Source: Planctomycetia bacterium TMED53
GTDB lineage: Bacteria; Planctomycetota; UBA8108; UBA1146
DNA length: 64,000 nt
NCBI GenBank assembly: GCA_002167285.1
Contig: NHDG01000117.1
Location: 2,188-66,187 of the forward strand
Direction: 5' to 3'
In this document: piece by piece, positions 1 through 64,000 of the stretch
Layout of the letters: the number at the start of each line of letters is the position of its first letter
Numbering within the stretch: position 1 is the first letter of the stretch
The notes under the pieces: model-generated
Seen by the model: only the letters and a program-made list of their open reading frames with translations
What the model was told of the DNA's origin: nothing
Database searches by the model: none
Translations under genes and position numbers: made by a program

Positions 1-606
1 TTCAGTGATCTCGGCTCGGGTGAGCAGAATGGAATGCGAATCTTCAGCGTTTCCGGCGATATTCAACGGCCGGGAAATTATGAAGTGCCGGTTGGTACTC
101 CACTGCGCCAATTGCTCGTTGAGTTTGCAGGAGGGCCACTCCCCGGACGTGAGATCCAGGGAGTCACCATGGCAGGAGTCAGTGGGGGGTTGGTCGGGGC
201 AGAAGATCTCGACGTACGCCTTGACCCCGCTTCTCTCGATGGGCTCGGAGCGATGCTTGGTGCCGGGGGAATCGTTGTTCACGACGACACTCGTTGCATG
301 ATCAAGGCTGCTCGCGAAAGTATGCATTTCCTCAAAGAAGAGTCGTGTGGGAAGTGTTTCCCATGCCGCATTGGTACCACTCGCATGACCGAGATTTTGG
401 ATGAATTAGGTTCAGGTGAACCGGTTCGTGCCGGTGTCATGGATGAGATCGCCGACCTGGAAGAAGTGCTCGGCGAAACCAGCGCTTGCGGACTTGGCCT
501 TGCAGCACCCTACATCACTCGCATGTTGAAAAAGTACTGGCCTGACCAAATTCAGGAACGCTTGAATGGGACTACACCACACTCCAAAGGAGTCACTGAT
601 GAGTAA
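1..606 (+). CDS. NuoF-like FMN/NAD-binding flavoprotein subunit (formate dehydrogenase beta / FdsB-HydB-like), C-terminal part; the 5' end lies outside the window
   Basis: Frame 1 is open from base 1 (FSDLGSGEQNGMRIFSVSGDIQRPGNYEVP...). The 4Fe-4S motif ESCGKCFPCRIGT is typical of the NuoF/51-kDa family. Stop TAA is at 604-606, overlapping the ATG of the downstream fdhA. Confidence 0.8.
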   Translation, partial: FSDLGSGEQNGMRIFSVSGDIQRPGNYEVPVGTPLRQLLVEFAGGPLPGREIQGVTMAGVSGGLVGAEDLDVRLDPASLDGLGAMLGAGGIVVHDDTRCMIKAARESMHFLKEESCGKCFPCRIGTTRMTEILDELGSGEPVRAGVMDEIADLEEVLGETSACGLGLAAPYITRMLKKYWPDQIQERLNGTTPHSKGVTDE

Positions 607-3367
607 TGACAACCGAATGATCATCGATGGTGAAGAGGTGTCCTTCCAGACGGGTGAAACCGTTTTGGAGGTGGCCCGCCGTCAAGGTTCATTCGTTCCA
701 ACCTTGTGTTACGACGAGAGGCTTGATCCTTATGGGTCGTGTCGCCTTTGTGTGGTCGAGGTCGAGGGACGTCGCCTTCCCGCTTCCTCTTGTACTTTGA
801 AGGCAGAACCGGGCATGGATATTCGCACCGGTAGCGATTCCATCCGGAAGATGCAAACCACATTGGTCGAGATGGTGCTCTCTGAAAACCCTGATGATGA
901 GTGCCCGCGCTGTCGGGACATTGGCACCTGCGAAGTTCACGAACTCGCCGATCATTTTGATGTGGGCAGGGAGCGATTCCTGGGTGAGATCAGCAACGCA
1001 TCGAAAGACGATTCCAATCCTTTCTTGCTGCGGGATTACGACCGCTGCATCTCCTGTTACCGCTGTGTTCGCATCTGTGATGAAGTCGAGGCGGATCACG
1101 CCATCACCATGACCGGTCGTGGATGGAATAAGGGTATCGCCACCGCTTTCGACGGTGGATTGATGGACAGCGATTGCACCCTTTGTGGCCAATGTATCTA
1201 CACTTGTCCGACCGGTGCTCTTGCCGACAAGAAGATGGTTGGGCAAGGAGAGATTCCCGGTGAAGTGGAAGTCACTCGCAGCGTCTGCCCATATTGCGGA
1301 ACCGGTTGCTCGATCAACCTTCACAGTCGTGATGGCAAGATGATCGGCGTGACACCGGTCCTCGACGGTCCAGTGAATGAGGGAGCACTCTGCGTGAAAG
1401 GGCAGTTTGGGTTCGACTTTGTCAATTCCAAAGATCGCCTGACACGCCCGTTGATCCGCAAGAACGGTGAACTCACACCAGTATCTTGGGATGAAGCTCT
1501 CGATTACACCGCACAAAAACTGCAGAGTGTGCTCGACGATCATGGGCCCAAGGCGTTCTACGCCATCGCTAGTGGACGTGCCCCTGGTGAAGGGGCATAC
1601 ATGTTGCAGAAGTTCACGCGGGCTGTGATGAACTCGAACCAAATCGACAACTGTTCGCGTGGCTGACACAGCCCAACTGTCGCCGGTCTGGCGGCATCCA
1701 TAGGGCGTGGAGCAATGTCAAACTCGATCCCAGAGATCGAAGATTCAAAGATGATGCTGTGTGTTGGCACTAACATGACAGAGTGCCATCCCATCATCGC
1801 AGTGCGGGTGAAAAAGGCTGTTCGCAAAGGGGCAAAGCTTTACGTAGTCGATCCGCGGAAGATTCCACTCACAGAATATGCGGATGGACACCTGCCCCTC
1901 AAGTTGGGCTCGGATGTCGCACTCTTTAATGCCATGGCCAAGGTCATCATCGATGAGGGCCTCGCCGATATGGATTACATCAATGAGCGAACCGAAGGCT
2001 TCGAGGAATTAAAAGCCCATCTGGAGCCTTTCACCCCTGAGTATGCAGAGGGAATTTCTGGGGTGCCTGCGGAGTTGATTCGCGAGTGCGCCATCGAATA
2101 TGCGAGCGCAGAAAGTGCTGGCATTTACTACACACTCGGAATCACAGAGCACATTTGCGGAGTCAGTAATGTTCAGAGCCTATGCAATTTGGCTTTGATC
2201 ACCGGAAATCTGGGCAAAAAATCTGCGGGCGTAAATCCATTGCGGGGACAGAACAACATTCAGGGTGCTGGGGATTGTGGAGCATTGCCGAACAATTACC
2301 CCGGGTTCCAGCAGGTGGAGGACCCTGTAAGCCAAGCGAAGTTTGAAAAAGCATGGGGCGCCCCCATGGATCCGAAGAAGGGGATCACCAAGATTGCTGC
2401 TCTCGACCATGCAGTAGATGGCCGAATCAAAGCGATGTGGATCTGTGGTGAGAATACCCTCGTCACCGATCCGGATGTCAAACACACCACTAAGGCGTTG
2501 GAATCTCTCGACTTCCTCATCGTGCAGGACATGTTCCTTACAGATACAGCTAAGTTAGCAGATGTGGTCTTCCCTGCTGCAGCATTCACAGAGGTGGATG
2601 GCTTCTTCACTAACTCTGACCGTCGGGTCCAAAGAATTCGTAAAGCTGCAGACCCCCCTGGAAAGTCTCAGCCGGATTGGTGGATCATCTCCAATGTCGC
2701 CAAGAGGATGAAGACATTGGTACATTTCGATTACGCCAATAGCGAAGAGGTCTTCGATGAGTTGGCTTCTTTGTCGCCGATTTATGCGGGATTGACCTAC
2801 GATCGAATCGAGAAAGGTGATCTCTCCTGGCCGGTGCCCGATCGTGAACACCCTGGAACTCCAGTACTTCACGAAGGGGAATTCCTCAACGGCAAAGGCA
2901 AGTTGCAGCTCCTCGATTACGTTCCTCCGTCAGAAAATCCGGATGAAGAATATCCTTATTACCTGACGACAGGTCGCAGGTTGCCGACTTACCACACCAA
3001 TACGATGACTGGTCGATCCGGTGGTTTCCGAATCCTGGTTCCCAACGAGTGGTTGGAAGTTCATCCCGCCGATGCGGATCGGTTGGGTTTGGATGACGGA
3101 GATTGGGCACGAATTCGGTCACGAAGGGGGGATGTGGTGACGCGAGTTGCGATCACGAGAACTTCTCCACGTGGAACCGTCTTTATGAGCTTCGCCTTCC
3201 CCGAAGAAGTGATGACGAACTTCGTCACTAATCCGGATGTGGATCCCATCACTGAGACTCCAGAGTTCAAAGTGGCGGCAGTCTCCATCGAAAAGGTTGA
3301 GGCTCCGACCGGGTTGGGTGCTGAACAAGCTCTGAGAGCAGATCCGGAAGAGCCGGGCGTTGTCTGA
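599..3367 (+). CDS. fdhA: Formate dehydrogenase alpha subunit (molybdopterin oxidoreductase), selenocysteine-containing; in-frame UGA at 1664-1666
   Basis: ORFs 566..1666 and 1715..3367 share one frame and are separated only by TGA 1664-1666. The N-terminus has 2Fe-2S (CYDERLDPYGSCRLCVVEV) and 4Fe-4S motifs (CISCYRCVRIC, CTLCGQCIYTCP, CPYCGTGCS). The junction NCSRG-[UGA]-HSPTVAGLAASIGRGAMSNSIPEIE matches, from memory, the E. coli FdhF Sec region (ARV-U-HGPSVAGL..GNGAMSN). ATG 599 is preceded by aaagga. Confidence 0.85.
1678..1696 (+). promoter_or_regulatory. SECIS-like hairpin directing Sec insertion at UGA 1664
   Basis: A 7-bp stem, tgtcgcc (1678-1684) / ggcggca (1690-1696, one G-U pair), with a GGUCU loop. 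It begins 12 nt after the UGA. It covers the V-A-G-L codons, where the E. coli fdhF SECIS apical GGUCUG sits as I recall it. Confidence 0.6.
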
Positions 3368-4490
3368 ACCTGGAACAGAAGATGGTTTCCCTGTCACTGG
3401 TCATGGAGGTCATTTCGGCATAGGTTCGCCTGCGACGCTCTCGATTCATGGGCGTGAGGTGAGCATCTCAGGTAAAGAGGTTTCCAAGGTCACTCTCGAC
3501 TTGTACCAATGTGAGGCGAGTATCGTCGGGAAATGCCTCGATGTTCTCGATACCTCGCAGCAGGTGGGCTTTTCCACAGTCAATCCGCAAGTATACGCCC
3601 GGTTGCAGGAAATCGCGCCGGCAGATTTATCTGAAGAGCTGACGGCGATGGCTGGAGTTCTGTACCGGTCGCAAAAATCTACCAAGCAGCTTTACTGGGT
3701 TTCAGGGATCTTGGTGAGCTTGCTTCTTGTCAGCGGTTTTCTCTTCTTGAAACAAGTGACACTCAATGTCGTCAATTGGGTTCCCGTTGAAATCGATCAA
3801 ACCATCGGCGAGCCGATTCATGAGTTGATGCTCAAAGAGTACGTAATTGTGGAGGACCCTGTGCTGCTACAAGCGACGGGGAAGATCTTCGATTCGTTAT
3901 TGCCACATCTTCCAATCGAGGGTTTGAAACCCCATTGGACTTTGGTCAAGAGCCCTGTCGTCAATGCGTACTGCCTTCCTGGTGGAGCGATCACTATCTT
4001 CACAGGGTTGTTGAAGGATGCAGAGTCTCCGGATGAGGTTGCGGCAGTCTTGGCGCATGAGTTGGCCCATGCCACAGAGCGACATGGATTACGCCAGATG
4101 GCTCAAAGTGCATCGGTGGCCTTGGCGATCCAACTGTCATTGGGAGATTTGGGTGGAGTCGCAGCCGCAGGCGGCGAAGCCGCGCATAGCCTACTCAGCA
4201 AAGGCTATAGTCGAGATCATGAGCGGGAGGCTGACGCGATCGGTTTGAAGATGCTGACAGCCGCGGGGTGGAAACCCCTCGCGATGTCGAACTTTTTCGA
4301 GCGGCTTGCCCAAAAAGGTGGAGGTGATCAGCCTCCTGCCTGGTTTTCAACCCATCCTCATCCTGGGGAACGGGCCCAGGTGATTCGCGAGGTAGTGGCT
4401 TCCGAAAGTGCTGGCGAGATGAATCGCAAGACCGCATCGCCCCCGGAGATCGACTGGCAAGCTGTGCAGGAAGCATTGGGGAAACTCTAG
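3360..4490 (+). CDS. M48-family zinc metalloprotease, membrane-anchored
   Basis: HExxH motif (AHELAHATERH), TM segment LYWVSGILVSLLLVSGFLFL, and C-terminal STHPHPGER, which is typical of M48 peptidases. The TTG start at 3360 is uncertain. Confidence 0.7.
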   Translation: MSEPGTEDGFPVTGHGGHFGIGSPATLSIHGREVSISGKEVSKVTLDLYQCEASIVGKCLDVLDTSQQVGFSTVNPQVYARLQEIAPADLSEELTAMAGVLYRSQKSTKQLYWVSGILVSLLLVSGFLFLKQVTLNVVNWVPVEIDQTIGEPIHELMLKEYVIVEDPVLLQATGKIFDSLLPHLPIEGLKPHWTLVKSPVVNAYCLPGGAITIFTGLLKDAESPDEVAAVLAHELAHATERHGLRQMAQSASVALAIQLSLGDLGGVAAAGGEAAHSLLSKGYSRDHEREADAIGLKMLTAAGWKPLAMSNFFERLAQKGGGDQPPAWFSTHPHPGERAQVIREVVASESAGEMNRKTASPPEIDWQAVQEALGKL

Positions 4491-6190
4491 TGCTGACAGC
4501 TTCAGAGCCACGGACTCAACAAAATGTTCTCTTGCTGTTGTTGTTATTCGGTTTTTATCTACTGGTGGCTTCTTCGACGACACTTTGGGATCGAGACGAA
4601 CCAAGATTCGCCCGCGCGGCTGTAGAGATGTGGCACAGCGGTGATTACATGGTTCCCCGATTCAATGGGGAGCTGCGCCCGGATAAGCCACCTCTGGTGT
4701 ATTGGTGCATGAATCCATGGATCAGCTGGTTTGGCGCGACCGATCTTGCGGTCCGAATGCCATCCATCATCGGTTCATTGGTGATGGCGCTCGCCACTTT
4801 CCATATCGGTCGAAACCTGGGGGGAATCCGCGTCGGTCGAAGGGCCTTATGGCTTCTTCTTTGCATGCCCTTGCCGATCTTTATCGGGACTGCAGCAACT
4901 GCCGATGGAACCTTGCTCGCAGGTGTGACCGTTTCCCTGGCGGTATTGGTGGATCGATTGATCCAAGGGCAGAGATCGGGGCATGGGGTGATTTTGTTTG
5001 CGGCATTGTCATGCGCGCTGCTGGCGAAGGGCCCTGTGGGTTTGGCGCCTTTCTGGTTAGGAACAGTCTTCATCGCTTGGGTGGGGAAAGATGATTTGCG
5101 GTGGGATCGTCGATGGTGGTGGGAAGCCTTCGCTGCCACAGCCATCGCGCTACTTTGCTTTTTGGCGTGGGGTTGGCCCGCGAATGAGCAAACAGGTGGC
5201 GAGCTCGCACGATTAGGTTTGGGTCGACATGTATTTCAACGCATCGCTGAGCCGTTGGAGAGTCACGGTGGATCAGGCCTTTTCGGATGGTTGGTATCCT
5301 TGCCGTTTTACCTTCCGGTTTTGTTCTTGGGTGCTGCTCCCGCTTCAGCTCTGTTGATCCCTGGGATTGTTAAAAGAAAAGGGTTCTCAAATGAGCAGAG
5401 ACGCGTGTGGTGGATTCTCGCAAGCCTGATCCTTCCCGTGTTTCTGCTGATGACTTTGGTGGCGACGAAATTGCCCCACTACATTTTGGCAACCTTTCCA
5501 GGTGTTGCGGTTGCTTGCTCTTGGTATTGGTCCCAGCACTCAGAGCAGATCAGTACCTCTTCAAAGTCACTCGCTGAAAAGATTGGTGTTTGGATCACAA
5601 TACTTCTACTCGCCACTTTGGGAATCGCTTGGGTCTTCGCCGTCGAAGAGATCAGTGGTTCGGTGATGGTTGCGATCCCCACAGCTGCGATTTTCCTGTC
5701 TGCAGCAATCAGTGTGCTCTATTGGGAACGGCAAGCTTCCTTTTATTCGCTCAAGGCTCCTGGAGGAACCGCTGCATTGGTAGCACTGGGCATCGGGTCT
5801 TTGTTGATGGGGGCGGGGCACCTCGAGCCTGATTGCAAGGTAGCCCAACCCATCGCAGAGCAGGTCAAATCAGCAGAGGGTTCGTTTGCGAGGGCTCAAG
5901 TTTCTACTCTGAACTACTTTGAGCCTTCTCTGCTCTTTGCTTTGAACCCGGAACCACTCGTTGGAGCTAAAGCCATCCCCGAGTTGAGTGGGGACAGTTT
6001 GAATCATTGGCTCGTTGATGAGGGGCCAGCATGGTTGGTCACGGCCGTTGAGGTGGGGAAAGAGAATCCCCATTCCGCCACGCTTTCAGAATCAACGAGA
6101 GTTGAAAGACGTTGGCAGAAGAAGATCTTTAACTATTCCAATGGCCGTTGGCTCGTTGTCGAACTTTGGCTCAGGTCTCCCGTGGGTTGA
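4490..6190 (+). CDS. ArnT/PMT-like (GT39/GT83, PMT_2) integral-membrane glycosyltransferase
   Basis: Polytopic membrane protein. The N-terminal LWDRDEPRFARAAVEM...RPDKPPLVYW signature is characteristic of ArnT-like lipid/undecaprenyl-linked glycosyltransferases. The GTG start overlaps the upstream stop by 1 nt. Confidence 0.7.
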   Translation: MLTASEPRTQQNVLLLLLLFGFYLLVASSTTLWDRDEPRFARAAVEMWHSGDYMVPRFNGELRPDKPPLVYWCMNPWISWFGATDLAVRMPSIIGSLVMALATFHIGRNLGGIRVGRRALWLLLCMPLPIFIGTAATADGTLLAGVTVSLAVLVDRLIQGQRSGHGVILFAALSCALLAKGPVGLAPFWLGTVFIAWVGKDDLRWDRRWWWEAFAATAIALLCFLAWGWPANEQTGGELARLGLGRHVFQRIAEPLESHGGSGLFGWLVSLPFYLPVLFLGAAPASALLIPGIVKRKGFSNEQRRVWWILASLILPVFLLMTLVATKLPHYILATFPGVAVACSWYWSQHSEQISTSSKSLAEKIGVWITILLLATLGIAWVFAVEEISGSVMVAIPTAAIFLSAAISVLYWERQASFYSLKAPGGTAALVALGIGSLLMGAGHLEPDCKVAQPIAEQVKSAEGSFARAQVSTLNYFEPSLLFALNPEPLVGAKAIPELSGDSLNHWLVDEGPAWLVTAVEVGKENPHSATLSESTRVERRWQKKIFNYSNGRWLVVELWLRSPVG

Positions 6191-6972
6191 AATCGACTGA
6201 TCCAAAATGCGCAACAAAAAGCTCCTAGTATGAATCCCGGAAGGGTATCGGACGGCCAATGTTCTGCTGTCAAAACTCTTGTGGCACAGAGCCAAATCCC
6301 CGAGCAAATCCATAGTGGACTCATACGAGGAAAGAGGACACAGAGGAGCATTACCATCACTCCGGCAGCGGTGGAGTGCCCCGAAGGTAAACTGTGATGG
6401 CTGTGTTCGAACGAGATGGGTTGCCAATCGGGAAACGCGCGATAGATCAGTTCGTTCGGTCGGCCACGACCGATCAACACCTTCAATCCTTGGGCCAAAA
6501 CACCTGCGGTAACCGCGCCTAGAAATGCTCCTTGAATAGGAACTTGGAACCGATTCCAACCGGAAATGAATCGAGTCAGTAGAGTTAGCACAAGTAACAC
6601 GAACAAGACGGCATAACCCTCTGCCAGATGAGTCGTCACCGATGCCACACGGCGAAGGGTAAAAAGCCAACTGGGAGCGGCGCCCGGTTGATCAGCAGGA
6701 TCGTAAGTACGACGAACCTCCAAGATGGTTTGTTGATCAAAAGTGATGCCTTCGACACTTCCAGGCTTCCATTGTTTCTGTGGAGCTTCACCTTCAAGTT
6801 GATGGAACTGATCCCAGGCCTCATAAGCAGGATTATTGGAAAAGTTGAAGAGGGGTACCTGGGAAGCGATGAAGAAGAGAACCAGAGTGACAAAGATCAG
6901 TAGGCTCCAGCGACGCAATCCGGCAAATTGCAGAGGATTCCACTTCGAAGAGATCAGCGGTTGATTTATCAA
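6133..6972 (-). CDS. PAP2-superfamily phosphatase (lipid phosphate / lipid A phosphatase-like)
   Basis: All three PAP2 motifs are present: KVLIGRGRP, PSGHS, TRVLTAEHWPSD. The protein is multi-TM. It has a 4-nt overlap with radA upstream. Confidence 0.8.
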   Translation of the reverse strand: MINQPLISSKWNPLQFAGLRRWSLLIFVTLVLFFIASQVPLFNFSNNPAYEAWDQFHQLEGEAPQKQWKPGSVEGITFDQQTILEVRRTYDPADQPGAAPSWLFTLRRVASVTTHLAEGYAVLFVLLVLTLLTRFISGWNRFQVPIQGAFLGAVTAGVLAQGLKVLIGRGRPNELIYRAFPDWQPISFEHSHHSLPSGHSTAAGVMVMLLCVLFPRMSPLWICSGIWLCATRVLTAEHWPSDTLPGFILGAFCCAFWISRFQPTGDLSQSSTTSQRPLE

Positions 6973-8342
6973 TCGACAAACCTGCGCGCCAATTGAGCCA
7001 GCTCGGGAACTTCATGAACCTTCATACCCTTTGGACCCGCATCCTCGAGACTGCCCGGAGCAACGCAGGCGATGTTAAAGCCCAACCTCGCCGATTCTTC
7101 GAGGCGTTGCCGCGTTCCCGCTACCGGACGTACTTCGCCTAGTAGCCCGACTTCTCCTGCGAAAACCAAATCCTTGGGAAGTGGGCGATCATGGAATGAT
7201 GAGAGGAGCGCTGCGGCGAGTGCCAGGTCCCCAGCGGTTCCGCGAAGTTTAACGCCGCCGACGACATTGGCGTGAATGTCGCAGCCACCAAGGGGAATTC
7301 CTAATCGCTTTTCGAGAACAGCTGCGAGCATTGAGAGCCGTGCGCTATCGATCCCTGAACACTTTCTTGCTGGAGAGCCATGGGCGGTAGGGCTCACCAA
7401 TGCCTGAACTTCGAGGAGTAGCGGCCGGGTGCCTTCGAGAATGGCAGCCGTCGCCGATCCGGGAGAGGCGTTCGAGCGGTCGGAGAGGAGTAACCCGGAA
7501 GGGTTATCGACTTCATGGAGTCCGTCCGCACGCATTTCAAAGATGCCGACCTCTTCCGTGGATCCAAATCTGTTTTTCAGACCTCGAAGGATTCTCAGTG
7601 CGTTTCCACGTTCACCTTCAAACTGTAGAACTCCATCGACCATGTGTTCGAGAGTTCTTGGGCCGGCAACGCTTCCATCTTTAGTGACGTGACCGACGAG
7701 AAGGAGGGCAAATCCTTCGCGGCGAGCGAGGGAGATCAAGCGCGCCGTAACTTCTCGAACCTGGACGACACCTCCCGCACCGGCTGGAAGATCATCCCAG
7801 CGTACGGTTTGGATGCTGTCGATTCCGACGACTGCGGGGGAGGTCTCTTTGATTTGAGCTTCGATCGCATCGAGATCACACTCTGAGAGGAGCCACAGCT
7901 GTTCATCGGCGACACCGATGCGATCCGCGCGCAATCGGACCTGCGCTGCAGATTCTTCTCCAGTGACGTAAAGAAAGCGCTGGTCTCTTGTTGTCGCAGA
8001 AGCAACAGAATGGGCCAGCTGTAGTAAAAGCGTAGACTTGCCGATCCCCGGTTCACCTGAAAGGAGGATGCCGCTTCCAGGAACGAGCCCTCCACCGAGA
8101 ACCCTATCCACTTCACCCATGCCAGAGCTGACCCGGTCCTCCTCACGCGCTTCCACCTCACCGATGGGGACCGCAGCGCTTTTTTCACCGGTTAGCCGAG
8201 GTGTGGAGTTCCCGGGCTTTTCAGCTTTCACCTTGTGTTCCGAAAGGGAGTTGAAGGTACCGCAGTCAGGGCAGCGGCCCATATAGCGTTCGTGGGTCGA
8301 CCCACACTCCAAGCATAGATAAACAGTGTGAGCTTTGGCCAT
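6969..8342 (-). CDS. radA: DNA repair protein RadA/Sms
   Basis: N-terminal C4 zinc finger (CLECGSTHERYMGRCPDCG), Walker A GEPGIGKST, KNRFG motif and a Lon-like C-terminal domain. Confidence 0.95.
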   Translation of the reverse strand: MAKAHTVYLCLECGSTHERYMGRCPDCGTFNSLSEHKVKAEKPGNSTPRLTGEKSAAVPIGEVEAREEDRVSSGMGEVDRVLGGGLVPGSGILLSGEPGIGKSTLLLQLAHSVASATTRDQRFLYVTGEESAAQVRLRADRIGVADEQLWLLSECDLDAIEAQIKETSPAVVGIDSIQTVRWDDLPAGAGGVVQVREVTARLISLARREGFALLLVGHVTKDGSVAGPRTLEHMVDGVLQFEGERGNALRILRGLKNRFGSTEEVGIFEMRADGLHEVDNPSGLLLSDRSNASPGSATAAILEGTRPLLLEVQALVSPTAHGSPARKCSGIDSARLSMLAAVLEKRLGIPLGGCDIHANVVGGVKLRGTAGDLALAAALLSSFHDRPLPKDLVFAGEVGLLGEVRPVAGTRQRLEESARLGFNIACVAPGSLEDAGPKGMKVHEVPELAQLARRFVD

Positions 8343-8449
8343 CGATCTCCCTCAAATCGGTTACGGTCATTCCCCTCCACCTTGGCCCCAAACTGAAGCC
8401 AGGTCCAGTCTTCGTCGACAGGTGTACTCAAAAGGAGTCCTGATCGGGT

Positions 8450-9841
8450 CTATTCTTCGAGTCCTATTACCAGATTGCGGAAGTGTTCTCCACGCTCCTC
8501 GAAGGAAGTGTATTGATCATAGGAGGGAAATGCGGGGCTGAGCAGAATCGTGTCCCCGGGTTGGCAAAGATCTACTGCCGATTCAAAGGCCTCATCCAAG
8601 TGGTCGCAGCGCCTTGCCAAGTTGTGAGGGGCTCGACTTTTGATTGCTCCCAGAAGGCGATCAGCTGAATCTCCATAGGCGAAGATATGAATGTTTCGCT
8701 TTGAAATCGAGGATGCCAAAGGGTCGAGGTCGATCCCTTTATCTTTACCTCCGCAGAGCCAAATGACTCGACCTTCAATACGGTCGAGAGCGGAGATGGT
8801 GGCATCTGGCGTCGTTGCTTTGGAGTCATTGATGAATGTTACGCCGTTTTTGCGAGTAACCACCTCGAACCGGTGTGGCAAGCCGCTGAAGCTTTTTGCC
8901 GCGGTCTGACAACCTTCTTTAGTGGCTCCAAGTTTTTTGGCGAGGGTCATTGCCAGGGCGAGGTTGGAGCGGCCGGTGACGCCGTCCAGATTTGGATTGG
9001 CAGAAGCGTAGTCATTCGTTTGTAACTCTGGATCGATCATCGAAATCAGATTTGGTGTGGTTTCCAGCTCTGAAATGGCGGCCACAAATGGGGAATCAGG
9101 GGCGGCGATCACCGATTGAGATTGTCGATGAGGTGGTCTCAACAGATTCAGTTTTGCTTGAAAGTAAGTTTCTTCATCGCCGTGCCAATCGAGATGATCG
9201 GGTGCAAAGGGAGTCAGGGCGACCACAGGAGGGCGAGGTATTTCAGTCCCCAGGCGTGAAGCTTGAAAAGAAGAAATCTCTACAATCCATCGGGTCTCAG
9301 TGGAGCAGCTTTCAAGCTGGCTCAGGAGGCTACCGCCAAAGTTACCACCTACCCGAACTGGAAGTCCGGAGGCGCTGATCATGTCGTGGGCGAGAGCGCA
9401 AACGGTGCTTTTCCCATTGGTTCCTGTCACAGCCGCGAGGTGTTGGTGGGGGGCCCAGGCAAGGAAGAGCCCCAGTTCTGTTACGGGGCGTACTCCAGAT
9501 TCATAGACGTGCTGCAAAAAGGGAGCAGCGGGAGGGATCGCTGGATTGATGACGGCCCAATCGATTCCTCGGAGGTGATCGGCCTGATGACCACCCAGGT
9601 GGATGTTCTCTTCAGGGATGATGGAATCGATCAACTCGATGGAGGCGTTCAATGTCGAACGTGGTGCGTGATCACTGACGGTGACGATTGCCCCTTTGGA
9701 GTGAAGGAAATGGACCAGGTCGGTCCCTCCTCCATGGGTGCCCAGACCAAGGACGAGAACTTTGAGGCCTTCCAGTTGATCGGGACCTCTGTCGGGGCCC
9801 AAAAAATCTAACTGCTCGAAACGAATGATCGGCTGATTCAC
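8450..9841 (-). CDS. murD: UDP-N-acetylmuramoyl-L-alanine--D-glutamate ligase
   Basis: N-terminal Rossmann segment VLVLGLGTHGG, Mur-ligase P-loop GTNGKST, 463 aa. Confidence 0.9.
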   Translation of the reverse strand: MNQPIIRFEQLDFLGPDRGPDQLEGLKVLVLGLGTHGGGTDLVHFLHSKGAIVTVSDHAPRSTLNASIELIDSIIPEENIHLGGHQADHLRGIDWAVINPAIPPAAPFLQHVYESGVRPVTELGLFLAWAPHQHLAAVTGTNGKSTVCALAHDMISASGLPVRVGGNFGGSLLSQLESCSTETRWIVEISSFQASRLGTEIPRPPVVALTPFAPDHLDWHGDEETYFQAKLNLLRPPHRQSQSVIAAPDSPFVAAISELETTPNLISMIDPELQTNDYASANPNLDGVTGRSNLALAMTLAKKLGATKEGCQTAAKSFSGLPHRFEVVTRKNGVTFINDSKATTPDATISALDRIEGRVIWLCGGKDKGIDLDPLASSISKRNIHIFAYGDSADRLLGAIKSRAPHNLARRCDHLDEAFESAVDLCQPGDTILLSPAFPSYDQYTSFEERGEHFRNLVIGLEE

Positions 9842-10302
9842 CGCCGCTGACCTGGATTAGGGGTTTCGGTCGAATCTTGTAAGGGCGTTTCGACCCCTGC
9901 TTCACGGGCATGCTCGTGGAAGGAGTCTCTCAAGTCGTCCAGATTTTGCTCTTCAAAGGTGTATTCGAGGACGTGTTCGACAGGAATGGTGCCGGGCCAG
10001 AGGACTTCCGAGATGAAGTCCAGAGGGAAGACCTGGTGCCATGGACGACTTAAGCGGATCTTTTCACGGATCGGCTTGAGGGAACGTGCGCCTCGTAACT
10101 CGCTCTCCTCCATACGAATCTGGAGATCCCAGGTCCCATAGAAGTCAAAGGGGATCGTTGCAGGAGTGACTCCCTTGTCCTGCCCATTGAGAAAGACCCG
10201 TGCGCCTTCTGGTTCCGTCCGAATTTGCAGAGTGCGTTCGACGCAACCACAGAGCAGCGGCAGTGAAAGAGAAATCAGCAGCATTGGCAATAATCTGGAC
10301 AT
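9838..10302 (-). CDS. PEGA-domain lipoprotein
   Basis: Lipobox LPLLCGC follows ATG 10302, and the PEGA motif is present (PEGARVFLNGQDKGVTPA). The longest ORF extends to 10395, so the start is uncertain. The stop overlaps the murD start by 4 nt. Confidence 0.6.
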   Translation of the reverse strand: MSRLLPMLLISLSLPLLCGCVERTLQIRTEPEGARVFLNGQDKGVTPATIPFDFYGTWDLQIRMEESELRGARSLKPIREKIRLSRPWHQVFPLDFISEVLWPGTIPVEHVLEYTFEEQNLDDLRDSFHEHAREAGVETPLQDSTETPNPGQRR

Positions 10303-10444
10303 AGGGGTCAACGCCTTCCTCTTGAGGTAGTATCCGGGCCGATACCTCACCTGCGCCATGCTAACTCTCGGTTTAGCTGCGACAAAGGCCTTCACTGGAG
10401 TCCTTCATGGAAGGGGATTAACTTGTTCTGCGAGAGGCGGATCG

Positions 10445-10858
10445 ATGGCTAAGCCGTGGTGGAAAGATGGACTTCCCTTCAAATGCACGCAATGCGGGCA
10501 CTGTTGTCGAATTGAAGGCTACGTTTGGGTCAATCAGAAGGAGATCGAAGCTTTGGCGAAGCAGCTTGAAATGTCTCCGGAAGATTTTGAATGGAAATAT
10601 GTCCGCAGGGTGGGCAGGCGTAAGAGCCTGATCGAAAAGCCGAACCATGAATGCATCTTTTGGGAAGACGGCTGCAGCGTCTATGAATCCCGACCGACCC
10701 AATGCAAAACCTTTCCCTTTTGGAATCAGAATTTAGAATCGATGGAGGACTGGCTCGAAGTCGTCGAAGAGTGCCCAGGGTCCGGAACTGGGGTGGTCTA
10801 TACAGCGGAAGAAATTGAAGAGCTGCGGAAAGGGCACGGGCAGACCAACAAAAAATAA
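10445..10858 (+). CDS. YkgJ-family (UPF0153) cysteine-cluster protein
   Basis: CxxCGxCC motif (CTQCGHCC) plus a second Cys cluster (CIFWEDGCSVYESRPTQC). Start taken at ATG 10445; the longest ORF begins at 10358. Confidence 0.6.
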   Translation: MAKPWWKDGLPFKCTQCGHCCRIEGYVWVNQKEIEALAKQLEMSPEDFEWKYVRRVGRRKSLIEKPNHECIFWEDGCSVYESRPTQCKTFPFWNQNLESMEDWLEVVEECPGSGTGVVYTAEEIEELRKGHGQTNKK

Positions 10859-10882
10859 GCCGACAATATCGAGTCGGCGATT

Positions 10883-11779
10883 TTATTGAGCACAGATCCT
10901 TGCCAAATCACGGAGTAACACAAAGCCGGAATTGTCTTCGCCCCACGAGGTGTCCCGTTGTTCTTTGGTGATGACACAAAGAGAAAAGGGGCCAGAGGGG
11001 GACATCGCCAAGATCACTTCGGAGCGGCTTCGATTGACCGCGCCCTGTTTGGAATAAACGGTAACTTCAGGCGGGAACGCCGAGAGCATTTCTTCTCGCC
11101 AGTAGCTGCTATTCATCAGTTTGAGCATCAACTCATCCCAAGGAGAGCCGATGCATTCCCGGGAGTAGAGGCTTTCGACCATGCGGGTCATCTCCCTGGG
11201 CGTCGTCTGGCCCCAGCCCCACTGCTTGTAATCATCTTCGCGGCCCGGCGTCCTCGAATTGACGTAGGTGTTTGGGTAACCATTCTGCTGTAACCAACGA
11301 TTGATAGTCAGACCTGTTCCTGCAAGTTCCTGGCACCAGAGTGAGGCGGTGTTGTCACTGTAGCGGATCATCAAGTCTGCAAGTTTGGAGAGGGCGATCT
11401 TTTCGCCATCTTGAAAGGAAGCGAGCAGGTCTTCGCCGGCATACCGACGAGCGATTTTGTAGGTTCGTTTTTCATGCCAATCGAGTTCACCCTTAGAGAC
11501 CCGATCCAGCAGCGCAAACAGGATGGGTAACTTTACCAAACTTGCCGTGGGGAAGGTTTCGTCTGCACGTATAGAAATCTCTTCACCACTGCCCAGGTGG
11601 TGATAGTGGACTCCGACGACCCCTTCAAATTGGGCGATTCGATTTTCGATCTGCGATTGGAGCAGTTTTTGATCGGGGGCAGACTTCAGGGGTAGCCCTT
11701 GGCAGCCGATAACGATGAGAAGGCCGACCAAGCCAAGAGTGCGAAGAGCCTGGATCAGGGCTTTGTTGATAGCGCTCAA
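10883..11779 (-). CDS. Class A beta-lactamase-related serine hydrolase, lipoprotein
   Basis: Lipobox VIGCQG, SxxK (ASLVK), SDN (YSDNTA) and a KTG-like triad (SKQG). Confidence 0.65.
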   Translation of the reverse strand: MSAINKALIQALRTLGLVGLLIVIGCQGLPLKSAPDQKLLQSQIENRIAQFEGVVGVHYHHLGSGEEISIRADETFPTASLVKLPILFALLDRVSKGELDWHEKRTYKIARRYAGEDLLASFQDGEKIALSKLADLMIRYSDNTASLWCQELAGTGLTINRWLQQNGYPNTYVNSRTPGREDDYKQWGWGQTTPREMTRMVESLYSRECIGSPWDELMLKLMNSSYWREEMLSAFPPEVTVYSKQGAVNRSRSEVILAMSPSGPFSLCVITKEQRDTSWGEDNSGFVLLRDLARICAQ

Positions 11780-11908
11780 AATGGTTCCTTCCTGGGTTCG
11801 GGGGGGAGGATACCTGAAAACAGGATAATTCCCCGATTTCTCTCAAGAGTCCAGTCCCCGTTGACGATGACGGTTATGGAGACTTGAACTCCGAGAGAGG
11901 ATCGAACG

Positions 11909-12577
11909 ATGAATAGTTCAAACACCCTAATGGTGGCCCTGGTTGCCATGCTGCTGCTGGCAGGCTGTGCTGGTTCTGAGAAAGTGATTTCCAGTAGCCA
12001 GCAGATCATCACCGAGAACGAGGAAGGTCGCTCGACCATCGTCGACGTCAAAATTGACAAGTACGAGAAGTTGGCGCGGGATTTCCCGAAAGAACCTCGT
12101 TATCAAGAGCGTTTGGCCCGTTACTACTGGGAGAAGAGGGATCATCAGAGTGCCTTGGCTGCTTTGAAAAAAGCTCGTCGCATCGATCCCAACAATCCTA
12201 GATACGATTACCTTGCAGCTCAAATTTACAAGAGTCTTGGTAGCTATACTGCTGCTGAAAGATCTTATCTTGCACTGATCGAATCGACCGGCGATCAAAA
12301 GTACAGCGGACCGTTGATTGAACTGGCCCAGTTGTACGTGGATATGGATCGACTCGATCTGGCCCGTAAGTATCTGGACCTTTGCCTCGAAGTTGACCCG
12401 ACATTCGGCGAGCCCCATTACTGGATTGCGACCATCTACCTGAAACAAGGGCGTCGTGATTTAGCCATCAGGAGTTATGAGCGTTACTTGCGCGTCGGAA
12501 ACTCTGCGCGCCAGGAAGAAGTTCTGCAAACTCTTCAGGCTCTCCAACCAGATCTGCGAATTCACGACATTCGCTGA
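11909..12577 (+). CDS. TPR-repeat lipoprotein
   Basis: Lipobox LLAGCAGS and several TPR-like helices (ALAALKKARRIDPNNPRYDYLAAQIYKSLG, LARKYLDLCLEVDPTFGEPHYWIATIYLKQG). Confidence 0.7.
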   Translation: MNSSNTLMVALVAMLLLAGCAGSEKVISSSQQIITENEEGRSTIVDVKIDKYEKLARDFPKEPRYQERLARYYWEKRDHQSALAALKKARRIDPNNPRYDYLAAQIYKSLGSYTAAERSYLALIESTGDQKYSGPLIELAQLYVDMDRLDLARKYLDLCLEVDPTFGEPHYWIATIYLKQGRRDLAIRSYERYLRVGNSARQEEVLQTLQALQPDLRIHDIR

Positions 12578-12600
12578 TCCTAAAACAGCCCTCTCTTCTC

Positions 12601-12645
12601 GGCGGAGGAATGGCACAGCGTGCCGGTCCTCCGCCGTATTTTTTT
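12601..12645 (+). terminator. Rho-independent terminator after the TPR gene
   Basis: A 9-bp GC-rich stem, ggcggagga (12601-12609) / tcctccgcc (12627-12635), followed by a T7 run at 12639-12645. Confidence 0.7.
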
Positions 12646-13040
12646 GTGTTCCAGCTATGTAAAAGATGAGGAGTTTGGCAAAGAAATTTGTCAAAAAAAT
12701 AGAGCCGGAGGGAACCAGGTTCCCTCCGACCCGTGAGGAGGTGTGTCTAATATTGAAACGAATCACAGTGTGGAGATGTTCCCCAAATCACCTAATCCGC
12801 GGGATTTTGTCGCTCAATTTCAGTAACCCCTTCAGCGAGAAGAGGTGCCATCCTCATTGAGGCTTCAAAATCCAGCGCGCTGCAGCTGGTGCTCGTAGCA
12901 ATCTTATATTGCTGGGCTTACACAGACCTGGGCGCGCGATTTACTAAAACACGAAGCACGAAAAACGACTCATTACAAAGTTCTAATTGAGCTGATTTCA
13001 GAACTTTGGAAACGATCAGTAAGATCAAATCCGCTCTTGC

Positions 13041-13994
13041 TTATTCGCTCTTGAACTTGCGGAGGTGGTGGGTCATGACCCATGCTCTCTCCACGAAGTC
13101 GGCCGAGAGTATGAGGGGTGGCAACTCAGAACGCAAGAACTGCAGACGGATATGCTCAGAAGAATCGATAAAGTATTGGCAGAAGATGGTCTGGATTTCT
13201 GTAAAATCCATCGTCGCATCGACTTTGTCAGAGAGTTTGACCAAAGCAAAATCACCGTTATTGATACTTCTAACCGTATCGAAGACGACAATTTCCTGAT
13301 TTTTGAAGGAGGGGTATCCCGCCCCAGCCATCGCATCTCCACAAACGCGAAGTGCATAACTTGTGGAAGAATCAGTGCCCGGAATTTTTATCCAATCCTC
13401 AACGATACCGTTGGGGATGTTTCGTGAATCGATCTCAACAGGATATGGATTCTCTTCGTCATGGATGAGTGGGATGCCTTCTCCACTGTCGGTAGAGCTC
13501 GATTCAACCTTTTTGATTTCAAGTTCAACGTTGTCCAATTTTTCTTCCGCAAGGGTGATCAAATCGAGGGGAGCTAATCCCAGTGCCTTGCAGGCATTGC
13601 GAATATAATCTGATTCGAGTCCACTTCTCCGGCCCTCTTCAACAGAGACCGCATAGGCTTTGGAAACACCGGCTCTGCGAGCCAGATCCTCGACAGTCAG
13701 ATGCTTTTGTCTTCTCGCGGATCGAATCACTTTACCGATAGAAGATCGGAATGGGGCGGCGGCGGATCGCGCCAGGGAGCGGATCTCCTGACCATCCGTA
13801 TCGTCGATCAATTGGGAAGGCGCCACATTGAGGGCCTTGGCGATTCGCGTCAGTACTTCACTGTTGATGCGTCTTTGACCACTTTCGAGGCGACTCATTT
13901 GCGAAGCGGAAAGCCCTATCTTTTGAGCGAGGTCCTTTGCGGTGATTCCAGATTCCTCACGCAGCTTTTTGATGATCTCACCAATTTTATTCAT
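13041..13994 (-). CDS. XRE-family regulator with two HTH domains and a C-terminal S24 (LexA/CI)-like domain lacking the catalytic Ser
   Basis: HTH1 is ITAKDLAQKIGLSASQMSRLESG and HTH2 is LTVEDLARRAGVSKAYAVSVEEG. The C-terminal YALRVCGDAMAGAGYPSF..EIVVFD..NGDFALVKL resembles the S24 GDSM..VVV..G core, but with Ala (codon 13332-13334) in place of the nucleophile Ser. Confidence 0.7.
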   Translation of the reverse strand: MNKIGEIIKKLREESGITAKDLAQKIGLSASQMSRLESGQRRINSEVLTRIAKALNVAPSQLIDDTDGQEIRSLARSAAAPFRSSIGKVIRSARRQKHLTVEDLARRAGVSKAYAVSVEEGRRSGLESDYIRNACKALGLAPLDLITLAEEKLDNVELEIKKVESSSTDSGEGIPLIHDEENPYPVEIDSRNIPNGIVEDWIKIPGTDSSTSYALRVCGDAMAGAGYPSFKNQEIVVFDTVRSINNGDFALVKLSDKVDATMDFTEIQTIFCQYFIDSSEHIRLQFLRSELPPLILSADFVERAWVMTHHLRKFKSE

Positions 13995-14923
13995 TCGGCG
14001 ATCCCTGCGCTTTGAATCAAAAATAGAGATGAAATCATGATCGAGTTGAAAAAGGTATGAAACAAAATGACGGTCAATAGGCTTCCCGTGCGGTTGTAGA
14101 GCAAGGCCAGAGCGACACCTAAAGCTGCGATCGGAAAGATGCTGGCGAGGGAATCATGCACTACTCCAAAGATGACTCCGGATAAAACTGCGGACGCGAT
14201 GACCGAGCGGTAACCGAGCAACCATCGAAAGAGTAATCCCCTGAAGAGAAGTTCTTCGAGCCAAGGTGCTATGAGGATGATATTGATCACCAAAAAGGTA
14301 ATCAGCGAATAATCCCCCTCTTCGACAGCCTCACCAAATAGGGAGATCGCTATTTGAGGATTGAGCTCATGACCAAACGCCGTCAATACCGCTGACCAAA
14401 TTAAAGCGAGAAAGAGGTGGATCGGTAGCCATGCCAAACAAGCGAATAGGCCGCTTTTAAGACATGAGCTCACCGTTGAGTTGGTCCCCAGGAGGAAGGA
14501 GCTTGCCGTGGGATTTCTTCGCTGCCAAAGGCTTACATAGAACAGAATCAAAAGGATCAGAAGCCCATTAAGGATCATTGATGCCATGAAGAGAGGACGT
14601 GCTTGATCACGAGTCAGTAGAGGCGCGCTGGGTCCCTTATTCGAAGGCTCTTCTGTTACCTCTTGCTCCGATTCCGCAGGAGTTGCTTCTGTTTCTGTTA
14701 GGGCAGAACCCCCGGTGAGTTCGGACGTCTGTTCTAAATCTATAGTCGGGTCGGGCAACTCGGCGGAGTTGAGGGCCAGAGCTCCAGCCACAAATTGCAG
14801 AACCAGATACAAGCCGAAAAAGAGCAAGACCTGTGAGCCTGCCCACGGAGCAGTTGGATCTTTAGGGGATTGCGACAAAGGGCCAGGCTTCAGGAGACCA
14901 AAGCTTTTGGCAGATGAGTTCAT
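13991..14923 (-). CDS. CPBP (CAAX/Abi) family intramembrane glutamic endopeptidase
   Basis: EExxxR motif ([10 protein letters not shown]), FGVVH and HTFFN motifs, multi-TM. ATG 14923 overlaps the thiG stop (ATGA), and its own stop overlaps the XRE start. Confidence 0.8.
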
Positions 14924-15735
14924 TCGCCAAGAACTCCTTCGGTGGGACTGGATGCCTGGGCATAACGACGTTTGGCAATCCTGCCTGCTCGCGCAGCGAA
15001 CCAACCCGCATCGAGGGCATGTCGCATGGCGTGAGCCATGGCAACAGGATCTTTAGCACCTGCAATTCCGGTGTTGAGGAGAACGCCTTCCGCGCCTAGT
15101 TCCATGGCGATGGTGACATCACTAGCGGTACCCACTCCTGCATCGATGATCACCGGAACATCGAGTTGTTCGAGGATGATGGAGAGGTTGTTGGAGTTGA
15201 GGATCCCCTGACCACTGCCAATCGGTGATCCCGCAGGCATCACCGAGGTTGCTCCCGCATCTTGAAGGCGCAGTGCGAGAACCGGATCATCGCTGCTGTA
15301 GACCAAAACCTTAAACCCGTCAGCGACCAATTCCCTACACGCTTCGAGGGTACCGACAGGATCTGGAAGTAGTGTTTTGCGATCGCCAAGGACTTCCAAC
15401 TTGACCCAATCTCCCAAGCCGAGTTCCCGGGAAAGTTGGCATACCCGGATGGCGTCTTCCGCATTGAAGCAGCCGGCAGTATTGGGGAGCAGAAAGTATT
15501 TTTCACGGTCGAGCTGTGCAAGCAGGTTATCACCGCTATTGAGGTCTACCCGACGAATGGCGACCGTTACCACTTCGCAGCCGGAGGCTTCCAGAGCAGC
15601 ATTCATCGTTTCAGCATCGCTGTATTTGCCGGTGCCGACAAAGAGCCTCGATCTGAATGTACGATCGCCAAGGGTCAGGGGGGTGGGGGTGTTGTGTGTT
15701 TGGGTGTTACCGGGAACGGTTTCGCTGGAACCCAT
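14920..15735 (-). CDS. thiG: Thiazole synthase
   Basis: Full-length ThiG-like sequence (LFVGTGKY..., [21 protein letters not shown]), directly downstream of thiS. Confidence 0.9.
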
Positions 15736-15737
15736 GT

Positions 15738-15959
15738 TTATCCTCCTCCGACGATGGTCACCACTTCAATATGATCGCCCGCTTCAATGATCGTTTCAGC
15801 ATGCAGTGAACGAGGGACGATCTTTTTGTTGCGTTCAACTGCGACAGCGATGGGGTTGATCGGCAAAGAGTTCACCAGATCGAGGACCGATGTTTCGGCC
15901 TCGATCTGGTGAACCTCGCCATTCAGTTGAATCTCAAATCGATTCGATTGATTTGACAT
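15738..15959 (-). CDS. thiS: Sulfur-carrier protein ThiS
   Basis: 73-aa ubiquitin-like protein ending in ...VTIVGGG (C-terminal Gly-Gly), 2 nt upstream of thiG. Confidence 0.8.
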
Positions 15960-15971
15960 CGACCATCACCG

Positions 15972-17564
15972 TCAGTTGGAGGCACGTGCAAATCGGTAGT
16001 AGACCTCAAGGGTCATCGCACCGATGGCGGTGTTGTAGACTCGGCCTCCTGCAATACCCCATTCACCGATGGGATCCCAAGAGCCGTCTTCACAACCACC
16101 GACACGCTGGTTCTTGACGAGTGCATCGATCATCGCCTCATTCCACTCACGCCACTTACTACCGCCGATTTGGAACATGGCATAGGTCGCGTAGTACCAG
16201 TAGTAGAGGTTGATCTTCGACTTGCGCTTGCCCTCTTGTGGACGCCATTCCGGAATTTCATCCATCAAGACATTGGTTCCTGCTTTGATCGCTTCAGTGT
16301 TGGTCTTCTCGCCAGAGAAGATACGGCAGAGCACACCCACAGCAGTCATACAGGAGAGATCCTTCGAGTAGGGGTAAGGCTCTGGGTAAGAGGCTTGCAA
16401 TCTTGAGCCTTCGTCACCAGGGTTCTCGTATCCACAAATCCCGGAGCGTGCGGTACAAGATTCGAACCACTTGAGTGCACCTTCGAAGGCTGGGTTGAAG
16501 TCCTTGGTTTTGACTTTGATATAGCGCGACTGTGCGCAAACCTTGGCGGTTTTGAGCGCGAGCACCATCCAACCGGTTACCGAAGTGTCATTACGGCCCG
16601 CCTGGTAGTCGTACTTCCAGCCGTATCCGGGATTCTGTGAGTTCAAGCACCACTTCGTAGCCCGCGCCACCGAGTTGGACAGCTTGATCTTGTCCTGCGA
16701 CATCAACAGGAGTTCGCTCATCGCCATCGTCGCGATGGCGTGGTTGTAGATCCACTCATCGGTGTCCTCTTGGGGCATACCGTAGAGACCATTCAGCTTC
16801 GGATCTGCGTTTTTGACCTGTTGCTTGAGCATCCAATCCATCGCCTTGCGCATGACGATGACGAAATCGGGGAACTCACCACTTTCGTGGGTGTGACCAA
16901 AGCCGAGGAAGGCAAGCATGGCGAGAGCTGTGACTCCGACATCGTAACCTTCGAAACCGTCACCTTGTTCCTGCTCACAACCATCTGGTCGCAGGAATCC
17001 ATTCGATGACCAGTGTCCATCCGGATGCTGATGACGCTTGAGCCAATACAGCGCTGCAAGAACGGCGCTCTCGGTCGCTTCACTACCACCTTCTCGTGAC
17101 AAGGAACCTTTGCCGAAGCGGTTTCCGTAAGCACCGGCACCTGCTCCAGTCATGCCGAAGGCATCGTTGAGCTGGTTTTTGATGTTCTTGTTGGTCTTAT
17201 TGTTCTTGCTGGTTCCTTTGGGTGTCCGACTGATCTTGTCGGGCTTGAGCATCTTGATCGGATCCGTCTTTTGTTTTTCGAGGATCTCCGGTTTGCGCTC
17301 GATATCCCTCTTTTTGGTCGGGTCGTACTTTGGAGGTTTGATCTCCTTTTTGACGATGGTCTTGCGCTGTTCCTTCTCCTCTTTGACTTCGAGGATGACG
17401 ACCGTTCCGAGGATCGAAAGAACGATGACGTGGAAGGCTGCGGAGATGGCCCAGTAGGGAGTATTACTCAACCAACCGGTGTTCGTCGGCTCTTCGTAAT
17501 CGTCTTCGTACTCGTCTTCGTATTCCTGATTCATGTCGCTCTCTTTCTTTCCGGAAAGATCCAT
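15972..17564 (-). CDS. Membrane-anchored prenyltransferase/squalene-oxidase-repeat (alpha/alpha-toroid) protein
   Basis: Highly acidic N-terminus (EYEDEYEDDYEE), one TM segment, a Lys-rich linker, then repeats such as AALYWLKRHQHPDGHWS, GYGWKYDY and CEDGSWDP. These resemble terpene cyclase / prenyltransferase repeats as I recall them. Confidence 0.5.
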   Translation of the reverse strand: MDLSGKKESDMNQEYEDEYEDDYEEPTNTGWLSNTPYWAISAAFHVIVLSILGTVVILEVKEEKEQRKTIVKKEIKPPKYDPTKKRDIERKPEILEKQKTDPIKMLKPDKISRTPKGTSKNNKTNKNIKNQLNDAFGMTGAGAGAYGNRFGKGSLSREGGSEATESAVLAALYWLKRHQHPDGHWSSNGFLRPDGCEQEQGDGFEGYDVGVTALAMLAFLGFGHTHESGEFPDFVIVMRKAMDWMLKQQVKNADPKLNGLYGMPQEDTDEWIYNHAIATMAMSELLLMSQDKIKLSNSVARATKWCLNSQNPGYGWKYDYQAGRNDTSVTGWMVLALKTAKVCAQSRYIKVKTKDFNPAFEGALKWFESCTARSGICGYENPGDEGSRLQASYPEPYPYSKDLSCMTAVGVLCRIFSGEKTNTEAIKAGTNVLMDEIPEWRPQEGKRKSKINLYYWYYATYAMFQIGGSKWREWNEAMIDALVKNQRVGGCEDGSWDPIGEWGIAGGRVYNTAIGAMTLEVYYRFARASN

Positions 17565-17615
17565 TGGAAGCTATCCGATGGTCAGAATCGAGAATATCTG
17601 CAATTGTCAAAATGG

Positions 17616-17652
17616 CAAGAGGCGAGTTGCCAAATAGGCAACTCGCCTCTTG
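17616..17652 (-). terminator. Rho-independent terminator after hemF
   Basis: Perfect 16-bp inverted repeat, caagaggcgagttgcc (17616-17631) / ggcaactcgcctcttg (17637-17652), with a 5-nt loop. On the minus strand it is followed by CCATTTTGAC. Confidence 0.65.
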
Positions 17653-17682
17653 AATCGTCTTTCATCGCCAATTGGAGTGGTT

Positions 17683-18633
17683 TTAGACCTCAGGTGAGGT
17701 CATGGGATCTTCGCTGAGCCAGTCGCGAGGGCGCAGAAATGAAGCCAATTCAGCTTCGGCGGAATTTTCTTCAGGAGTCCACCCACTGTGCCAGCGGACC
17801 ACCGGTGGCAATGACATCAGGATCGCTTCCGTTCTTCCTCCGCTTTGAATTCCAAAGAGGGTTCCGCGATCAAAGAGCAGATTAAATTCGACGTAGCGCC
17901 CGCGCCGGTAGAGTTGGAATTGACGTTGATCTTCATCGTAATGCTCTTGGTGGCGTCGTTCGACGATGGGTTGATAGGCATCGAGGAATGCATTGCCCAC
18001 CGATTGAGTGATGTCACGGCAGCGATCGAACCCACCTTCATTTAAGTCGTCAAAAAAGAGTCCGCCAACTCCACGGGTTTCATCTCGGTGTGGCAGAAAG
18101 AAGTAACGATCACACCATGCTTTGAACTGTGGATACAAGTCGCTGCCATGAGGTTCGAGTGCGGCCTTGGCAGTTTCATGCCAATGACGGGCGTCTTCCA
18201 GGCGGGGGTAGTAAGGAGTCAGGTCAAATCCGCCGCCAAACCACCACACAGGTGGTTCTCCTTCTTTTTGAGCATGGAACAAGCGAACGTTCATATGTGA
18301 AGTTGGAATGTGAGGGTTGCGCGGATGGATCACAAGTGAGATTCCCATCGCTTCAAAACTGCGACCGGCTAACTCAGGCCGTTGAGCACTGGCAGTGGGC
18401 GGAAGTGCCGAGCCACTGACTTTCGAGAAGTTGACACCTGCTTGCTCGAAGATGGCTCCGTCTCTCAAGAGCCTACTCTCGCCTCCGCCACCTTCTTCCC
18501 GATCCCAAGATGTGGTTTCAAACGTGCTCTCTCCATCTTGGTTTTCGAGAGCTTGGCAAATGCGGGATTGCAAATCACGAAGCCACTCCTCGAATTGAGC
18601 AGCTGGGATCTGCGAGTCAGCAGAGAAATTCAT
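17683..18633 (-). CDS. hemF: Oxygen-dependent coproporphyrinogen III oxidase
   Basis: HemF motifs [22 protein letters not shown] and GTLFG. Start taken at ATG 18633 (MNFSADS...); the longest ORF extends to 18717. Confidence 0.9.
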
Positions 18634-19165
18634 CCGGGATCTCCATCCACTTCTGATGTGGAGTCGTGGCCTGATTGGGATTCTATGAAGAAAGTGCCCC
18701 TCGAAAGTTGGCAGCACAAGTCCTCCGCTTCGTTGCGGATCGGATTTCCTCGGCTCCGGTGGCGGGGAAGATCGGTGGGAATGACAATTTCCAGCTCAAA
18801 GTGGGGTTTTGAGACACTTTTGAAGGTATCTCAAAAATGCACTTTACATTTTATATGTTGCAAGGTAGATTCCTTTCGGTTCGGCGGTCGGAGAGAGTTG
18901 GGGAGTGGTCGAACCCGTAGAGTTTTTTTCCCCGAAGTTGACGCGGCGTACCTCTCTCCGACCTACATTTTTCCCCCTGTTGCCGCAGTCCGGGGTGAAA
19001 ACAAGCTTTGCCTTCCAAACGGCCCTCTCCGGGATCGACCCATTTCCGGAGGGGGCTCACGCCTTTTCCAGCCAGAATTCTCGTTAAACCTCCTCGTCAA
19101 CGTGTGGATATCTTGATCTCAAGGTATGATTCCAAGCTGTCGTTTGCTCTGAAGGGGGCGATTTT

Positions 19166-19498
19166 GTGAATTTGGATGCCAGGTATCAGACTGAACTCGT
19201 GGAGCTTCTGGAACCGGCGACCTTGTTGATCGTTTGGACCGATGGCCATGAGAGTCTTTACTCACACAGAGATCTCAGAGAATCCTGTGAGTGTGCCTCC
19301 TGTGTTGACGAATGGACTCGGCAGCCACTTCTCGATCCCGATTCGATCCCAGAGAGCCTTCGTTGTGTCGCTGTCGAAGCGACTGGAAGGTACGGCCTCA
19401 ACCTCAAATTTTCAGATGGACATGCCACTGGAATTTGGTCTCTTGAGAGATTGCGAAAGTCCTGCCCTTGTCCTGAATGTCTGGAGTCTTCCGCATGA
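19166..19498 (+). CDS. DUF971 (gamma-butyrobetaine hydroxylase N-terminal-like) protein
   Basis: Duplicated W.DGH....Y....LR..C.C..C pattern (IVWTDGHESLYSHRDLRESCECASC; KFSDGHATGIWSLERLRKSCPCPEC). Confidence 0.7.
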   Translation: MNLDARYQTELVELLEPATLLIVWTDGHESLYSHRDLRESCECASCVDEWTRQPLLDPDSIPESLRCVAVEATGRYGLNLKFSDGHATGIWSLERLRKSCPCPECLESSA

Positions 19499-20778
19499 AA
19501 GTTATGTTTCCACGAATTATCGCTGCGATCGTCCTCATTTCAGTCGGTTGGTTCTCCCATAGTTTGGTTCCCACATCGGAAGCACCGAAGGCTCCTCAAA
19601 GGGGAGGCTGGCCTCGTCCAGGAGGAATGGGCACGAGTGGATACGAAGGACGAAAAGGGAATGAAGAAGTCGTTCCTGTAGAGGTCAGTTCGACTCTGCT
19701 TGCTGTGATTCGTGAAAGAGTTCGAAGCAGCGGGATTCTTGAACCAGAACGAGAAGTAACGGTTCTTTCACGGGTCGAAGGAACAGTGGATGAAGTTGTT
19801 GCAGTCGAGGGCGCGCGTATTCGTGAAGGGCAAAGCCTTTGCGCTATCGATCAGAAAGAATTGCTGATTGCGGCAGAGGTTGCCAATATCGAATTGCAAC
19901 AAGCTAATGCGAATTACAAACGCCTCGAAGATCTGGCAAAAACGGGTGATTCATCTGGAGAGGTTCTCGAAAATGCACGCTTCTCCAAGGAGCGGGCTCA
20001 AGCGGGTCACCAGACCGCCCTCATCAATCTTGGACATTCCCAGCCGAAAGCCCTCTTTGATGGAATCGTCATGCGTCGTCGCATCGAGCCGGGGCAATAC
20101 GTGCGTGTCGGCGACGAATTGTTCACTTATGCGGATTTCGAGCCTTTGCGTGTACGTATGTATCTTCCTGAGGGTGAAGTTCAGGACCTCGAAAAGGGGC
20201 AGCGTTGTGTTTTGCGTTCGGAAAGTGACGGCCCCATCTTGACGGAAGGTACTATCGAGCGCATTAGCCCGGTGATCGACCGTCAAAGCCTGACTGTCGA
20301 AGTCCTCGCCATATTCCCTGAAGCCTCGGTGACACTCAGGCCAGGGTCATTTGTGCACGTCGATGTCATCACCCGAACATTGGAAAATCGAGTTGTGGTA
20401 CCGCGTAAGGCCGTTGCTTCGCGACAAAATCGCAATCTTGTTTACCGACTTCTCGCTGATGAAACGGTTCAAGAAGTCGAAGTGGTCACAGGCTTTGAAA
20501 ACGATTCCATCGTCGTCATCGAAGAAGGGCTTTCCATCGGAGACAAGTTGGTGGTCCAGGGGATCGAAAAGCTAAAAGACCGCAGCAAGGTTAGCGTCTA
20601 TCGCAGCATTCCTGTAGAGGTGGATGAGTTGACGGTAGAACCTTTGCAAACCGAAGCTAAAGCTCCAAACGTAAAGATTCCAGCTGGAGATACTCGAGCC
20701 GCAAAGACTCCAGCCGCAAAGACTCCAGCTGCAGATACTCCCAAAAGAAAAAAAGGTCCTAAGCGGGAAAGACCATAG
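19495..20778 (+). CDS. Efflux RND periplasmic adaptor (MFP/HlyD family)
   Basis: N-terminal TM segment, coiled-coil hairpin, lipoyl and beta-barrel segments (SRVEGTVDEV...; VVPRKAV...). ATG 19495 overlaps the DUF971 stop (ATGA). Confidence 0.85.
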   Translation: MKVMFPRIIAAIVLISVGWFSHSLVPTSEAPKAPQRGGWPRPGGMGTSGYEGRKGNEEVVPVEVSSTLLAVIRERVRSSGILEPEREVTVLSRVEGTVDEVVAVEGARIREGQSLCAIDQKELLIAAEVANIELQQANANYKRLEDLAKTGDSSGEVLENARFSKERAQAGHQTALINLGHSQPKALFDGIVMRRRIEPGQYVRVGDELFTYADFEPLRVRMYLPEGEVQDLEKGQRCVLRSESDGPILTEGTIERISPVIDRQSLTVEVLAIFPEASVTLRPGSFVHVDVITRTLENRVVVPRKAVASRQNRNLVYRLLADETVQEVEVVTGFENDSIVVIEEGLSIGDKLVVQGIEKLKDRSKVSVYRSIPVEVDELTVEPLQTEAKAPNVKIPAGDTRAAKTPAAKTPAADTPKRKKGPKRERP

Positions 20779-20802
20779 GTAGGGAAGTAGCGCAAGAACG
20801 TC

Positions 20803-23800
20803 ATGGAAGCATTTCTCCAAAGTATCATTCGTAAGCCTGTCACCGTAGCGATGGTCACTGTCGCTGCTGTGACCTTCGGTGTGCTTTCACTTCAGAGACT
20901 TCCTGTCGAACTGTTGCCCGATATCAACTATCCCACCTTGACGGTACAGACCGAATTGCCAGATGCCTCACCCCAAGAAGTAGAACAGTTGGTCACCAAC
21001 TCCATCGAGGAAGTGGTAGGAGTGACTCAAGGGTTGTTGCGCTACACCAGCACCTCCCGTGCAGGAGTTTCGGAAGTGGTCCTGGAGTTCAGCTGGGATA
21101 CGGACATGCAGAGGGCCAGCCTCGACGTGCGCGAGAAGCTTGATTTGGTCAATCTTCCTGATGACGCCCGTGCGCCGTTGGTTTTCAGATTCGACCCTTC
21201 CCTCGATCCGATGACTCGTCTTGCATTGACAGGGCCACGCACTATTCCCGATCTGCGAAAGCTGGCTGAGTTAAAGATCAAGAGACGCCTGGAAACGGTG
21301 ACTGGCGTTGCTGCGGCGAGAGTGACAGGCGGCGCGGAGGATGAGGTCCTCGTTGATCTCGATCCTCAAAAGTTGGAGGTCCTTGGCCTCGACGTCACTG
21401 CGGTCAGTCGAAGAATCGCCCAAGAAAACGTCAATCGCTCTGGGGGCGAGATTCGCGATCGTCAAACAGCGTATCGATTGAGAACTGTCAAAGAGTTCAA
21501 GTCCTTGGAGGACATCGAAAACGTTGTCGTACGTCAGGGCCAAACCGGAACAGTGCGAGTCAAGGACATCGGCAATGTCGCCATCGTTCCTCGGGATGAT
21601 GAGATTTTGGTTCGAGTTGATGGACAACCAGCGGTTCAGATCGATCTCTACAAAGAGGGCGATGCGAATGCCGTCAACGTGGCGAAGGCTTTACGAGAGC
21701 GACTGAGTGATCTGAAAGATGATCGCGAGTTGGAGGGGTGCGAACTGTTCGTCCTTTCCGATCAGGCGCGCTTTATTGAAGAATCCATCGATAGCGTTCA
21801 ATCGACCGCGCTGATGGGTGCGTTGCTGGCAGCGGTAGTGCTGTATGTCTTTTTGCGTAACATGCTCAGCACATTGACCATCGCGCTCTCGATTCCCGTC
21901 TCGGTCGCAGTCACTTTCCTGCTGATGGAGCTGACAGGGATTAGTTTGAATGTACTTTCGCTCGGTGGATTGGCACTGGGCATCGGTATGCTCGTGGATA
22001 ACAGCGTGGTCGTTTTGGAATCGATTCAGCGATTACGTGAAGAAGGTGTTGAAGATCGCGAAGCTGTCAGCAAAGGAACCGGTCAGGTTCTCGGCGGTAT
22101 CGTCGCTTCAACCATCACCACGATTGCGGTCTTTTTACCCCTGATTTTCGTTAAGGGAATCGGCGGTGAGATCTTCCGTGATCAGGCATTGACCGTGACC
22201 TACTCTCTCATCGCGAGCCTCTTCGTTGCAGCGACGGTGATCCCTACAGTGGTTTCAAGAGGAATGGGTTTTTCAGGTGGCTTCGTGAGCAAGCTGATCG
22301 CGCTGATCGATCAGTTATTGTCTCCTCTGGCTCGTCTGTTCACCTGGCTTCTCGATTTGGCGCAGAAAGCTTATTCGCAAACATTGGGCTCTTTGTTGAA
22401 GATGCCGTGGGGGGCACCAACTCTCGCATTGGCCTTGTGCATGGTTGTTCTGCCAAAAGCAGATGAATTGGGCACAGAATTGGTCCCCGATCTGTACCAG
22501 GGCCAGTTTTACTTCGATGTTGAGTTAGCTGAGGGCACTCCCCTGGAAGAAACTGATCGCAAGATCGCTGCGATGGAAAAGATCGTCAGTGATCTTAAAA
22601 CTGAGGGTCTTCCGATTGAACTCTACACGTCAACTGTGGGCGAGTCTCCTGTCTTGGGAGAGGTGCAATCTGGAGAACGCAGGGAGCATATCGCTCGCAT
22701 CGGTCTTGGCTTGACTTCTTCCGCTTCAAGAGAAGATGAAGCTCGCTTGATTGAGAAATTGGAAGATCGCTTCCGCCAGATTCCTGATTGTCCATTCACT
22801 TTGGGCAGGCCATCTCTATTCACATTCCGCGATCCCATCGAAGTTGAGGTTTACGACGAGGATCTCGAAGTCCTGCGAGATTCCGCCTTAAACATAGGAG
22901 ATCGGATGTCCCTGGTGGCAGGGCTCACCGACGTAGTGCCACGTGTTCCCGATCAGGTGCCAGAGATCCACGTGAGAATGGATCCTTATCGCCTGTCTGC
23001 GTTCAATCTCAATTTGGGTCAGGTTGCGGATGGATTGCGTGCTCGTGGAATCGGCGAAATCTCAACCCAGTATCGTTATGCTGAAAAACCGATCGATATT
23101 CGTGTGCGCATCGAGGGTGCACTGGACAGGACTCTCGATCAGGCTTCACAAGATGCGGTTGCGCAAACGGAATCTGAGACCGGAGCAATGCTACGAGTCG
23201 CTTCCCTAGGAAGACTTGAAGAGGCATTGGGACCGGTAGAAATCAGGCGTGTTGGGGGGGAGCGATCGGTCTCGGTCACAGCGAGAACCGACGGGGTCGA
23301 TTTGGGAACAGCGACTGCAAATGTTTCCGATGCTCTGACAGGAAGCTTTCTCCCACCGACGACGACCGCCAAGTTGTCGGGGCAAAATCTGGAGATGACA
23401 GAATCGTTACAGAGTCTGGCGATGGCTCTCGCATTAGCGGTATTCGTCGTTTATCTCGTCCTTGCCAGTACTTTTGAATCGCTCAAGTTGCCCTTCATCG
23501 TCATTTTGACCGTTCCTCTGGGGATTTGTGGGGCGATCTTGGCAATGTGGATCACCGGCATTCCCCTTGGCGTATTGTCGATGATCGGAGTGATCCTGTT
23601 GTGCGGGATCGTCGTCAACAATGGCATCATTTACGTCAGTCGTATTCAGCAATTGCAGGCCACAGGATTGGATCCTTCCGCCGCTACTCTCAAGGCGGGA
23701 AGTGAAAGATTGCGGCCCATTCTCATCACGAGCGCGACGACGATCCTGGGGTTGTTACCCTTGGCCCTCGGATTTGGACCGGGAGCTGAATTGCGTAAGC

Positions 23801-23916
23801 CGTTGGCAATCACCGTAGTATGGGGATTGGCCGTGGCCACGATGCTGACCTTGGTCGTCATCCCAAGTGGCTACAGAGCATTAATGGGGGATGGAAACAA
23901 GGTGGAGTCGGCATGA
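20803..23916 (+). CDS. RND efflux permease (AcrB/HAE family), paralog 1
   Basis: 1037-aa protein with 12-TM architecture, N-terminal IRKPVTVAMVTVAAVTFGVLSLQRLPVELLPDINYPTLTVQT, and two large periplasmic loops. Confidence 0.9.
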   Translation: MEAFLQSIIRKPVTVAMVTVAAVTFGVLSLQRLPVELLPDINYPTLTVQTELPDASPQEVEQLVTNSIEEVVGVTQGLLRYTSTSRAGVSEVVLEFSWDTDMQRASLDVREKLDLVNLPDDARAPLVFRFDPSLDPMTRLALTGPRTIPDLRKLAELKIKRRLETVTGVAAARVTGGAEDEVLVDLDPQKLEVLGLDVTAVSRRIAQENVNRSGGEIRDRQTAYRLRTVKEFKSLEDIENVVVRQGQTGTVRVKDIGNVAIVPRDDEILVRVDGQPAVQIDLYKEGDANAVNVAKALRERLSDLKDDRELEGCELFVLSDQARFIEESIDSVQSTALMGALLAAVVLYVFLRNMLSTLTIALSIPVSVAVTFLLMELTGISLNVLSLGGLALGIGMLVDNSVVVLESIQRLREEGVEDREAVSKGTGQVLGGIVASTITTIAVFLPLIFVKGIGGEIFRDQALTVTYSLIASLFVAATVIPTVVSRGMGFSGGFVSKLIALIDQLLSPLARLFTWLLDLAQKAYSQTLGSLLKMPWGAPTLALALCMVVLPKADELGTELVPDLYQGQFYFDVELAEGTPLEETDRKIAAMEKIVSDLKTEGLPIELYTSTVGESPVLGEVQSGERREHIARIGLGLTSSASREDEARLIEKLEDRFRQIPDCPFTLGRPSLFTFRDPIEVEVYDEDLEVLRDSALNIGDRMSLVAGLTDVVPRVPDQVPEIHVRMDPYRLSAFNLNLGQVADGLRARGIGEISTQYRYAEKPIDIRVRIEGALDRTLDQASQDAVAQTESETGAMLRVASLGRLEEALGPVEIRRVGGERSVSVTARTDGVDLGTATANVSDALTGSFLPPTTTAKLSGQNLEMTESLQSLAMALALAVFVVYLVLASTFESLKLPFIVILTVPLGICGAILAMWITGIPLGVLSMIGVILLCGIVVNNGIIYVSRIQQLQATGLDPSAATLKAGSERLRPILITSATTILGLLPLALGFGPGAELRKPLAITVVWGLAVATMLTLVVIPSGYRALMGDGNKVESA

Positions 23917-26900
23917 AGAGTTTTGTTCGCCTCTGTCTTTCGCGTCCGATCACGACACTGACCGTGCATCTTTTGTTGCTTCTTGCAGGGATTTTGTCGA
24001 TTCAGTATTTGCCACTGAGTGCCCTGCCGAACTTCAGTCAGAATCGCATCAATGTCACCGTCCCTTATCCCAATGCTTCGCCGACACAGGTAGAGAACGA
24101 GGTGGTGAGACCTCTCGAGGAAGCTTTGGCAACCCTCCATGGTTTGGAAGGGATCGAGTCGGAGTCGAGTGATGGACGTGGTCGTGTCACTTTAAGATTT
24201 GGTCATGGCTCCGACACCGATGCGATCAAGGTCGAAGTCCGAGAGCGATTGGCGCGCGCGATCAATGATCTCCCTGTCGAGGATATCGAGAGAATTCGTG
24301 TCCGAGATGGGGGTTGGGGCCCAGGGGTCGATACCATCATCGAAGCCCGGATCAGCTCAAAGGGCATCGATCTCTCTGAAAACTACGACCTACTCGTCAA
24401 TCGTATTCAAAGACCTTTGGAACGGATCGATGGCGTTGGCCAGGTAGAATTAGATGGCATCAAGCCTCTCGAAGTTCGAATTCAATTCCGCAAAGGCGAT
24501 CTCGAAAGACACGGGCTGACCCTTGGAGGGATCGCTGCCGTCATCAATGGGTCGAATATCGATGCGACCATCGGCAGGATTTGGAAAGAGGGCAAAACCC
24601 GTCGCCTGCGCATGATCAATGCGATCGACGACTACGATGACCTTTTCGATTTGCCGATCAATGATCGGGGATTGCGCCTCGGCCAAGTGGCAACCATCGA
24701 GCGTATCGAAGGAGAAATGCGCTGGGGGCGTCACCTCAATCACTCTCGGGCGATCTCCTTGGAGATTGCCCAGCAATCTGGAGCGAACACCGTGAATACG
24801 TGTCGCCGGGTTCGAGAAGTGGTCAAGACGATCCAGGAAGATCCACAGTTGGCCGGGATCACGCTATTGGTTTGGCAAGATCAAGGAAAGATGATCGAAA
24901 ACTCCATCCGGCAACTGCGGGATGCTGGATTCATCGGTGGAGGATTGGCGCTGGTCGTGCTCTTGATCTTCCTCCGAAGATTTTCGGCGACCTTCCTTGT
25001 CGGTATGGCGATCCCCATCTCTGTGCTCTCGGCGATGGCTGCCCTTTACCTCTTTGAAATGGAACTCAACACCATCACGATCCTGGCGCTGATGCTGGGA
25101 GTGGGAATGCTGGTCGATACTGCGGTCGTCGTTGTCGAATCCATCGTTCGTCGTGCCACTATGGGTGAAGCTCCTACCGAGGCGGCGACACGGGGAACGA
25201 TGGAAGTGGCGACGCCGGTATTCGCCGCAACATTGACGACGATGGTGGTGTTCCTACCAGTGATGATCGCTGGAGACAGTCAATTTTCCGAGCACCTCGG
25301 TAATGTGGGACTCGTGATCTCATTGACTATCGGCGCCAGTCTCTTTGTTTCTCTGACTTTGGTTCCGATGGTTTCCGCACGTATCTTTGGCAGTAAAGCT
25401 GTGAAAAAAGCGGCTTGGTTTGAATCTTTCAAAGGTTTGTACCTGCGCTTCCTCGGCGGCGCTGTTCGGCACAGGTTCCTGACTATCGCTATCGCTCTGG
25501 CAGCAACCCTGAGTGTGATCATTCCATTCCAGAATGGTTTCCGTCTCAATATGTCGGACATGGATTGGAAGGCGAGCTTTGCAAACATCGCCTACAACCC
25601 TGTCGAAGGTCTCGACTATCGGGAGATGGAGAAAGTGGTCACCCAAGTTGAGCTGCTTTTAGAGAGTCGTCGGGATGTGATCGGTGAAGGAGATATCTAT
25701 TCATGGTTCGCTGACGGAACTGCACTGACAAGGATTTATCCGCCACAAGAGATGGCAACGGAGGAGTACCTTGCTGATCTCAAAGCGCGTATCTCGCCAA
25801 TTTTGCCGAAGATTCCAGGTTTTAACATCAAGACCAGTGACGGTTGGGGTTGGGGTGGACGCGGCGGCGGACGCTCAAGTGCAGGTTCGATCAATGTGCG
25901 CTTAAAAGGGGTCTCAGGATCGCTTCTCGATGAACTTGCTCCACAAGTTGCGGCGTATCTCGCCAATGTGGAGGGGGTTGCTGACAGCGAGATTCGCGGC
26001 AGGAATCAAGTCGATGAGCTTCGTCTCGAGCCGGATGAGGATCTCTTGAGTCGGCTGCAAGTTTCTGGTGATCAAGTTGCGCGCAGCGTCAGTATGTCAT
26101 TTGCCGGGAGTCGGCTCTCCAGTTTGCGGACTCGATCGAGCGATATGGAGATCAGTCTCGGGCTTCTTGAAGAGGAGACCGATACTGTTGCCGAGCTCAA
26201 AGGAATGCGGTTCCCGGTGACCGCTGATCTGGAACTCCCGGTAGAAGATCTCGGTGATCTCGTTCAGGCAGAGGCTCCCGACGAACGAAAGAGGTGGGAT
26301 CGCCTCGCTTACGCCAATGTCTCGGTGGAGATGGGGCGTGGTGATCAGCAACAGATTCAAGCTCGGATCGAACAAGCGCTCGAATCTTATACCTGGCCAG
26401 TGGGTTATACCTGGGATCTGGGTGAGCAATGGTCGGGGCGCTGGCGTAATCGAGAATCTTTCGGCGAGGGGATGTACCTCTCTGTCTTCCTCGTTTACAT
26501 GGTTCTCGCTTGTCTCTTCGAATCTCTGAGAACACCTCTGGTGTTGATGGTCTCTGTGTTCCTCGCCATCCCTGGTGTGATTTGGACTCTTTATCTACAG
26601 GGCGACAATCTCGATACACCGGCGGCGGTAGGGACGATCCTTTTGAGTGGTATCGTCGTCAATAATGGGATCGTTCTCATCGATCAGATATTGCGCAGGA
26701 TGGCAGAGGGACAATCGCGTATCGATGCCATCATCGATGGTGCGGGGGATCGTTTGCGCCCGATTCTGATCACGGCATTGACGACGATTCTCGGACTGAT
26801 TCCTATGGCCTACACGACCCAAATCACGACAGGCCCTTCCTTCACGACCCTCGGAAAAACAATTATCGGGGGTTTGGGGGCGTCGACACTGCTGACTCTG

Positions 26901-26996
26901 ATCGTGCTTCCAGTGGTGCTTTCATTGACCCTGAAGCCCTCGCGAGAGGTCGTGGAAGTAGCTCCCCACGAGGGCGAATCATCCAGCGAAGTGTAG
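23913..26996 (+). CDS. RND efflux permease, paralog 2
   Basis: MKSFVRLCLSRPITTLTVHLL...LPLSALPNFSQNRINVTVPYP, 12-TM architecture. ATG 23913 overlaps the stop of paralog 1 (ATGA). Confidence 0.9.
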   Translation: MKSFVRLCLSRPITTLTVHLLLLLAGILSIQYLPLSALPNFSQNRINVTVPYPNASPTQVENEVVRPLEEALATLHGLEGIESESSDGRGRVTLRFGHGSDTDAIKVEVRERLARAINDLPVEDIERIRVRDGGWGPGVDTIIEARISSKGIDLSENYDLLVNRIQRPLERIDGVGQVELDGIKPLEVRIQFRKGDLERHGLTLGGIAAVINGSNIDATIGRIWKEGKTRRLRMINAIDDYDDLFDLPINDRGLRLGQVATIERIEGEMRWGRHLNHSRAISLEIAQQSGANTVNTCRRVREVVKTIQEDPQLAGITLLVWQDQGKMIENSIRQLRDAGFIGGGLALVVLLIFLRRFSATFLVGMAIPISVLSAMAALYLFEMELNTITILALMLGVGMLVDTAVVVVESIVRRATMGEAPTEAATRGTMEVATPVFAATLTTMVVFLPVMIAGDSQFSEHLGNVGLVISLTIGASLFVSLTLVPMVSARIFGSKAVKKAAWFESFKGLYLRFLGGAVRHRFLTIAIALAATLSVIIPFQNGFRLNMSDMDWKASFANIAYNPVEGLDYREMEKVVTQVELLLESRRDVIGEGDIYSWFADGTALTRIYPPQEMATEEYLADLKARISPILPKIPGFNIKTSDGWGWGGRGGGRSSAGSINVRLKGVSGSLLDELAPQVAAYLANVEGVADSEIRGRNQVDELRLEPDEDLLSRLQVSGDQVARSVSMSFAGSRLSSLRTRSSDMEISLGLLEEETDTVAELKGMRFPVTADLELPVEDLGDLVQAEAPDERKRWDRLAYANVSVEMGRGDQQQIQARIEQALESYTWPVGYTWDLGEQWSGRWRNRESFGEGMYLSVFLVYMVLACLFESLRTPLVLMVSVFLAIPGVIWTLYLQGDNLDTPAAVGTILLSGIVVNNGIVLIDQILRRMAEGQSRIDAIIDGAGDRLRPILITALTTILGLIPMAYTTQITTGPSFTTLGKTIIGGLGASTLLTLIVLPVVLSLTLKPSREVVEVAPHEGESSSEV

Positions 26997-27141
26997 TGAT
27001 TTACAACACTTGTTGCCTCACATCGGGGTGCTGCCCACCCGGTTTCCTTCTTATTCTCGGGCCTTGTTTCGTAACCTCTTTTATTGAAGGGTGTTATGAT
27101 AATTGGGCTGGGTAAAAGTTCCCTGGAGGGATACTGGAGAT

Positions 27142-27157
27142 TGGCATGAGATCTGCC
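27142..27157 (+). promoter_or_regulatory. Candidate sigma54 (-24/-12) promoter upstream of the gspK-like operon
   Basis: TGGCAT-GAGAT-CTGCC, with GG at 27143-27144 and GC at 27155-27156, i.e. the canonical spacing of TGGCAC-N5-TTGCW. It lies about 80 nt upstream of ATG 27237. Confidence 0.55.
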
Positions 27158-27236
27158 GAAGATGTAGGTGCGGGATCGATGCTGCCGAGAGGGCATGGCG
27201 GTCCCCGCTGAACCGTCTGACAGGGATGTGAGTGCG

Positions 27237-28874
27237 ATGAGAAGCACGCAGGAAAACATCACGAATCGGAGGCATGTCCACGGATCCGCAAAGGATTCCG
27301 GGATGGCCCTCTTCATCGTATTGGTGTTGGTTCTCGTCCTCACCGTTGTCATCACTCAGATGGTCTTCGTGACTCAGGTGGAAAAACGAATTTCTCAGAA
27401 TCGTCAGGGTTTCACTCATTTGAACTATGCTTTGCAAGCCAGTTCACGCCTTGTCATGCAAAAGATCTCTGAAGATTTGATGGAAGACCTGGGATTGCTC
27501 GAGGCACTCGAAGCAGACGCTGAATCTGGATTTGGATCGCTTCCCGGAGGTGGCAACGGTGATGCCGGACCTAACACGGGCCAAGGGAGCCCCGGTGAAG
27601 ATGATGATCGCGATGGCGAGAACGGCCCTTCCGAATCTTCCGATGATCCCGTCGACACACGTCATGATGCTTGGGCATACCCCATTCAGGACACGATCAA
27701 TGAAGTTCAGGTTTCCGGAGAAATCATCGACGGCGAATCCTGTATCGACCTGAATCACATCTTTGAGTTGGTTCTCTTCGAAGAAGATGAAGAAGACCCA
27801 GCGGATGGAGATGGCGAGGAGGGCGGTGACGGTGGAGAAGGTGATCTTCCTGATTTAGGAGATCTTGGGGTTCCGACGACGAGCGGCAATGGACTCGCTT
27901 CTTCGGCGAATTTCGGTACCGCCTCTACTGGTAGTGATTTTGAAGAGGAATACGTTCTGCCGGAGCAGCAGCAAGTGGACGACGCCGAGATCATGCTGAC
28001 CAGATTGATCGAAGCAGTGATCGATTATAACCAAGAGAACGGCTTCTCATACGATCAGACACCTGATGCCACCGACGCTGCAGGCGCCATCGTTGGCTAC
28101 GTCTTTCAGCGGGTGTCCGATGAAAAGACACGTCGGATCCGCAGTCTTGATTCATTGTTGCAATTGGAAGAGGTCAGTCTCGAATTGTTTGATGGCCCGG
28201 TCGATCCGGCCGAAGCGGAGAGATTGGCTGAAGAAGCAGAGGCCGCAGGAGATTCAGGAGATTTTCCGGGTGGCCTCGGAGGGCTTGCAGGCGGAATGGG
28301 CTTGCAAGATCTTCCTGGAATCGGCTCCCTCGAGTTCCTCGAGCAGAGCGGATTTTCCCTGATGGATGACATGGTGGAAGGGCCGATTCAGCCCATCGGA
28401 TTGCGTCACGTCATGACCGCAAACTCCTCAGGGAAAATCAATCTCAACACTGCAAGGCCAGAAGTTCTCATGGCATTGATCCCATCCATCGAAGACTTTG
28501 ATGAAGCGAAGGAGATCGCTTGGCAAATTTTCGATAGGGGAAACACCTTCAGGGAGCTCTCAGAGGAAGAAGAAGCTCTGGCTGCAGAACAGGCACTGGA
28601 GGACGGAGAAGAGCCCCCTCAAGAGTTTGAGCATTTCACCAGTCTTAATCAGTTGTCCCAGATCAATGAAGACTGGACCGTCTCGGAAATTGGCGAGGAT
28701 TCTATCGCCGATCTTCTTAAAGAGGATTTGAAGTCGAATGTGGTTTTTGCCAGCCAATATTTCACAGCAAACCTCGAAGGGACCAAGAATAATCAGACTC
28801 TGGCGGGTAAACTGGTATGTGCAAGGAGAGATCGTCACATCGTGGTGCTCTCGTGGCGAGAGATGAAACGATGA
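27237..28874 (+). CDS. GspK-like minor pseudopilin with a long acidic insertion
   Basis: N-terminal SGMALFIVLVLVLVLTVVITQM hydrophobic segment and a C-terminal GKINLNTARPEVLMALIPS helix-hairpin-helix-like motif typical of GspK. The middle is Asp/Glu/Gly-rich (EEDEEDPADGDGEEGGDGGEGD). The start is uncertain (27168, 27195 or 27237). Confidence 0.55.
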   Translation: MRSTQENITNRRHVHGSAKDSGMALFIVLVLVLVLTVVITQMVFVTQVEKRISQNRQGFTHLNYALQASSRLVMQKISEDLMEDLGLLEALEADAESGFGSLPGGGNGDAGPNTGQGSPGEDDDRDGENGPSESSDDPVDTRHDAWAYPIQDTINEVQVSGEIIDGESCIDLNHIFELVLFEEDEEDPADGDGEEGGDGGEGDLPDLGDLGVPTTSGNGLASSANFGTASTGSDFEEEYVLPEQQQVDDAEIMLTRLIEAVIDYNQENGFSYDQTPDATDAAGAIVGYVFQRVSDEKTRRIRSLDSLLQLEEVSLELFDGPVDPAEAERLAEEAEAAGDSGDFPGGLGGLAGGMGLQDLPGIGSLEFLEQSGFSLMDDMVEGPIQPIGLRHVMTANSSGKINLNTARPEVLMALIPSIEDFDEAKEIAWQIFDRGNTFRELSEEEEALAAEQALEDGEEPPQEFEHFTSLNQLSQINEDWTVSEIGEDSIADLLKEDLKSNVVFASQYFTANLEGTKNNQTLAGKLVCARRDRHIVVLSWREMKR

Positions 28875-28893
28875 TGCGTCAAAGGATGAATCG

Positions 28894-30045
28894 ATGATAA
28901 AGCTGAATCTCAAATGGGTCGCAGCAGGTCTGGCCTTGTTCAATATCGGCGGATTGGCACTGCTGACCGTCACATTGTTGAACATGTATGGATTTACCGA
29001 AGAGGATCGAAAGCAGATCCGTTTGGTGAACCCGAAGGACTTCGAGATGCCTGCAGATACGCCGAGACCAGTTTCAAACCGTTATCAGACGGTGATACGT
29101 GATCTCTACAGAAAGAAGCCGGTGCCCCCCGTTGTACCAGTGAAAACTGAGCAGGAGCCTGAGCTTCCAGTTCTCGATGGCGGGCCGTTGAGAGATTGGC
29201 AAGTGACAGGAGTCATCATTTCTGAAGAGGGTCGAAAGTTTGCTACTCTCCAAGAGAAGTCGGCGAACCCTATCGGTTCAGCGACCACCGGCCGCAGAAC
29301 TACGACGAACTCGCGTCTACGAGGAACTACAGGAAGAACCTCTTCAAGAACGACGACTTCCCGTGGCAGAACTTCGAGTCGCTCGAGAGCTCCAAGTAGA
29401 CTTCCGAGTCAGAATCAATCGAGGGTGCGCTACATTGAACAAGGCCAAGAATTTCGGGTCGATGAGAATACTTACGAAGTTCTGAGTATTACCCATACTC
29501 CTAAGCAGATCACTTACAGATACGACAATCGTAGCTACACACTTCAAACCGAGGACGTTCTTGACCCGGTGATCAATGAGGTCGATGGAGGTTTGGTGCT
29601 GAAAGGCTACAGCCCTGAAGAATTAGAAACTCTGGGTCTCGGAGGCAGCCAACTTCCCGGGCGCGGAACGCCTCAACCTCAAAGGATTCCCAATGATTCC
29701 AGAGGAGCCATCAAGAATGGCAAAGGCCAAGATGTCTCTGGGGGAGCAGGCGCAAAGGGGAGTACCCCAGCAACGAACCGAACACCCACCAATACCCGAC
29801 CGACCCCGGCTAAGAATCAGCCGAGCAGATCCGGGTTGGGTGGATCCAATAATCAAAGGGGGCGTGTTCAGCCAGCGAAACCCAATCCGCGAGGATCAGG
29901 GCTTTCGCGGGAAACTTCCGAACAGAAACAAAGCCGCAAGCAACTTGAGGCCACTTTGGGGATCGATCTGGAAAAAGATCCTCAAGGTGCGATTCGACAA
30001 CTTGAAGGTTTGACAAACCCGCGCCCGCGATCGCGAGATCAATAG
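28894..30045 (+). CDS. Membrane-anchored protein, possible GspC/PilP-like (HR-domain) component with basic Arg/Ser/Thr-rich insertions
   Basis: N-terminal TM segment (WVAAGLALFNIGGLALLTVTLL). WQVTGVIISEEGRKFATLQEKS ... YIEQGQEFRVDENTYEVLSITHTPKQITYRY resembles the GspC/PilP HR beta-strand pattern. It is interrupted by GRRTTTNSRLRGTTGRTSSRTTTSRGRTSSRSR. SD aaagga lies upstream of the ATG. Confidence 0.4.
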   Translation: MIKLNLKWVAAGLALFNIGGLALLTVTLLNMYGFTEEDRKQIRLVNPKDFEMPADTPRPVSNRYQTVIRDLYRKKPVPPVVPVKTEQEPELPVLDGGPLRDWQVTGVIISEEGRKFATLQEKSANPIGSATTGRRTTTNSRLRGTTGRTSSRTTTSRGRTSSRSRAPSRLPSQNQSRVRYIEQGQEFRVDENTYEVLSITHTPKQITYRYDNRSYTLQTEDVLDPVINEVDGGLVLKGYSPEELETLGLGGSQLPGRGTPQPQRIPNDSRGAIKNGKGQDVSGGAGAKGSTPATNRTPTNTRPTPAKNQPSRSGLGGSNNQRGRVQPAKPNPRGSGLSRETSEQKQSRKQLEATLGIDLEKDPQGAIRQLEGLTNPRPRSRDQ

Positions 30046-30081
30046 AGAACCCGATTCATCTCCAGCGAGAGGAGTCCTGTC

Positions 30082-31827
30082 GTGGCATTGCACGCAGGTA
30101 TTGAAGTAGACGGTGGCATAGTCCGCATTGCTGTCTTGGATGTTTCAGCCAAGCAGACAGTGATCGTCGATTTCATCGAAGAAGCAACACAAGGAGATTC
30201 CTCTGATGAGCGCAATGAATCTTTGCGCAAGATTCTCAAGGAGAATCTGACAGGTGGTGATCGAGCTGGCTTGGAGGTTGCTTCGTCAATCCCGACCCGT
30301 TTGATGACTATCAGGGATATCGCTGTACCTTTCACAAAAGACGAGGTGATTCAAAAGACGATTCGTTACGAGAGTGAAGGCCACATCCCTGGAGTGTCGA
30401 TCGATGACCTCATCATCGATTACTTGAAATGTTCTGAAAATGAGGACTCAGCTCAACTGATCATTGGTGCCATCGATAAAGATTCGTTGCGCAAGCATTT
30501 GGACATCTTTAAGGACACGGGTCTCGATCCTGCGAGAGTGGAGATCGACGAAACCGCTTTGGCGACTTCTTTTCATGTTGCCCATGAAAAGCTGCAAAGC
30601 GGTAAGACCTTGCTGCTGAATATGGAAGCGGGTCACACCGATTTTGTCATCATCGAAGATGGGCGTATCGTTCGTCTTCGTTCGACAGCGAATCAGCTGA
30701 TACGTGATGCTTCGCCTGCTCTTCCGACCGCGGAGGAGATGGAGGTCAACGATCCCGTAGGTGAAGAACGCGATGGGAATGCTGACCCTGAAGCCGCTTT
30801 TGAGCAGTTGTTCGAAGAGAATGAGACTCCTGAGGTTGTCGAAGAACCTTTGGAAGAGTTGGCGATCGCTGTCGTTTCTGATGAAGAGTTCGATCAGCTA
30901 AAAGAGCCAGAGGTGACGCAGGGACGGCCAGTCTTTAGCTCAGACGAGTTGGTCTCCCGTTTGATTACGGAAATCCAAAGAACCTTTGCCGGGTACTTTC
31001 TCAGAAACCCTATCGACCAAATCGTTGTTTCTGGAAAAGTGTCGAAGGATTTGAACTTAGTTGAGAAGCTCTCTGAATCCTTTGAGCTTCCCGCGCATCA
31101 ACTCAGAGTTTGCGACAAGATCGAAAGCTCTATGGGGTTGGATAAGGTTGGTCGCTGTAATGAGTCTGGTGCCACTGCTGTCGGCCTCGCTTTGGGTGTC
31201 GCAGGGCAATCATTGACCGAATTTGATCTCCGCAAGGAGGAGTTTCGTTATGAGCGTCGCTTCGCGAAGTTGATCCCTGGATTGGTTCTGCTTGGGTTGA
31301 TTTTTTGCTTGTCATCGATCGCCCATCTGATTTCCAGTCATCGAGAAGGGCAATTGCGTCGTGCCGAGTACGAAGCTGTGCGCAGTAATCAGATGGAAGT
31401 TTATAAATCTCGATTTGGGGAAGAGCCCCAGCTGCGAGGCGCAGGGACTTCGATCTTGGCTGCAGCCCAAAGGAAGATTAACGAATTGAAGGGCGGCAGT
31501 GCTGGAAACAAACGAGCTCGAATTGATGAGTATCTGCCAATTGTCGAAATGATCGAAGACGTTTCAAAAGGGGTGACTTCAGCCCGACCCGAGGTGTATC
31601 CAGAGTGGCTCACTTTGGACATCAGTGGTTTGAAACGAAAAGACCAGAAGTCCACTGTGACGATGAGGGTCCCTGATGCGATCGCAGCGAACACGGTTGC
31701 AGGGGCTCTTGGAAACTCGACAAAGTTCTTCCGAATCGAAGATGATATCAAGGAAGATAAGGAAAATAAGAAACTGACCCTCAACCTATTCCTGTTGCCA
31801 GCAGTGTCCGGTGCAAGGGAGCGATGA
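30082..31827 (+). CDS. GspL/PilM-like actin-fold assembly protein with a TM segment and periplasmic C-terminal domain
   Basis: The N-terminal PilM/GspL-like region (AGIEVDGGIVRIAVLD...; LLNMEAGHTDFVIIEDGRIVRLRS) is followed by TM segment LIPGLVLLGLIFCLSSIAHLI and a domain of about 170 aa. GTG start with SD gagaggag. Confidence 0.6.
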   Translation: MALHAGIEVDGGIVRIAVLDVSAKQTVIVDFIEEATQGDSSDERNESLRKILKENLTGGDRAGLEVASSIPTRLMTIRDIAVPFTKDEVIQKTIRYESEGHIPGVSIDDLIIDYLKCSENEDSAQLIIGAIDKDSLRKHLDIFKDTGLDPARVEIDETALATSFHVAHEKLQSGKTLLLNMEAGHTDFVIIEDGRIVRLRSTANQLIRDASPALPTAEEMEVNDPVGEERDGNADPEAAFEQLFEENETPEVVEEPLEELAIAVVSDEEFDQLKEPEVTQGRPVFSSDELVSRLITEIQRTFAGYFLRNPIDQIVVSGKVSKDLNLVEKLSESFELPAHQLRVCDKIESSMGLDKVGRCNESGATAVGLALGVAGQSLTEFDLRKEEFRYERRFAKLIPGLVLLGLIFCLSSIAHLISSHREGQLRRAEYEAVRSNQMEVYKSRFGEEPQLRGAGTSILAAAQRKINELKGGSAGNKRARIDEYLPIVEMIEDVSKGVTSARPEVYPEWLTLDISGLKRKDQKSTVTMRVPDAIAANTVAGALGNSTKFFRIEDDIKEDKENKKLTLNLFLLPAVSGARER

Positions 31828-31828
31828 G

Positions 31829-32380
31829 ATGAGCGCAAAAGGAAGTACCAGCGACCTAACCCAGATTCTTCTGCTGACGCTGTTTCTTTGTTCAGCGGTT
31901 TTCGGTGCGTGGGGATTTTGGGTCAAGAAACAAGCCGCCGATTACCAGGCCGTCACTAAGCGTGAAGAAGGTAATCTGCTGCAGATGCGCGAGTTGCTTT
32001 CCAGTGCCGAAAGCAAAGAGGTGGTTCTTGAGCATCGTCGTCGCGAAGAAAGCAAAAAGAACGCCAGTAAAATCAGCGATGTCGTCATCGGTATTATTGA
32101 GACGATGAGAAATTCAACTGGACGTCCAGAGCTCAAGACTGGAAACAATGATGTCAAATCCTTGGCGGGGGGGATCAAGAAGCATATTTACACCGCTTCA
32201 TTTGAAGAGCGTCCACTCCGTGATCATGTGAGTTTCATCGCCAACATCCAAGCTCGAGCACCTCACCTCGGTTTCGAGAAGGTTAAAATTACCAATAAGT
32301 CTCCACGCAGTGAGTATCAGGATACCTGGGATCTGCAGCTGACAATCGTTAGCTTTGCCGGGGGTGAGCCCACTCGATAA
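31829..32380 (+). CDS. GspM/PilO-like bitopic protein (tentative)
   Basis: A single N-terminal TM segment (ILLLTLFLCSAVFGAWGFWV), a coiled-coil segment and a small C-terminal domain. The call rests on position directly after the GspL-like gene and on topology only. Confidence 0.35.
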   Translation: MSAKGSTSDLTQILLLTLFLCSAVFGAWGFWVKKQAADYQAVTKREEGNLLQMRELLSSAESKEVVLEHRRREESKKNASKISDVVIGIIETMRNSTGRPELKTGNNDVKSLAGGIKKHIYTASFEERPLRDHVSFIANIQARAPHLGFEKVKITNKSPRSEYQDTWDLQLTIVSFAGGEPTR

Positions 32381-32462
32381 GAGGATTGACGGAGTGCGCT
32401 GATCATTCGTCGGGTTGATTGAGTCTTTATTGTTGATCACCTGTGATAGGGATCAGCTTTAA

Positions 32463-34679
32463 TTATCTCGAGGCTTCGAAGAGTATCCCCTGACAACGAA
32501 GAGATTGGGTATCGACCCCAAGGATGAATGCTCCACCCCAAGTCGGGCTGGCCTGTTGGGTGAGTAGGTTTTGCCACGGTTCATGGTCGAGTGATTTACA
32601 CACCCTTTCGAGCAGGCCTGTGACAGGGTCAAAAATGCTCGCCTCTTTGATATCCATGCCGCCGTTATCTCTACCGCCGACGATGAGGACGCGCCCTCCC
32701 GGAAGTGGTGCGATTCCCGGATGAAGTGTTTCTTGAACCAATCGACCTACCGGGACCCACTCCAATAGTAAGTAGCCCCTACCATTGTCTTTGAGTTGCA
32801 AAACGAACCCTGTGCGACAATTGGAAGTTTGATGCGGGGCGAAAGGATCTGGGGTGGGGGGTTTACGTGTTCCCGCAACCAGCAGAGCCGAGCTTTCGTT
32901 GAGACCGGAGTCGATTCCCGGAAGCATTCGTAGACTTCGACGGGGGCCGGGGAGATCGGAATCTGAGCTCATTCTCAAACGTCGAAGGCTACGGGTACCC
33001 CTGCGGATTCGAAATGCTTCCGGTGCAGAGAGCACCCGGCAGTACTCGGCGGTAAATTTGACGTAGGGTGCACCCAGTGAGCCACCGTAGCCGCCATAGA
33101 TGAACAACAGCGGATCCTCCGCATCGGCGAGAAGAACTGAAGCATGTTGGTGGCGAGGATATGCCAACTCTCCGGCCTGATATGATTCTGCCCTGATCGA
33201 GCCGTCTTCAAACGATATGGAATCTTCGAGGATGATCACCTCGATGATTCCGTTTAATTCCCCCTCCAGTCGTCCACCGACGAGAACGATCTCATTTTCG
33301 TCGGCGATCACGTGTGCACTGTGTTCGAACCTGGGAGTGCAGGGCTGACTCATGGCGACCGGAAGAAAACTGGAGTTTTCAGAGTTTTGAACGAAGACTT
33401 CCGCATCATTGCGAACCTGTTTGCCATCCCAGCCACCGAAGAGCAGAACTAAATCATCCGCGGTTCCTGTGATGCCATCTTCGCCAGTCAGAATAGAGGC
33501 GGTGTGTCCCTTTCTGGGGTGCTGCATAGGAATCGGTCCGATATGCCCACCTCTGGGATTGAGGATCCATGCTTCGCCGAGGACTCGGGATTTACCGCTG
33601 GGACTTAAAGTCCTTCCGCCTGCGAGAAGAAATCTTCCTCCAGCGAGCGGTGTCAGTGTGGAGCCTTCCAGGGGAGGGACTCCCGAATCAAGATTCACTG
33701 GACTCCATGGATCGCAGTCTCCTTCAAGATCGACCACATAAGGTGCTGCGACCCCTGCGCCCCTCGAGGTTTGTAACTCGTTTGAAGGGAGGATCGAGGT
33801 TGAGGTGAGAGCCACTCCAGAACTGGAACCTTCATATTTGTACCTTGTGGGATCGGCGACTCCATCGATGGTCAGCATCGGTGAGGCGCCGAGAATCAGC
33901 GACGATTGCATCGAGGGATTGGAGGCGATCCAGCGGGCCGGAAAATTTTGATCGCCGAGGCGGTCCCCTGAGACAGGAAGGCGGATCAAATCGTCTGGTC
34001 CGAGGAAGGTGTCTCCGGGTTGGTGTATATCGACGCCTGTAGAAACCAACTTGTCCCACTCGAGTACCAAGAGGTCTTCCTGATTGACGGTTGAGCTGCC
34101 ATCTGTATCTACCCAGCGTGCACCGATCAGTTGAGCCGGCTCTACGGGGGAGGGGTTGATGACGATGGATTCACTGCTTTTCTTTTTGAATTGTGAGATT
34201 TCTGATTCGGGAAGGATCTGATTCAGGTTCACCGTTAACCTAGCCAGGTCTGCATTGGAGCCTTCTCCTCTAGTCAGCAGTGGAGAGAAGCCAGACTCGA
34301 GATAGATTCGCCATTCATTGAGGCGCTCGCCTTCCTCGATACGGTACTTTCCTTCAACGATATCGGGATGAGAGAATTGGAGCCCACTACTCGAAGGAGC
34401 TGGGAGAAGCATCGGTCTATCGAAGCTTAAAGTTAAAATTCCCTGGAAATCAGAATCGGCGATTTCGCTCGATTCAATTCGTGCGTCGATAATCTGCCAT
34501 GAGTCTGAAGGATTGCAGCCGATCACCGCCAACAAGGTCAGTGACAAGAGAAGCCACGAGATCGTTGATTGACAAAATGCAACAATCACGCAGTGTTGAT
34601 TGGAGTGTTCAGGGTGGCGAGAGGAATCGATCACCGAGATTACTTTCCAGGGTTCAGCCGAGGGCAGGTCTGGGTCCAT
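32463..34679 (-). CDS. Kelch-repeat beta-propeller lipoprotein (large)
   Basis: Lipobox LLAVIGCNPS and repeated Kelch signatures (HPRKGHTASIL..LLFGGWDG, PRFEHSAHVI..VLVGGR, PRHQHASVLL..IYGGYGG, PLPGGRVLIVGGRD). Start uncertain; the longest ORF extends to 34832 and would overlap the upstream gene. Confidence 0.6.
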   Translation of the reverse strand: MDPDLPSAEPWKVISVIDSSRHPEHSNQHCVIVAFCQSTISWLLLSLTLLAVIGCNPSDSWQIIDARIESSEIADSDFQGILTLSFDRPMLLPAPSSSGLQFSHPDIVEGKYRIEEGERLNEWRIYLESGFSPLLTRGEGSNADLARLTVNLNQILPESEISQFKKKSSESIVINPSPVEPAQLIGARWVDTDGSSTVNQEDLLVLEWDKLVSTGVDIHQPGDTFLGPDDLIRLPVSGDRLGDQNFPARWIASNPSMQSSLILGASPMLTIDGVADPTRYKYEGSSSGVALTSTSILPSNELQTSRGAGVAAPYVVDLEGDCDPWSPVNLDSGVPPLEGSTLTPLAGGRFLLAGGRTLSPSGKSRVLGEAWILNPRGGHIGPIPMQHPRKGHTASILTGEDGITGTADDLVLLFGGWDGKQVRNDAEVFVQNSENSSFLPVAMSQPCTPRFEHSAHVIADENEIVLVGGRLEGELNGIIEVIILEDSISFEDGSIRAESYQAGELAYPRHQHASVLLADAEDPLLFIYGGYGGSLGAPYVKFTAEYCRVLSAPEAFRIRRGTRSLRRLRMSSDSDLPGPRRSLRMLPGIDSGLNESSALLVAGTRKPPTPDPFAPHQTSNCRTGFVLQLKDNGRGYLLLEWVPVGRLVQETLHPGIAPLPGGRVLIVGGRDNGGMDIKEASIFDPVTGLLERVCKSLDHEPWQNLLTQQASPTWGGAFILGVDTQSLRCQGILFEASR

Positions 34680-34719
34680 ACGAATGTTGCCCCTCAAGGG
34701 GATTCGGTTCAAGTGGTGA

Positions 34720-35859
34720 TCAGCCGTCGTAGCCGAGTTTTTGCAGTGCGGTGATGATTTCTTGTTGAACCCTGTCAGAGGGATCCACACGGTCTCGGGC
34801 TTGAACCAGGACATTGATGGCTGCAGATCCATCGATGTTCAGAAGTGCTCTCACCGCAGAAATGCGCGTGGAAATGTTTTCGTCCTCCAGCAGGACCCTT
34901 TCGACCACGGGGATCGAATTGACATCCCTGATGCCACCGAGGGCACCGAGGTAGGATTGTCGAACGTAAGGGTTCAGCTCTTCCCCAAGGGCGGTCTCCA
35001 GTGTTTGCGAGTGGTCTTGCCCGCCATTCATTTTGAGGCCGTAGGCTGCGCGTTGGCGCACTCTGAAATGGGACGGATCTCGAAGTAATGCACCGAAGAC
35101 ATCGGTGTTATCGGCTGCACGGTCATGGTGGGTCAATGCTTCAACAAATCGATATCGATGCTGAATCGTATCTTCAGCGAGTGAGTACTCCCTGAGGATC
35201 TCCATCGATAACTCAGTATTTGCAAGTGCCAGGGCATCGATAGTGTGTTTGACTTCGCTCTCTTTATCCACTTCAACTGACCAATGGTAGTGGTCGATCA
35301 ACCCGACCAATGCCTCGTCAGATCCAATCTTGCCTAGCGCTTTGAGAAGAAATCGTCGATTGATGAAATCGGGTTCCTCCTTGAGCATGCCGACCAGCAT
35401 GGGGACATGCTCCGGGCCAAGGCCATCGAGCAGCTCCTGTAGATCACCTCGCGCGCGAGCGACTCGATGGGCGGTGGAAGCATCGAGGGCTTTACTCCAT
35501 TGGCACTTTTGAAACAGCTCAAAGATATCATTGGAGATTTTTTTGTCCTCCGGCGAGAGGGAGTCTAATGCGGAGGGTGAATCGTTCACTTCGGGCCCTG
35601 GTTCACCGATGGGTTCTGGTGAAGGTTTCTGGGGTCCTTCCGCTTTCGGAGTGGGTGACTCTATCGGAGTGGGATCCAAAGGCTTCCACAGTTGTGCAAA
35701 AAACCAGCCGAGGCACAGTAATGCGATAATCGCGACCCATTGCAGGAGGGCATTGCCCGATTCTGAAAGACCAAAAGAGTTAAAAAAGTGAGTCGAAGGG
35801 GAGTGGGCCTCCGATGAGGCTCCGACTCCCTTTCGACTCCACTGATCTTTTCGATTCAT
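34720..35859 (-). CDS. HEAT-repeat protein with an N-terminal membrane anchor
   Basis: TM segment LLQWVAIIALLCLGWFFAQLW and PBS-lyase/HEAT-like repeats (RRFLLKALGKIGSDEAL, VRQRAAYGL, YVRQSYLGALGGIRDVNSIPVV, STRISAVRALLNI). Confidence 0.6.
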   Translation of the reverse strand: MNRKDQWSRKGVGASSEAHSPSTHFFNSFGLSESGNALLQWVAIIALLCLGWFFAQLWKPLDPTPIESPTPKAEGPQKPSPEPIGEPGPEVNDSPSALDSLSPEDKKISNDIFELFQKCQWSKALDASTAHRVARARGDLQELLDGLGPEHVPMLVGMLKEEPDFINRRFLLKALGKIGSDEALVGLIDHYHWSVEVDKESEVKHTIDALALANTELSMEILREYSLAEDTIQHRYRFVEALTHHDRAADNTDVFGALLRDPSHFRVRQRAAYGLKMNGGQDHSQTLETALGEELNPYVRQSYLGALGGIRDVNSIPVVERVLLEDENISTRISAVRALLNIDGSAAINVLVQARDRVDPSDRVQQEIITALQKLGYDG

Positions 35860-35894
35860 GTAACTGATCGGTTCCTGTCCTTACAGTGTAACAA

Positions 35895-37787
35895 CTACGG
35901 CGCAATGATTTCGTTGGTGTTGGGCAACAGAATCACTTCGCAACTGATGGTTGCAGGTTCATCACCATAGTTGGGGAAGTAGCTAACCCCGCCACCGATG
36001 GAGACGACGCGATCGTCAACGGTGTCCAACAGTCCATCTTCACCAGGGATCACACTCAAGGTGTGGAGGCACTTCGCTTGAGCGAGCTGAATCAGAGGGT
36101 CGACAGCGACTCCGAAGTTATCGATGACGTCATCTGTGTAGGACGTATCTACATTGATAAATGTTCCGAAGATACCTGTCGGGTGGGTGATCGGGTTGAT
36201 AGTGGCTGTTGGATCCCAAGGGGGGTCATTCAAGAAGTTGAAGAAGGGGTCGTAGATGGTGACTCCGACCAGTCCATTGCTACAAGTTCCAACCATCGTT
36301 TCTTGGCAACCGTTGGGCGTTGGGAAGTCGAATCCGCCTCCGGCGGTCACTCCAACACCGGTGGTGATCACTTGACCGTTGTAGGTACGACGGGTGTTGA
36401 CCATGACCAAATCCGCTTCACTTCTCGCGAAGGGGCCGCAATTCATGGGATCTGCAACGATGTTTTCAATGTTGTTGGTCAAGCCAGGGGTGTCATTAAA
36501 CACCGTGAAGGTCAATCCGTCGGAGGGGCCAAATCCGGTGAAGGTTGCGACCACCAAATCATTGGCGCCGCCAGCGGTTGGGCAGGCGGGAGCATCATCG
36601 TCACCATTGGCGATCACCAGCAAGTTGGTCATCCCCGGTACGGAAGCGATATCCCCTGCGAGTGGATCGATTTCACCGTCAGGAGGATCGGAGAGGTCAA
36701 ACGCCAGGGTAGAATCGCGGACGACTCCTAGATTCAGCATCGCAGGAGTGTTGACGCGACCCTGCGCGACGATTCCTGCAGCCAGGCGATTGTCACCAGT
36801 AGTCACATCGTAGTATTCAAAGTTCTGAGAGTTGTCGGTGTCATTTTGCCACGGCAGTTTGAACTGGGGTGCAAAGATCGTCGAAAGGGTTTGGAACCCT
36901 CCGGCGTGAAGGATGATGTCATCCGTGGTTCCCAACTCATTGTCGAGGCCACCGAGTGCTCCGGAAGAATGGCCAACGCGTCCACGGGCACTGAGGAACT
37001 CAGCTTCCTGACCTGTCACCGTCAGTGCGGGTGAGAAGGATCTGGAAGCGGGATCGTAGATCTCCATCGACTTCAAGGAAGGGAACACATTGATCGTGAT
37101 CTGGAACCCAGGCTGCCCAGGAGCAAAGTTGGGGTCGATGATCGTTTCATTGCGCGACTCTTGGCCCCCGGCGATCAAGACTTTGCCGTTTGGTAACAAG
37201 GTTGCGGAGTGGCGGAATCGAGGGGTCGCAAGATCTGGGTCGATGGCTAAGGCATCGGGGCCAAACTCACGACTGCCAATATCGTAGATCTCTGAAGTTT
37301 CGTAGGCCTCTGCGAAGAGGGCATCGGCGGTGCCGCCACAGATGAGAACGTTGCCGTCGGGGAGGAGAGTCGCAGTATGGAAGATGCGACCACCTTGGCT
37401 CAGCGTCATGATGTCACCATCGACATCGGTATCGATGAAGTCACCGGAGATGGTGTCCGGGATCGGATCACCGAAATCGACGCCCCCACCTTGGTCGAAA
37501 ATCTCCGCGGTATCGAGGGAAGTGAGGTGACGTTCGTCGGTTCCCCCTGCAACCAAAACGGTTCCATCTCCCAGGACAGTTGCTGTGTGTCCATAACGAG
37601 GGGTGACCATTCCTGGTCCCCGGACCACAGCGTTGTCGTCGAGGAAAGCTGCAGCGTTATTGATATTGGGAATCGCGTCACCGGAACCGTGGCAACCTGT
37701 CAACGACACGACTGCCGCACAGAAGCACAGGAACAGGAGGGGGCTGAATCCAGAGGGATTCGGACGAAGATTTTTGAGAGGGCTCAT
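35895..37787 (-). CDS. Kelch-repeat beta-propeller lipoprotein
   Basis: Lipobox VVSLTGCHGS and Kelch repeats PRYGHTATVLGDGTVLVAGG, RIFHTATLLPDGNVLICGG, PRFRHSATLLPNGKVLIAGG, GRVGHSSGAL..ILHAGG. Confidence 0.7.
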   Translation of the reverse strand: MSPLKNLRPNPSGFSPLLFLCFCAAVVSLTGCHGSGDAIPNINNAAAFLDDNAVVRGPGMVTPRYGHTATVLGDGTVLVAGGTDERHLTSLDTAEIFDQGGGVDFGDPIPDTISGDFIDTDVDGDIMTLSQGGRIFHTATLLPDGNVLICGGTADALFAEAYETSEIYDIGSREFGPDALAIDPDLATPRFRHSATLLPNGKVLIAGGQESRNETIIDPNFAPGQPGFQITINVFPSLKSMEIYDPASRSFSPALTVTGQEAEFLSARGRVGHSSGALGGLDNELGTTDDIILHAGGFQTLSTIFAPQFKLPWQNDTDNSQNFEYYDVTTGDNRLAAGIVAQGRVNTPAMLNLGVVRDSTLAFDLSDPPDGEIDPLAGDIASVPGMTNLLVIANGDDDAPACPTAGGANDLVVATFTGFGPSDGLTFTVFNDTPGLTNNIENIVADPMNCGPFARSEADLVMVNTRRTYNGQVITTGVGVTAGGGFDFPTPNGCQETMVGTCSNGLVGVTIYDPFFNFLNDPPWDPTATINPITHPTGIFGTFINVDTSYTDDVIDNFGVAVDPLIQLAQAKCLHTLSVIPGEDGLLDTVDDRVVSIGGGVSYFPNYGDEPATISCEVILLPNTNEIIAP

Positions 37788-38189
37788 GCGTTCCGTCTCT
37801 TTCCTGGGAAGCAGGTTCTTTCCACTAGTCGAAAACCGGTCTTGCCACTGTTGTCAGCGATCGATACCCATCCTACACAGGAGCGGGTTCCTGGGCTTCA
37901 GATCTCTCGAAATCCCCGCAGAGATCTTTGGCGCAAACAGGTAGAAACCGGGTGGGGGACGGGCAGGTCGGGACTCGAAGAAAGGATGAGGCGGCGCCTC
38001 GCCAGCTTTCCCAACAAGACCGTTTCCCTACAAGCCAGGATTCTAGATCGGCCATTTGCAACTGTCTACCCAAGGCCAGTCTGCTCTTTTGGGTACAGGA
38101 GATGATCCATGCATCTCAATAGGACCATTCTACCCCCCGTGGAGCGCCGATGGCGATCTCGACGAGAGTTGATCCTCTCATGGGAATCA

Positions 38190-38205
38190 TGCAATTGTGG
38201 TGCCA
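38190..38205 (-). promoter_or_regulatory. Sigma54 promoter (consensus match) facing the Kelch-HEAT-Kelch operon
   Basis: The minus strand reads TGGCAC-CACAA-TTGCA, an exact match to TGGCAC-N5-TTGCA. It lies downstream of the gspJ 3' hairpin and about 400 nt upstream of ATG 37787. Confidence 0.7.
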
Positions 38206-38321
38206 AATCGCAAGTGTGTGGAAAATACTCTAATTGCCGATCTAAGCACACTGGAGGTAAGTAATCAAGAAATAGGCGTGCGGAAGTGGCACATTCGTGG
38301 GCTCTCTGTCAAACGAAAACC

Positions 38322-38387
38322 GGGGCCTCCGGTGGCTCGAACCTGGGGATCACGCAATCCGGGTTCTGCCATCCTTCCGGAGGCCCC
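38322..38387 (-). terminator. Terminator-like structure after the gspJ-like gene
   Basis: An 11-bp GC-rich stem, GGGGCCTCCGG / CCGGAGGCCCC (38377-38387 pairs with 38322-38332), encloses 44 nt. On the minus strand it is followed by GGTTTTCGTTT. The large loop makes this atypical. Confidence 0.4.
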
Positions 38388-38398
38388 TCACAAATCGA

Positions 38399-39301
38399 TT
38401 AAAAGTCTCCCAACAACCCTTCTGCCAGCTCCGCTTCAGGATCGGGAAGCAGCACCTGATCCGTGACGATCAGCGGGATCACCGTCGAGAAAACTTCTAC
38501 TAACGGTTCCCCGGAAGGATCGAGGATGCGCCCACGTTCATCGCCGTAGTGCAGGTAGAGCACCACTTGGACCGCTCGGGGGATCGGGATCGGCAGCGGC
38601 TCCTCGGGAATCGGTTCACCGGTTGCGGGGTCGATGTTGTCCGCAGAAGCCGCATTGGAGGCTGCAGCTGCAGCCGCCGCGGGGTCATCGGCAGCAAGAG
38701 CGGCCTCTTCTGCTTCGAGCCGTTCCTCTTCATCAAGGAAGGGGAAGTCGCTCTCATTCACTTCAGGAAGTAGCGAGCTGGAGTCCCAATCGCCGACCCA
38801 GTTATTTTCTGCATCGAGAAAAAGGAAATCCATCGCCTTCATGCGATCGTAGATGGCGGTGCGTTCCCCTGTGTCGAGGGGGTCCAATTCCATATCCCAC
38901 GCGACCCTACGAAAGAGGATGAAATCTCCATCCTTACCGGGTCGTAGTGCGTAGCCGACGGAGCTGACTTCACCGGTCCAGCTGGAAATCGTTTCTTCCG
39001 GTTCGGGGACTGGTGAAGTAGTGAGGAAGTCGATGGTGTCTTCGGCGTTCTCTTCTTCACCACGGCTTTCACCGCGGAAGATTTCCTCACCAAAGCCACG
39101 CCAGATCGTGCCTTGGAGGTCACGGCGCATCTGATTGAGAATCGCTTCACCAACTTTGCCGGTGAGGGTTGCTTCATGAACCCGGCGATCCGCTTCGATG
39201 GTGGTTTCCAAAATTGTGTAACTCGCCAGCATGACGAGCCCGAAGATTCCGAGCACGACGACCAACTCGATGAGGGTGAATCCGTCTGATTTTTGATGCA
39301 T
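38399..39301 (-). CDS. GspJ-like minor pseudopilin
   Basis: Prepilin-type N-terminus (SDGFTLIELVVVLGIFGLVMLA), 300 aa, last gene of the pseudopilin run, with an acidic/Ala-rich C-terminal insertion. Confidence 0.55.
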   Translation of the reverse strand: MHQKSDGFTLIELVVVLGIFGLVMLASYTILETTIEADRRVHEATLTGKVGEAILNQMRRDLQGTIWRGFGEEIFRGESRGEEENAEDTIDFLTTSPVPEPEETISSWTGEVSSVGYALRPGKDGDFILFRRVAWDMELDPLDTGERTAIYDRMKAMDFLFLDAENNWVGDWDSSSLLPEVNESDFPFLDEEERLEAEEAALAADDPAAAAAAASNAASADNIDPATGEPIPEEPLPIPIPRAVQVVLYLHYGDERGRILDPSGEPLVEVFSTVIPLIVTDQVLLPDPEAELAEGLLGDF

Positions 39302-39792
39302 CAGAATTCTCCTTCACCGGTCATGTCGATCAATTGACCTGCGTAGTCGTAAAGGGCATCCCCCTCTTGTGTAAGAACACGCGTGGAGAGGGTGACCGAT
39401 TCGATTTCTTCGGTATCGCGGCCGGATCCTTGGCCGCTGTAAACGGATGGGTATTCGAGAGTCAGGGTGACCATCAGCGTCCGGGGGCCGATGTCAGTGG
39501 TTGATTCGTCGAATATTTCTACATTCCATGTCCAATCACCGACGCTGCTCTTGCCGGGGACTTCCAAATTGCCGGAGGTGTTTTCCGCAAGACCGAAGGC
39601 GACTTCATCCAATTTTTCACGGGCGAGACGATTAACGAGGCGTTGATTGTTGTAATCAAATGCATCGTCGAGGGCTTTGACCCTTAGATCGAGAATCGTC
39701 AGGAACGCACCACTGATGATGGCGACCGCCATCACCAACTCGACGAGGGTGAATCCATGATCGGAGGTGGGTGAATCTTTGAGAGTTACCAT
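39301..39792 (-). CDS. GspI-like minor pseudopilin
   Basis: Prepilin-type N-terminus (DHGFTLVELVMAVAIISGAFLTIL), 163 aa. Its stop abuts the start of the next gene. Confidence 0.55.
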   Translation of the reverse strand: MVTLKDSPTSDHGFTLVELVMAVAIISGAFLTILDLRVKALDDAFDYNNQRLVNRLAREKLDEVAFGLAENTSGNLEVPGKSSVGDWTWNVEIFDESTTDIGPRTLMVTLTLEYPSVYSGQGSGRDTEEIESVTLSTRVLTQEGDALYDYAGQLIDMTGEGEF

Positions 39793-40316
39793 TGTGGAAA
39801 CTCCGCATCATCTCCTGGAATGTAATCGGTGGTTCCCAAGATTGCTTGGAAGTAAACACCGATACTCTGTTCATCCTCGTTACTGAGGATGGCGATGTGG
39901 GATCCGGAGGAGCCATACTTGTCGAGAACGAGATCGACGGTGCCGTACTCATCTCGACTGCCATCCGGATGAATGATGCCAGTGATCTCGACACCATCTG
40001 GCAGTACCTCTGCGCCGAGGCTTTCCCTTTGGTCAAAATCGAGATCTGGGTCTTCATCCGGCTCTGGGGGGAGTAGGATTTCGACAGTGCTGTCTTCCAA
40101 TCGGTATCGCAGCACGTATTCCCTACCAACGCCTCCACCGAGGCTGCGAGCCCACGCGACCGTTTGACCAACAGTTCGAGCAGCAGAACGCAGCTTGTAA
40201 CGGGGAGAGAGATTGTCCAGATTCGGAACCACGACCGTGGCGATGATCCCCAACAGAGCGATCACGACGATCAACTCGATGATGGTGAAGCCAGAGGTGC
40301 GATTCCGGGGAGACAT
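39786..40316 (-). CDS. GspH-like minor pseudopilin
   Basis: Prepilin-type N-terminus (TSGFTIIELIVVIALLGIIATVVVP) followed by LRSAARTVGQTVAWARS, typical of GspH/FimT. Confidence 0.6.
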   Translation of the reverse strand: MSPRNRTSGFTIIELIVVIALLGIIATVVVPNLDNLSPRYKLRSAARTVGQTVAWARSLGGGVGREYVLRYRLEDSTVEILLPPEPDEDPDLDFDQRESLGAEVLPDGVEITGIIHPDGSRDEYGTVDLVLDKYGSSGSHIAILSNEDEQSIGVYFQAILGTTDYIPGDDAEFPQW

Positions 40317-40319
40317 TCT

Positions 40320-40754
40320 CTAGTATCTTCCCTGATTGTTACTGTCATCTGAGTAGAGATCCTGGGCGTAACCCTCGCCTCCTTCAGTCATGTCTTCACC
40401 AAGACTGATGAATACGGGGCGTCCATCGATGATCTCGAAGAAGTAAACCTCGTTGGTCCAGGGATCGAGAGGTTCCGTGTCGAGGTAAGTGTGAGTGAAC
40501 CCGTTGAAGTCCGCGGGGGGATTGATCAACTCATCGATAGAGTCCGGATAACGACCGTGGTCGGTGCGGAACATCTTGCACTGGGTATCGAGTGCTTTGA
40601 AATCCTGTTTGACTTTGGCAACCTTGGCCTGGTCCGTCCTGCCCATGACATTGGGTACGACGAAGGTGGCAAGGATTCCAATAATAGCGATCACCACGAT
40701 CAGTTCGATCAGGGTGAATCCGTCTTCAGGACGATTCCATTTGGAATTTTTCAT
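40320..40754 (-). CDS. gspG: Type II secretion major pseudopilin GspG
   Basis: EDGFTLIELIVVIAIIGILATFVVPNVMGRTDQAKVAKVKQDFKALDTQCKMFRTDHGRYP...DPW motif. ATG 40754 is preceded by the strong SD AGGAGG. Confidence 0.85.
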   Translation of the reverse strand: MKNSKWNRPEDGFTLIELIVVIAIIGILATFVVPNVMGRTDQAKVAKVKQDFKALDTQCKMFRTDHGRYPDSIDELINPPADFNGFTHTYLDTEPLDPWTNEVYFFEIIDGRPVFISLGEDMTEGGEGYAQDLYSDDSNNQGRY

Positions 40755-40804
40755 GATTCCTCCTGTGACTTTCCGGGCCGTTGGCCCTCTCTCTTCTCTA
40801 TGAA

Positions 40805-42019
40805 TCAAGTGTTATTGAACTGCAACAAAGGCAGCAGTACGGCCAGGATGATGAATGACACCACCACGGCGAGGAGCACGATGATGATCGGTTCGATCAT
40901 CGCCGTCAGTTTCTGAATTGAGAGTTCGATCTCTTCTTCGTAGGTTTCTGAGATTCTGTTCAATACAGATTCCAGTTCTCCGCTCTGCTCGCCGACGGCG
41001 ATCATGTATCCGACCATCGGCGGGAAGAGGGGAGATTTTTTCAAAGGTGTGGAGATATCTGCACCTTCGACGATGCGTTCAGCGATCTCGGCGATGGTTT
41101 TTGACATCACCGCGTTGTTGACGACATTGCCGACGATTCTCAGGGAATCCAAGGCTGGCAATCCGCTTCGTAAAAGTGTCGACAAGGTCACGGTGAATCG
41201 CGAAATGGCGGAGCGCTGTAACAATCCGCCCAACACCGGGATCTTGAGCAAAAGTTGATCGTAAGCGAATCGTCCTTTTTCGGTTTTCTTGAGTCCTTCG
41301 AGAAAGAGTAGGAATCCGAGGAGGGCGCCGAGCCCCAATAACCAATAGGCCTTGAAGGCATCGCTGATCATGATCAGCACTTCAGTCGCCCATGGTAGAG
41401 CATTGTCCTTTTGTACCAGCATCTCGGTGATTCTGGGAACGACGAAGGTCATCAGGAAGACGACGACCCCGAGGCCAACCACCATCATGATGGCGGGGTA
41501 GGTCAATGCTGCGGATAGCTTTCCTCTGAGGCTCGCTTGTTTCTGCAGGTACTCAGAAAGGCTGAAGAGAATTTCATCTAGGTTTCCGCTCGCCTCTCCA
41601 GCTCTCACCATATTGATGTAGAGATCGCTGAAGACAGCGGGGTGCAAGCTCATGGCATCTGCAAGGCCGGCACCGGCAACAATCCGCTCGCGAATATCGC
41701 GGAAAACCACCTCGAGGCGTTTCTCTTCGATCTGCTCGACAAGGACGTTGAGCGCTTCTGAGAGGTGCACTCCTGAACCGAGCAATGTTGAAAACTGACG
41801 GGTCAGAATTGCCAGGCTACGGATATCGACTTTCCGCTCGATGCGGTAATTGAAGATGCTCTTCGACTTTTTGTTGACCGTATTAATCCGCTCCATATCC
41901 GTGACACGGAGCTGCTGATGACGCAGCTTGTCACGGGCTTCTCGTGCCGTATCGGCATCGATATTGCCCTTCTGCTGGCGACCTCTTTGGTCGATGGCCT
42001 TGTAGGAGAAGATTGGCAT
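40805..42019 (-). CDS. gspF: Type II secretion inner-membrane platform protein GspF
   Basis: 404 aa with a duplicated T2SSF domain (two cytoplasmic helical domains, three TM segments). Its stop overlaps the longest gspG ORF. Confidence 0.9.
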   Translation of the reverse strand: MPIFSYKAIDQRGRQQKGNIDADTAREARDKLRHQQLRVTDMERINTVNKKSKSIFNYRIERKVDIRSLAILTRQFSTLLGSGVHLSEALNVLVEQIEEKRLEVVFRDIRERIVAGAGLADAMSLHPAVFSDLYINMVRAGEASGNLDEILFSLSEYLQKQASLRGKLSAALTYPAIMMVVGLGVVVFLMTFVVPRITEMLVQKDNALPWATEVLIMISDAFKAYWLLGLGALLGFLLFLEGLKKTEKGRFAYDQLLLKIPVLGGLLQRSAISRFTVTLSTLLRSGLPALDSLRIVGNVVNNAVMSKTIAEIAERIVEGADISTPLKKSPLFPPMVGYMIAVGEQSGELESVLNRISETYEEEIELSIQKLTAMIEPIIIVLLAVVVSFIILAVLLPLLQFNNT

Positions 42020-42038
42020 CTGAAGTCCTTATTATTCC

Positions 42039-43742
42039 TTAGAAGACGTCCATCTGGGTGACTCGTAAAACTTCTTCGACGGTGGTGACTCCCTGAGCCA
42101 CTTTACGTGAACCGTCCATACGGAGAGTGCGTAAGTGTCCACTTTCAACCGCAGTCTGCTTGATCACGGAAGCACTCGTTCGTGAGATGATTTGGTCACG
42201 GATGGTCTCATTCATCGTCAAAATTTCGTAAATAGCTGTTCGGTCGTAGTAACCCCTGCCAAGACAGGAATCACAGCCACGACCGTGGTAGAGCTTACCT
42301 TCCAACAGCTGATCCTTTTCAAGGCCGATGCTTTTCAGCTGGCTAGGCTCTGGTTCGAAGGACTCTTTGCAGCGGGGGCAGATCACTCTGACCAGGCGTT
42401 GGGCGACGACGCCGATCAACGATGAGGAAACCAGGTACGGTTCGACACCGAGGTCGATCATTCGTGTCACCGCACCGGCTGAATCGTTGGTGTGAAGGGT
42501 GGAGAACACCAAGTGTCCGGTGTTCGAAGCCTGCACAGCGATGCCTGCGGTTTCCATGTCGCGGATCTCACCGACCATCATGACATCCGGATCCTGACGC
42601 ATCAGGGTTCGAAGTCCGGAAGCAAAGGTCAGGCCTTTTTTGTTGGAGACCTGAATCTGACTGATGGAATCGATGTTGTATTCGATGGGGTCTTCGATGG
42701 TGATGATGTTCAGTTCTTGGGAGTCCATCTCTGCAAGAGCTGCGTAGAGTGTCGTGGATTTTCCGGAACCGGTAGGTCCCGTCACCAACAGCACTCCGTG
42801 GGAAGAGTTGACCAAACCATCGAGAAGCTCATAGTTGCGGTTATCGAGGCCGATCTCTTCCAAGCGATAGAGGCGCGCGCTTTTATCGAGGAGTCGGAAG
42901 ACGATCCTCTCCCCGTAACTGGTTGGGATCGAGGAGATCCTCAAGTCCAACTCACTATCGCCAATTTTGACAGAGGTTCGTCCGTCTTGGGGAAGTCGTC
43001 TTTCGGCGATATCCATCTTGCCGATCACCTTCACCCTGGAGACGAGTGCTTCCTGGATCTTCTTTGGAATCACCTTGGTGTCGTAAAGGATGCCGTCGAT
43101 GCGGTATCGAACTTGCAGTCGATCCGCAAAGGGTTGCAGGTGAATATCTGAAGCACGATTTTTTTGTGCCTCAAACAGGATGGTGTTCATCAGTTTGATG
43201 ATCGGCGCCTTGTTGGCGATATCGAGAACGTCTTCGGTTTCGTCGATTTCAGCTGCGATACCAATCAGGTCGTCATCTTCGATACCCTCCAGCAGTTCAT
43301 CCACATCTGCGCTCGACTTTTGGTAAGCGCGATTGATGAGCGCGGTGATTTGGGCCCGAGTCGATACCACCGGTTCGATGACCAGGCCGACTTTTGCCGA
43401 GAGGTCGTCCATCGGCTGAACATCGAGGGGGTCACACGTTGCTACGATGAGAGTTCCTGGCTCTTCACCGACGGCGATCAAGTTGTAGGTCCTCGCAAAT
43501 TGAGCGGGAACACTATTGACGAACATGTCTGGGGTACTGAAATCCTCCAGATCTTCAATGTAATTGAGATGAAGTTGTGCGGAGAGGGCTTTCAGGAAGT
43601 CCTCTTCCGAGACGTATCCCTTTTCCCGCAAGACCTTGTCGATGGGCTTGCCGGTGGTGCGTTCCTCTTCCTGGCACTCATGTAGTTGATCTTGGTTCAG
43701 GAGTCCGTCTTCGATCAGTCCGTTGAAGATCGAATGAATCAT
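42039..43742 (-). CDS. gspE: Type II secretion ATPase GspE
   Basis: Walker A GPTGSGKST, Asp box/Walker B (MMVGEIRD), His box (LVFSTLHTND), a tetracysteine motif (CPRC...CDSC) and an N-terminal T2SSE_N domain. Confidence 0.95.
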   Translation of the reverse strand: MIHSIFNGLIEDGLLNQDQLHECQEEERTTGKPIDKVLREKGYVSEEDFLKALSAQLHLNYIEDLEDFSTPDMFVNSVPAQFARTYNLIAVGEEPGTLIVATCDPLDVQPMDDLSAKVGLVIEPVVSTRAQITALINRAYQKSSADVDELLEGIEDDDLIGIAAEIDETEDVLDIANKAPIIKLMNTILFEAQKNRASDIHLQPFADRLQVRYRIDGILYDTKVIPKKIQEALVSRVKVIGKMDIAERRLPQDGRTSVKIGDSELDLRISSIPTSYGERIVFRLLDKSARLYRLEEIGLDNRNYELLDGLVNSSHGVLLVTGPTGSGKSTTLYAALAEMDSQELNIITIEDPIEYNIDSISQIQVSNKKGLTFASGLRTLMRQDPDVMMVGEIRDMETAGIAVQASNTGHLVFSTLHTNDSAGAVTRMIDLGVEPYLVSSSLIGVVAQRLVRVICPRCKESFEPEPSQLKSIGLEKDQLLEGKLYHGRGCDSCLGRGYYDRTAIYEILTMNETIRDQIISRTSASVIKQTAVESGHLRTLRMDGSRKVAQGVTTVEEVLRVTQMDVF

Positions 43743-46069
43743 GGCTGCATCTCTTCCTTGGTGGCATCCTCGACGGAGATCTCGTCTTTCTGTGCTGCAT
43801 CGCGCGGATTATTGGGATCAGTGAATTGTTGCAGACGAATATCGTCGTCGAATGAACGGACTCCCTTGATGGCGTCCTTGGTGAAGTTGCCAAGGCCGTT
43901 GTAGTTGGAGTCATCCATGATGTGTGCACTAAGGAAGACGTATAGATTGTCGCGGGCGGTGCTGGAGGCCTTCGACTGGAACAATGGGCCGAGGAAAGGT
44001 AGATCTCCGAGGAAGGGGACCTTGCTTGCGACCTCGGCTTGCGCCATCTGTGCCAACCCACCGATGATGAACATGCCGCCGTCGGGGATCGTCACTTTAC
44101 TACTGACCACGTTGGTGGAACGATCGGGAAGTGCTCCGGAGTCGTTAGCGGCAACCGCAAAGGATGACACTTCCAACTGAAGTTCAAGGAGTACGACTTC
44201 GCTAGAGATCGTTGGCACCAGATTGAGAGTGATTCCCGCAGACTCTGATTGCTGACTTGTCGTCACGTTGATGTTTGAGGTACTCGACGTGGTATAGAAG
44301 ATCTCGTTGGTCACCGAGATGGAGTTCTCCTGGTTGTCGTCTGCGAGGATGAATGGGGTGGCCAGAATGTTACTGTCGTTATCCTCTTTCAAAGCTCTGA
44401 TGATTAATGGGAATTGCCCGTCCTGTTGGATGATCCCACCGAGTCCATTGGAGACACCTGGAGTTCTCGAAAGTCCGGTGATGACTCCATTCGGATCGAG
44501 GGCGGGGGTCACCGTACTCGCTCCGAATGAGCTGAGCAGGATTCCTGCAAGGTTTTGATCGTCGAGATTTCCGGCGAGGAACTCGAGAGTGTAATTCAGG
44601 CTCGAAGAATCTTTAACCTGAACGAGGGCGACTTCGAGGAACACCTGGCGACGACGTTGGTCGATCTGCTTGAGGATGTTCTCGATTTCTTCGTACTCCT
44701 CCGGTTCCGCCTGGATGATCAGTGAGTTGGTTTGCTCGTGGGGGACGATCCTGGTCGGAGTGAACTGTTGCTGAGTCTGAACTCCACCGGTGTTTCCTGC
44801 TCCGGTTCTGTTTCTGGTGTTCGTTCTAGAGGTGTTTGTCCGACGAAGAGAACCTTCAGATCCTTCCACCAACTGGCGGATGTTGTCGGCGAGTTCTTCA
44901 GCTTTCAGGTAATTGACTTTGTAGATCCAAGTCGTGTTTCTGACGTTACGAACCTTGGTATCGAGCTCATCGATGAGCTGGTGTACCAGATCCAATTCGT
45001 CGGGGTCAGTGGACTGAATGATGATTTTTTGTGTGCGGTCATCAGGGATGAGACGGGTCGATTCACCCGCGAGGGTTCCAGAGGAGAAGCTCCTGTTGGT
45101 TTGTCCCCGGGCTCCTCCCTGGGCGGGGGTCGGTGTCGTTCGTCTTCCGGTCGAGCCGGTGGGACTGAATTCACTGAGCGCCTCTGTGACGATTTGCACG
45201 ATACTTTGGGCGTCGGCGTAGAAGAGTTCGCGAATCGTTAGCGATTGCTCAGGTCCGGTGACTTCGACGTCGATGTACTTCACGATTCGTTGGATGTGTT
45301 CCAGGACTCGCATCTTGGCACGGATCAACATCGTCTCGTTCTCCGGAACGGTGACGATCTTGACGCTGCCTGAAGCATTTCCTGCTCCTGCGATGCCGAG
45401 AAGTTCCTGCAAGGCGGTACGAACTACCTGAGCAGTGGTGAAATCCAACTGTAAAACGAGGGTCGCCAATTCTTCTCCGGGTGCGGTGATCGCTTCTTCA
45501 TCGTCGGCAACGTAGATGGGGCTAACCGGATCGACGGGGGCGGATTGTCCTCCCCTGGGAGAAGCTGAGCGAACATTGACCGCTATCGTTCCATCTTCCA
45601 GTTCACTTTCCCACAACTCGTAACCATTGGTTTCCAAGATCGCCTTGATGACCGGATAGGTCAGTGGGTCCACATCGCCGATCACATCGACGGTGGTGTC
45701 TTCGGCGAAGGCGACGTCATTCGCCGCCGAAGGGTAGTTGACGAACTTACCGGTGGTTCGCTGGATGAAACGCAGCAGACTAAGCACGGGGAAGGAACCT
45801 TCCTCCATGCGATAGACCTCCGCATTATCCACCTCTTCGATTGCGCCGGCGGCTTCCTCTTCGACGGGAGCCGCGTCATCTCCATCTTGGGCACTTGCGA
45901 CGGAACCGAGTCCCGGTGTCAGTACCAAGAGAAGCAGGCTCAGTAGCAGCAGACCAGCTGGTCTGAACTCTCCAAGCCTCTCCGGCATGGGGGTATGGTC
46001 GGTCTCATCGAAGGAGACCGGGCGATTCATCTGAGGCATTGCTGTGTACCCTCTCAACTTGGGGTTCAT
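43739..46069 (-). CDS. gspD: Type II secretion secretin GspD
   Basis: Repeated Secretin_N modules (..TNSLIIQAEPEEYEEIENILKQIDQRR) and a C-terminal secretin core (VTIPDGGMFIIGGL..KVPFLGDLPFLGPLFQSK). Start uncertain: ATG 46069 has SD GAGAGG, and TTG 46192 and ATG 45988 are alternatives. Confidence 0.85.
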   Translation of the reverse strand: MNPKLRGYTAMPQMNRPVSFDETDHTPMPERLGEFRPAGLLLLSLLLLVLTPGLGSVASAQDGDDAAPVEEEAAGAIEEVDNAEVYRMEEGSFPVLSLLRFIQRTTGKFVNYPSAANDVAFAEDTTVDVIGDVDPLTYPVIKAILETNGYELWESELEDGTIAVNVRSASPRGGQSAPVDPVSPIYVADDEEAITAPGEELATLVLQLDFTTAQVVRTALQELLGIAGAGNASGSVKIVTVPENETMLIRAKMRVLEHIQRIVKYIDVEVTGPEQSLTIRELFYADAQSIVQIVTEALSEFSPTGSTGRRTTPTPAQGGARGQTNRSFSSGTLAGESTRLIPDDRTQKIIIQSTDPDELDLVHQLIDELDTKVRNVRNTTWIYKVNYLKAEELADNIRQLVEGSEGSLRRTNTSRTNTRNRTGAGNTGGVQTQQQFTPTRIVPHEQTNSLIIQAEPEEYEEIENILKQIDQRRRQVFLEVALVQVKDSSSLNYTLEFLAGNLDDQNLAGILLSSFGASTVTPALDPNGVITGLSRTPGVSNGLGGIIQQDGQFPLIIRALKEDNDSNILATPFILADDNQENSISVTNEIFYTTSSTSNINVTTSQQSESAGITLNLVPTISSEVVLLELQLEVSSFAVAANDSGALPDRSTNVVSSKVTIPDGGMFIIGGLAQMAQAEVASKVPFLGDLPFLGPLFQSKASSTARDNLYVFLSAHIMDDSNYNGLGNFTKDAIKGVRSFDDDIRLQQFTDPNNPRDAAQKDEISVEDATKEEMQP

Positions 46070-46243
46070 GGCATTTCCTCTCTCTTCATCGGCCGGTAGG
46101 CGATCGGCCTTGGGACTTTTCGGGACATTTTTCCTGATCTTGTGTTCGGCGATCCGACGACAGGGTCGAGACTTGCTCTCTCCTGCCGCCAAATGCAGCG
46201 AAACTCGCTGCAGGGATGGAATCCGCCGTTCCCCTTCATTTTA

Positions 46244-46259
46244 AGCAAATCAAATGCCC
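46244..46259 (-). promoter_or_regulatory. Candidate sigma54 (-24/-12) promoter upstream of gspD
   Basis: The minus strand reads GGGCAT-TTGAT-TTGCT, with GG at 46258/46257 and GC at 46246/46245, i.e. canonical spacing. Only the first T of the consensus differs. Confidence 0.55.
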
Positions 46260-46426
46260 GTCCATGGCAACTGGGCAAGTTATCCAACTTTATTTAAATA
46301 AAGGGGTTACGTGATTCCGGTAACCTATTCCTGGTGGCCAATTATCTGATCTGGGGTGTGAAGTGTTGTGAAATCGAACATCTTTGCCAGGAGGGGTTTT
46401 CGTGACGATGCTGGATTATCGGAGGT

Positions 46427-47200
46427 TCAGGGGCGAGATCGATCCAGATCTTGAAGCATCTTTTGAGCTTCTTTCCAAAGGTGTTCGGGGATCCTGATCA
46501 GCAAAGAGTTGGTGGGCTCGTTGACGACGACGTGAATTCCCTGGCCCCCTCGATCCTCCCAGCGCTGCTCCAGCAGTTCAGCCAGCAATGGGGCTCTCAT
46601 AAATTGGGCCTTCCAAATCTTCAGTGCGGGTCGATCTTGGTTCGGTGGGGGGCGTTGGTCTTTTTCGCGAATCAGTCGGAGATAGTGATTCAAGCGCGCG
46701 TTGGAAGCGCAGTTTAGAACGATGCTATTTGTCCGAGGTGAAGGGACGAAGTTGCTGTAACGGTCGAGTGGATCGAGGTTTTTTTCCTTGGAGCGAGCTT
46801 CTGAGCGCAACAGGTCAACCGCTTCTTCCGGATCGAGATGTTCGAGTTGAATCACTTCGATGATGGGCTTTGGACGTGGTGGATCAGCCAGAGGATTGTA
46901 CGTGATCCAGTAAGCTCTTGGTTGATCAGCGGAGCCAACGGGTTTGAGGAAAAGACCAGAGTTGTTGAGAAGTGCTTCCAAGAGCTGAAAATTCTGGTGA
47001 TTCAATGTGAATGGTTTGAGTAAGTTCACAGGTGTGTTGCCCATTTTATCTTCAGCGTAGACGAGCGGGGCATCTGAAAGTAATGCCCAGCCTCTCAGCA
47101 GAGAGGCCGCGGGAAGATAACCCTTGGGCAGAACATCACCGGGTTCGGTAGGTAGCGGCAGCAGCAGAAATGCAGAGAGGCAAATTCCCAAGGTATTCAC
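46427..47200 (-). CDS. Secreted protein with Secretin_N-like repeats (free-standing secretin N-domain protein)
   Basis: Signal peptide MNTLGICLSAFLLLPLP. There are two segments shaped like secretin N-domains (IEVIQLEHLDPEEAVDLLR...RTNSIVLNCASNARLNHYLRLIREKD; LKIWKAQFMRAPLLAELLE...PTNSLLIRIPEHLWKEAQKMLQDLD). GTG start. Confidence 0.45.
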   Translation of the reverse strand: MNTLGICLSAFLLLPLPTEPGDVLPKGYLPAASLLRGWALLSDAPLVYAEDKMGNTPVNLLKPFTLNHQNFQLLEALLNNSGLFLKPVGSADQPRAYWITYNPLADPPRPKPIIEVIQLEHLDPEEAVDLLRSEARSKEKNLDPLDRYSNFVPSPRTNSIVLNCASNARLNHYLRLIREKDQRPPPNQDRPALKIWKAQFMRAPLLAELLEQRWEDRGGQGIHVVVNEPTNSLLIRIPEHLWKEAQKMLQDLDRSRP

Positions 47201-47342
47201 GAAGGTGAATCTCCATTCTGAAAGCCCTCATCCAGCACACCGATCCGATTCAGGTTCTGAGGATTGATGATCGGTAAATACGTTCGTACCGACGTGGCAT
47301 TGTCCTCAGCAGAAACGGGGAAATTCCTCAACAAGTTCCACA

Positions 47343-49181
47343 TCATTCGACCATGTTCTTCAATCTCGAGTAGAGGGTCGATCTTTCGATTCCAAGGATT
47401 TCAGCAGCCTTCTTTTTGTTTCCACCAGCGTGCTCCAAAACCTTTAAAATATGCTCCTCTTCAAGGACTTTGAGGGAAACAGGTTTCCACTCTCCCTCCG
47501 ACTGAATTGCGGGGTCTTGAGGTAGCAATCGCAAATCGTTGCCTTCAATCAGACCGCCCTCAGAGAAGATCACGGCACTCTCAAGAAGGTTGCGGAGTTC
47601 GCGAACATTTCCGGGGAAAGGGTGTGAATCCAGCAACTCGATCGCTTCGGGGGTGAGTTGTTTTCTCGGTCTGTTCTTGTCGGAAAATTGATCGAGGAAG
47701 TGCTCCGCAAGAAGTGCAATATCTCCACTTCGATCTCTCAACGGCGGAGCCTGAATCTCGAGAACGGCGAGACGGAAGTAGAGATCCTCACGGAATCGAC
47801 CCGCTTCAACTTCTTTTTTGAGGTCGCGATTGGTTGCGGCAATTAATCGAACGTCAACTTCAATGGAGGTGTTACTGCCAACCATTTCGAGGCAACGGGT
47901 TTCCAGTAATCGCAGCATTTTTGATTGGGCTGGCTCGGGAAGTTCGCCAATTTCATCAAGAAACACGGTGCCGCCATCTGCCGCTTCAAACTTACCGATT
48001 TTTTTGCGGTCCGCTCCTGTGAACGCTCCCTTTTCGTGGCCGAAGAGTTCGCTTTCGACAAGATGGGGAGGAATCGCGGCGCAATTGATGGTGACAAATG
48101 GGGCGGCAGATCGAGATCCATGAAAGTGAATCCCCCGCGCGACGAGTTCTTTGCCGGTGCCGGTTTCTCCCATCACCAGGACGGTCCCTTGTGTTGGAGC
48201 TACTTTTTTGATGAATGTGCGGACTTCTTCGATGGCTTGGGAAGAACCGATGATGGGGTGGGTGTTCAGAACTGATTTCACCAGTTCTTCCTTCTCATGA
48301 TGGAGCTCGTCGAGCTCGGCATTGAGAGAGAGCCCTGCACCCATCGTTGCGGCAGCAATGCCACCAGCCCACATCTCCGCTTCACCCAAGGGGCGAGAGT
48401 CTCCATCAATTCGATCGAGGTAGAGAATGCCACTGAGGGATCCCTCGATGAAAATTGGTGCGGCGATCACGCTACGAATTTCATCACCTGTCACACTGCG
48501 GCGGTCTTCAAAACGAGGATCTAAGGAGGTGTCACGAGAAAGAACTGTGCGTCTATTGCGCAACAGTTCCGCAAGGATGGTTTGGCTTAACACGAATCCT
48601 TGCAGTGGCACTCCAATCCGCGACCAAGCAGTTCGGCATAGCCAATGGTCACCTTCTTGGATCAAGATGGCTCCACGATCAGCTTCCACTCCTTCGACTA
48701 ATTTTTGTAATCCTCGATCGAGGCTTTCTGAGTCGGAGAACCCTTCACCAAGAAGGGGGGCGGCTTGATCCAGGGTTTTGAGGATTTGACGAACTTGTTG
48801 ATCCGAGAAGCTACCGGGATCTTCAGTTTTTGAATCCAGGATTTGGGTACGCTCAGGATGATCGGAAAATGTTTCAATCCGTGTTTCGACGATGAGCTCC
48901 GTATCTCCAATACGAATATGCTGACCTGGGAACAACAATTGTTCTTTGATGGGGTCGCCAGAGACAAACGTGCCATTAGAAGAATCGAGATCGGTAACTT
49001 TCCAGCCGGATGAAGTCAAATTGAGAAGAGCGTGAAAGCGGCTGGCTGCGGGGTCACGTAAGCAGATTTCGGCCGATTCATCACGGCCGATGCGAATTCC
49101 GTCTCGACGTGCCAACTCATCACTGATGTCGTATTTTTTTGCGGATTCACCTGGGGAAACGACGTGGACACGAGTCTTCAT
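47343..49181 (-). CDS. Sigma54-dependent transcriptional activator with N-terminal FHA and GAF domains
   Basis: FHA domain (IRIGRDESAEICLRDPAASRFHALL...DLDSSNGTFV), a central GAF-like region, AAA+ domain (GETGTGKE, ESELFGHEKGAFTGA) and a Fis-type HTH (AAEILGIERSTLYSRLK). ATG 49181 overlaps the kinase stop (ATGA). Confidence 0.85.
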   Translation of the reverse strand: MKTRVHVVSPGESAKKYDISDELARRDGIRIGRDESAEICLRDPAASRFHALLNLTSSGWKVTDLDSSNGTFVSGDPIKEQLLFPGQHIRIGDTELIVETRIETFSDHPERTQILDSKTEDPGSFSDQQVRQILKTLDQAAPLLGEGFSDSESLDRGLQKLVEGVEADRGAILIQEGDHWLCRTAWSRIGVPLQGFVLSQTILAELLRNRRTVLSRDTSLDPRFEDRRSVTGDEIRSVIAAPIFIEGSLSGILYLDRIDGDSRPLGEAEMWAGGIAAATMGAGLSLNAELDELHHEKEELVKSVLNTHPIIGSSQAIEEVRTFIKKVAPTQGTVLVMGETGTGKELVARGIHFHGSRSAAPFVTINCAAIPPHLVESELFGHEKGAFTGADRKKIGKFEAADGGTVFLDEIGELPEPAQSKMLRLLETRCLEMVGSNTSIEVDVRLIAATNRDLKKEVEAGRFREDLYFRLAVLEIQAPPLRDRSGDIALLAEHFLDQFSDKNRPRKQLTPEAIELLDSHPFPGNVRELRNLLESAVIFSEGGLIEGNDLRLLPQDPAIQSEGEWKPVSLKVLEEEHILKVLEHAGGNKKKAAEILGIERSTLYSRLKNMVE

Positions 49182-50914
49182 GAGACATCTGCCATGCGCA
49201 ATGCGCGTAATACTCTCTCTCGATCGAGAGCTCCTTGGAGAAGGACCCGATCCACTTTGCTGTTCCAACCGGAGATGTCTCCTTCGAATCTCAAGCCCGG
49301 TGCACCGGAAGGGATCGCATCGACAGGGATACTGAAAACGATCGTCAGGATGTCTGAAGTTTGCTTTTCACCAGCGGTGGAAATCGAAAATTGATATCGT
49401 TGCCGATCTGGGTTTTGCCGATCCAATTTTTCCAACTTCAAATGGTGGTTCACTCCCTCACGGACAACCCCAGTCCGTTGTAAATCTTCGATTTCAACCG
49501 CTACAGGAGATCCTTGTTGCAATACTTCAATTCGTGGAGGTGCCGATCTCCCTACCGGAAGGCTGATGCGCCAACGATTTCCAGGTTGATCGGGGTCACC
49601 GGCGACTTGCAGTTCCAGATCGGGATTACCAAGACAGCGTAAGCCATGGATCTCCCAGCTATCGATCTCCGACATAAATGGAAATGAGACGGTTCTGGAA
49701 TCATTGGCCCAACGCAGTTGACCATCCCTGATCGATAGGGATATGCGCTTTCGCGTAGCCCTCTGGTCTTCGAGAGGGTCCATACGGAAGAACCTCTCGA
49801 GTTCACCATTCTTGAAATCGAAATCGAGAAGATCTTTTGCTCCCTGATGGGCCAATAGGTCGCCGTAATATTCGCTGACCCGTTTGTTGGCTGAGGGGAA
49901 TCCCAACCAGTCTCCTATGCCACCGTTGATCGAGGCGGCCCAGCCGACCACTGTAATCAAGAGGGCAACAGTCGTCGCCGCGATCAGAGAACTACGTGCA
50001 GACTGCTTTTTGCTGGGATCGAGGCGGCTCTCTATCCCTCGCAGGCATTGCAGTACTTCCCGGTAGTTTTGTGGGCGCTGTTTTGGATCCTTCGCCATCA
50101 TGCGGTGGAGGAGGTCATCCAGTTCTGGATCGAGACCTGGTTTCACTTCAGTGACACGTGGAACCGGCGCATTGACATGAGCAATTAGGAGATCCATGCG
50201 CGAGTCTCTGCGGTATGGCGGAGACCCGGTCAGTAGATGGAACAGCGTTGCACCCAGACTGTAAATGTCAGATCTTTCATCGGTCACTGATCCTTGAACC
50301 TGTTCTGGGGAGCAGTATTGCGGAGTTCCTACGACTTCTGTTTCGTCATCCGTGAGTTCTCCAACAGGTCCAGCGAGACCAAAGTCGACCAACTTAATAC
50401 TGTCCCGGGAATCGATGATCAGGTTTGAAGGTTTGATATCACGGTGAATGATTCCTTGATTGCGCGCTTCCTCTAATGCTCGAGAAGCGGCGAGTGCGAC
50501 GCGCAAGACTTCCAGAGTTTCGAGGCATTTTTGTTTTTGTAGTAGTTCCTCAAAACTGGGGCCAGGAAGAAACTCCATCACTAAATAGGGAAGTTCACCG
50601 TCGTCGTGAATTGCGTGAATCTGGCCGATGTTGGGATGGTTGACTGCAGCGATGGCGCGAGCTTCGGCCAAGAATTTTTCACGGATATCGTCATGATCCT
50701 TGAGTCGTGGGTGAACACGTTTGATGGCGACGGTTCTTTGTAGCGATGGATCGTGGGCGCGGTAAACGATTCCCATGCCACCTTCGCCCATCTTCTCTTC
50801 GATGACGAAGTGGCCAATTTTGTCGAAGCTGGGGGTTTGCATCGGTTGGGTGTCACCCGCTGAAAGGCTATCCGAGTCCGGTGTGGCGGGGCTGAGGAGA
50901 ATGTCAGATTTCAT
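49178..50914 (-). CDS. Hanks-type Ser/Thr protein kinase with a TM segment and an extracytoplasmic C-terminal domain
   Basis: Gly loop GEGGMGIVYRA, VAIK Lys, catalytic loop HRDIKPSNL, DFG and GTPQYCSPE motifs. TM segment LIAATTVALLITVVGWA is followed by a domain of about 250 aa of unknown fold. Confidence 0.9.
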   Translation of the reverse strand: MKSDILLSPATPDSDSLSAGDTQPMQTPSFDKIGHFVIEEKMGEGGMGIVYRAHDPSLQRTVAIKRVHPRLKDHDDIREKFLAEARAIAAVNHPNIGQIHAIHDDGELPYLVMEFLPGPSFEELLQKQKCLETLEVLRVALAASRALEEARNQGIIHRDIKPSNLIIDSRDSIKLVDFGLAGPVGELTDDETEVVGTPQYCSPEQVQGSVTDERSDIYSLGATLFHLLTGSPPYRRDSRMDLLIAHVNAPVPRVTEVKPGLDPELDDLLHRMMAKDPKQRPQNYREVLQCLRGIESRLDPSKKQSARSSLIAATTVALLITVVGWAASINGGIGDWLGFPSANKRVSEYYGDLLAHQGAKDLLDFDFKNGELERFFRMDPLEDQRATRKRISLSIRDGQLRWANDSRTVSFPFMSEIDSWEIHGLRCLGNPDLELQVAGDPDQPGNRWRISLPVGRSAPPRIEVLQQGSPVAVEIEDLQRTGVVREGVNHHLKLEKLDRQNPDRQRYQFSISTAGEKQTSDILTIVFSIPVDAIPSGAPGLRFEGDISGWNSKVDRVLLQGALDRERVLRALRMADVS

Positions 50915-51072
50915 CGATTCGCCTCCAATCTCGGTGCCTAAGGAGTTGCTTCAATTTCACGACCGGTCGATCCACCCCGGCCCACGTCATGCTATCCTAA
51001 CCGACAGGGAAGGCAGGATTTCAGCGCCTGCCCAGTTCATGGGGAGATCAGACTCGCAAGGATAGTCTCACG

Positions 51073-52251
51073 ATGGCGGACAAATTCGACAACATACTTC
51101 GTTCAGTTTCCGGAGAAGACCCAAGATCCTTGCTTAAAAGGGTTCAGGGAGCATCTTCCGGTGAGGAAGATTTTGAGGTTCTACGCCTCACAGACACCGA
51201 ATTGCACATCGGTCTCCCAGCCGATTCTGCGCTATTGGACTCGATTTTGGCTCTCGGCTTTGAAATGGATCAAGCGCAAGAACCGAGCTGGGAACCCGCC
51301 CCTGCGGCTGGAGTAGCCCCGGAAGATTTTTACAGCACGACGCATCATCGAACCCAGGTTTGGTTGGGTGGTGAATGGAGAGTTGTCGCCGATCAGCGCA
51401 TGGATGGGTGTATTACCCACCAATCAGGTCAACCGCGCTGTGTCAAACTCCGGGATCTATCTGCTGGAGATCCGGTCCTCGTGGGCTTCGCTGGAGTGCG
51501 AGTGGTCCATGTGGATTCAGGAGACGAAGGCTATGACTTCGCCTTCATGGCCAATGATGTTTCCTCGGAGAGAAGAGCAGAAGTCCAAACTTCCAGGGTG
51601 GTTCAGCTCGCGCGCCAGGCGCGGGAGCGGGGCGAGAAGATCGTCTGGGTTCCAGGCCCAGTCATCGTTCATACCGGCGCATCCAGAGAGCTGGAAATTT
51701 TAGTCAGGGAAGGCTGGGTGGACTCAGTTCTCAGTGGTAATGCTCTGGCTGTACACGACATCGAATCGCAATGGTTGGGAACCAGTTTGGGAGTATCGGT
51801 GGATGATGGAAGAGTCATGCCTCATGGCCACTCTCATCACATGCGGGCGATCAATCGCATTCGCGCCCATGGATCCATCGAAGCAGCAGTCTCTGCGGGT
51901 GATTTGAAGGGCGGTTTGATGCACGCCCTCGTCGAAGAGAGAGTGCCTTACGTATTGGTCGGATCTATTCGAGACGATGGCCCACTTCCAGATACGGAGA
52001 TGGACCTCTTCAAGGGGCAAGATCAATATGCTGAGCAATTGAAGGGTGCGGGATTGGTGATCGTCTTATCGACGATGCTTCACGGTATCGGCGTCGGAAA
52101 CATGCTATCGGGTGAGGTCCCATTGGTTTGTGTCGATATTCATCCGGCAGTGGCCACCAAGCTGTCGGATCGGGGTTCAGCGCATGCCATTGGCATCGTG
52201 ACCGACGTGGGTCTCTTCGTCCGGCGATTGCGTGAAGAGCTGGTTGGATAG
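51073..52251 (+). CDS. LOR/SDH-conserved-domain (TIGR00300-like) protein; function uncertain
   Basis: The size (392 aa) and the C-terminal segments (LSGNALAVHDIE, GHSHHMRAINRIR, SIRDDGPLPD) fit the TIGR00300 / deoxyhypusine-synthase-like fold as I recall it. This has not been verified. Confidence 0.35.
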   Translation: MADKFDNILRSVSGEDPRSLLKRVQGASSGEEDFEVLRLTDTELHIGLPADSALLDSILALGFEMDQAQEPSWEPAPAAGVAPEDFYSTTHHRTQVWLGGEWRVVADQRMDGCITHQSGQPRCVKLRDLSAGDPVLVGFAGVRVVHVDSGDEGYDFAFMANDVSSERRAEVQTSRVVQLARQARERGEKIVWVPGPVIVHTGASRELEILVREGWVDSVLSGNALAVHDIESQWLGTSLGVSVDDGRVMPHGHSHHMRAINRIRAHGSIEAAVSAGDLKGGLMHALVEERVPYVLVGSIRDDGPLPDTEMDLFKGQDQYAEQLKGAGLVIVLSTMLHGIGVGNMLSGEVPLVCVDIHPAVATKLSDRGSAHAIGIVTDVGLFVRRLREELVG

Positions 52252-52270
52252 AAGGCGGAGTTCACGGTCG

Positions 52271-53668
52271 ATGGATCTCGATACACACCTTCCCTTCTTT
52301 AACGATCTTTTTGCGAATCGTTGCACGACCAACTCGGAAGACCTCAATCGCTATGGACGAGACGAAACAGAAGACTTGTGTTTCCCTCCACACGTTGTCG
52401 TCAAACCCGAAACGGTTGAAGAGATTTCAGCGGTTTTACGTTACTGCCATGAACACAGAATCCCCGTTACTCCAGGAGGCGCTCGCACAGGATTGAGCGG
52501 TGGGGCGTTGCCCGTTCATGGGGGGGTACTCCTCTCCATGGAGCGATTGAATCGAATCATCGAAATCGATGAAAGAAATCATCAAGTCACCACTGAACCG
52601 GGAGTGATCACGCAAGTCTTGCAAGAAGCGGTGCGTGAAAAGGGGCTTTTCTACCCGCCAGATCCGGCGAGCAAAGGTAGCTGTTTTATCGGTGGCAACA
52701 TCGCTGAAAATTCTGGAGGACCCAAGGCGGTGAAATATGGTGTGACCCGGGACTACGTCCTCAATTTGGAAGTGGTTCTCCCTGGTGGGGAAGTGATTTG
52801 GACCGGTGCAAATGTGCTCAAGAATGCCACCGGCTACGATTTAACCCACTTGATGGTGGGTTCAGAGGGGACGCTTGGAGTCGTTACCAAAATCGTTCTA
52901 AAGCTCATTCCACACCCGACTCACGACCTGTTGATGCTGGTGCCATTTCGCGAAGCGCGGGCGGCATGTGAGGCTGTGGCGGCGATTTTTCAAGCGGGAA
53001 TCACTCCCAGTGGCCTCGAGTTTATGGAGCGGGATGCTTTGATCGCCACTCGTGAGTTCACCGGTGACGACACCCTGAAAATTGAGGCGGATCATGCGGC
53101 GCATCTGTTGATAGAAGTGGATGGGCACGATCCGGATGGGTTGATGGAAGAGTGTGAAAAGATTGTTGGAGTTCTCGAACGTTTTCCCACAGACGAGATC
53201 CTCTTTGCAGATTCGACTGCACAAAAAGAAGGCTTGTGGTCATTGAGGCGTAAAGTTAGTGAAGCGGTCAAAGCACGATCGATCTATAAAGAAGAAGATA
53301 CGGTGGTGCCCCGTTACCAACTTCCAGAGCTTCTCGACCACGTAAAAAGAATCGGAGCAGAGTACGGCTTCGAATCGATTTGTTATGGGCACGCGGGTGA
53401 TGGGAATTTACACGTCAACATTCTTCGCGGGGATTTAAGCGATCAGCAGTGGCGGGAAGAGATCCCCAGTGCGATCCGAGAGCTCTTTACAGAAGTTCGC
53501 AAGTTGGGCGGAACCATCTCTGGAGAACATGGTATCGGCGTTGTTCAGCAACCCTATATGGATGTAATGTTTCCCGAAGTGACCCTTGATTTGATGCGAT
53601 CGATCAAAAAAGTCTTCGATCCCAGAGGGGTTCTCAATCCCGGGAAGATCTTCGACCCCGTCGTCTAA
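52271..53668 (+). CDS. FAD-linked oxidase (GlcD / D-lactate dehydrogenase family)
   Basis: FAD_binding_4 motifs (PGGARTGLSGGALP; EPGVITQVL) and a C-terminal FAD-oxidase_C region (GTISGEHGIG..., DPRGVLNPGKIF). Confidence 0.85.
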   Translation: MDLDTHLPFFNDLFANRCTTNSEDLNRYGRDETEDLCFPPHVVVKPETVEEISAVLRYCHEHRIPVTPGGARTGLSGGALPVHGGVLLSMERLNRIIEIDERNHQVTTEPGVITQVLQEAVREKGLFYPPDPASKGSCFIGGNIAENSGGPKAVKYGVTRDYVLNLEVVLPGGEVIWTGANVLKNATGYDLTHLMVGSEGTLGVVTKIVLKLIPHPTHDLLMLVPFREARAACEAVAAIFQAGITPSGLEFMERDALIATREFTGDDTLKIEADHAAHLLIEVDGHDPDGLMEECEKIVGVLERFPTDEILFADSTAQKEGLWSLRRKVSEAVKARSIYKEEDTVVPRYQLPELLDHVKRIGAEYGFESICYGHAGDGNLHVNILRGDLSDQQWREEIPSAIRELFTEVRKLGGTISGEHGIGVVQQPYMDVMFPEVTLDLMRSIKKVFDPRGVLNPGKIFDPVV

Positions 53669-53679
53669 GAAAAAAGTTC

Positions 53680-55005
53680 CTAGAGGGGGACAGGTTTCTT
53701 TACGGAATCCTTTTTCGATTCCTCTTCCTTCTTTTTCGTCGGCTCTTCCGATTCCTTCGGGGCCTCCTTCATTGATTGTCCCCACTGTTCCAATTCCTTG
53801 ATATCGACCGTTTCCGGCAGAGGGGTCTTCGGTGAGTTCAGTGCGAGTAAGGTCATCGCCGTGCCGTAAGCAGCACTTCTTGGAAACACTCGATCATTCC
53901 ATGTTCCTGGTTTGTCGCGGACCTGCCAAAGGAGTTCCAGGAGTCGAATGCGGGCCTGTTTCTGCTCTTCTTTGGGAAGGACTTTGATGGCGCGGGCTGT
54001 GTGTAGGTGTGCGTAAAAGAAGTAATACGGCGCGATGTAGTAGGGTGGGTTGTGGGTTCCTGTTCCCGCTCTGCGACGTTCGAGCCATTTCCAGTGATCA
54101 AAAAATGCTTTTAGGGCGAAGCGGACCTTTTCGATGTCATTCATGCCGACTTGAAAGAGAGCCAATTCGCTCACTGCCATGCGCGCACAAGCCCCTTCTA
54201 AAGCTTCGAAGCCTTCACCTGACACCCTGTCCGGTTGGGTCGAATACTGGATTGCGCCACTTTCGATTCGTGCGTTTTCGATGGTCTTCAAGGCACGTAT
54301 GACGACATTGCCATCGAAGGGGTAACCCATCTCTTTAGCTCGCAGAAGTGCCATCACTGCTGGCCCTGTCATGAATGGGGAGGCTGGGCTCTGCACGTTG
54401 CGGCGACGTGATCGGGAGTAATTCCAGCCACCACCAGGGATCTCATTTTGGATGAGGGTATCGATCAGTTGCCGGATTTTTTGCTGAACAGCAGCAAGGC
54501 GATCCTTGGGAACCATGTTGAGTTGTTCCAGTCGCAGCAAGGTTTCCAAGCATTCGATGTGTCCCCAATCGCGGACGTCGTAACCACGATTGAAACCCAC
54601 TCCCATGGCGGGGGATTGCAGTGATTCTTTGAGGAGAAAATTAAGTCCTCTCAGCAGAACGTTACCGAGAGGATCCTTTTCTTTGAAATTGACTCTTTTA
54701 GTGGGGAGCGATTCGATCAAGGAGCGTAAGACGATGGCGGTTCCACCTACACGATAACCTGGAGGGATTTGCCCCCGTTCTCGGTAGACGCCTTCGTAGG
54801 GCCATTCGCCAATGGGATAGGCAGCACCTTTGCTATCCCCTTCCTCCTCCGCCGATTGCCCCTCTTGTTGCCCCTCTTGGGCTTGCAAAAGAAACTCGAT
54901 GGCTTTGACGCTGGCATCTCGCCAACGGTCTTCCTCGTTGATGATTTCGGGAGTGGGGAAGGCAAGGGAGCAGTAGAAACAGATCAGCGGGAAGAAGGAA
55001 TTCAT
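53680..55005 (-). CDS. Secreted protein, possibly an alpha/alpha-toroid (prenyltransferase/terpene-cyclase-like) fold, with a Lys/Glu-rich tail
   Basis: Signal-like N-terminus MNSFFPLICFYCSLAFP, motifs IPGGGWNYS and PGTWNDRVFP, and a C-terminal KKKEEESKKDSVKK tail. The fold assignment is weak. Confidence 0.4.
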   Translation of the reverse strand: MNSFFPLICFYCSLAFPTPEIINEEDRWRDASVKAIEFLLQAQEGQQEGQSAEEEGDSKGAAYPIGEWPYEGVYRERGQIPPGYRVGGTAIVLRSLIESLPTKRVNFKEKDPLGNVLLRGLNFLLKESLQSPAMGVGFNRGYDVRDWGHIECLETLLRLEQLNMVPKDRLAAVQQKIRQLIDTLIQNEIPGGGWNYSRSRRRNVQSPASPFMTGPAVMALLRAKEMGYPFDGNVVIRALKTIENARIESGAIQYSTQPDRVSGEGFEALEGACARMAVSELALFQVGMNDIEKVRFALKAFFDHWKWLERRRAGTGTHNPPYYIAPYYFFYAHLHTARAIKVLPKEEQKQARIRLLELLWQVRDKPGTWNDRVFPRSAAYGTAMTLLALNSPKTPLPETVDIKELEQWGQSMKEAPKESEEPTKKKEEESKKDSVKKPVPL

Positions 55006-55342
55006 CGGTAACGACTCCGTTGCAGCTTTTTAGGATTCTCTTTTGAAGCTGCATGCTGCCACGAATTGGGGAAGGACTGCAGCACAATTCAGCAGAGTGG
55101 GAGTGAGTTAAATTACTACAAAAATACCCCATATGAGGCCCTATATCGGGTAAAGTGGCCGATAGGTTCGTGATCCTCGCCGATGTGTGTCTTCGTAAGT
55201 TTTTTATTTTCAAGGGTTTATGAATTCAGTGGTCAATTCGAGCTGAAGCCGGTGGGGTTCAGACAGCGGGTACACCATTTGCTATCTATATCCACAGCTG
55301 ACCCGCTGAATCGCCGCACGGTTGCGGTGCCTTGAGAGAGGA

Positions 55343-57124
55343 ATGGGCTCCATGAGTTCCCAATCCATGAGTTCCGAAACGGGATTCTGGAACTTCAGGT
55401 TCAAACTGATTCTGCTGATTGCCCTTTTGATGGCTGGCACCCTTTCGGTGCAGGCGGTCATCCGCAATCACAGCATTCAGGTGATCCTCGATGGCACCGA
55501 AGAGGTCGCTGGCAAGATTGCCAATGAGGCGGCGGAGAAGATTGTGATCGCCACCTCCACCAATGATCCAGCGAGCTGGAATAGTGGAGGGGTTTCCTCC
55601 GCATACTTCCAAAATAACTCCAGGCTATCAAAGACACTGGAGCTGAATGCTCTGGAAATTATGCGTCTGTCAGATGAGATTCGATCTCAGACAAGCGCAC
55701 AAGATTCCACGGGTAGCATGAACCTAGAGGAGACTCTTCTCGATATGGTCGTGGCTTTCCAACCGGACTTGAACAGTTCCGCATACGTCGAAGCTAGAAA
55801 AGTATTGATTGCTCGATCGAACTCCCAAGGAACGACAGTCATTCGTAAAGAAGAATATAAACCTGAAAGATATGGCAAGAGAAAAAGCAGTTCCTCTGCG
55901 AAGAATTTTGGTACTGCTAAAGAGACTTCTTTAACGCTAAGTTTCGCGACCCCTGAGCTCGGTGAAGCCACTGAACAAGTAGAGAATCTTGGTCTTGAAG
56001 AGCCAGCAAATTCTGAGGTTCCATCCATCGGCGACCTCTTCCTTACCACAGAGGCTTCTTCCGTGGAGGGATCCGCTGCAAGTGAAAGTAGTCCTGGAGG
56101 ATTCAGTGGAGACCCGGACAACTTGTCGATCGATCTTAAAGTTCCTCTTCAAGAATTGGCAGAGTTGGTCCGTCAAACTAATGAGCGTGATCTGCTGGCG
56201 ACCCTCTCCGTATTTATGATCGGATTGGCGCTGGCATGGATCCTTGGTAGTCGTCTGGTTAAGCCGGTTACCGAAGTGGTTGAAGGGATGCAAAAAGTCG
56301 CTGCAGGCGACATGAGTGTAAGACTTTCAGAACAGAGGGATGTCGAGTTTGCACTCATTAATGGCCATTTTAATGAAATGGTTCAGCAGTTGGAAAACGC
56401 CCGTTCTATGGAACGGGGACTAGAGCACCGTGAGCGTTTGCAAACGATGGGGGACCTCGCTGCTGGGGTTGCCCACGATATTCGTAATCCCTTGAGTGCG
56501 ATCTCGATGATCGTTGGGCGTCTCGGGTTTGACTATGCACCTACCGATGCCAAAGAGAGAGAAGAGTTTCTGAGTCATACCAAAGACATCAAGGATGAGA
56601 TCGAGAGACTCAACAATCTCGTTTCCGACTTTTTGCAGTTGGCCCAGCCGAACTCTCAGGATTCAAAGCCTTGCCAAGTGGGGGATCTGCTTCAGGAGCT
56701 TCATAGGCTCCTCGACAAAGAGGCCGCCGATCAAAATGTCAGCATCCAGTTAGACATTCAGGAGGATCTATCTCTAACCCGCTGGAATCCTGTCGAAGGA
56801 AAGAGTGCTTTCCTGAATGTGGCGATGAATGCCATCCAGGCGATGCAGTCCACTGGAGGATCATTAACGATTCAAGCGCGAAGTGATGATCACTGGATCG
56901 TCGTGGCCTTTAAAGATGATGGGCCCGGAATCGCCCGCGAGGATTGCGAGCAGGTTCTGCTTCCCTACGTCACTCGCAGACCAGGCGGAACCGGATTGGG
57001 CCTCGCGATCGCTCGCAGGGTTGCTGAGCGTTACGGAGGACGTCTCGAATTGACTTCACAACTCGCTGTCGGTACGGAAGTCCGATTCCTGCTACCCGTT
57101 CTCGATGAGGAGGCCTCGGCATGA
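55343..57124 (+). CDS. Sensor histidine kinase (HAMP-HisKA-HATPase_c)
   Basis: Two TM segments flank a region of about 260 aa. HAMP domain, H-box AAGVAHDIRNPL, G-boxes FKDDGPGI and GGTGLGLAI. ATG 55343 has SD gagagagga; the longest ORF begins at 55322. Confidence 0.85.
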   Translation: MGSMSSQSMSSETGFWNFRFKLILLIALLMAGTLSVQAVIRNHSIQVILDGTEEVAGKIANEAAEKIVIATSTNDPASWNSGGVSSAYFQNNSRLSKTLELNALEIMRLSDEIRSQTSAQDSTGSMNLEETLLDMVVAFQPDLNSSAYVEARKVLIARSNSQGTTVIRKEEYKPERYGKRKSSSSAKNFGTAKETSLTLSFATPELGEATEQVENLGLEEPANSEVPSIGDLFLTTEASSVEGSAASESSPGGFSGDPDNLSIDLKVPLQELAELVRQTNERDLLATLSVFMIGLALAWILGSRLVKPVTEVVEGMQKVAAGDMSVRLSEQRDVEFALINGHFNEMVQQLENARSMERGLEHRERLQTMGDLAAGVAHDIRNPLSAISMIVGRLGFDYAPTDAKEREEFLSHTKDIKDEIERLNNLVSDFLQLAQPNSQDSKPCQVGDLLQELHRLLDKEAADQNVSIQLDIQEDLSLTRWNPVEGKSAFLNVAMNAIQAMQSTGGSLTIQARSDDHWIVVAFKDDGPGIAREDCEQVLLPYVTRRPGGTGLGLAIARRVAERYGGRLELTSQLAVGTEVRFLLPVLDEEASA

Positions 57125-58548
57125 TCGAAATCCTCGGAAAGGTACTGGTTGCAGACGATGAGAGATCACAGAGAGAGATCCTCGTCTCTTCTCTCGAGAA
57201 GAGGGGTTATCAGGTCACCGGCGTAGCCAATTTGAAAGCAGCCATCGACGCGTTTGAGCAGGCACGGGAAGAAGGGGCCCCCTTCCATACAGTGGTTACA
57301 GATCTGCGCATGCCCACTGATAAAGAGGGCCTTGAGCTGCTGGTTCATGTGCGAACTGAAGATCCGCTATGCGAAGTGATTCTGGTGACGGCATACGCCT
57401 CCAGTGATGTGGCGTTTCAATCGGGCGAAGCGCGAGCATTTGCCTTCCTTGAAAAACCGCTCGATTTTGAAAAGACGATTTTCACCATCGATTCTGCCGT
57501 CGAAAAATCACGACTTGCACATGAAAACGCTAACCTTCGTCAGTTGATCCATGGACAAAACAGCTTCTGTGGATTGGTCGGCAAAGAAGAAAGTATGAAG
57601 CACCTTTATCAGTTGATTGAGCGGGTGTCCTCCTCTGATGCGTTGTGCTTGATTCGTGGTGAGAGTGGCACCGGTAAAGAACTGGTGGCGAGGGCTGTTC
57701 ATGATTGCAGTCAGCGAAGCGCTCAACCTTTTGTAGCCATCAACTGCGCGGCAATCCCACCGAATTTGATCGAGAGCGAGCTTTTCGGACACGAAAAGGG
57801 CGCATTTACCGGCGCCTCATCCCGCCGTTCAGGACGTTTTGAAGATGTCGGGAATGGTAGTCTCTTTCTCGACGAGATCGGTGCGATGGCGCTCGAACTT
57901 CAACCGAAACTTCTTCGAGCCCTCCAGGAGATGGAGTTTTCTCGTGTGGGGTCAGTAGAAACGATCCCCTTTAACGGTCGGATCATCGCGGCAACAGCAA
58001 GAGATCTCGAAGAAGCGGTTCAGCAAGAAGAGTTTCGTGAGGATCTGTTTTTCCGCTTGAACGTGGTCGTTCTCGATATTCCGCCTTTGCGCGAAAGAAA
58101 AGGTGACCTATCACTCTTGGTGGATCACTTCATCGCCAAGGGGCGTTTACGTCACAACAGGGATTTCGAGGGCGTGACTCCGGAGGTGATGGATGCCTTC
58201 GAGAGCCATAGTTGGCCCGGCAATGTTCGCGAGTTGGAAAATTGCCTCGAACGGATGATGGTGCTCACAGAAGATTCCCTCTTGGATGCCAAGCTGTTGC
58301 CTCCGGGTCTGAAAAACTCTCAGAGTGGCGTAAAGATTGACGAAGAGAGTCATTTTTCACTGCCCTCGGAAGGACTAGTCCTCGAAGATTTGGAAAAGGA
58401 CCTCATCTTACAGGCCCTTCTTCGCTCCGATGGAAAACTGGAACCCGCGGCGAGAATGCTAGGGATCACCTACAAGACCCTTCAATACCGCATCAAGAAG
58501 TATGGACTGAGGGAAACTTCGGACGGAGTGGGTCATGAAAAAGAATAA
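57121..58548 (+). CDS. NtrC-family sigma54-dependent response regulator (REC-AAA+-Fis HTH)
   Basis: REC domain with phospho-acceptor context VVTDLRMP, AAA+ motifs GESGTGKE and ESELFGHEKGAFTGA, and HTH AARMLGITYKTLQYRIKKYG. The ATG overlaps the kinase stop. Confidence 0.9.
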   Translation: MIEILGKVLVADDERSQREILVSSLEKRGYQVTGVANLKAAIDAFEQAREEGAPFHTVVTDLRMPTDKEGLELLVHVRTEDPLCEVILVTAYASSDVAFQSGEARAFAFLEKPLDFEKTIFTIDSAVEKSRLAHENANLRQLIHGQNSFCGLVGKEESMKHLYQLIERVSSSDALCLIRGESGTGKELVARAVHDCSQRSAQPFVAINCAAIPPNLIESELFGHEKGAFTGASSRRSGRFEDVGNGSLFLDEIGAMALELQPKLLRALQEMEFSRVGSVETIPFNGRIIAATARDLEEAVQQEEFREDLFFRLNVVVLDIPPLRERKGDLSLLVDHFIAKGRLRHNRDFEGVTPEVMDAFESHSWPGNVRELENCLERMMVLTEDSLLDAKLLPPGLKNSQSGVKIDEESHFSLPSEGLVLEDLEKDLILQALLRSDGKLEPAARMLGITYKTLQYRIKKYGLRETSDGVGHEKE

Positions 58549-58692
58549 ATTTCTTCTACCGGAACCTACGGGTGGCCGGATGAAAGTATGCGAATCGAGT
58601 ATAAGTAACATGGGTCGAGAGACGTTGTTGTCGAGGCCCATAAAGTTGCAGTTCACCACCCGGGAGGGGTGGATCTGCGAAGGAGATTCAGA

Positions 58693-61600
58693 ATGAATAC
58701 GGCAACCAAAGCAGGGGTGATCGCACTCTTGATTGCGGGTTTATGTATTATCGTCATCAGTTTCATGGGCGATTCGATGGATGGTCCCGATTTCGATCCA
58801 GGACCAGGTACTGGCGCATCGACTTCGACCCAGGAAGAAACCCGTCCGGAGGTCAAGCTCCCCGAGAGGCCTAAAACTCTCGTTTCGGTGCAGGGCATCG
58901 TTCGTGACAACAATGGCACCCCATTGCCCCAAGCCAGGGTGATGGTTTCCCGCTATCAGGGTGGTGAAGGTGTCGGCCTTGCACGAGTGGATGAAACCCA
59001 AGCTGGAGCCGACGGTCGCTTTAGCTTTTCTGACCTCATCCCCGGTATGTACCGCTTTAAGGCGGAGCTGAGGGGATACCAAGGAGGTCAAAAAGAAACG
59101 ATGCTCGTCGGCGATGCCAACATCACCCAAGAGGAAATCGTATTGGTACTCTCTTCGGGTATGAGTATTAGCGGACGAATTTTGGACCCAGCTGGATCAC
59201 CGGTTGTCGGTGCCCAGGTTGCTGGGTTCAAAGAGCGTGTCGAACAGGATGCACCTCTTCAAACTCGTCTTCAGGTATTGCTCAATCTTGAAGAGATGCA
59301 GCAGGAGAACGGAATCGTAGCGGTGACCGATGGTAATGGTCGCTATGAAGTCGTAGGGCTTGAGAATATTTCTTACCGACTTCAAACAGTGGCTTCAGGC
59401 TTTTCTCCCGCAGAGAAGAGATACATCCCTGCAGGCAGCACCGACGTCGATTTCTTCCTTGAGTTGGGCGGAACCCTTTCTGGTAACGTCTCCGAAAATG
59501 GAGGAGCACCAGTTGCCGATGCGCTCGTCGAAATCTACCGTCAAACCGGAACGATGGACATCATCGAAATTATTCAGGAGAGGGCATTCCCTCCCCTCGC
59601 GAGTCGCATGACTGATGGATCTGGTCAGTTCGAGTTCAATGAATTAGGTGGTGACTCAGAGTTCAGGTTGGTGGTTCGAGCAGATGGCTATCAGCCGCGC
59701 CAGTTCGAGAAGCTGACAGTACTTCCTGGAGGCGCGGAACGCGTTGACGTCATTCTAGATCGTGGTCTCGTCATCGAGGGAACGGTTTACGACCCGGAAG
59801 GGAATGCACTCGCTGGGGCTCGCTGCAAAATCAATCCGATGGGAACTCGCACGGAAGGTCCTCCCATCGAGCTGACAGACGATGGCTTGGAAACCGATGA
59901 GAGTGGCAACTTCCGTTTCGACACACTCGACGATCTCGACTACCGTCTCGTCGTCAGCTTCCCTGATTTTGCCACTCACCAGCAGTTGAGAATCAGGCCA
60001 TCCGGAGAGCCGTTGAATATTCAACTCACAGAGGGCGCAGCCATCAGTGGCGGAGTCTTTGATGCTGAGACGAGCGCACCGATCGCCGGAGCGATGGTGA
60101 TGGTGAATGACGTCGCCGACGTGAAGAAGAGCGCCGTCACCGATTCCTCTGGGCTTTACTACGTTAGAGGAGTGACTGAACAGCGCAGACCCATCGCCTT
60201 CCTGAATGTTGATGCCAAAGGATACATGCGTTCAGGCAATGTTGAGGCGAGTGTTACAGAGGGGACTGAGACGACCGGGCAGGATTTTTACCTGCAGCGA
60301 AACGGAGTCGTTCGCGGTGTCTGCATCGATGCCAATGGGCAGCCGCTGCCTGGTGTTTCTGTCAGCGCGCGGAAGATGCATTCGGAGCAGAACCCGGTTG
60401 TCGTCAATGCCGCTCCTCCTGTCACCAGTGCAGAAGATGGCTCCTTTGAGATTACAGAGGTGTCTCCCGGTAGTGGTATGTTTGTCGAGGGGACCCACTC
60501 GCAGTATCTGACATCCCAATCAGACAACTTCGATCTTATGGCAGGTGGTTCTATCGAGAATTTGACACTGACGATGAAAATCGGTGGTCAAATTAGTGGA
60601 ATCGTCATCGACGAATCAGGTGTGCCTTTGGAAGGCGCAGTTGTTGCGGTGAGAGATGAATGGCTTGGAGATGTGAACCCTGAATCCTTACCTAATAAGA
60701 CGGTATCGGATGCAGCGGGGCAGTTCTCATTGCGCAGTCTCTCTGCTGGGTATCACAACTTGATCTGCTCCAACTCGGGATACTTAACTGTCGAAATGAG
60801 TGAGATCGCTGTTGAAGAAGGAATGAACACCGCCAACATTGAGTTGAAGTTGACTCGCGGCGCAACTCTTGAGGGATATGTCACTGATCTTACCGGTGAG
60901 CCGATTGAAGGAGCACGCGTCGTCGCCATCGATACCAGTGACGGCCTTCGCAAAATCTCAAAAAATTCTGATCTCACAGGGCGCTTCTCTTTCGATAATC
61001 TGGGGCGCTTCCCCGTTGATCTTGCTGTGGAGAAGAATGGATTTGCCGATGTTCGTCTTTTTGAAGTCGCCGTAGACGGACAGCCGATCACGGTTCAATT
61101 GGAAGCCCTCGGTGGCATGCGCGGAGTTGTCCTTCAAGAAGATGGCACTCCACTGCGAGCATTCAGTGTCTCCCCAAGGATCTATGAAGGTGATCGCGAA
61201 CTGACAAAAGTTCCCGCCAGAACTTTCCAATCTGAGGATGGGTTCTTCCAGTTCGACGGATTGGAGCCAGGCCTTTACAACGTGATCATCGGTGCTCCCG
61301 GATTTGCCCAGGCAAAGATCGAGGGAGTGACGATTCGTTCGAGCCAATGGGTTGACATTCAAACGGTTCGTTTGGGTCAGGGTGGAAGAGTCCTGGGCCA
61401 AATCATCGATGCGACCACAAATCAGCCGGTCGCCGGTGCAAAGGTCTCGGTGATCGGTGGAATTCGGAACTTCCTGACCAACTCAATTCAGTCCAGAGGC
61501 GGAGGGCGCAAAGATCAGGTGATGACTGGACCTGATGGATTCTTTGAGTTCATAGGCCTCTCTGCTCCACAGGTAGATTTGAAGGTTGAGCATCGTGCTT

Positions 61601-61941
61601 ACATCGGTGAAACGGTGAGGGACGTACTCAGCGGCACTGCAGATCTCGTCGTTGCCATTGGCAGCGGTGGAATCATTGAAGGTCGGGTCGTCGATGGGGC
61701 CGACTTTGTCGCAGGTGTCCAGGTTCTTCTTTCAGGGGGTGGCAAGGGGACTGATTCAAGGACCCAGACCGATCGCAAAGGGTTCTTTACCTTCCCGGGT
61801 TTGCCTTCCGGTACCTATACATTACGGGTTACCAGTTTTGGCACCGGTGATCGCAAGATTCCTCTCGATCAGGCACCGACAGCTCAGGTCAGCGTGGATG
61901 CCGGTTCATCGGAGTACATCGAATTTGATCTAGGTTCGTAA
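58693..61941 (+). CDS. Membrane-anchored protein made of about 11 tandem carboxypeptidase-regulatory-like (Ig-like beta-sandwich) domains
   Basis: N-terminal TM segment (AGVIALLIAGLCIIVISF) and a recurring motif about every 90-100 aa: [ILV].G.[IV].D..G.P[ILV].GA.V (e.g. ISGRILDPAGSPVVGAQV, IEGTVYDPEGNALAGARC, ISGIVIDESGVPLEGAVV, LEGYVTDLTGEPIEGARV). ATG 58693 has SD aaggag. Confidence 0.7.
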   Translation: MNTATKAGVIALLIAGLCIIVISFMGDSMDGPDFDPGPGTGASTSTQEETRPEVKLPERPKTLVSVQGIVRDNNGTPLPQARVMVSRYQGGEGVGLARVDETQAGADGRFSFSDLIPGMYRFKAELRGYQGGQKETMLVGDANITQEEIVLVLSSGMSISGRILDPAGSPVVGAQVAGFKERVEQDAPLQTRLQVLLNLEEMQQENGIVAVTDGNGRYEVVGLENISYRLQTVASGFSPAEKRYIPAGSTDVDFFLELGGTLSGNVSENGGAPVADALVEIYRQTGTMDIIEIIQERAFPPLASRMTDGSGQFEFNELGGDSEFRLVVRADGYQPRQFEKLTVLPGGAERVDVILDRGLVIEGTVYDPEGNALAGARCKINPMGTRTEGPPIELTDDGLETDESGNFRFDTLDDLDYRLVVSFPDFATHQQLRIRPSGEPLNIQLTEGAAISGGVFDAETSAPIAGAMVMVNDVADVKKSAVTDSSGLYYVRGVTEQRRPIAFLNVDAKGYMRSGNVEASVTEGTETTGQDFYLQRNGVVRGVCIDANGQPLPGVSVSARKMHSEQNPVVVNAAPPVTSAEDGSFEITEVSPGSGMFVEGTHSQYLTSQSDNFDLMAGGSIENLTLTMKIGGQISGIVIDESGVPLEGAVVAVRDEWLGDVNPESLPNKTVSDAAGQFSLRSLSAGYHNLICSNSGYLTVEMSEIAVEEGMNTANIELKLTRGATLEGYVTDLTGEPIEGARVVAIDTSDGLRKISKNSDLTGRFSFDNLGRFPVDLAVEKNGFADVRLFEVAVDGQPITVQLEALGGMRGVVLQEDGTPLRAFSVSPRIYEGDRELTKVPARTFQSEDGFFQFDGLEPGLYNVIIGAPGFAQAKIEGVTIRSSQWVDIQTVRLGQGGRVLGQIIDATTNQPVAGAKVSVIGGIRNFLTNSIQSRGGGRKDQVMTGPDGFFEFIGLSAPQVDLKVEHRAYIGETVRDVLSGTADLVVAIGSGGIIEGRVVDGADFVAGVQVLLSGGGKGTDSRTQTDRKGFFTFPGLPSGTYTLRVTSFGTGDRKIPLDQAPTAQVSVDAGSSEYIEFDLGS

Positions 61942-61969
61942 ATATCGATCCTCCTCAAATGAGGTATTG

Positions 61970-62009
61970 CAGGGAGCATTCGGGGTAAATGAACCCCGAA
62001 TGCTCCCTG
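61970..62009 (+). terminator. Strong hairpin after the repeat-protein gene (terminator-like, no U tract)
   Basis: Perfect 16-bp inverted repeat, cagggagcattcgggg (61970-61985) / ccccgaatgctccctg (61994-62009), with an 8-nt loop, 29 nt after the stop codon. Confidence 0.5.
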
Positions 62010-62323
62010 AACTAATTGAACCCCGCTCTGTGGGCTTCTCATAACCCAATATAAATATGGGGCTTAGAAGAAATGATGTGGTTTTAGGCGGAAGCTCACA
62101 TTTGGACCGTCATTTGCAATAATCGAAGAGGAAAGATCGCAGCGAAGGATTCTGTCCTCGTCCAACGTCTTACAGATGGAAACGACGATTGTGGAATGAC
62201 GATTCACGTCATGGATTAGCTGGCATGAATCTCCCATCCACTTGGATGGCTTTCTGAAGATGGTTTTCTGCGCTGCACAGAGTGAGTGGATCGAAAGAAT
62301 CGATCCGCAGGAAACGGAATCGC

Positions 62324-63586
62324 ATGAAGCAGATAACGAATTCTCAGAGTGATTTAGAGTTCGAAAAGAATTCAGAGTTTGAAAAGAACGGTGTTCGGAA
62401 TCCCGGTCCCCCTCCTCAGAGCCCTAACAGGAGTGTGCCGACGATTCCCTTCCTCACGGGGATAGGGGTGGCTTTGGCCGCATTTTGCCTGTTCTCCGGG
62501 ATTCCGACACTTTCCCTCGCCGGTCAGCAAGATCCTCCTGCTGAGGAGGCTGAGATCTCAGGGAAGGTTGTGATTTCTGATCAGGTGAAGGAAATCAAAC
62601 CTGCAAACGGCGAAAAGGCTCAAAACAAGAAAGAGCTAGGAAAGCCGACAGATTCCAAAACAGAAAAAGCAGGCTCCGATTCCAAAAAGGAAACAAGCTT
62701 CAAAGAAGCCCAACGCTGGGTTCAGCAATTGGGCTCAGAGTCTTGGGAAGAGCGAGAAGTTGCCTATTCCGAATTGTTGAAGTTGGGTGAGGCAGCCAGG
62801 GCAGCGCTTCAAGGTGCACTCAAAAGCTCCGATCCTGAAGTGGTCTCAAAATCAGAAGAGCTCCTTGCAGAGCTGGATAAGCCTTCTGTCGAGGAGTTGG
62901 TTCGTGAGAGTGCTCAGGCTGACGGCCGCTTCACGGGTCGTAGAAGAATTATCTCTGGTCCTGGTGGAATCGTGACTCTCGATTTAAATCCTCGTGAGGA
63001 AGGAAAGAGATCGGTTCGATTCGATCCGATTACCAAGGATTTGGAACGGATCGAGAAGGAGATCTTCAAAGAGTTTTTCGATTCACCCAGTCCACTCGAT
63101 ACCATCCGGGAAATGGAAAAGCAGCTGAGGCAAGATCCTCTGGAGAGATTACGCGGAGGATTGGTTATTGAAACTTTTCCTGGTGTTCGTATGTCCGGTT
63201 CCGTTTCCAAGGGCAGCTTCAGTCGTAATGAATACCGCAATGGAAGCTTGGCACTGAGTATCGAAGGAAAGAATGGCCGATACACCGTTGAGCCAATGGG
63301 TTTTGTCCTGGAGACGTTACACCCGGCGTTGAAGTCCCACCTTCCTCTAGCCAAGGACGCAGGCTTCTTGGTCAGATCGGTGCGTCCTGAAAGCCCCGCA
63401 GCCCAATTGGGGATTCAGCCCTGGGACATCCTTCTCAAGGCTGGAGATCAAAGCATCCAGAAAGAGGAGAAGTTGGCTGAGGTATTCCGCTTTCCTCGTG
63501 AAAGCGTTGCTTTGGAAATCCTCAGGCAGGGTCAACCGTTGCAGCTCAAGCCTGCCCCTGTCAGTTTGCAAGAAACCAAAAAATAG
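62324..63586 (+). CDS. PDZ-domain protein with an N-terminal TM segment and a HEAT-like helical segment
   Basis: TM segment IPFLTGIGVALAAFCLFSGI, a helical WEEREVAYSELLKLGEAARAALQGALKSSDPEVV segment, and a C-terminal PDZ-like region (FLVRSVRPESPAAQLGIQPWDILLKAGDQSI...ALEILRQGQPLQL). Start uncertain (GTG 62282 or ATG 62324). Confidence 0.55.
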   Translation: MKQITNSQSDLEFEKNSEFEKNGVRNPGPPPQSPNRSVPTIPFLTGIGVALAAFCLFSGIPTLSLAGQQDPPAEEAEISGKVVISDQVKEIKPANGEKAQNKKELGKPTDSKTEKAGSDSKKETSFKEAQRWVQQLGSESWEEREVAYSELLKLGEAARAALQGALKSSDPEVVSKSEELLAELDKPSVEELVRESAQADGRFTGRRRIISGPGGIVTLDLNPREEGKRSVRFDPITKDLERIEKEIFKEFFDSPSPLDTIREMEKQLRQDPLERLRGGLVIETFPGVRMSGSVSKGSFSRNEYRNGSLALSIEGKNGRYTVEPMGFVLETLHPALKSHLPLAKDAGFLVRSVRPESPAAQLGIQPWDILLKAGDQSIQKEEKLAEVFRFPRESVALEILRQGQPLQLKPAPVSLQETKK

Positions 63587-63615
63587 AATCTCGCTTCGAA
63601 TCGAAAGGCCCCGTC

Positions 63616-64000
63616 ATGTCAAACAGAGTTCATAAATGCATGATCTTGCTGGCAGGTTTTCTGCTGCCGGCTTGTATTCACGTTCATCCTTCAGGAGTGG
63701 CTCTCGCAGAAGATCCACAACTCAACACCGAGCAGCCTGCACGATTTATCGAGCTAGATGATCACGATTCTGACGTTGACTCAGAGCGCGCGATCATGGA
63801 GGAGGTGATGAGGCTCCGAGCCGAAATTAAAAAACTTCAGGAGCAGGTGGCTCGTTTGAAGTCGCTGCAAGCGGAGAGAGAATCATTGATGGGCGAAGTC
63901 GATCGATATCGGTGGAGCGAGATGGATGAAGCGATGGACTCCTTTATGCCGCCGAGGGCTTTTATGATGGAAGGTGAAGGCCCATTTCATGAGTTCCATG
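63616..64000 (+). CDS. Putative lipoprotein with a coiled-coil segment; the 3' end lies outside the window
   Basis: The frame is open from ATG 63616 to the window end and is absent from the ORF track because no stop is reached. Lipobox LLAGFLLPAC and coiled coil EEVMRLRAEIKKLQEQVARLKSLQAERESLMGEV. Confidence 0.45.
   Translation, partial: MSNRVHKCMILLAGFLLPACIHVHPSGVALAEDPQLNTEQPARFIELDDHDSDVDSERAIMEEVMRLRAEIKKLQEQVARLKSLQAERESLMGEVDRYRWSEMDEAMDSFMPPRAFMMEGEGPFHEFH

What the first reader, a model, noticed from the sequence alone, without database searches (positions are those of the whole stretch)
27142..50914. Sigma54- and Ser/Thr-kinase-linked T2SS-like locus, split in two by a Kelch-HEAT-Kelch lipoprotein module
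Seen:
- A full set of T2SS-type genes is present but arranged unusually. The + strand (27.2-32.4 kb) carries gspK-like, a GspC/PilP-like candidate, a GspL/PilM-like gene and a GspM-like gene. The - strand (38.4-47.2 kb) carries a secretin-N protein followed by gspD-E-F-G-H-I-J.
- The two halves converge on an operon of three envelope proteins with no classical T2SS role: Kelch lipoprotein, HEAT protein and Kelch lipoprotein (32.4-37.8 kb).
- All three units have a -24/-12 sequence with correct sigma54 spacing (27142, 38190, 46244).
- Immediately upstream lie a Hanks kinase and an FHA-GAF-sigma54 activator, coupled by an ATGA overlap.
- No prepilin peptidase (GspO) and no canonical PDZ-type GspC occur in the window.

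Inference: this looks like one regulon, in which kinase signalling through the FHA domain licenses sigma54 transcription of both the secretion machine and the Kelch/HEAT proteins. Those proteins could be dedicated cargo, surface-anchored adaptors or structural accessories. I cannot judge novelty without database searches.
Basis: partly seen in the sequence, partly recalled or inferred. Interest (0 to 1): 0.8.

Follow-up and report, generated by a model that had tools for sequence, protein, structure and literature searches.

The report
Planctomycete secretion machine with Kelch/HEAT module
An uncultured marine planctomycete carries a type II secretion gene cluster with three extra envelope proteins (two Kelch lipoproteins and a HEAT-repeat protein) built into it and one shared kinase and sigma-54 switch next to it; about twenty related species keep this layout, so it is a real, undescribed variant of a well-known machine.

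Summary
Window 27.0-50.9 kb holds one conserved cluster. It reads: Hanks kinase, FHA-GAF-sigma54 activator (ATGA overlap), a free-standing secretin N0-N1-N2 protein, gspDEFGHIJ, Kelch lipoprotein / TM-HEAT protein / Kelch lipoprotein, and, convergent, gspK-like, a TM protein, a PilM-type GspL-like fusion and a GspM-sized protein.

- **Conservation:** the same order recurs in about 20 species-level Planctomycetota MAGs, with Kelch1 identity from 89% down to 32%. A freshwater relative with L at 26% identity still has Kelch2 convergent on M.
- **Promoters:** all three -24/-12 sigma54 elements are conserved at orthologous positions. P_D and P_Kel are preceded by the palindrome TGTKC-N7-GMACA. P_K keeps only the right half.
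- **Corrections:**
  - The secretin-N gene lies upstream of the gspD promoter, probably in the regulator operon.
  - The Kelch operon also has a conserved sigma70-like promoter.
  - The C and M assignments rest only on position and topology.
- **New:** a conserved structured RNA hairpin follows gspJ.

Best reading: one kinase -> FHA-activator -> sigma54 regulon co-expresses a T2SS-class machine with dedicated Kelch lipoprotein cargo and a membrane-anchored HEAT chaperone. The cargo and chaperone roles are inferred, not shown. This is a new variant of a known kind.

The parts
49178..50914 (-). Receptor-type Hanks Ser/Thr kinase: kinase domain, TM segment at about residues 310-332, then a periplasmic domain of about 245 aa with no known family
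   Evidence: Pkinase 172 bits. VAIK, HRD, DFG and SPE motifs and the TM segment are read from the translation. No Pfam hit for the C-terminal 240 aa.
47343..49181 (-). FHA-GAF-AAA+(sigma54)-HTH_8 enhancer-binding protein, 612 aa from the ATG that overlaps the kinase stop (ATGA)
   Evidence: Pfam domains. ATGA overlap. GAFTGA and Walker A/B. The same architecture is called upstream of secN in L007, L009 and L010 and in L039 and L040, there with the kinase.
46427..47200 (-). secN: a free-standing periplasmic protein that resembles the N0-N1-N2 domains of a secretin and has no pore domain. It lies upstream of the gspD promoter, probably in the kinase-activator operon.
   Evidence: 2 Secretin_N domains. 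Its profile hits GspD N1-N2 in the PDB at E 2e-6. The AF2 model's best fold matches are XcpQ and GspD N0-N1-N2, E 2.6e-8 over about 233 columns. The gap to the activator gene is 142 nt here, 11 nt in L007, and a 4-nt overlap in L009.
46364..46380 (.). Upstream activator site of P_D: palindrome TGTKC-N7-GMACA (one mismatch here), about 114 bp upstream of the -24 element
   Evidence: Perfect copies TGTTC-N7-GAACA occur at the same place in L018 and L019.
46245..46259 (-). Sigma54 promoter P_D (GGGCAT-N5-TTGC) for gspDEFGHIJ
   Evidence: CGGGCATT..TTTGC is invariant in 8 of 8 aligned relatives.
43739..46192 (-). gspD secretin. The longest ORF is given; gene callers start it later, giving 776 aa.
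   Evidence: Secretin 122.9 bits, Secretin_N x3. TIGR02517 is the best secretin family (261.7 bits, below the 351 cutoff).
42039..43742 (-). gspE ATPase with an N-terminal MshEN domain
   Evidence: TIGR02533 635.7 vs 630.25; T2SSE 434 bits; MshEN 58 bits.
40805..42019 (-). gspF platform protein
   Evidence: TIGR02120 428.5 vs 424; T2SSF 220 bits.
40320..40754 (-). gspG major pseudopilin (144 aa as called)
   Evidence: TIGR01710 89.1 vs 88.85; T2SSG 57 bits; G|FTLIEL motif.
38399..40316 (-). gspH (39786-40316), gspI (39301-39792) and gspJ (38399-39301), the minor pseudopilins
   Evidence: N_methyl motifs. The gspH, gspI and gspJ TIGRFAMs are the best hits but score below cutoff. T2SSJ Pfam is recorded for the J orthologs in L007, L008, L039 and L040.
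38311..38387 (-). Conserved structured RNA hairpin just after the gspJ stop. It has an 11-bp outer stem, inner stems and an invariant apical motif UUGCGUGAUCC, followed here by a U-tract.
   Evidence: MFE -45 kcal/mol, z -3.7. The same three-tier fold occurs in several versions with different stem sequences, and the sense strand is usually the more stable one. The covariance model finds exactly one copy per locus, always after gspJ, and none elsewhere in 645 kb. No Rfam or tRNA match.
38277..38293 (.). Upstream activator site of P_Kel: TGTGC-N7-GCACG (one mismatch), about 81 bp upstream of the -24 element
   Evidence: Perfect copies TGTGCCA-N5-CGCACA occur at the same place in L007, L020 and L022.
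38191..38205 (-). Sigma54 promoter P_Kel (TGGCAC-N5-TTGC)
   Evidence: Exact consensus match. TTGGCAC..(T/A)TGC is conserved in 13 relatives.
38040..38068 (-). Sigma70-like promoter TAGACA-17-TAGAAT inside the 5' leader of the Kelch operon
   Evidence: 10 of 12 consensus positions. T(A/G)GACA-N17-TA(G/C)AAT is conserved in all 10 aligned relatives, including L007.
35895..37787 (-). Kelch1 lipoprotein (630 aa): beta-propeller with inserted beta-domains
   Evidence: Kelch_4, Kelch_6 and Kelch_1. Lipobox Cys32 is conserved and followed by a Gly/Ser-rich stretch. AF2 pLDDT 75, pTM 0.80; fold hits are only generic Kelch propellers.
34720..35859 (-). HEAT-repeat protein with an N-terminal TM anchor and a Pro-rich linker. 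A periplasmic solenoid is predicted.
   Evidence: HEAT_2 77.9 bits. The profile hits only alphaRep/PBS-type HEAT proteins. The TM helix is read from the sequence. Orthologs are present in every complete locus.
32463..34679 (-). Kelch2 lipoprotein (738 aa as called): an N-terminal domain of about 350 aa with no known family, then a Kelch propeller
   Evidence: Kelch families at residues 457-743 of the long ORF. The lipobox Cys is followed by an S/D/N-rich stretch. An ortholog is still convergent on M in the distant locus L041.
31829..32380 (+). GspM-sized bitopic membrane protein (candidate only), overlapping the end of L
   Evidence: No HMM or PDB support; 1 of 10 orthologs gives a weak T2SSM_b hit at E 0.013. 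A protein of 180-195 aa follows L in all relatives.
30082..31827 (+). GspL-like fusion: a full PilM-type actin-like cytoplasmic domain, a TM segment and a periplasmic domain
   Evidence: PilM_2 34.8 vs 27; Amuc_1101_fam 66 bits. The family has 351 representatives at E<=1e-10. Of 60 sampled, 59 hit PilM_2, 15 hit T2SSL and 3 hit GspL_C. The profile hits PilM structures at E 8e-44.
28894..30045 (+). Bitopic protein with a conserved GGPL.DWEI.GVI...FA.IQEK / G..F.ID...Y.V..I...P..V.Y...G..YTL beta-region split by a Ser/Arg/Thr-rich insert. It is a GspC-HR/PilP-like candidate with no PDZ.
   Evidence: Alignment. No Pfam, NCBIfam or PDB-sequence support. The assignment rests on position and topology only.
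27303..28874 (+). GspK-like minor pseudopilin (523 aa as called) with large acidic inserts
   Evidence: T2SSK 22.1 vs 24.2 and NF037980 49 vs 130, both sub-threshold. G|MALFIVL N-terminus without Glu5. The protein in the same position in the distant locus L042 hits T2SSK_1st weakly.
27142..27156 (+). Sigma54 promoter P_K (TGGCAT-N5-CTGC) for gspK-C'-L-M
   Evidence: Exact match. ATGGCA(C/T)..ATCTGCCGA is conserved in 9 relatives; TTGGCCC..TTTGCC in L007 and L009.
26992..27008 (.). Probable upstream activator site of P_K: TGTAG-N7-CAACA (2 mismatches), about 143 bp upstream of the -24 element. It overlaps the stop codon of the RND pump gene.
   Evidence: The conserved block TGT(A/C)G-N7-GAACAC is present in 6 relatives. 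This is weaker than the other two sites.

Best explanation
The region is a single, lineage-specific type II secretion (T2SS-class type IV filament) locus of an uncultured marine planctomycete. Kelch1 is identical to a protein of 'Planctomycetia bacterium TMED53'. I read four transcription units.

1. A regulator operon: kinase, activator and probably secN.
2. gspDEFGHIJ from sigma54 promoter P_D.
3. kelch1-heat-kelch2 from sigma54 promoter P_Kel plus a downstream sigma70-like promoter.
4. gspK-C'-L-M from sigma54 promoter P_K.

**Proposed mechanism**
- The transmembrane Hanks kinase senses a periplasmic or envelope cue through its C-terminal domain, which matches no known family, and phosphorylates a threonine.
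- The activator's FHA domain reads that phosphothreonine. The GAF domain may add a small-ligand input.
- The AAA+ module is released. Bound as a dimer or hexamer to the TGTKC-N7-GMACA palindromes 80-145 bp upstream, it remodels sigma54-RNA polymerase at the three promoters.
- The machine and the Kelch/HEAT module are therefore made together.

**Proposed roles of the module**
- The two Kelch lipoproteins are most likely the machine's dedicated cargo. They would be acylated at the inner membrane and then moved through the secretin to be displayed on the cell surface, as PulA and InvL are.
- The inner-membrane-anchored periplasmic HEAT solenoid would act as their cognate chaperone or adaptor, as the TM-anchored LipB and CpaB do.

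**What is shown and what is inferred**
- Shown by sequence: gene identities, conserved synteny, conserved promoters and palindromes, and domain integrity.
- Inferred: the direction of signalling, which activator acts on the promoters, and the cargo and chaperone roles.
For: **Machine**
- E, F and G reach the curated T2SS equivalog cutoffs. D's best match is GspD. There are five pseudopilin-type N-termini. No PilT is present.
- The K-C'-L-M block recurs even at 24-26% L identity.

**Module is part of the system**
- The order EBP>secN>D-J>Kel1-HEAT-Kel2<M-L-C'-K is found in about 20 species-level MAGs, with Kel1 identity from 89% to 32%.
- Kel2 is still convergent on M in a freshwater relative.
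- Kel1 is about as conserved as GspD: 70% vs 73% in L018 and 40% vs 43% in L009.

**Regulon**
- The only two exact sigma54 consensus matches in 64 kb are P_K and P_Kel.
- In four divergent relatives, 8 of 10 TGGC-N7-TTGC hits fall in the three expected intergenic spots in the right orientation.
- The -24 and -12 elements are conserved while the spacers drift.
- 5 of 6 perfect TGTKC-N7-GMACA palindromes in 355 kb lie upstream of P_D or P_Kel.
- The activator has GAFTGA, Walker motifs and HTH_8. The kinase is catalytically intact and membrane-spanning. The ATGA coupling is conserved.

**Cargo and chaperone**
- The lipobox Cys is conserved in Kel1 and Kel2 orthologs. P2'-P6' is Gly/Ser-rich in Kel1 (CHGSG, CNSGG, CSGSG, CGGGS) and S/D/N-rich in Kel2, with Asp at +2 in some.
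- This resembles the sorting motif required for T2SS-dependent surface lipoproteins (PMC12802150).
- The HEAT protein has an N-terminal TM anchor and is encoded next to the Kelch genes. That is the defining layout of T2SS membrane chaperones (PMC4713064).
- L036 has Kel1-HEAT-Kel1-HEAT pairs and L010 has an extra Kel1 copy.
- Stand-alone Kel1 paralogs, some with Ig-like domains, exist elsewhere in the same genomes. Copy-number variation of this kind fits cargo better than fixed-stoichiometry machine parts.
- The module has its own promoters.
Against: - No secretion, localisation or transcription data exist, and the organism is uncultured.
- GspN, which known T2SS lipoprotein cargo requires, was not found in the locus.
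- Lipoprotein sorting rules are unknown for Planctomycetota, and Gly/Ser-rich tethers after the lipobox are common in lipoproteins generally.
- Kel1 is unusually well conserved for a surface-exposed cargo.
- Strict placement inside the machine cluster across deep divergence fits a structural role equally well.
- The C' and M assignments have no homology support.
- L's cytoplasmic domain is PilM-like rather than classical GspL-like.
- Kinase linkage was verified only in the closer relatives. L008 has a PAS-HK-RR hybrid in place of the activator and secN.
- A second sigma54 activator lies 6 kb away.
- The P_K palindrome is weak in the window (2 mismatches).
Confidence: 0.55

Rival explanations
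1. The Kelch-HEAT-Kelch proteins are structural or assembly accessories of the machine, not cargo. The lipoproteins might act as a secretin-associated outer-membrane or pilotin-like ring. The HEAT protein might be an inner-membrane scaffold that replaces the PDZ part of GspC, or replaces GspA/B/N/S.
For: - The module has a strict position between gspJ and gspM in every complete locus over deep divergence.
- Kel1 is conserved at the level of GspD, and more than G, H, K, L or M.
- The locus lacks a recognisable pilotin, GspN, GspA/B and a PDZ-type GspC.
- The module is co-regulated from the same type of promoter and palindrome.
Against: - There is no precedent for proteins of 630-740 aa as pilotins.
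- Copy number varies (L010, L036), and stand-alone paralogs occur away from any gsp genes.
- The module has separate promoters, including a sigma70-like one, which implies expression uncoupled from the machine.
- Fold search gives only generic Kelch propellers.
Confidence: 0.25
2. The locus builds a type IV pilus-like surface fibre rather than a secretion piston. The Kelch propellers would then be PilY1-like tip or anchor adhesins that work with the minor pilins.
For: - A beta-propeller gene lies directly downstream of the minor (pseudo)pilin genes, as pilY1 does.
- L's cytoplasmic domain matches PilM structures at E 8e-44 and hits the Amuc_1101 PilM-like family.
- GspE carries an MshEN domain.
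Against: - E, F and G reach the T2SS equivalog cutoffs, not the PilB or PilC cutoffs.
- The major subunit has the T2SSG domain.
- A GspK-like protein without Glu5 is present.
- There is no PilT/PilU in the locus.
- The Kelch proteins are lipoproteins without a vWA domain, and the fold search did not return PilY1.
Confidence: 0.08
3. The three sigma54 promoters are driven mainly by the neighbouring NtrC-type response regulator (57121-58548) with its HAMP histidine kinase (55322-57124). The adjacent kinase and FHA-activator pair would then control something else or only fine-tune expression.
For: - A complete HK plus sigma54 response-regulator pair lies 6 kb from the kinase gene.
- The pair is also present in the closer relatives L039 and L040.
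- Both activators have Fis-type HTH domains.
Against: - The FHA-GAF activator is the gene that stays directly upstream of secN and gspD, in the same orientation, in distant relatives (L007, L009, L010, L028).
- Linkage of the HK/RR pair could not be seen beyond the close relatives.
Confidence: 0.12

Closest known systems
Klebsiella Pul T2SS with its lipoprotein cargo PulA, and Acinetobacter InvL (PMC12802150)
   Same: - A complete gsp-type machine, with a lipobox-bearing protein as the proposed substrate.
- G/S- or N/D-rich residues follow the acylated Cys.
- From my own knowledge, not tested here: in Pul the cargo gene sits next to the machine genes and is co-regulated with them.
   Different: - Here there are two Kelch beta-propeller lipoproteins of unknown activity.
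- They sit between gspJ and gspM rather than at the edge of the cluster.
- No GspN was found.
- Regulation is by sigma54, an FHA-activator and a Hanks kinase rather than by MalT.
- The phylum is Planctomycetota.
Membrane-anchored T2SS chaperones LipB/Lif and CpaB (PMC4713064)
   Same: - An N-terminal TM anchor.
- A periplasmic, largely helical body.
- The gene lies directly next to the presumed effector gene.
- L036 shows 1:1 Kelch-HEAT pairing.
   Different: - The HEAT/PBS-type repeat fold is unrelated in sequence to Lif or CpaB.
- One HEAT protein is flanked by two candidate clients.
- No binding or secretion data exist.
FHA-domain enhancer-binding proteins with Hanks kinases in Myxococcus xanthus, and T6SS control by PpkA/Fha1 plus sigma54 activators (own knowledge, not tested here)
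   Same: - Phosphothreonine signalling feeds a sigma54 activator, or a secretion machine is gated by a Hanks kinase and an FHA protein.
   Different: - Here the kinase, the FHA-GAF activator and three cognate promoters with a shared palindrome are all in one T2SS locus.
- I found no paper that links this arrangement to a T2SS.
Akkermansia Amuc_1098-1102 pilus-like cluster (PVC superphylum; NCBIfam Amuc_1101 and Amuc_1098 families)
   Same: - L resembles the Amuc_1101-type PilM-like fusion protein (66 bits at the N-terminus).
- The secretin gives a weak hit to the Amuc_1098 family.
   Different: - The scores are far below the family cutoffs (66 vs 650; 84 vs 750).
- E, F and G here are T2SS-type.
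- The Akkermansia cluster is not known to contain a Kelch/HEAT module.

Membership tests
Type II secretion system (Gsp) | Outer-membrane secretin of the GspD type | tested here: met
   Secretin 122.9 bits plus 3 Secretin_N domains. TIGR02517 is the best secretin family (261.7 bits) but is below its 351 cutoff.
Type II secretion system (Gsp) | GspE ATPase and GspF platform protein | tested here: met
   TIGR02533 635.7 vs 630.25. TIGR02120 428.5 vs 424. The PilB and PilC models score below their cutoffs.
Type II secretion system (Gsp) | Major pseudopilin GspG | tested here: met
   TIGR01710 89.1 vs 88.85; PF08334 57 bits; G|FTLIEL motif.
Type II secretion system (Gsp) | Minor pseudopilins GspH, I, J and K | tested here: inconclusive
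   H, I and J have prepilin motifs, and their best hits are the gspH, gspI and gspJ models, all below cutoff. K is sub-threshold for T2SSK and NF037980. The number, order and N-termini fit. T2SSJ and T2SSK_1st hits occur in orthologs.
Type II secretion system (Gsp) | GspL and GspM inner-membrane assembly platform | tested here: inconclusive
   L has GspL topology (cytoplasmic actin-like domain, TM, periplasmic domain). Of 60 family members, 15 hit T2SSL and 3 hit GspL_C, but the cytoplasmic domain is closest to PilM. M has no homology support.
Type II secretion system (Gsp) | GspC with HR and PDZ (or coiled-coil) domains | tested here: not met
   The protein at 28894-30045 has no PDZ and no HMM or PDB-sequence match. 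The HR/PilP-like reading rests only on a conserved motif and on position.
Type II secretion system (Gsp) | Prepilin peptidase GspO/PilD | tested here: not met
   No Peptidase_A24 hit among the ~50 window ORFs scanned. It may be encoded elsewhere, as in Acinetobacter (PMC4713064). The rest of the genome could not be searched.
Type II secretion system (Gsp) | Secretion of folded periplasmic proteins that depends on the machine | not testable with these tools
   The organism is uncultured and no experimental data exist.
Sigma54-dependent promoter and bacterial enhancer-binding protein regulon | -24 GG and -12 GC elements with canonical spacing, conserved at orthologous sites | tested here: met
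Sigma54-dependent promoter and bacterial enhancer-binding protein regulon | Activator with an AAA+ domain carrying GAFTGA and a DNA-binding HTH, and upstream activator sites about 80-150 bp upstream | tested here: met
   GAFTGA, Walker A/B and HTH_8. The palindrome TGTKC-N7-GMACA is enriched upstream of P_D and P_Kel and is weaker at P_K. Binding itself was not tested.
Sigma54-dependent promoter and bacterial enhancer-binding protein regulon | rpoN present in the genome | not testable with these tools
   rpoN is not in the window and the MAG as a whole cannot be queried.
Hanks kinase to FHA phosphothreonine signalling | Catalytically competent Hanks kinase genetically coupled to an FHA-domain protein | tested here: met
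   VAIK, HRD, DFG and SPE motifs. FHA 56 bits. The ATGA overlap is conserved in L039 and L040. Distant relatives could not be checked. Phosphotransfer was not tested.
T2SS-dependent surface lipoprotein with a membrane-anchored chaperone | Lipobox, plus a G/S- or N/D-rich sorting stretch after the acylated Cys | tested here: met
   compared with PMC12802150. The rule has not been validated in Planctomycetota.
T2SS-dependent surface lipoprotein with a membrane-anchored chaperone | GspN (AsmA-like) required for lipoprotein export | tested here: not met
   No locus protein matches T2SSN or AsmA-like families.
T2SS-dependent surface lipoprotein with a membrane-anchored chaperone | Chaperone with an N-terminal TM domain encoded next to its effector | tested here: met
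   The HEAT protein's TM helix and its adjacency to the Kelch genes, compared with PMC4713064. Chaperone function was not tested.
PilY1-type pilus tip adhesin | vWA domain plus a PilY1-like C-terminal propeller, non-lipoprotein | tested here: not met
   No vWA domain. The lipobox is present. The fold search returned TYW4, KLHDC2 and galactose oxidase/GlxA, not PilY1.

The most novel reading that the evidence does not exclude
The locus defines a new T2SS subtype, so far seen only in Planctomycetota MAGs.
- The two Kelch lipoproteins and the TM-HEAT protein would be integral envelope-spanning components, for example an outer-membrane and periplasmic cage around the secretin.
- The free N0-N1-N2 protein, encoded with the kinase and the activator, would act as an assembly sensor or decoy. 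It would report secretin or GspC-like status to the periplasmic domain of the kinase, closing a feedback loop onto the three sigma54 promoters.
- The conserved RNA hairpin after gspJ would add post-transcriptional control between the machine operon and the Kelch operon.
Probability: 0.2. Interest if true: 0.8.

Novelty: new variant of a known kind. Interest (0 to 1): 0.6.

Why it matters
- **Little-studied territory.** From my own knowledge, T2SS biology rests almost entirely on Proteobacteria. My five full-text searches returned no paper on a planctomycete T2SS or on a Kelch/HEAT module in one.
- **A conserved, self-contained system.** The locus holds sensor kinase, activator, three promoters with a recognisable operator, machine, two candidate surface lipoproteins and a candidate chaperone. 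It occurs in marine, freshwater and groundwater Planctomycetota MAGs.
- **If the Kelch proteins are cargo,** this is a compact model for how T2SS machines recognise lipoproteins without GspN.
- **If they are structural,** this is a new architecture for a secretin machine.
- **Testable now.** The regulatory part can be checked with purified proteins and reporter fusions without culturing the organism.
- **Extra parts.** The analysis also yielded a new conserved RNA structure and a free-standing secretin N-domain protein, neither with an assigned function.

Tried and rejected
**Searches that found nothing useful**
- Rfam found nothing in the whole window at gathering threshold, nor in the 37.7-38.5 kb leader at E<=10. 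ARAGORN also found nothing.
- Profile searches of the C' and M ortholog alignments against PDB sequences and Pfam gave only noise. This includes a C' alignment with the low-complexity insert removed. I therefore list C' and M as candidates only.
- The word-indexed homolog search with L found only close relatives. The exhaustive search was needed instead.
- Five literature searches found no paper describing this arrangement.

- The metagenome scan with the L010 secN protein found no relative. Kinase linkage in distant relatives therefore stays untested.

**Ideas tested and dropped**
- *Kel1 as a galactose-oxidase-like radical copper enzyme.* The fold overlap is only generic (TM 0.4). The invariant residues are the per-blade R..H kelch motif, with no Tyr/Tyr/His/His/Cys set.
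- *Kel1 as PilY1-like.* Not supported.
- *Shared k-mers among the three promoter regions of the window alone.* None of 7 nt or longer. The palindrome appeared only through phylogenetic footprinting.
- *Sigma54 or palindrome sites upstream of stand-alone Kel1 paralogs.* None were convincing, and their true starts are uncertain.
- *A perfect palindrome match inside gspE at 42521.* Relatives have near-matches at the equivalent gspE position, so I attribute it to coding conservation, not to a binding site.
- *The conserved TTGACA upstream of P_Kel as a sigma70 -35 element.* Rejected because no -10 element follows it and it is inverted in L007 and L028.

Full report
**1. What is there**

ORF listing and HMM scans (Pfam; NCBIfam) give the following map.

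On the minus strand:
- Hanks Ser/Thr kinase, 49178-50914.
- FHA-GAF-sigma54 AAA+-HTH_8 activator, 47343-49181. Its ATG overlaps the kinase TGA as ATGA.
- A 257-aa protein with two Secretin_N domains ('secN'), 46427-47200.
- gspD, 43739-46192.
- gspE with an MshEN domain, 42039-43742.
- gspF, 40805-42019.
- gspG, 40320-40754.
- gspH, gspI and gspJ, 38399-40316.
- Kelch1, 35895-37787.
- A HEAT-repeat protein, 34720-35859.
- Kelch2, 32463-34679.

On the plus strand, convergent on Kelch2:
- A GspK-like protein, 27303-28874.
- A 383-aa bitopic protein ('C''), 28894-30045.
- A 581-aa PilM-domain protein with a TM segment ('L'), 30082-31827.
- A 183-aa bitopic protein ('M'), 31829-32380.

Support varies by gene. 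GspE, GspF and GspG reach the curated T2SS equivalog cutoffs. GspD, H, I, J and K have the matching T2SS model as best hit, but below cutoff. C' and M match nothing. Both Kelch proteins have lipoboxes, and the HEAT protein has an N-terminal TM helix. The flanks hold RND efflux genes upstream and an ArgZ-like gene downstream.

**2. Source**

The HEAT protein is encoded identically on Tara Oceans scaffolds. Kelch1 is identical to a hypothetical protein of 'Planctomycetia bacterium TMED53'. All full-length Kelch1 relatives carry Planctomycetota or unclassified MAG labels, except L023, which is deposited as a Bacillota MAG.

**3. Is the arrangement conserved?**

Yes, strongly.
- Neighbourhoods of Kelch1 homologs at 54, 44, 40 and 38% identity show the same order.
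- A scan of one genome per species returned 27 loci. A tblastn map shows EBP>secN>D E F G H I J>Kel1 HEAT Kel2<M L C' K in every locus long enough to show it. Kel1 identity ranges from 89% to 32%.
- Variants exist. L010 has an extra Kel1 copy. L036 has Kel1-HEAT-Kel1-HEAT. L008 has a PAS-HK-RR hybrid where the activator and secN normally sit.
- Some genomes also have stand-alone Kel1 paralogs away from any gsp genes.
- An exhaustive search with L found a larger family, with 351 representatives at E<=1e-10.
- In one freshwater relative with L at 26% identity, a Kel2 ortholog is still convergent on M.
- In another relative at 24%, the K-C'-L-M block is kept, and the K-position protein gives a weak T2SSK_1st hit.

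**4. Regulation**

*Sigma54 promoters.*
- TGGCAY-N5-YTGC has two exact matches in 64 kb, against 0.4 expected. Both are the sites upstream of gspK and Kelch1.
- The gspD site has one mismatch.
- In four divergent relatives, 8 of 10 TGGC-N7-TTGC matches fall in the three orthologous intergenic regions in the right orientation. Those regions make up about 3% of the strand positions.
- Alignments of 8-10 relatives show invariant -24 and -12 elements with drifting spacers.

*Upstream palindrome.*
- Footprinting revealed TGTKC-N7-GMACA 80-145 bp upstream of the -24 elements.
- Of 6 perfect matches in 355 kb of 15 loci, 5 lie upstream of P_D or P_Kel.
- The P_K site keeps the GAACA half.

*Activator and kinase.*
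- The activator has GAFTGA, Walker A/B and a Fis-type HTH.
- The kinase has all catalytic motifs, a TM segment, and a periplasmic domain of about 245 aa with no known family.
- Kinase-activator overlap is conserved in L039 and L040.
- Distant relatives could not be reached.

*Two corrections.*
- P_D lies downstream of secN, and secN abuts the activator gene. The secN gene therefore probably belongs to the regulator operon.
- The Kelch operon's leader of about 400 nt contains a sigma70-like promoter, TAGACA-17-TAGAAT, that is conserved in all aligned relatives.

A second sigma54 activator, an NtrC-type response regulator with its histidine kinase, lies at 55.3-58.5 kb.

**5. The individual odd parts**

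- **secN.** Its profile hits GspD N1-N2 in the PDB. Its AF2 model is best matched by XcpQ and GspD N0-N1-N2. It is a secretin periplasmic arm without a pore.
- **L.** It has GspL topology, but its cytoplasmic domain is a full PilM-type fold (PDB E 8e-44). Of 60 family members, 59 hit PilM_2, 15 hit T2SSL and 3 hit GspL_C.
- **C'.** It has a conserved beta-region split by a Ser/Arg/Thr-rich insert. No detectable homology was found.
- **Kel1.** The AF2 model (pLDDT 75, pTM 0.80) is a Kelch propeller with extra beta-domains. PDB matches are generic (TYW4, KLHDC2, galactose oxidase/GlxA), and PilY1 is not among them.
- **HEAT.** It matches only alphaRep/PBS-type repeats.

**6. Mechanism**

The machine is T2SS-class, for these reasons:
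- E, F and G reach the T2SS cutoffs.
- There are five pseudopilin N-termini, including a Glu5-less K.
- There is no retraction ATPase.
- D's best match is GspD.

I propose a kinase -> FHA-activator -> sigma54 circuit that switches on the machine operons and the Kelch operon together.

For the module, I favour dedicated lipoprotein cargo plus a membrane-anchored chaperone. The reasons are:
- Conserved lipoboxes are followed by Gly/Ser-rich (Kel1) or Ser/Asp/Asn-rich (Kel2) stretches. These resemble the sorting motif required for T2SS-dependent surface lipoproteins (PMC12802150).
- The HEAT protein has the TM-anchored, effector-adjacent layout that defines T2SS chaperones (PMC4713064).
- Kelch-HEAT pairs are duplicated in L036, and stand-alone paralogs exist.
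- The module has its own promoters.

Against this reading:
- No GspN was found.
- Planctomycete lipoprotein sorting rules are unknown.
- Kel1 is as conserved as GspD.
- The module's position is invariant.

These points keep a structural role alive, at about 0.25.

**7. Comparison and novelty**

The closest systems are these:
- The Pul machine with PulA, and Acinetobacter InvL, for lipoprotein cargo.
- LipB and CpaB, for chaperones.
- Myxococcus FHA-activators, and T6SS PpkA/Fha1 with sigma54 control, as regulatory analogies (own knowledge).
- The Akkermansia Amuc_1098-1102 cluster, for the PilM-type fused L.

No paper in the searchable library links Planctomycetota, a T2SS and Kelch/HEAT proteins, or links a T2SS to a kinase, FHA-activator and sigma54 cassette. 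I class the locus as a new variant of a known kind.

**8. Extra finding**

A hairpin of about 70 nt follows the gspJ stop at 38311-38387.
- **Fold.** It folds at -45 kcal/mol with z -3.7.
- **Distribution.** It occurs once per locus, always at this position, and nowhere else in 645 kb.
- **Stem sequences.** It keeps the same three-tier fold although the stems differ in sequence.
  - Four outer-stem versions were seen: GGGGCCUCCGG, GGGGUCUCCGG, CCGGACUCUC and AGCCUUCCGG.
  - L007 and L026 have different inner stems.
- **Invariant apex and strand.** The apical UUGCGUGAUCC never changes, and the sense strand is usually the more stable one.
- **Identity.** It matches no Rfam family.
- **Possible role.** It may be a terminator that doubles as a protein-binding element or a 3'-UTR sRNA.

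Noticed in passing
window 38311-38387 (-), and the same position in L007, L008, L012-L024, L026, L032, L039 and L040: A conserved structured RNA hairpin lies between the gspJ stop and the Kelch operon promoters. The stems differ in sequence between relatives but still pair, the apical motif UUGCGUGAUCC is invariant, and a U-tract follows in some loci. There is one copy per locus and no Rfam match.
   Followed up: partly
window 38040-38068 (-): A sigma70-like promoter, TAGACA-17-TAGAAT, lies about 130 nt downstream of the sigma54 promoter in the Kelch operon leader. It is conserved in all aligned relatives, so the Kelch operon has tandem promoters.
   Followed up: yes
window 46427-47200 (-): The 'secretin-N protein' is a free-standing N0-N1-N2-like periplasmic protein without a pore domain. 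Its gene abuts the activator gene and lies upstream of the gspD promoter, so it may belong to the regulator operon.
   Followed up: yes
window 55322-58548 (+): A HAMP histidine kinase and an NtrC-type sigma54 response regulator lie 6 kb from the locus. The same histidine kinase (and in L040 the sigma54 response regulator) is also present next to it in L039 and L040. This is a possible second activator of the sigma54 promoters.
   Followed up: no
window 58669-63586 (+): Downstream of the HK/RR pair are two genes: a 1090-aa protein with 11 CarboxypepD_reg repeats, and a 434-aa protein with an N-terminal TM segment, a short HEAT-like region and a C-terminal PDZ. The second has a GspC-like topology, but nothing links it to the T2SS.
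   Followed up: no
window 566-3367 (+), in-frame TGA at 1664-1666: Two adjacent ORFs in the same frame encode one Fe-S plus molybdopterin oxidoreductase. The TGA between them sits in the motif CSRG-U-HSPTVAGL, which resembles the selenocysteine site of formate dehydrogenases. This is probably a selenoprotein gene, not a pseudogene.
   Followed up: partly
window 42039-43742 (-), N-terminus of GspE: GspE has an MshEN domain and scores 36.9 bits against a cutoff of 38 on the c-di-GMP-binding motif model. The first motif looks degenerate, lacking the Arg, Gly and Gln positions. Whether c-di-GMP binds is open.
   Followed up: no
L011/L030, L029, L031, L033-L035; L010 10001-14401; L036: Kel1 paralogs occur outside any gsp cluster in the same genomes. 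Among the protein-search hits some are longer and carry PF05345 Ig-like domains (P0032, P0036, P0041, P0042). L010 has an extra Kel1 copy, and L036 has two Kel1-HEAT pairs.
   Followed up: partly
window 19477-26996 (+) and the matching flank in L007, L012-L025 and L028: An RND efflux operon (membrane-fusion protein plus two AcrB-type pumps) ends 145 bp before P_K. The last pump gene stays next to gspK in relatives down to about 48% pump identity. The P_K palindrome overlaps the pump gene's stop codon.
   Followed up: no
L008/L027 1-1471: In one relative the FHA-GAF activator and secN are replaced upstream of gspD by a divergently oriented PAS-histidine kinase-receiver hybrid. The sensory input to the locus is therefore not fixed.
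   Followed up: no

What the first reader, a model, noticed from the sequence alone, without database searches (positions are those of the whole stretch)
32463..37787. Kelch lipoprotein - HEAT protein - Kelch lipoprotein operon embedded in the secretion locus
Seen:
- Three co-oriented genes with short gaps.
- Both Kelch proteins carry lipoboxes (VVSLTGC, LLAVIGC).
- The HEAT protein has an N-terminal TM anchor.
- Both Kelch proteins share an unusual recurring insertion of the form G(E/T)DG..GT.DD before the GG of a blade (GEDGITGTADDLVLLFGG, NELGTTDDIILHAGG, GEDGLLDTVDDRVVSIGGG).
- The operon has its own consensus sigma54 promoter.

Inference: these are envelope-exposed beta-propellers co-regulated with the T2SS-like machine. 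Bacterial Kelch propellers are often sugar- or protein-binding or oxidase scaffolds, and the function here is not predictable from sequence.
Basis: partly seen in the sequence, partly recalled or inferred. Interest (0 to 1): 0.65.

Follow-up and report, generated by a model that had tools for sequence, protein, structure and literature searches.

The report
Kelch lipoprotein module in secretion locus
Two lipid-anchored Kelch propeller proteins and a membrane-anchored HEAT-repeat protein form a three-gene module that is always embedded in a type II secretion-like gene cluster of uncultured marine Planctomycetota, most likely as the machine's own surface-displayed cargo plus helper, a combination not described before.

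Summary
Both Kelch proteins have conserved lipobox cysteines, and the HEAT protein has one conserved transmembrane helix. The odd G-x-D-G..T-x-DD hairpin before 'GG' marks these two families and no other Kelch hits. In every related locus with enough flank but one, from KelA 89% down to 39% identity, the order is GspD-E-F-G-H-I-J, KelA-HEAT-KelB, then convergent GspM/L/?/K. Sigma-54-type -24/-12 elements precede the Kelch, gspD and gspK units in most loci but degrade in the most distant. A sigma-70-like promoter before KelA is conserved in all. Fold searches give only generic Kelch propellers. The wider KelA-type family always carries an N-terminal tether. This is either a lipobox with a Gly/Ser-rich tract or a signal peptide with a dockerin-like module. 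Best reading (about 0.4): the two propellers are secretion-system-dependent surface lipoproteins, like PulA or InvL, and the HEAT protein is their membrane-anchored chaperone or adaptor. The main rival is that they are structural accessory parts of the machine. This is a new variant of a known kind, of moderate interest.

The parts
35895..37787 (-). KelA: a 630-aa lipoprotein. Lipobox Cys32 is followed by a Gly/Ser-rich tether (CHGSGD) and then a Kelch beta-propeller with large insertions.
   Evidence: ORF. Pfam Kelch_4 1.6e-12. The 23-sequence alignment has C32 at least 90% conserved. AF2 model has pLDDT 78.7 and pTM 0.82. PDB fold hits are generic Kelch propellers and AA5 oxidases. dN/dS is 0.03-0.05.
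36897..36950 (-). KelA hairpin insertion 1 (aa 280-297, GLDNELGTTDDIILHAGG), between strands 1 and 2 of a blade.
   Evidence: G280, D282, T287, D289, D290 and G297 are invariant. The signature is family-specific.
35988..36044 (-). KelA hairpin insertion 2 (aa 582-600, GEDGLLDTVDDRVVSIGGG) in the last blade.
   Evidence: G582, G585, D591, D592, R593, G598 and G599 are invariant.
34720..35859 (-). HEAT protein, 379 aa. It has a basic N-terminus, one TM helix (aa 37-58, nt 35751..35686) and a Pro-rich linker. About 250 aa of PBS-lyase-type HEAT repeats are predicted to be periplasmic.
   Evidence: Pfam HEAT_2 7.6e-22. The nearest solved sequences are alphaRep designed HEAT proteins. The TM-plus-linker architecture is conserved in all orthologues. 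dN/dS is 0.07-0.08.
32463..34679 (-). KelB: a 738-aa lipoprotein with lipobox Cys55. It has two N-terminal beta-sandwich-like domains and a C-terminal six-blade Kelch propeller.
   Evidence: G54 and C55 invariant. AF2 model has pLDDT 69. Fold hits are KLHL12 and Keap1 with TM about 0.65 on the target. The start at ATG 34679 is chosen from homologue lengths and the HEAT stop at 34720.
33432..33485 (-). KelB hairpin insertion (aa 399-416, GEDGITGTADDLVLLFGG).
   Evidence: G399, D401, D408, D409, G415 and G416 are invariant. This is the only region where the KelA and KelB profiles align (hhalign 96%).
38191..38205 (-). Sigma-54-type -24/-12 element, TGGCACcacaaTTGC.
   Evidence: It is conserved with 0-1 mismatch at the same relative position in most related loci.
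38278..38312 (-). Dyad TTGACA-N14-TGTGCCA..CGCAC, about 90-105 nt upstream of the -24 element. It is a candidate binding site for the sigma-54 activator.
   Evidence: Conserved in nearly all loci, including the distant L020, L024, L026 and L030. The function is inferred.
38040..38068 (-). Sigma-70-like promoter, TAGACA-N17-TAGAAT.
   Evidence: The hexamers and spacing are conserved while the spacer sequence varies, in all 31 ppJ-KelA intergenic regions examined, including the most distant.
37900..37927 (-). Conserved inverted repeat in the KelA leader (AGATCTCTgcggggatttcGAGAGATCT).
   Evidence: Invariant block in the five-sequence intergenic alignment. The function is unknown.
46245..46259 (-). 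Sigma-54-type element GGGCATttgatTTTGC upstream of gspD. It is part of the putative common regulon.
   Evidence: It is conserved as GGGCAT-N5-TTTGC upstream of GspD in most loci. The distant L001, L024, L026 and L030 carry TGGC-type variants.
27142..27156 (+). Sigma-54-type element TGGCATgagatCTGC upstream of the gspK-like gene.
   Evidence: It is conserved as TGGCA[CT]-N5-TCTGC in the closer loci. L001 and L024 carry TGGCCC-N5-TTTGC, L010 carries a weaker variant, and L026 has no match.

Best explanation
The three genes are a dedicated module of a clade-specific type II secretion-like system in marine Planctomycetota.

KelA and KelB are exported by Sec, lipidated at the conserved lipobox cysteine and folded in the periplasm. 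The adjacent T2SS-like machine then most likely carries them across the outer membrane, so that the propellers sit on the cell surface tethered by their N-terminal lipid. This is the route of pullulanase PulA and the adhesin InvL.

The HEAT protein is anchored in the inner membrane with its alpha-solenoid in the periplasm. It most likely acts as their dedicated membrane-bound chaperone or targeting adaptor, in the way LipH/LipB and CpaB serve their neighbouring T2SS cargos.

The acid-rich hairpin (DG-h-h-[ND]-T-x-DD) resembles the C-terminal two thirds of an EF-hand or dockerin loop. It may bind Ca2+ or form a shared recognition surface.

Shown:
- The gene structure, the anchoring signals and the family-specific hairpin.
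- The fixed linkage to the gsp genes.
- The conserved promoter-like elements.
- Purifying selection on all three genes.

Inferred:
- Lipidation and the membrane topology.
- Passage through the secretin.
- The chaperone role of the HEAT protein.
- The ligand of the propellers.
For: 1. Linkage. In every related locus with enough flank but one (L038), with KelA from 89% down to 39% identical, the order is SecN-GspD-E-F-G-H-I-J-KelA-HEAT-KelB with a convergent M-L-?-K unit. The outer flank changes in the distant loci: AcrB is lost in L001, L024 and L026.

2. Regulation. Sigma-54-type elements lie in front of all three units, next to a conserved FHA-GAF sigma-54 activator.

3. Tether. A profile search of 1.84 billion representative proteins found about 39 full-length KelA-type clusters. 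About 27 have a lipobox followed by a Gly/Ser-rich tract (CGGGGGG, CNSGGR, CHGSG). About 12 instead have a signal peptide and a dockerin-like RGDxNxDG module, often with He_PIG Ig domains. One such paralogue has a neighbour with a weak cohesin Pfam hit and another a neighbour with a weak dockerin hit. Swapping a lipid anchor for a dockerin makes sense for a domain displayed outside the cell.

4. Sorting motif. Gly/Ser-rich 'GGG'-type motifs directly after the lipidated Cys mark T2SS-dependent surface lipoproteins in A. baumannii. Related motifs occur in Burkholderia, Shewanella and PulA (PMC12802150). Gly plus Ser make up 52% of positions +2 to +7 in the KelA family.

5. Helper architecture. 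T2SS cargos are often encoded beside membrane-anchored periplasmic helpers. Examples are LipH, with a TM helix, a linker and a helical domain (PMC13381987), and LipB and CpaB (PMC4713064). The HEAT protein has the same TM-linker-helical layout and sits between the two propellers.

6. Stalk. KelB carries two beta-sandwich-like stalk domains between the anchor and the propeller.

7. Compartment. Invariant cysteines (KelA C450 and C502; KelB C322, C547, C621 and C694) fit an oxidising compartment.
Against: - No experiment shows localisation, lipidation or T2SS dependence.
- The sorting-motif rule comes from Gammaproteobacteria. Gly/Ser tethers are common in lipoproteins generally, and KelB has a Pro/Ser/Thr/Arg-rich tract instead.
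- No AsmA-like GspN, which the cited work found necessary for lipoprotein cargo, was detected in the locus.
- The HEAT protein has no sequence similarity to Lif-type foldases or to CpaB.
- KelA is as constrained as core machine parts. Its dN is 0.065, against 0.041 for GspE and 0.056 for GspJ. Its position inside the gsp cluster is fixed. Both fit a structural component at least as well as a cargo.
- The Dockerin_1 matches are below Pfam's threshold (E 4e-4 to 0.2).
Confidence: 0.4

Rival explanations
1. KelA, KelB and HEAT are structural accessory parts of the machine. KelA and KelB are outer-membrane lipoproteins facing the periplasm that assemble around or under the secretin. They would act as pilotin-like or scaffold-like parts, by analogy with the propeller lipoproteins BamB in BAM or PorE in the T9SS. 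The inner-membrane HEAT protein would reach across the periplasm through its Pro-rich linker to connect them to the assembly platform, a GspC-like or TonB-like bridge.
For: - Strict synteny between gspJ and gspM across all loci.
- KelA is as conserved as GspD and GspJ.
- No recognisable pilotin, GspC or GspN was found in the locus.
- The HEAT protein has a TM, a Pro-rich linker and a C-terminal domain, the layout of envelope-spanning connectors.
- PorE is a precedent for a TPR-plus-propeller lipoprotein in a secretion machine (PMC5053529).
Against: - About a third of KelA-type family clusters replace the lipobox by a signal peptide and a dockerin-like module with Ig domains. These lie outside gsp loci, which is unusual for a machine part.
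- U383, with an N-terminal TM and a beta-rich C-terminus between gspK and gspL, and the SecN protein are candidates for the GspC/PilP role, so HEAT is not needed for it. This is inference.
- The operon has its own promoters, separated from gspJ by a terminator-like RNA element.
- Known pilotins are small.
Confidence: 0.3
2. The triad is an independent envelope module. It would be a ligand-binding or signalling complex made of two tethered propellers and an inner-membrane HEAT partner. It would share regulation and neighbourhood with the T2SS-like genes but would neither pass through the machine nor build it.
For: - It has its own sigma-70-like and sigma-54-type promoters and a terminator-like element after gspJ.
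- In L038, KelA-HEAT is preceded by TrkA, TrkH and peptidase M20 genes, not by gsp genes.
- Stand-alone KelA paralogues exist.
Against: - The linkage persists through divergence at which synonymous sites are saturated and the outer flanks have changed. Neutral hitch-hiking does not explain that.
- L038 is a single 10-kb MAG contig.
- L035, which looked like another exception, does have a gspJ-like gene upstream and a PilM-like gene downstream.
Confidence: 0.15
3. The propellers are enzymes. Candidates are copper radical oxidases of the galactose or glyoxal oxidase type, or NanM-like sugar mutarotases. They would act in the periplasm or at the surface. This concerns the activity, not the location, and could hold together with either of the first two readings.
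For: - The best solved-structure sequence matches of the KelA profile are AA5 oxidases and GlxA (E 1.7e-8 to 1e-6).
- Foldseek gives TM 0.40-0.43 over about 600 columns to galactose oxidase.
- There is a faint Glyoxal_oxid_N hit.
- JGI names many distant Kelch hits 'N-acetylneuraminic acid mutarotase'.
Against: - The matches cover one or two blades only, about 70-100 residues.
- NCBIfam GlxA scores 21.6 bits against a cut-off of 800.
- The 23-sequence alignment has no invariant Tyr. Its three invariant His all occupy the repeated R-x-x-H blade position. The Tyr-Cys cofactor and the Tyr/His copper ligands of AA5 enzymes therefore have no counterpart.
Confidence: 0.07

Closest known systems
T2SS-dependent surface lipoproteins (PulA of Klebsiella, InvL of Acinetobacter, SslE of E. 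coli, MtrC/OmcA of Shewanella)
   Same: Each has a lipobox signal peptide. The gene lies beside or inside the gsp cluster and is co-regulated with it. A Gly/Ser-rich tract follows the lipidated Cys (KelA). The functional domain is large and folded.
   Different: The fold differs (Kelch propeller) and so does the phylum. Two cargos flank a helper gene. No GspN was detected. Dependence on the T2SS is untested.
Membrane-anchored T2SS cargo chaperones (LipH/LipB lipase foldases, CpaB)
   Same: The HEAT protein has an N-terminal TM helix, a flexible linker and a periplasmic helical domain. It is encoded next to the putative cargo.
   Different: There is no sequence similarity to them. It consists of regular PBS-lyase-type HEAT repeats. 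It would serve two propellers rather than one lipase or protease.
Propeller lipoproteins that are parts of envelope machines (BamB of BAM, PorE of the T9SS) and PilY1 of type IV pili
   Same: A beta-propeller is tethered to or associated with the outer membrane and genetically tied to a trans-envelope machine. Like PilY1, KelA is encoded right after the minor (pseudo)pilin genes and has an acidic loop that may bind calcium.
   Different: The propeller is Kelch-type, not PQQ/WD40-like or PilY1-like. PilY1 is not a lipoprotein. No such component is known for any T2SS.
Amuc_1098-1102-type pilus/T2SS-like clusters of the PVC superphylum
   Same: The GspL-like protein of this locus matches the Amuc_1101 PilM-like family (2.7e-18, below cut-off). 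The secretin matches Amuc_1098 weakly. Both are PVC-lineage T2SS/T4P-like clusters that include an outer-membrane protein of unknown role.
   Different: Amuc_1100 is a small non-Kelch protein. The gene content and order differ.

Membership tests
Kelch-repeat beta-propeller | Repeated four-stranded blades with the GG doublet and R-x-x-H/hydrophobic pattern; a closed propeller fold. | tested here: met
   Pfam Kelch_4, Kelch_6 and Kelch_1 hits lie above gathering scores for both proteins. The AF2 models are all-beta, and their best PDB matches are Kelch propellers with E 1e-10 to 1e-9.
Bacterial lipoprotein | Signal peptide ending in a lipobox [LVI][ASTVI][GAS]C. | tested here: met
   The lipoboxes are LTG|C in KelA and VIG|C in KelB. 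The Cys is at least 90% conserved in KelA and invariant in KelB across homologues.
Bacterial lipoprotein | Actual acylation and cleavage by Lgt and LspA. | not testable with these tools
   This needs globomycin sensitivity, palmitate labelling or mass spectrometry.
T2SS-dependent surface lipoprotein (PulA/InvL class) | A sorting motif rich in Gly/Ser or Asn/Asp directly after the lipidated Cys. | tested here: inconclusive
   The KelA family is 52% Gly plus Ser at positions +2 to +7 (CHGSG, CNSGGR, CGGGGGG). KelB is Pro/Ser/Thr/Arg-rich. The rule was derived in Gammaproteobacteria (PMC12802150).
T2SS-dependent surface lipoprotein (PulA/InvL class) | An AsmA-like GspN in the system. | tested here: not met
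   No T2SSN or AsmA Pfam hit was found for any gene of the locus, including the unassigned U383 and M189. A divergent analogue cannot be excluded.
T2SS-dependent surface lipoprotein (PulA/InvL class) | Surface localisation that depends on GspD and GspE. | not testable with these tools
   The organisms are uncultured. Heterologous reconstitution is needed.
Lif-type or CpaB-type membrane-anchored T2SS chaperone | An N-terminal TM anchor, a linker and a periplasmic helical client-binding domain, encoded beside the client. | tested here: met
   The architecture is conserved in all HEAT orthologues. The gene lies between KelA and KelB. This is resemblance in layout only.
Lif-type or CpaB-type membrane-anchored T2SS chaperone | Sequence homology to lipase foldases or to CpaB. 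| tested here: not met
   Pfam and the PDB sequence search return only HEAT and alphaRep matches.
HEAT / PBS-lyase HEAT-like repeat protein | Tandem helical hairpin repeats of about 31 aa. | tested here: met
   HEAT_2 scores 7.6e-22 over three stretches and HEAT_PBS 3.7e-5. AlphaRep matches reach E 3e-16.
Copper radical oxidase (AA5, GlxA) | A Cys-Tyr cofactor plus Tyr and two His copper ligands, conserved in the family. | tested here: not met
   The 23-sequence KelA alignment has no invariant Tyr, and its invariant His occur only at the blade R-x-x-H position. GlxA NCBIfam scores 21.6 bits against a cut-off of 800.
Sigma-54-dependent promoter | GG at -24 and GC at -12 with the TGGCAC-N5-TTGC consensus and spacing. 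| tested here: met
   The match at 38205..38191 is perfect. It is conserved in position in most related loci.
Sigma-54-dependent promoter | A cognate enhancer-binding protein and an upstream activator site. | tested here: inconclusive
   An FHA-GAF-AAA-HTH activator is encoded at 49268..47343 and is syntenic in distant loci. A conserved dyad lies 90-105 nt upstream. Binding is untested, and a second activator lies at 57121..58548.
PilY1-like pilus-associated propeller | A PilY1/PilC C-terminal propeller fold, not lipidated, associated with minor pilins. | tested here: not met
   There is no PilY1/PilC Pfam hit. No PilY1 structure appears among the top 50 fold matches. A lipobox is present. Only the gene position after the minor pseudopilins resembles PilY1.

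The most novel reading that the evidence does not exclude
The Kelch-HEAT-Kelch triad defines a previously unrecognised T2SS subtype in Planctomycetota. In it, two lipid-anchored Kelch propellers and an envelope-spanning HEAT protein are obligatory parts of the apparatus. They would take over the pilotin, GspC or GspN roles, or gate and receive the pseudopilus at the outer membrane through Ca2+-binding hairpins. They would not be mere cargo.
Probability: 0.25. Interest if true: 0.7.

Novelty: new variant of a known kind. Interest (0 to 1): 0.5.

Why it matters
Type II secretion has been worked out almost entirely in Proteobacteria. Little is known about what these machines do, or what they are built from, in Planctomycetota, which are abundant in the ocean.

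This module gives a concrete, conserved and testable candidate for one of two things. It may be the dedicated product that the machine puts on the cell surface, together with a new kind of HEAT-repeat helper. Or it may be a set of lineage-specific machine parts.

The KelA-type propeller, with its acidic hairpin and its interchangeable lipid or dockerin-like tether, is a recognisable new surface-protein family in these bacteria. Knowing its ligand would say something about how marine planctomycetes interact with particles or polymers.

The locus also offers a compact predicted regulatory circuit: a Ser/Thr kinase, an FHA-GAF sigma-54 activator and three conserved promoters.

Tried and rejected
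- Copper radical oxidase or NanM-type enzyme. Rejected as a membership claim because no catalytic residues are conserved and the matches cover only one or two blades.
- PilY1-like tip protein. Rejected on the fold and the lipobox.
- The conserved 80-nt element after gspJ contains a GGTTCGAG string and looked tRNA-like. ARAGORN found no tRNA or tmRNA in the window, and Rfam gave no hit at E up to 1.
- A far-homologue search with the GspL/PilM-like protein was meant to find the same T2SS subtype without the triad. It returned only close relatives, so the phylogenetic profile could not be extended.
- Pfam at permissive thresholds on the KelB N-terminal 270 aa, U383 and M189 gave nothing.
- A k-mer search for a common upstream activator site in front of all three sigma-54-type elements found no 8- to 10-mer common to all three. 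The gspD and gspK upstream regions share ACAACACTT.
- A literature search for Kelch with type II secretion and Planctomycetes found no paper. A broader search gave only analogies.
- L035 and L038 were examined as possible triads outside gsp loci. L035 turned out to have a gspJ-like gene upstream and a PilM-like gene downstream. L038 remains a single possible exception on a short contig.

Full report
**What is there.** The minus strand carries three co-oriented ORFs.
- KelA: 37787..35895, 630 aa.
- A HEAT-repeat protein: 35859..34720, 379 aa.
- KelB: the maximal ORF starts at 34832 and would overlap the HEAT gene by 113 nt. The ATG at 34679 lies 40 nt after the HEAT stop and gives 738 aa. That length agrees with homologues of 687-736 aa.

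Pfam confirms Kelch repeats in both outer proteins and HEAT_2 repeats (7.6e-22) in the middle one. All three genes are under strong purifying selection. dN/dS is 0.03-0.08 against L004 and L005, the same range as GspE, and KelA's dN is as low as that of GspE and GspJ.

**Anchoring signals.**
- KelA has VVSLTG|C and KelB has LLAVIG|C.
- In an alignment of 23 full-length KelA homologues the cysteine is at least 90% conserved. In 11 KelB homologues G54 and C55 are invariant, although the preceding signal peptides are not alignable.
- Every HEAT orthologue has a short basic N-terminus, one hydrophobic helix, a Pro/Ser/Thr-rich linker and then the repeats.
- By the positive-inside rule the HEAT domain is periplasmic. 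This is inference.

**The 'unusual insertion'.** Ordinary blades in these proteins read H-T-A-T-x-L-x-D-G-x-V-L-hh-GG. Three blades carry an insertion of about nine residues in this hairpin.
- KelA aa 280-297: GLDNELGTTDDIILHAGG.
- KelA aa 582-600: GEDGLLDTVDDRVVSIGGG.
- KelB aa 399-416: GEDGITGTADDLVLLFGG.

The Gly, Asp and Thr positions are invariant. A regex for the motif hits 41 of 43 KelA-family proteins and 8 of 12 KelB-family proteins. It hits none of the 77 other Kelch proteins that the same search returned. It is also the only region where the KelA and KelB profiles align (hhalign 96%). D-G-h-h-[ND]-T-x-D matches positions 5-12 of an EF-hand or dockerin loop, so Ca2+ binding is possible. 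That is inference only.

**Surroundings.**
- Upstream on the same strand lie a Ser/Thr kinase and an FHA-GAF-AAA+-HTH sigma-54 activator. They are followed by a small protein with two Secretin_N domains, then GspD, GspE (with an MshEN domain), GspF, GspG and three minor pseudopilins, the last GspJ-like.
- Convergent on the plus strand lie a GspK-like protein, an unassigned 383-aa membrane protein, and a PilM/GspL-like protein. The last is nearest to the Amuc_1101 family at 2.7e-18, below cut-off. A 189-aa GspM-position protein follows.
- The triad fills the space between gspJ and gspM.

**Conservation elsewhere.** Full-length KelA homologues come only from uncultured 'Planctomycetota/Planctomycetia bacterium' assemblies. 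A scan of species-representative genomes gave 40 loci, and all window proteins were mapped onto them.
- Every locus with an orthologue and enough flank but one has SecN-D-E-F-G-H-I-J-KelA-HEAT-KelB, then convergent M-L-?-K. The exception is L038, described below.
- This holds from 89% down to 39% KelA identity. Precomputed gene calls on two distant contigs confirm it.
- In the distant loci the outer flank has changed, and the RND pump next to gspK is gone. The triad stays.
- Possible exceptions were checked. L035 has a gspJ-like gene upstream and a PilM-like gene downstream.
- L038, a 10-kb contig, has TrkA, TrkH and peptidase M20 genes upstream of KelA-HEAT.

**Regulation.** TGGCACcacaaTTGC at 38205..38191 is the only such site in the window. 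One perfect match is not improbable by chance.
- The element recurs about 200-250 nt after the gspJ stop in most related loci with 0-1 mismatch.
- Weaker GG/GC elements sit just upstream of gspD (46259..46245, GGGCAT-N5-TTTGC) and of gspK (27142..27156, TGGCAT-N5-TCTGC).
- Each of these is conserved in its own form in most loci and degrades in the most distant ones.
- The three units thus look like one sigma-54 regulon. The syntenic FHA-GAF activator is its presumed regulator, and the kinase could feed into it through the FHA domain. This is inference.
- A dyad TTGACA-N14-TGTGCCA..CGCAC lies 90-105 nt upstream of the Kelch -24 element and is conserved even in distant loci.
- A sigma-70-like promoter (TAGACA-N17-TAGAAT, 38068..38040) lies between the sigma-54 element and the KelA ATG. 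It is conserved in all 31 intergenic regions examined, with a variable spacer sequence.
- So the operon does have its own promoter, but the sigma-54 element is neither the only one nor the most universal.

**Folds.**
- KelA (pLDDT 78.7, pTM 0.82) is all-beta. Its PDB matches are generic Kelch propellers: TYW4, KLHDC2, and galactose oxidase at TM 0.40-0.43 with 12-13% identity.
- KelB (pLDDT 69) has a signal helix, two beta-sandwich-like domains and a six-blade propeller matching KLHL12 and Keap1.
- The HEAT domain resembles designed alphaRep proteins.
- An oxidase function is unlikely. The KelA alignment has no invariant Tyr, and the GlxA model scores 21.6 bits against a cut-off of 800.

**The wider KelA-type family.** A profile search of 1.84 billion representatives returned about 39 full-length, single-stretch family clusters.
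- About 27 have a lipobox followed by a Gly/Ser-rich tract (CGGGGGG, CNSGGR, CHGSG).
- About 12 have a cleavable signal peptide followed by an F-x-R-G-D-x-N-x-D-G EF-hand pair. Its best Pfam match is Dockerin_1, below threshold (E 4e-4 to 0.2). These often also carry He_PIG Ig domains.
- The dockerin-type paralogues lie outside gsp loci. One has a neighbour with a weak cohesin Pfam hit, another a neighbour with a weak dockerin hit, and VWA-domain proteins lie nearby.
- This propeller is therefore always a tethered extracytoplasmic module, and the tether is exchangeable.

**Mechanism.** Two readings fit. I favour, at about 0.4, the reading in which KelA and KelB are the machine's own lipoprotein cargo, displayed on the surface as PulA and InvL are.
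- Such cargos carry Gly/Ser- or Asn/Asp-rich motifs right after the lipidated Cys (PMC12802150), and KelA fits that pattern.
- In this reading the HEAT protein is their inner-membrane-anchored periplasmic chaperone or adaptor. It has the same TM-linker-helical layout and cargo-adjacent position as LipH, LipB and CpaB (PMC13381987, PMC4713064).
- Points against: no GspN was detected, KelB lacks the Gly-rich motif, the HEAT protein has no homology to known chaperones, and KelA is constrained like a core part.

The main rival, at about 0.3, is that the three proteins are structural accessories. They would be periplasm-facing outer-membrane propellers linked to the platform by the HEAT bridge, filling the missing pilotin, GspC or GspN roles. 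BamB and PorE are precedents for propeller lipoproteins in envelope machines. A merely co-located independent module is rated at about 0.15. An enzymatic activity (about 0.07) could hold together with either of the first two readings.

**Novelty.** No paper in the searchable library links Kelch proteins, type II secretion and Planctomycetes. The finding is a new variant of a known kind: a T2SS-like locus with a lineage-specific Kelch-HEAT-Kelch module. It is of moderate interest, and the interest would rise if the triad proves to be part of the apparatus.

Noticed in passing
window 38310..38392 (-), directly after the gspJ-like stop codon (38399): An element of about 80 nt is almost invariant among loci whose synonymous sites are saturated. 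It reads GGAGGGGCCUCCGG-AAGGAUGGCAGAACCCGGAUUGCGUGAUCCCCAGGUUCGAGCCA-CCGGAGGCCCC-GGUUUU. It has an 11-bp outer stem plus a U-run (terminator-like) and an invariant apical GGAUUGCGUGAUCC hairpin. MFE is -51.8 kcal/mol and the z-score -5.3. Compensatory changes occur in L010, and L003 has a wholly different outer stem. A covariance model finds exactly one sense-strand copy per locus (86-100 bits; 63 bits in L020 and 39 in L003), always between gspJ and KelA. It finds none elsewhere in the window and none in the most distant loci. There is no Rfam or tRNA match. It may be a terminator with a conserved protein- or RNA-binding loop, or a 3'-UTR sRNA.
   Followed up: partly
window 38040..38068 (-), with equivalents in all related loci: A sigma-70-like promoter, T[GAT]GACA-N16-17-TA[GC]AAT, lies 220-400 nt upstream of KelA in most loci (further in L022 and L030). 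It is conserved in every locus, including those that lack a good sigma-54 element. The operon may therefore have dual promoters.
   Followed up: partly
window 37900..37927 (-): A conserved inverted repeat, AGATCTCT-N-GAGAGATCT, lies in the long KelA leader (about 250-400 nt). Its role is unknown.
   Followed up: no
window 47343..50914 (-): A Ser/Thr protein kinase gene overlaps the start of an FHA-GAF-sigma-54-activator gene at the head of the secretion locus. The activator is syntenic in distant loci. This suggests phospho-threonine control of a sigma-54 regulon that drives the T2SS-like genes.
   Followed up: partly
window 46427..47200 (-) and 28894..30045 (+): Two unassigned locus members are conserved in all related loci. 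One is a 257-aa protein with two Secretin_N domains but no secretin pore, encoded just before gspD. The other is a 383-aa membrane protein with a long Ser/Thr/Arg-rich region, encoded between gspK and gspL. They are candidates for the GspC/PilP-like connector role. No GspC, GspN or pilotin was recognised.
   Followed up: partly
window about 46350 (-) and about 27010-27030 (+): The regions upstream of the gspD and gspK sigma-54-type elements share the 9-mer ACAACACTT at about -110 to -130. The KelA upstream region does not have it.
   Followed up: no
L044, L046 and proteins P0032, P0036, P0041, P0042, P0043, P0164, P0186, P0189, P0203, P0209, P0224, P0282: These KelA-type propellers have an N-terminal dockerin-like EF-hand pair, followed by a conserved Cys-rich 'PFPxCG' linker and He_PIG domains. 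In L044 one neighbouring gene has a weak cohesin Pfam hit, and in L046 one has a weak dockerin hit. This hints at a cohesin-dockerin-type surface display system in these Planctomycetota.
   Followed up: partly
window 55322..61941 (+): A histidine kinase and an NtrC-type sigma-54 response regulator are followed by a 1090-aa protein with ten CarboxypepD_reg domains. The window therefore holds a second sigma-54 activator. Which activator serves the Kelch promoter is not settled.
   Followed up: no
window 19477..26996 (+): An HlyD-type adaptor and two AcrB-type RND transporters lie directly upstream of the gspK unit on the same strand. The second transporter is syntenic in all closer relatives but absent in the distant loci.
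   Followed up: no

Follow-up and report, generated by a model that had tools for sequence, protein, structure and literature searches.

A functional sigma-54 (RpoN) promoter very probably (roughly 0.85) drives a Kelch-HEAT-Kelch operon in the window, the whole 64-kb stretch of planctomycete DNA that was analysed. The site, TGGCACCACAATTGCA, is found on the minus strand at 38190-38205, in an intergenic region and 418 nt 5' of the first Kelch gene. The operon (32463..37787, minus strand) was found with Pfam to encode a Kelch protein with an N-terminal signal-like sequence (35895-37787), a HEAT-repeat protein (34720-35859), and a second Kelch protein (32463-34832). Neither the organism nor its relatives, all marine Planctomycetota, have been cultured, and they are represented solely by metagenome-assembled genomes (MAGs).

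The sigma-54 site and its conservation

On the minus strand, positions 38206-38188 read TTGGCACCACAATTGCATG. The site is laid out as TT-TGGCAC-CACAA-TTGCA-TG, with TGGCAC at 38205-38200 and TTGCA at 38194-38190. The sequence-only reading had described an exact sigma-54 consensus, and every specified position of TGGCAC-N5-TTGCA is indeed matched at 38205-38190. In the promoter as annotated here (TTGGCAC-CACAA-TTGCA, 38190..38206, minus strand), the GG dinucleotide of the -24 element occupies 38204-38203 and the GC dinucleotide of the -12 element occupies 38192-38191, so that the two are 10 nt apart inside TGGCAC-N5-TTGC. When the C at 38191 is taken as -12, transcription is predicted to start near 38179, which would give the transcript a ~392-nt leader. 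The genes on either side of the site are the last pseudopilin gene (38399-39301) and the first Kelch gene (35895-37787), which lie 611 nt apart, and the site is oriented toward the Kelch gene, as had been claimed.

In the 64-kb window this is the sole exact match to TGGCAC-N5-TTGCA, where shuffled sequences lead one to expect 0.02. Counts were then extended to the 2.98-Mb MAG assembly (83% complete), using for the intergenic statistics a crude gene call that assigns 92% of the sequence as coding and ~8% as non-coding. At this scale the exact pattern is not rare, with 3 matches against ~1.5 expected, and among the spacings of TGGCAC-Nx-TTGC, x=5 does not stand out as more frequent. Therefore, the bare match is not significant alone. 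The location of the sites is more informative. Across the genome, 6/7 sites with the pattern TGGCAC-N5-TTGC are intergenic, compared with 5/75 at wrong spacings. Sites were also scored with a heuristic position weight matrix (PWM), which was built from published consensus frequencies and serves as a ranking device only. Eleven of the 21 sites scoring at least 15 are intergenic (binomial p = 1.6e-7), and most of these face a gene start no more than 300 nt away. Together, the intergenic bias in the N5 counts and in the PWM scores indicates that this organism uses the canonical sigma-54 motif. The Kelch-operon site has the fifth-highest PWM score in the genome, and its distance of 418 nt from the start codon is unusually long compared with 40-300 nt at the other high-scoring sites.

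Other sites from this search were recorded as well. The top-scoring ones elsewhere in the assembly (genome G000) are C96:93459-93474 (-), C110:2596-2611 (-), C49:6998-7013 (+), and C8:3546-3561 (+), and they are followed by genes for an ECF sigma factor, a family-2 glycosyltransferase, an HNH endonuclease, and a 647-aa protein without a Pfam domain, respectively. A second exact TGGCAC-N5-TTGCA was found at G000:C123:44685-44700 (+), between two convergent genes and with no gene start in the 3 kb downstream. It could be the promoter of a small RNA, the promoter of a missed small gene, or a chance occurrence.

Kelch orthologues were found in 40/41 related genomes, always after pseudopilin genes. 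At the family level, all 17 loci for which upstream sequence was available (17/17) contain TTGGCAC-N5-(T/A)TGC 241-436 nt before the Kelch start. A footprint alignment of eight lineages of the family showed that all 10 specified positions are invariant (7/7 in TTGGCAC and 3/3 in TGC). Among the same eight lineages none of the six positions between them, that is the N5 and the T/A, is invariant (0/6). Invariant columns number only 1/81 in the 40-nt flanks on each side and 86/611 in the entire intergenic region. This -24/-12 island is conserved across genera whose Kelch proteins are only 56-70% identical. With three exact matches seen and about half that number expected per genome, a chance match without function could be proposed; however, conservation of the island despite such divergence of the protein, together with the far more frequent intergenic placement of correctly spaced sites, makes this extremely improbable. 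The site is thus real by its position and conservation rather than by the bare match.

Further from the family, order-level relatives were found to have weaker sites which keep GG-N10-GC, such as TGGCGC-N5-TTGCT and GTGGCAT-N5-TTGCT. A good sigma-54 site was not found upstream of the first Kelch gene in the class-level locus L054 of G036, from which it follows that the promoter may have been acquired at the order level. A good site was likewise not found upstream of the Kelch gene in L058 of G008, a member of the same family.

Other elements of the intergenic region

The promoter is accompanied by a dyad of 17 bp, TGTGCCACTTCCGCACG, which has the form TGT-N11-AC(A/G), is found at 38277..38293, and is kept in 17/17 family loci. 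Its consensus is TGTGYCA-N3-NCGCAC(A/G), and its midpoint lies ~106 nt ahead of the predicted start, on the upstream side. TGTGYCA-N3-NCGCAC occurs once in the genome. From the start of the dyad to the T at -26 the distance is 64-99 nt in all 17 family loci, and in order-level relatives the dyad precedes the GG-N10-GC site by 94-123 nt, the arrangement of dyad and then site being kept in six relatives. Like an upstream activator sequence (UAS), the element is dyad-symmetric, lies in the range of ~80-150 nt upstream of the promoter, and is co-conserved with it. Most sigma-54 promoters are found within 100 nt of an activator site (PMC4641369), and both the position and the form of the dyad are as expected for an activator binding site, which makes it a candidate enhancer. 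The dyad-to-promoter distances fall at 64-65, 86-88, and 99 nt; helical phasing is suggested by these values, but few of them are independent. Two other roles were considered for the dyad. It is not a small terminator, as other lineages lack a T-rich tail. A divergent plus-strand sigma-54 promoter starting from its TGGCAC half was also rejected, as it would have its GC in the wrong place and conservation is lacking in the -12 region.

The hexamer TTGACA is conserved 13 nt upstream of the dyad (38307..38312). It resembles a -35 element, a role which was rejected because no -10 element follows it and because other lineages have it in reverse-complemented form (TGTCAA in loci L020, L059, and L063). 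This flipped orientation is rather that of a protein-binding site, and it suggests that the hexamer is an orientation-free half-site for a protein.

Directly after the pseudopilin stop codon there is a structured, terminator-like element (38311..38387, minus strand). It consists of a 66-nt structure (38322-38387, minus strand), in which an outer 11-bp GC stem (38377-38387 paired with 38322-38332) encloses an invariant inner hairpin, followed by a U-tract at 38311-38319. The inner hairpin, GGATTGCGTGATCC, is located at 38347-38360, and the 44-nt interior contains the invariant hairpin GGAUUGCGUGAUCC. The element has a minimum free energy of -45.1 kcal/mol (z = -3.7). Within the family one compensatory pair was found, and in three loci of family f2 the outer stem is wholly replaced while the core is kept. 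A scan of 37000-39000 against Rfam (E up to 1) gave no relevant match. The 13-nt core, TTGCGTGATCCYC, was found 64 times in 29/34 genomes of the order, compared with 1 match in 34 for a reversed control, and most genomes of the order contain 2-5 copies. The second copy in this genome (G000:C118:6573-6620, minus strand) is antisense and is flanked by two genes whose products are secreted repeat proteins, both with dockerin-like C-terminal sequences.

The sequence-only reading had placed the promoter after a terminator-like hairpin and had proposed a separate transcription unit for the Kelch genes. The likeness to a terminator stood, since a GC-rich stem is followed by the U-tract GGUUUUCGUUU as in intrinsic terminators. 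The element does not have the short, unconstrained loop (3-8 nt) of an intrinsic terminator, having instead the 44-nt interior with its invariant hairpin. A plain terminator is therefore not an adequate description; judged from its conserved, covarying structure, the element is more than that. It probably terminates the secretion operon, and this in turn backs the Kelch operon as a separate transcription unit.

Downstream of the sigma-54 site a sigma-70-type promoter, TAGACA-N17-TAGAAT, was found at 38040..38068 (minus strand), ~110 nt beyond the predicted sigma-54 start. It matches the TTGACA and TATAAT hexamers at 10/12 positions with a 17-nt spacer, and it would produce a second, shorter leader of ~245 nt. 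The pattern T[AG]GACA-N17-TA[GC]AAT is present in 17/17 loci with an invariant 17-nt spacer, which makes it as conserved as the sigma-54 site, and a sigma-70-like block also follows the GG-N10-GC site in 3/6 order-level relatives (L036, L059, and L063). Relaxed sigma-70 patterns were intergenic in 5/8 cases. Because this equally conserved promoter lies between the sigma-54 site and the gene, sigma-54 is probably not the only source of operon transcripts, and its contribution may be limited to certain conditions. The alignments thus point to a Kelch operon which probably has tandem promoters, one sigma-54 and one sigma-70-type.

The same observations could be explained if sigma-54 holoenzyme bound the site but rarely or never initiated there, acting as a roadblock or insulator that keeps transcripts of the secretion operon from reading through and leaving transcription to the sigma-70-type promoter at 38040-38068. 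The equal conservation of the two promoters and the unusual distance of the sigma-54 site from the gene would fit this idea. Moreover, non-productive sigma-54 binding sites exist in E. coli (PMC4591121) and an insulating role has been proposed for sigma-54 promoter regions (bioRxiv 10.1101/086108). However, a strong terminator-like structure already lies upstream of the site, and unless activation occurs it is difficult to see why a dyad should be conserved at enhancer distance. A roadblock is therefore improbable, and an initiating sigma-54 promoter is preferred.

The predicted sigma-54 transcript would begin with a 392-nt leader (37788..38179, minus strand), which ends with the SD-like sequence GGAAAGAG (37797-37804) before the ATG. 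A conserved ORF was not found in the leader, where alignment lengths differ by non-multiples of 3, and its folding is unexceptional (z = -0.14). Conservation in the region is lowest between the two promoters, where the distance from the T at -26 to the -35 element varies from 60 to 143 nt. In this genus the predicted start and the sigma-70-like -35 element are ~110 nt apart, and on this ground the promoter could be proposed to yield a short non-coding RNA or a leader peptide from 38179-38070 in place of Kelch mRNA. This is highly improbable, as the stretch concerned is both poorly conserved and variable in length and has neither a terminator nor a conserved ORF. A small ORF or sRNA between the promoters was rejected as a feature on the same variation in length and sequence. 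With nothing found there to end transcription or to be translated, the sigma-54 transcript should reach the Kelch gene.

Candidate activator and the secretin control region

The sigma-54 machinery was found in the genome. The presence of rpoN, which had been named as a point to confirm, is borne out by two copies, each with an RpoN box (SRRTVTKYR and ARRTVSKYR) and a PF04552 match (179 and 177 bits). The paralogues are full length and are located at G000:C91:24240-25805 (+) and G000:C96:120449-121852 (-), encoding 521 and 467 aa. In addition, the genome contains 12 genes with strong PF00158 matches, the mark of sigma-54 activators, and two genes of the HU/IHF family.

Two of the activators are encoded in the window, as the sequence-only reading had stated, and both were recovered with Pfam. 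One is an FHA-GAF-AAA+-HTH protein with the GAFTGA motif in its sequence (47343..49181, minus strand), ~9 kb upstream of the promoter. Its start is overlapped by the stop codon of a gene for a Hanks-type Ser/Thr kinase, identified by Pfam (49178..50914, minus strand). The other is an NtrC-type response regulator (57121..58548, plus strand), an alternative candidate. On the minus strand the genes occur in the order kinase, activator, Secretin_N protein, secretin, GspE, GspF, GspG, three pseudopilins, the intergenic region, Kelch, HEAT, and Kelch. The order of kinase, activator, secretion genes, and Kelch is complete in 11/14 family or order loci, the other three having sequence missing at one end, and it recurs in complete or partial form in class-level relatives. 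The FHA-GAF activator keeps its synteny with these secretion and Kelch genes at every locus where the available sequence extends that far.

A second sigma-54-type control region lies upstream of the secretin gene (46244..46380, minus strand) and is conserved across 12 family loci. It contains GGGCAT-N5-TTGC at 46244-46259 and, ~120 nt before this site, the dyad TGTTCGATTTCACAACA at 46364-46380, of the form TGT-N11-ACA (TGTTCRA-N7-ACA). In the class-level locus L056 the same type of dyad is found 126 nt before a perfect TTGGCACGGCCCTTGCT. The blocks conserved in the family across 46244-46420 (minus strand) are the TGT-N11-ACA dyad, CACCCCAGATCAG, a dyad formed by GTTACCGGAAT..GTAAC, AAATAAAGTTG..AACTT, and the sigma-54-type site GGACGGGCAT-N5-TTTGC. 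Constraint here is far denser than in the Kelch control region. The Kelch dyad (TGTGYCA..CGCACA) and the secretin dyad (TGTTCRA..ACA) have in common a 17-bp TGT-N11-ACA frame only, and their interiors differ.

From these features a mechanism can be proposed. Sigma-54 RNA polymerase would bind TTGGCAC-N5-TTGC as a closed complex, and an AAA+ activator bound to the dyad TGTGCCACTTCCGCACG would loop over and open the complex through ATP hydrolysis, with initiation expected near 38179. The FHA-GAF-AAA+-HTH protein is the most likely activator, a role to which it is assigned with slightly more confidence than doubt on the basis of conserved synteny. Its FHA domain would presumably read phosphorylation by the adjacent Ser/Thr kinase. 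This pair probably also controls the sigma-54-type promoter of the secretin gene, where the dyad likewise has the form TGT-N11-ACA. The sigma-70-type promoter inside the leader would allow expression independent of the activator.

It is possible, if less probable, that the promoter is real and that the dyad is bound by another sigma-54 activator, for example the NtrC-type protein at 57121-58548. There are twelve strong candidates in the genome, the interior of the Kelch dyad differs from that of the secretin dyad, which adjoins the FHA-GAF gene, and a dyad found once in the genome is what would be expected of a dedicated regulator. On the other hand, no activator other than the FHA-GAF protein was seen alongside the Kelch control region at the loci where available sequence extends that far, both dyads have the 17-bp TGT-N11-ACA frame, and the NtrC-type gene precedes an envelope gene set of its own. 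The FHA-GAF protein is therefore kept as the preferred activator of the Kelch promoter. A single activator might serve both the Kelch and the secretin dyads, although these share just their outer frame, and each of the remaining 11 activators is a possible alternative at the Kelch promoter.

A wider scheme is put forward tentatively. The kinase and the FHA-GAF activator may form one phospho-threonine-gated sigma-54 regulon, in which two TGT-N11-ACA enhancers would control the secretion machine and the Kelch module, while the sigma-70-type promoter and the RNA element at the junction would add further layers in the form of two leader isoforms and controlled read-through. If true, this would be a checkpoint on a machine plus its cargo, a kind undescribed for type II secretion-like systems.

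Comparison with known sigma-54 systems

Among the classical sigma-54 promoters that have an activator dyad upstream are glnAp2, activated by NtrC, and nifH, activated by NifA, with a UAS of the form TGT-N10-ACA. As in these promoters, the Kelch site has GG and GC at -24 and -12 with the exact spacing and a dyad ~100 nt upstream. The associated factors are also alike, with a GAFTGA activator containing a Fis-type HTH and with HU/IHF-family proteins available. Unlike NtrC and NifA promoters, the dyad frame here is TGT-N11-ACA, and one clear dyad is accompanied by an orientation-free hexamer. The targets are Kelch and HEAT envelope proteins rather than nitrogen genes. Moreover, the sigma-70-type promoter is located downstream of the sigma-54 promoter, whereas at glnA it is upstream.

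Sigma-54 promoters dependent on PilR control type IV pilin genes in Pseudomonas and Myxococcus. The Kelch promoter is similar in that sigma-54 would control genes tied to a machine of the type IV filament family. In PilR systems, however, the input is a histidine kinase with a receiver domain and the major pilin is regulated, whereas here the input would be a Ser/Thr kinase with an FHA domain and the regulated gene is Kelch.

Myxococcus xanthus has enhancer-binding proteins with FHA domains (Jelsbak, Givskov and Kaiser 2005, cited in PMC12288465), and the activator described here likewise has an FHA input domain, which implies control by Ser/Thr kinases. Unlike the M. xanthus proteins, it also has a GAF domain and belongs to a kinase-activator cassette that is fixed next to a type II secretion-like locus. 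The predicted targets differ too, being developmental genes in M. xanthus and here the secretion machine and neighbouring Kelch genes, in a system known from sequence. For Planctomycetia, sigma-54 regulons have been computed, with sites upstream of secretion-related genes including the pseudopilin COG2165 (PMC12316311). Neither this locus and its Kelch operon nor the enhancer dyad and the tandem promoters are described in that survey.

Some particulars are new, although not surprising, namely Kelch genes as targets, sigma-54 and sigma-70-type promoters in tandem, and a kinase-FHA input next to a type II secretion-like locus. The analysis provides concrete, testable wiring for a secretion-associated module of abundant uncultured marine Planctomycetota, comprising a promoter, an enhancer, a candidate activator, and a candidate kinase, and it finds the canonical sigma-54 motif in use in this lineage. 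Sigma-54 of E. coli recognises the same consensus, so that the circuit could be rebuilt in a heterologous host, offering a route to the signal that turns on the machinery without culturing. Since the element is of an expected kind, the gain is in annotation and testability rather than in a new principle. It is best read as an element of an ordinary kind in a little-studied group, one which would work like the sigma-54 promoters of the NtrC and NifA type.
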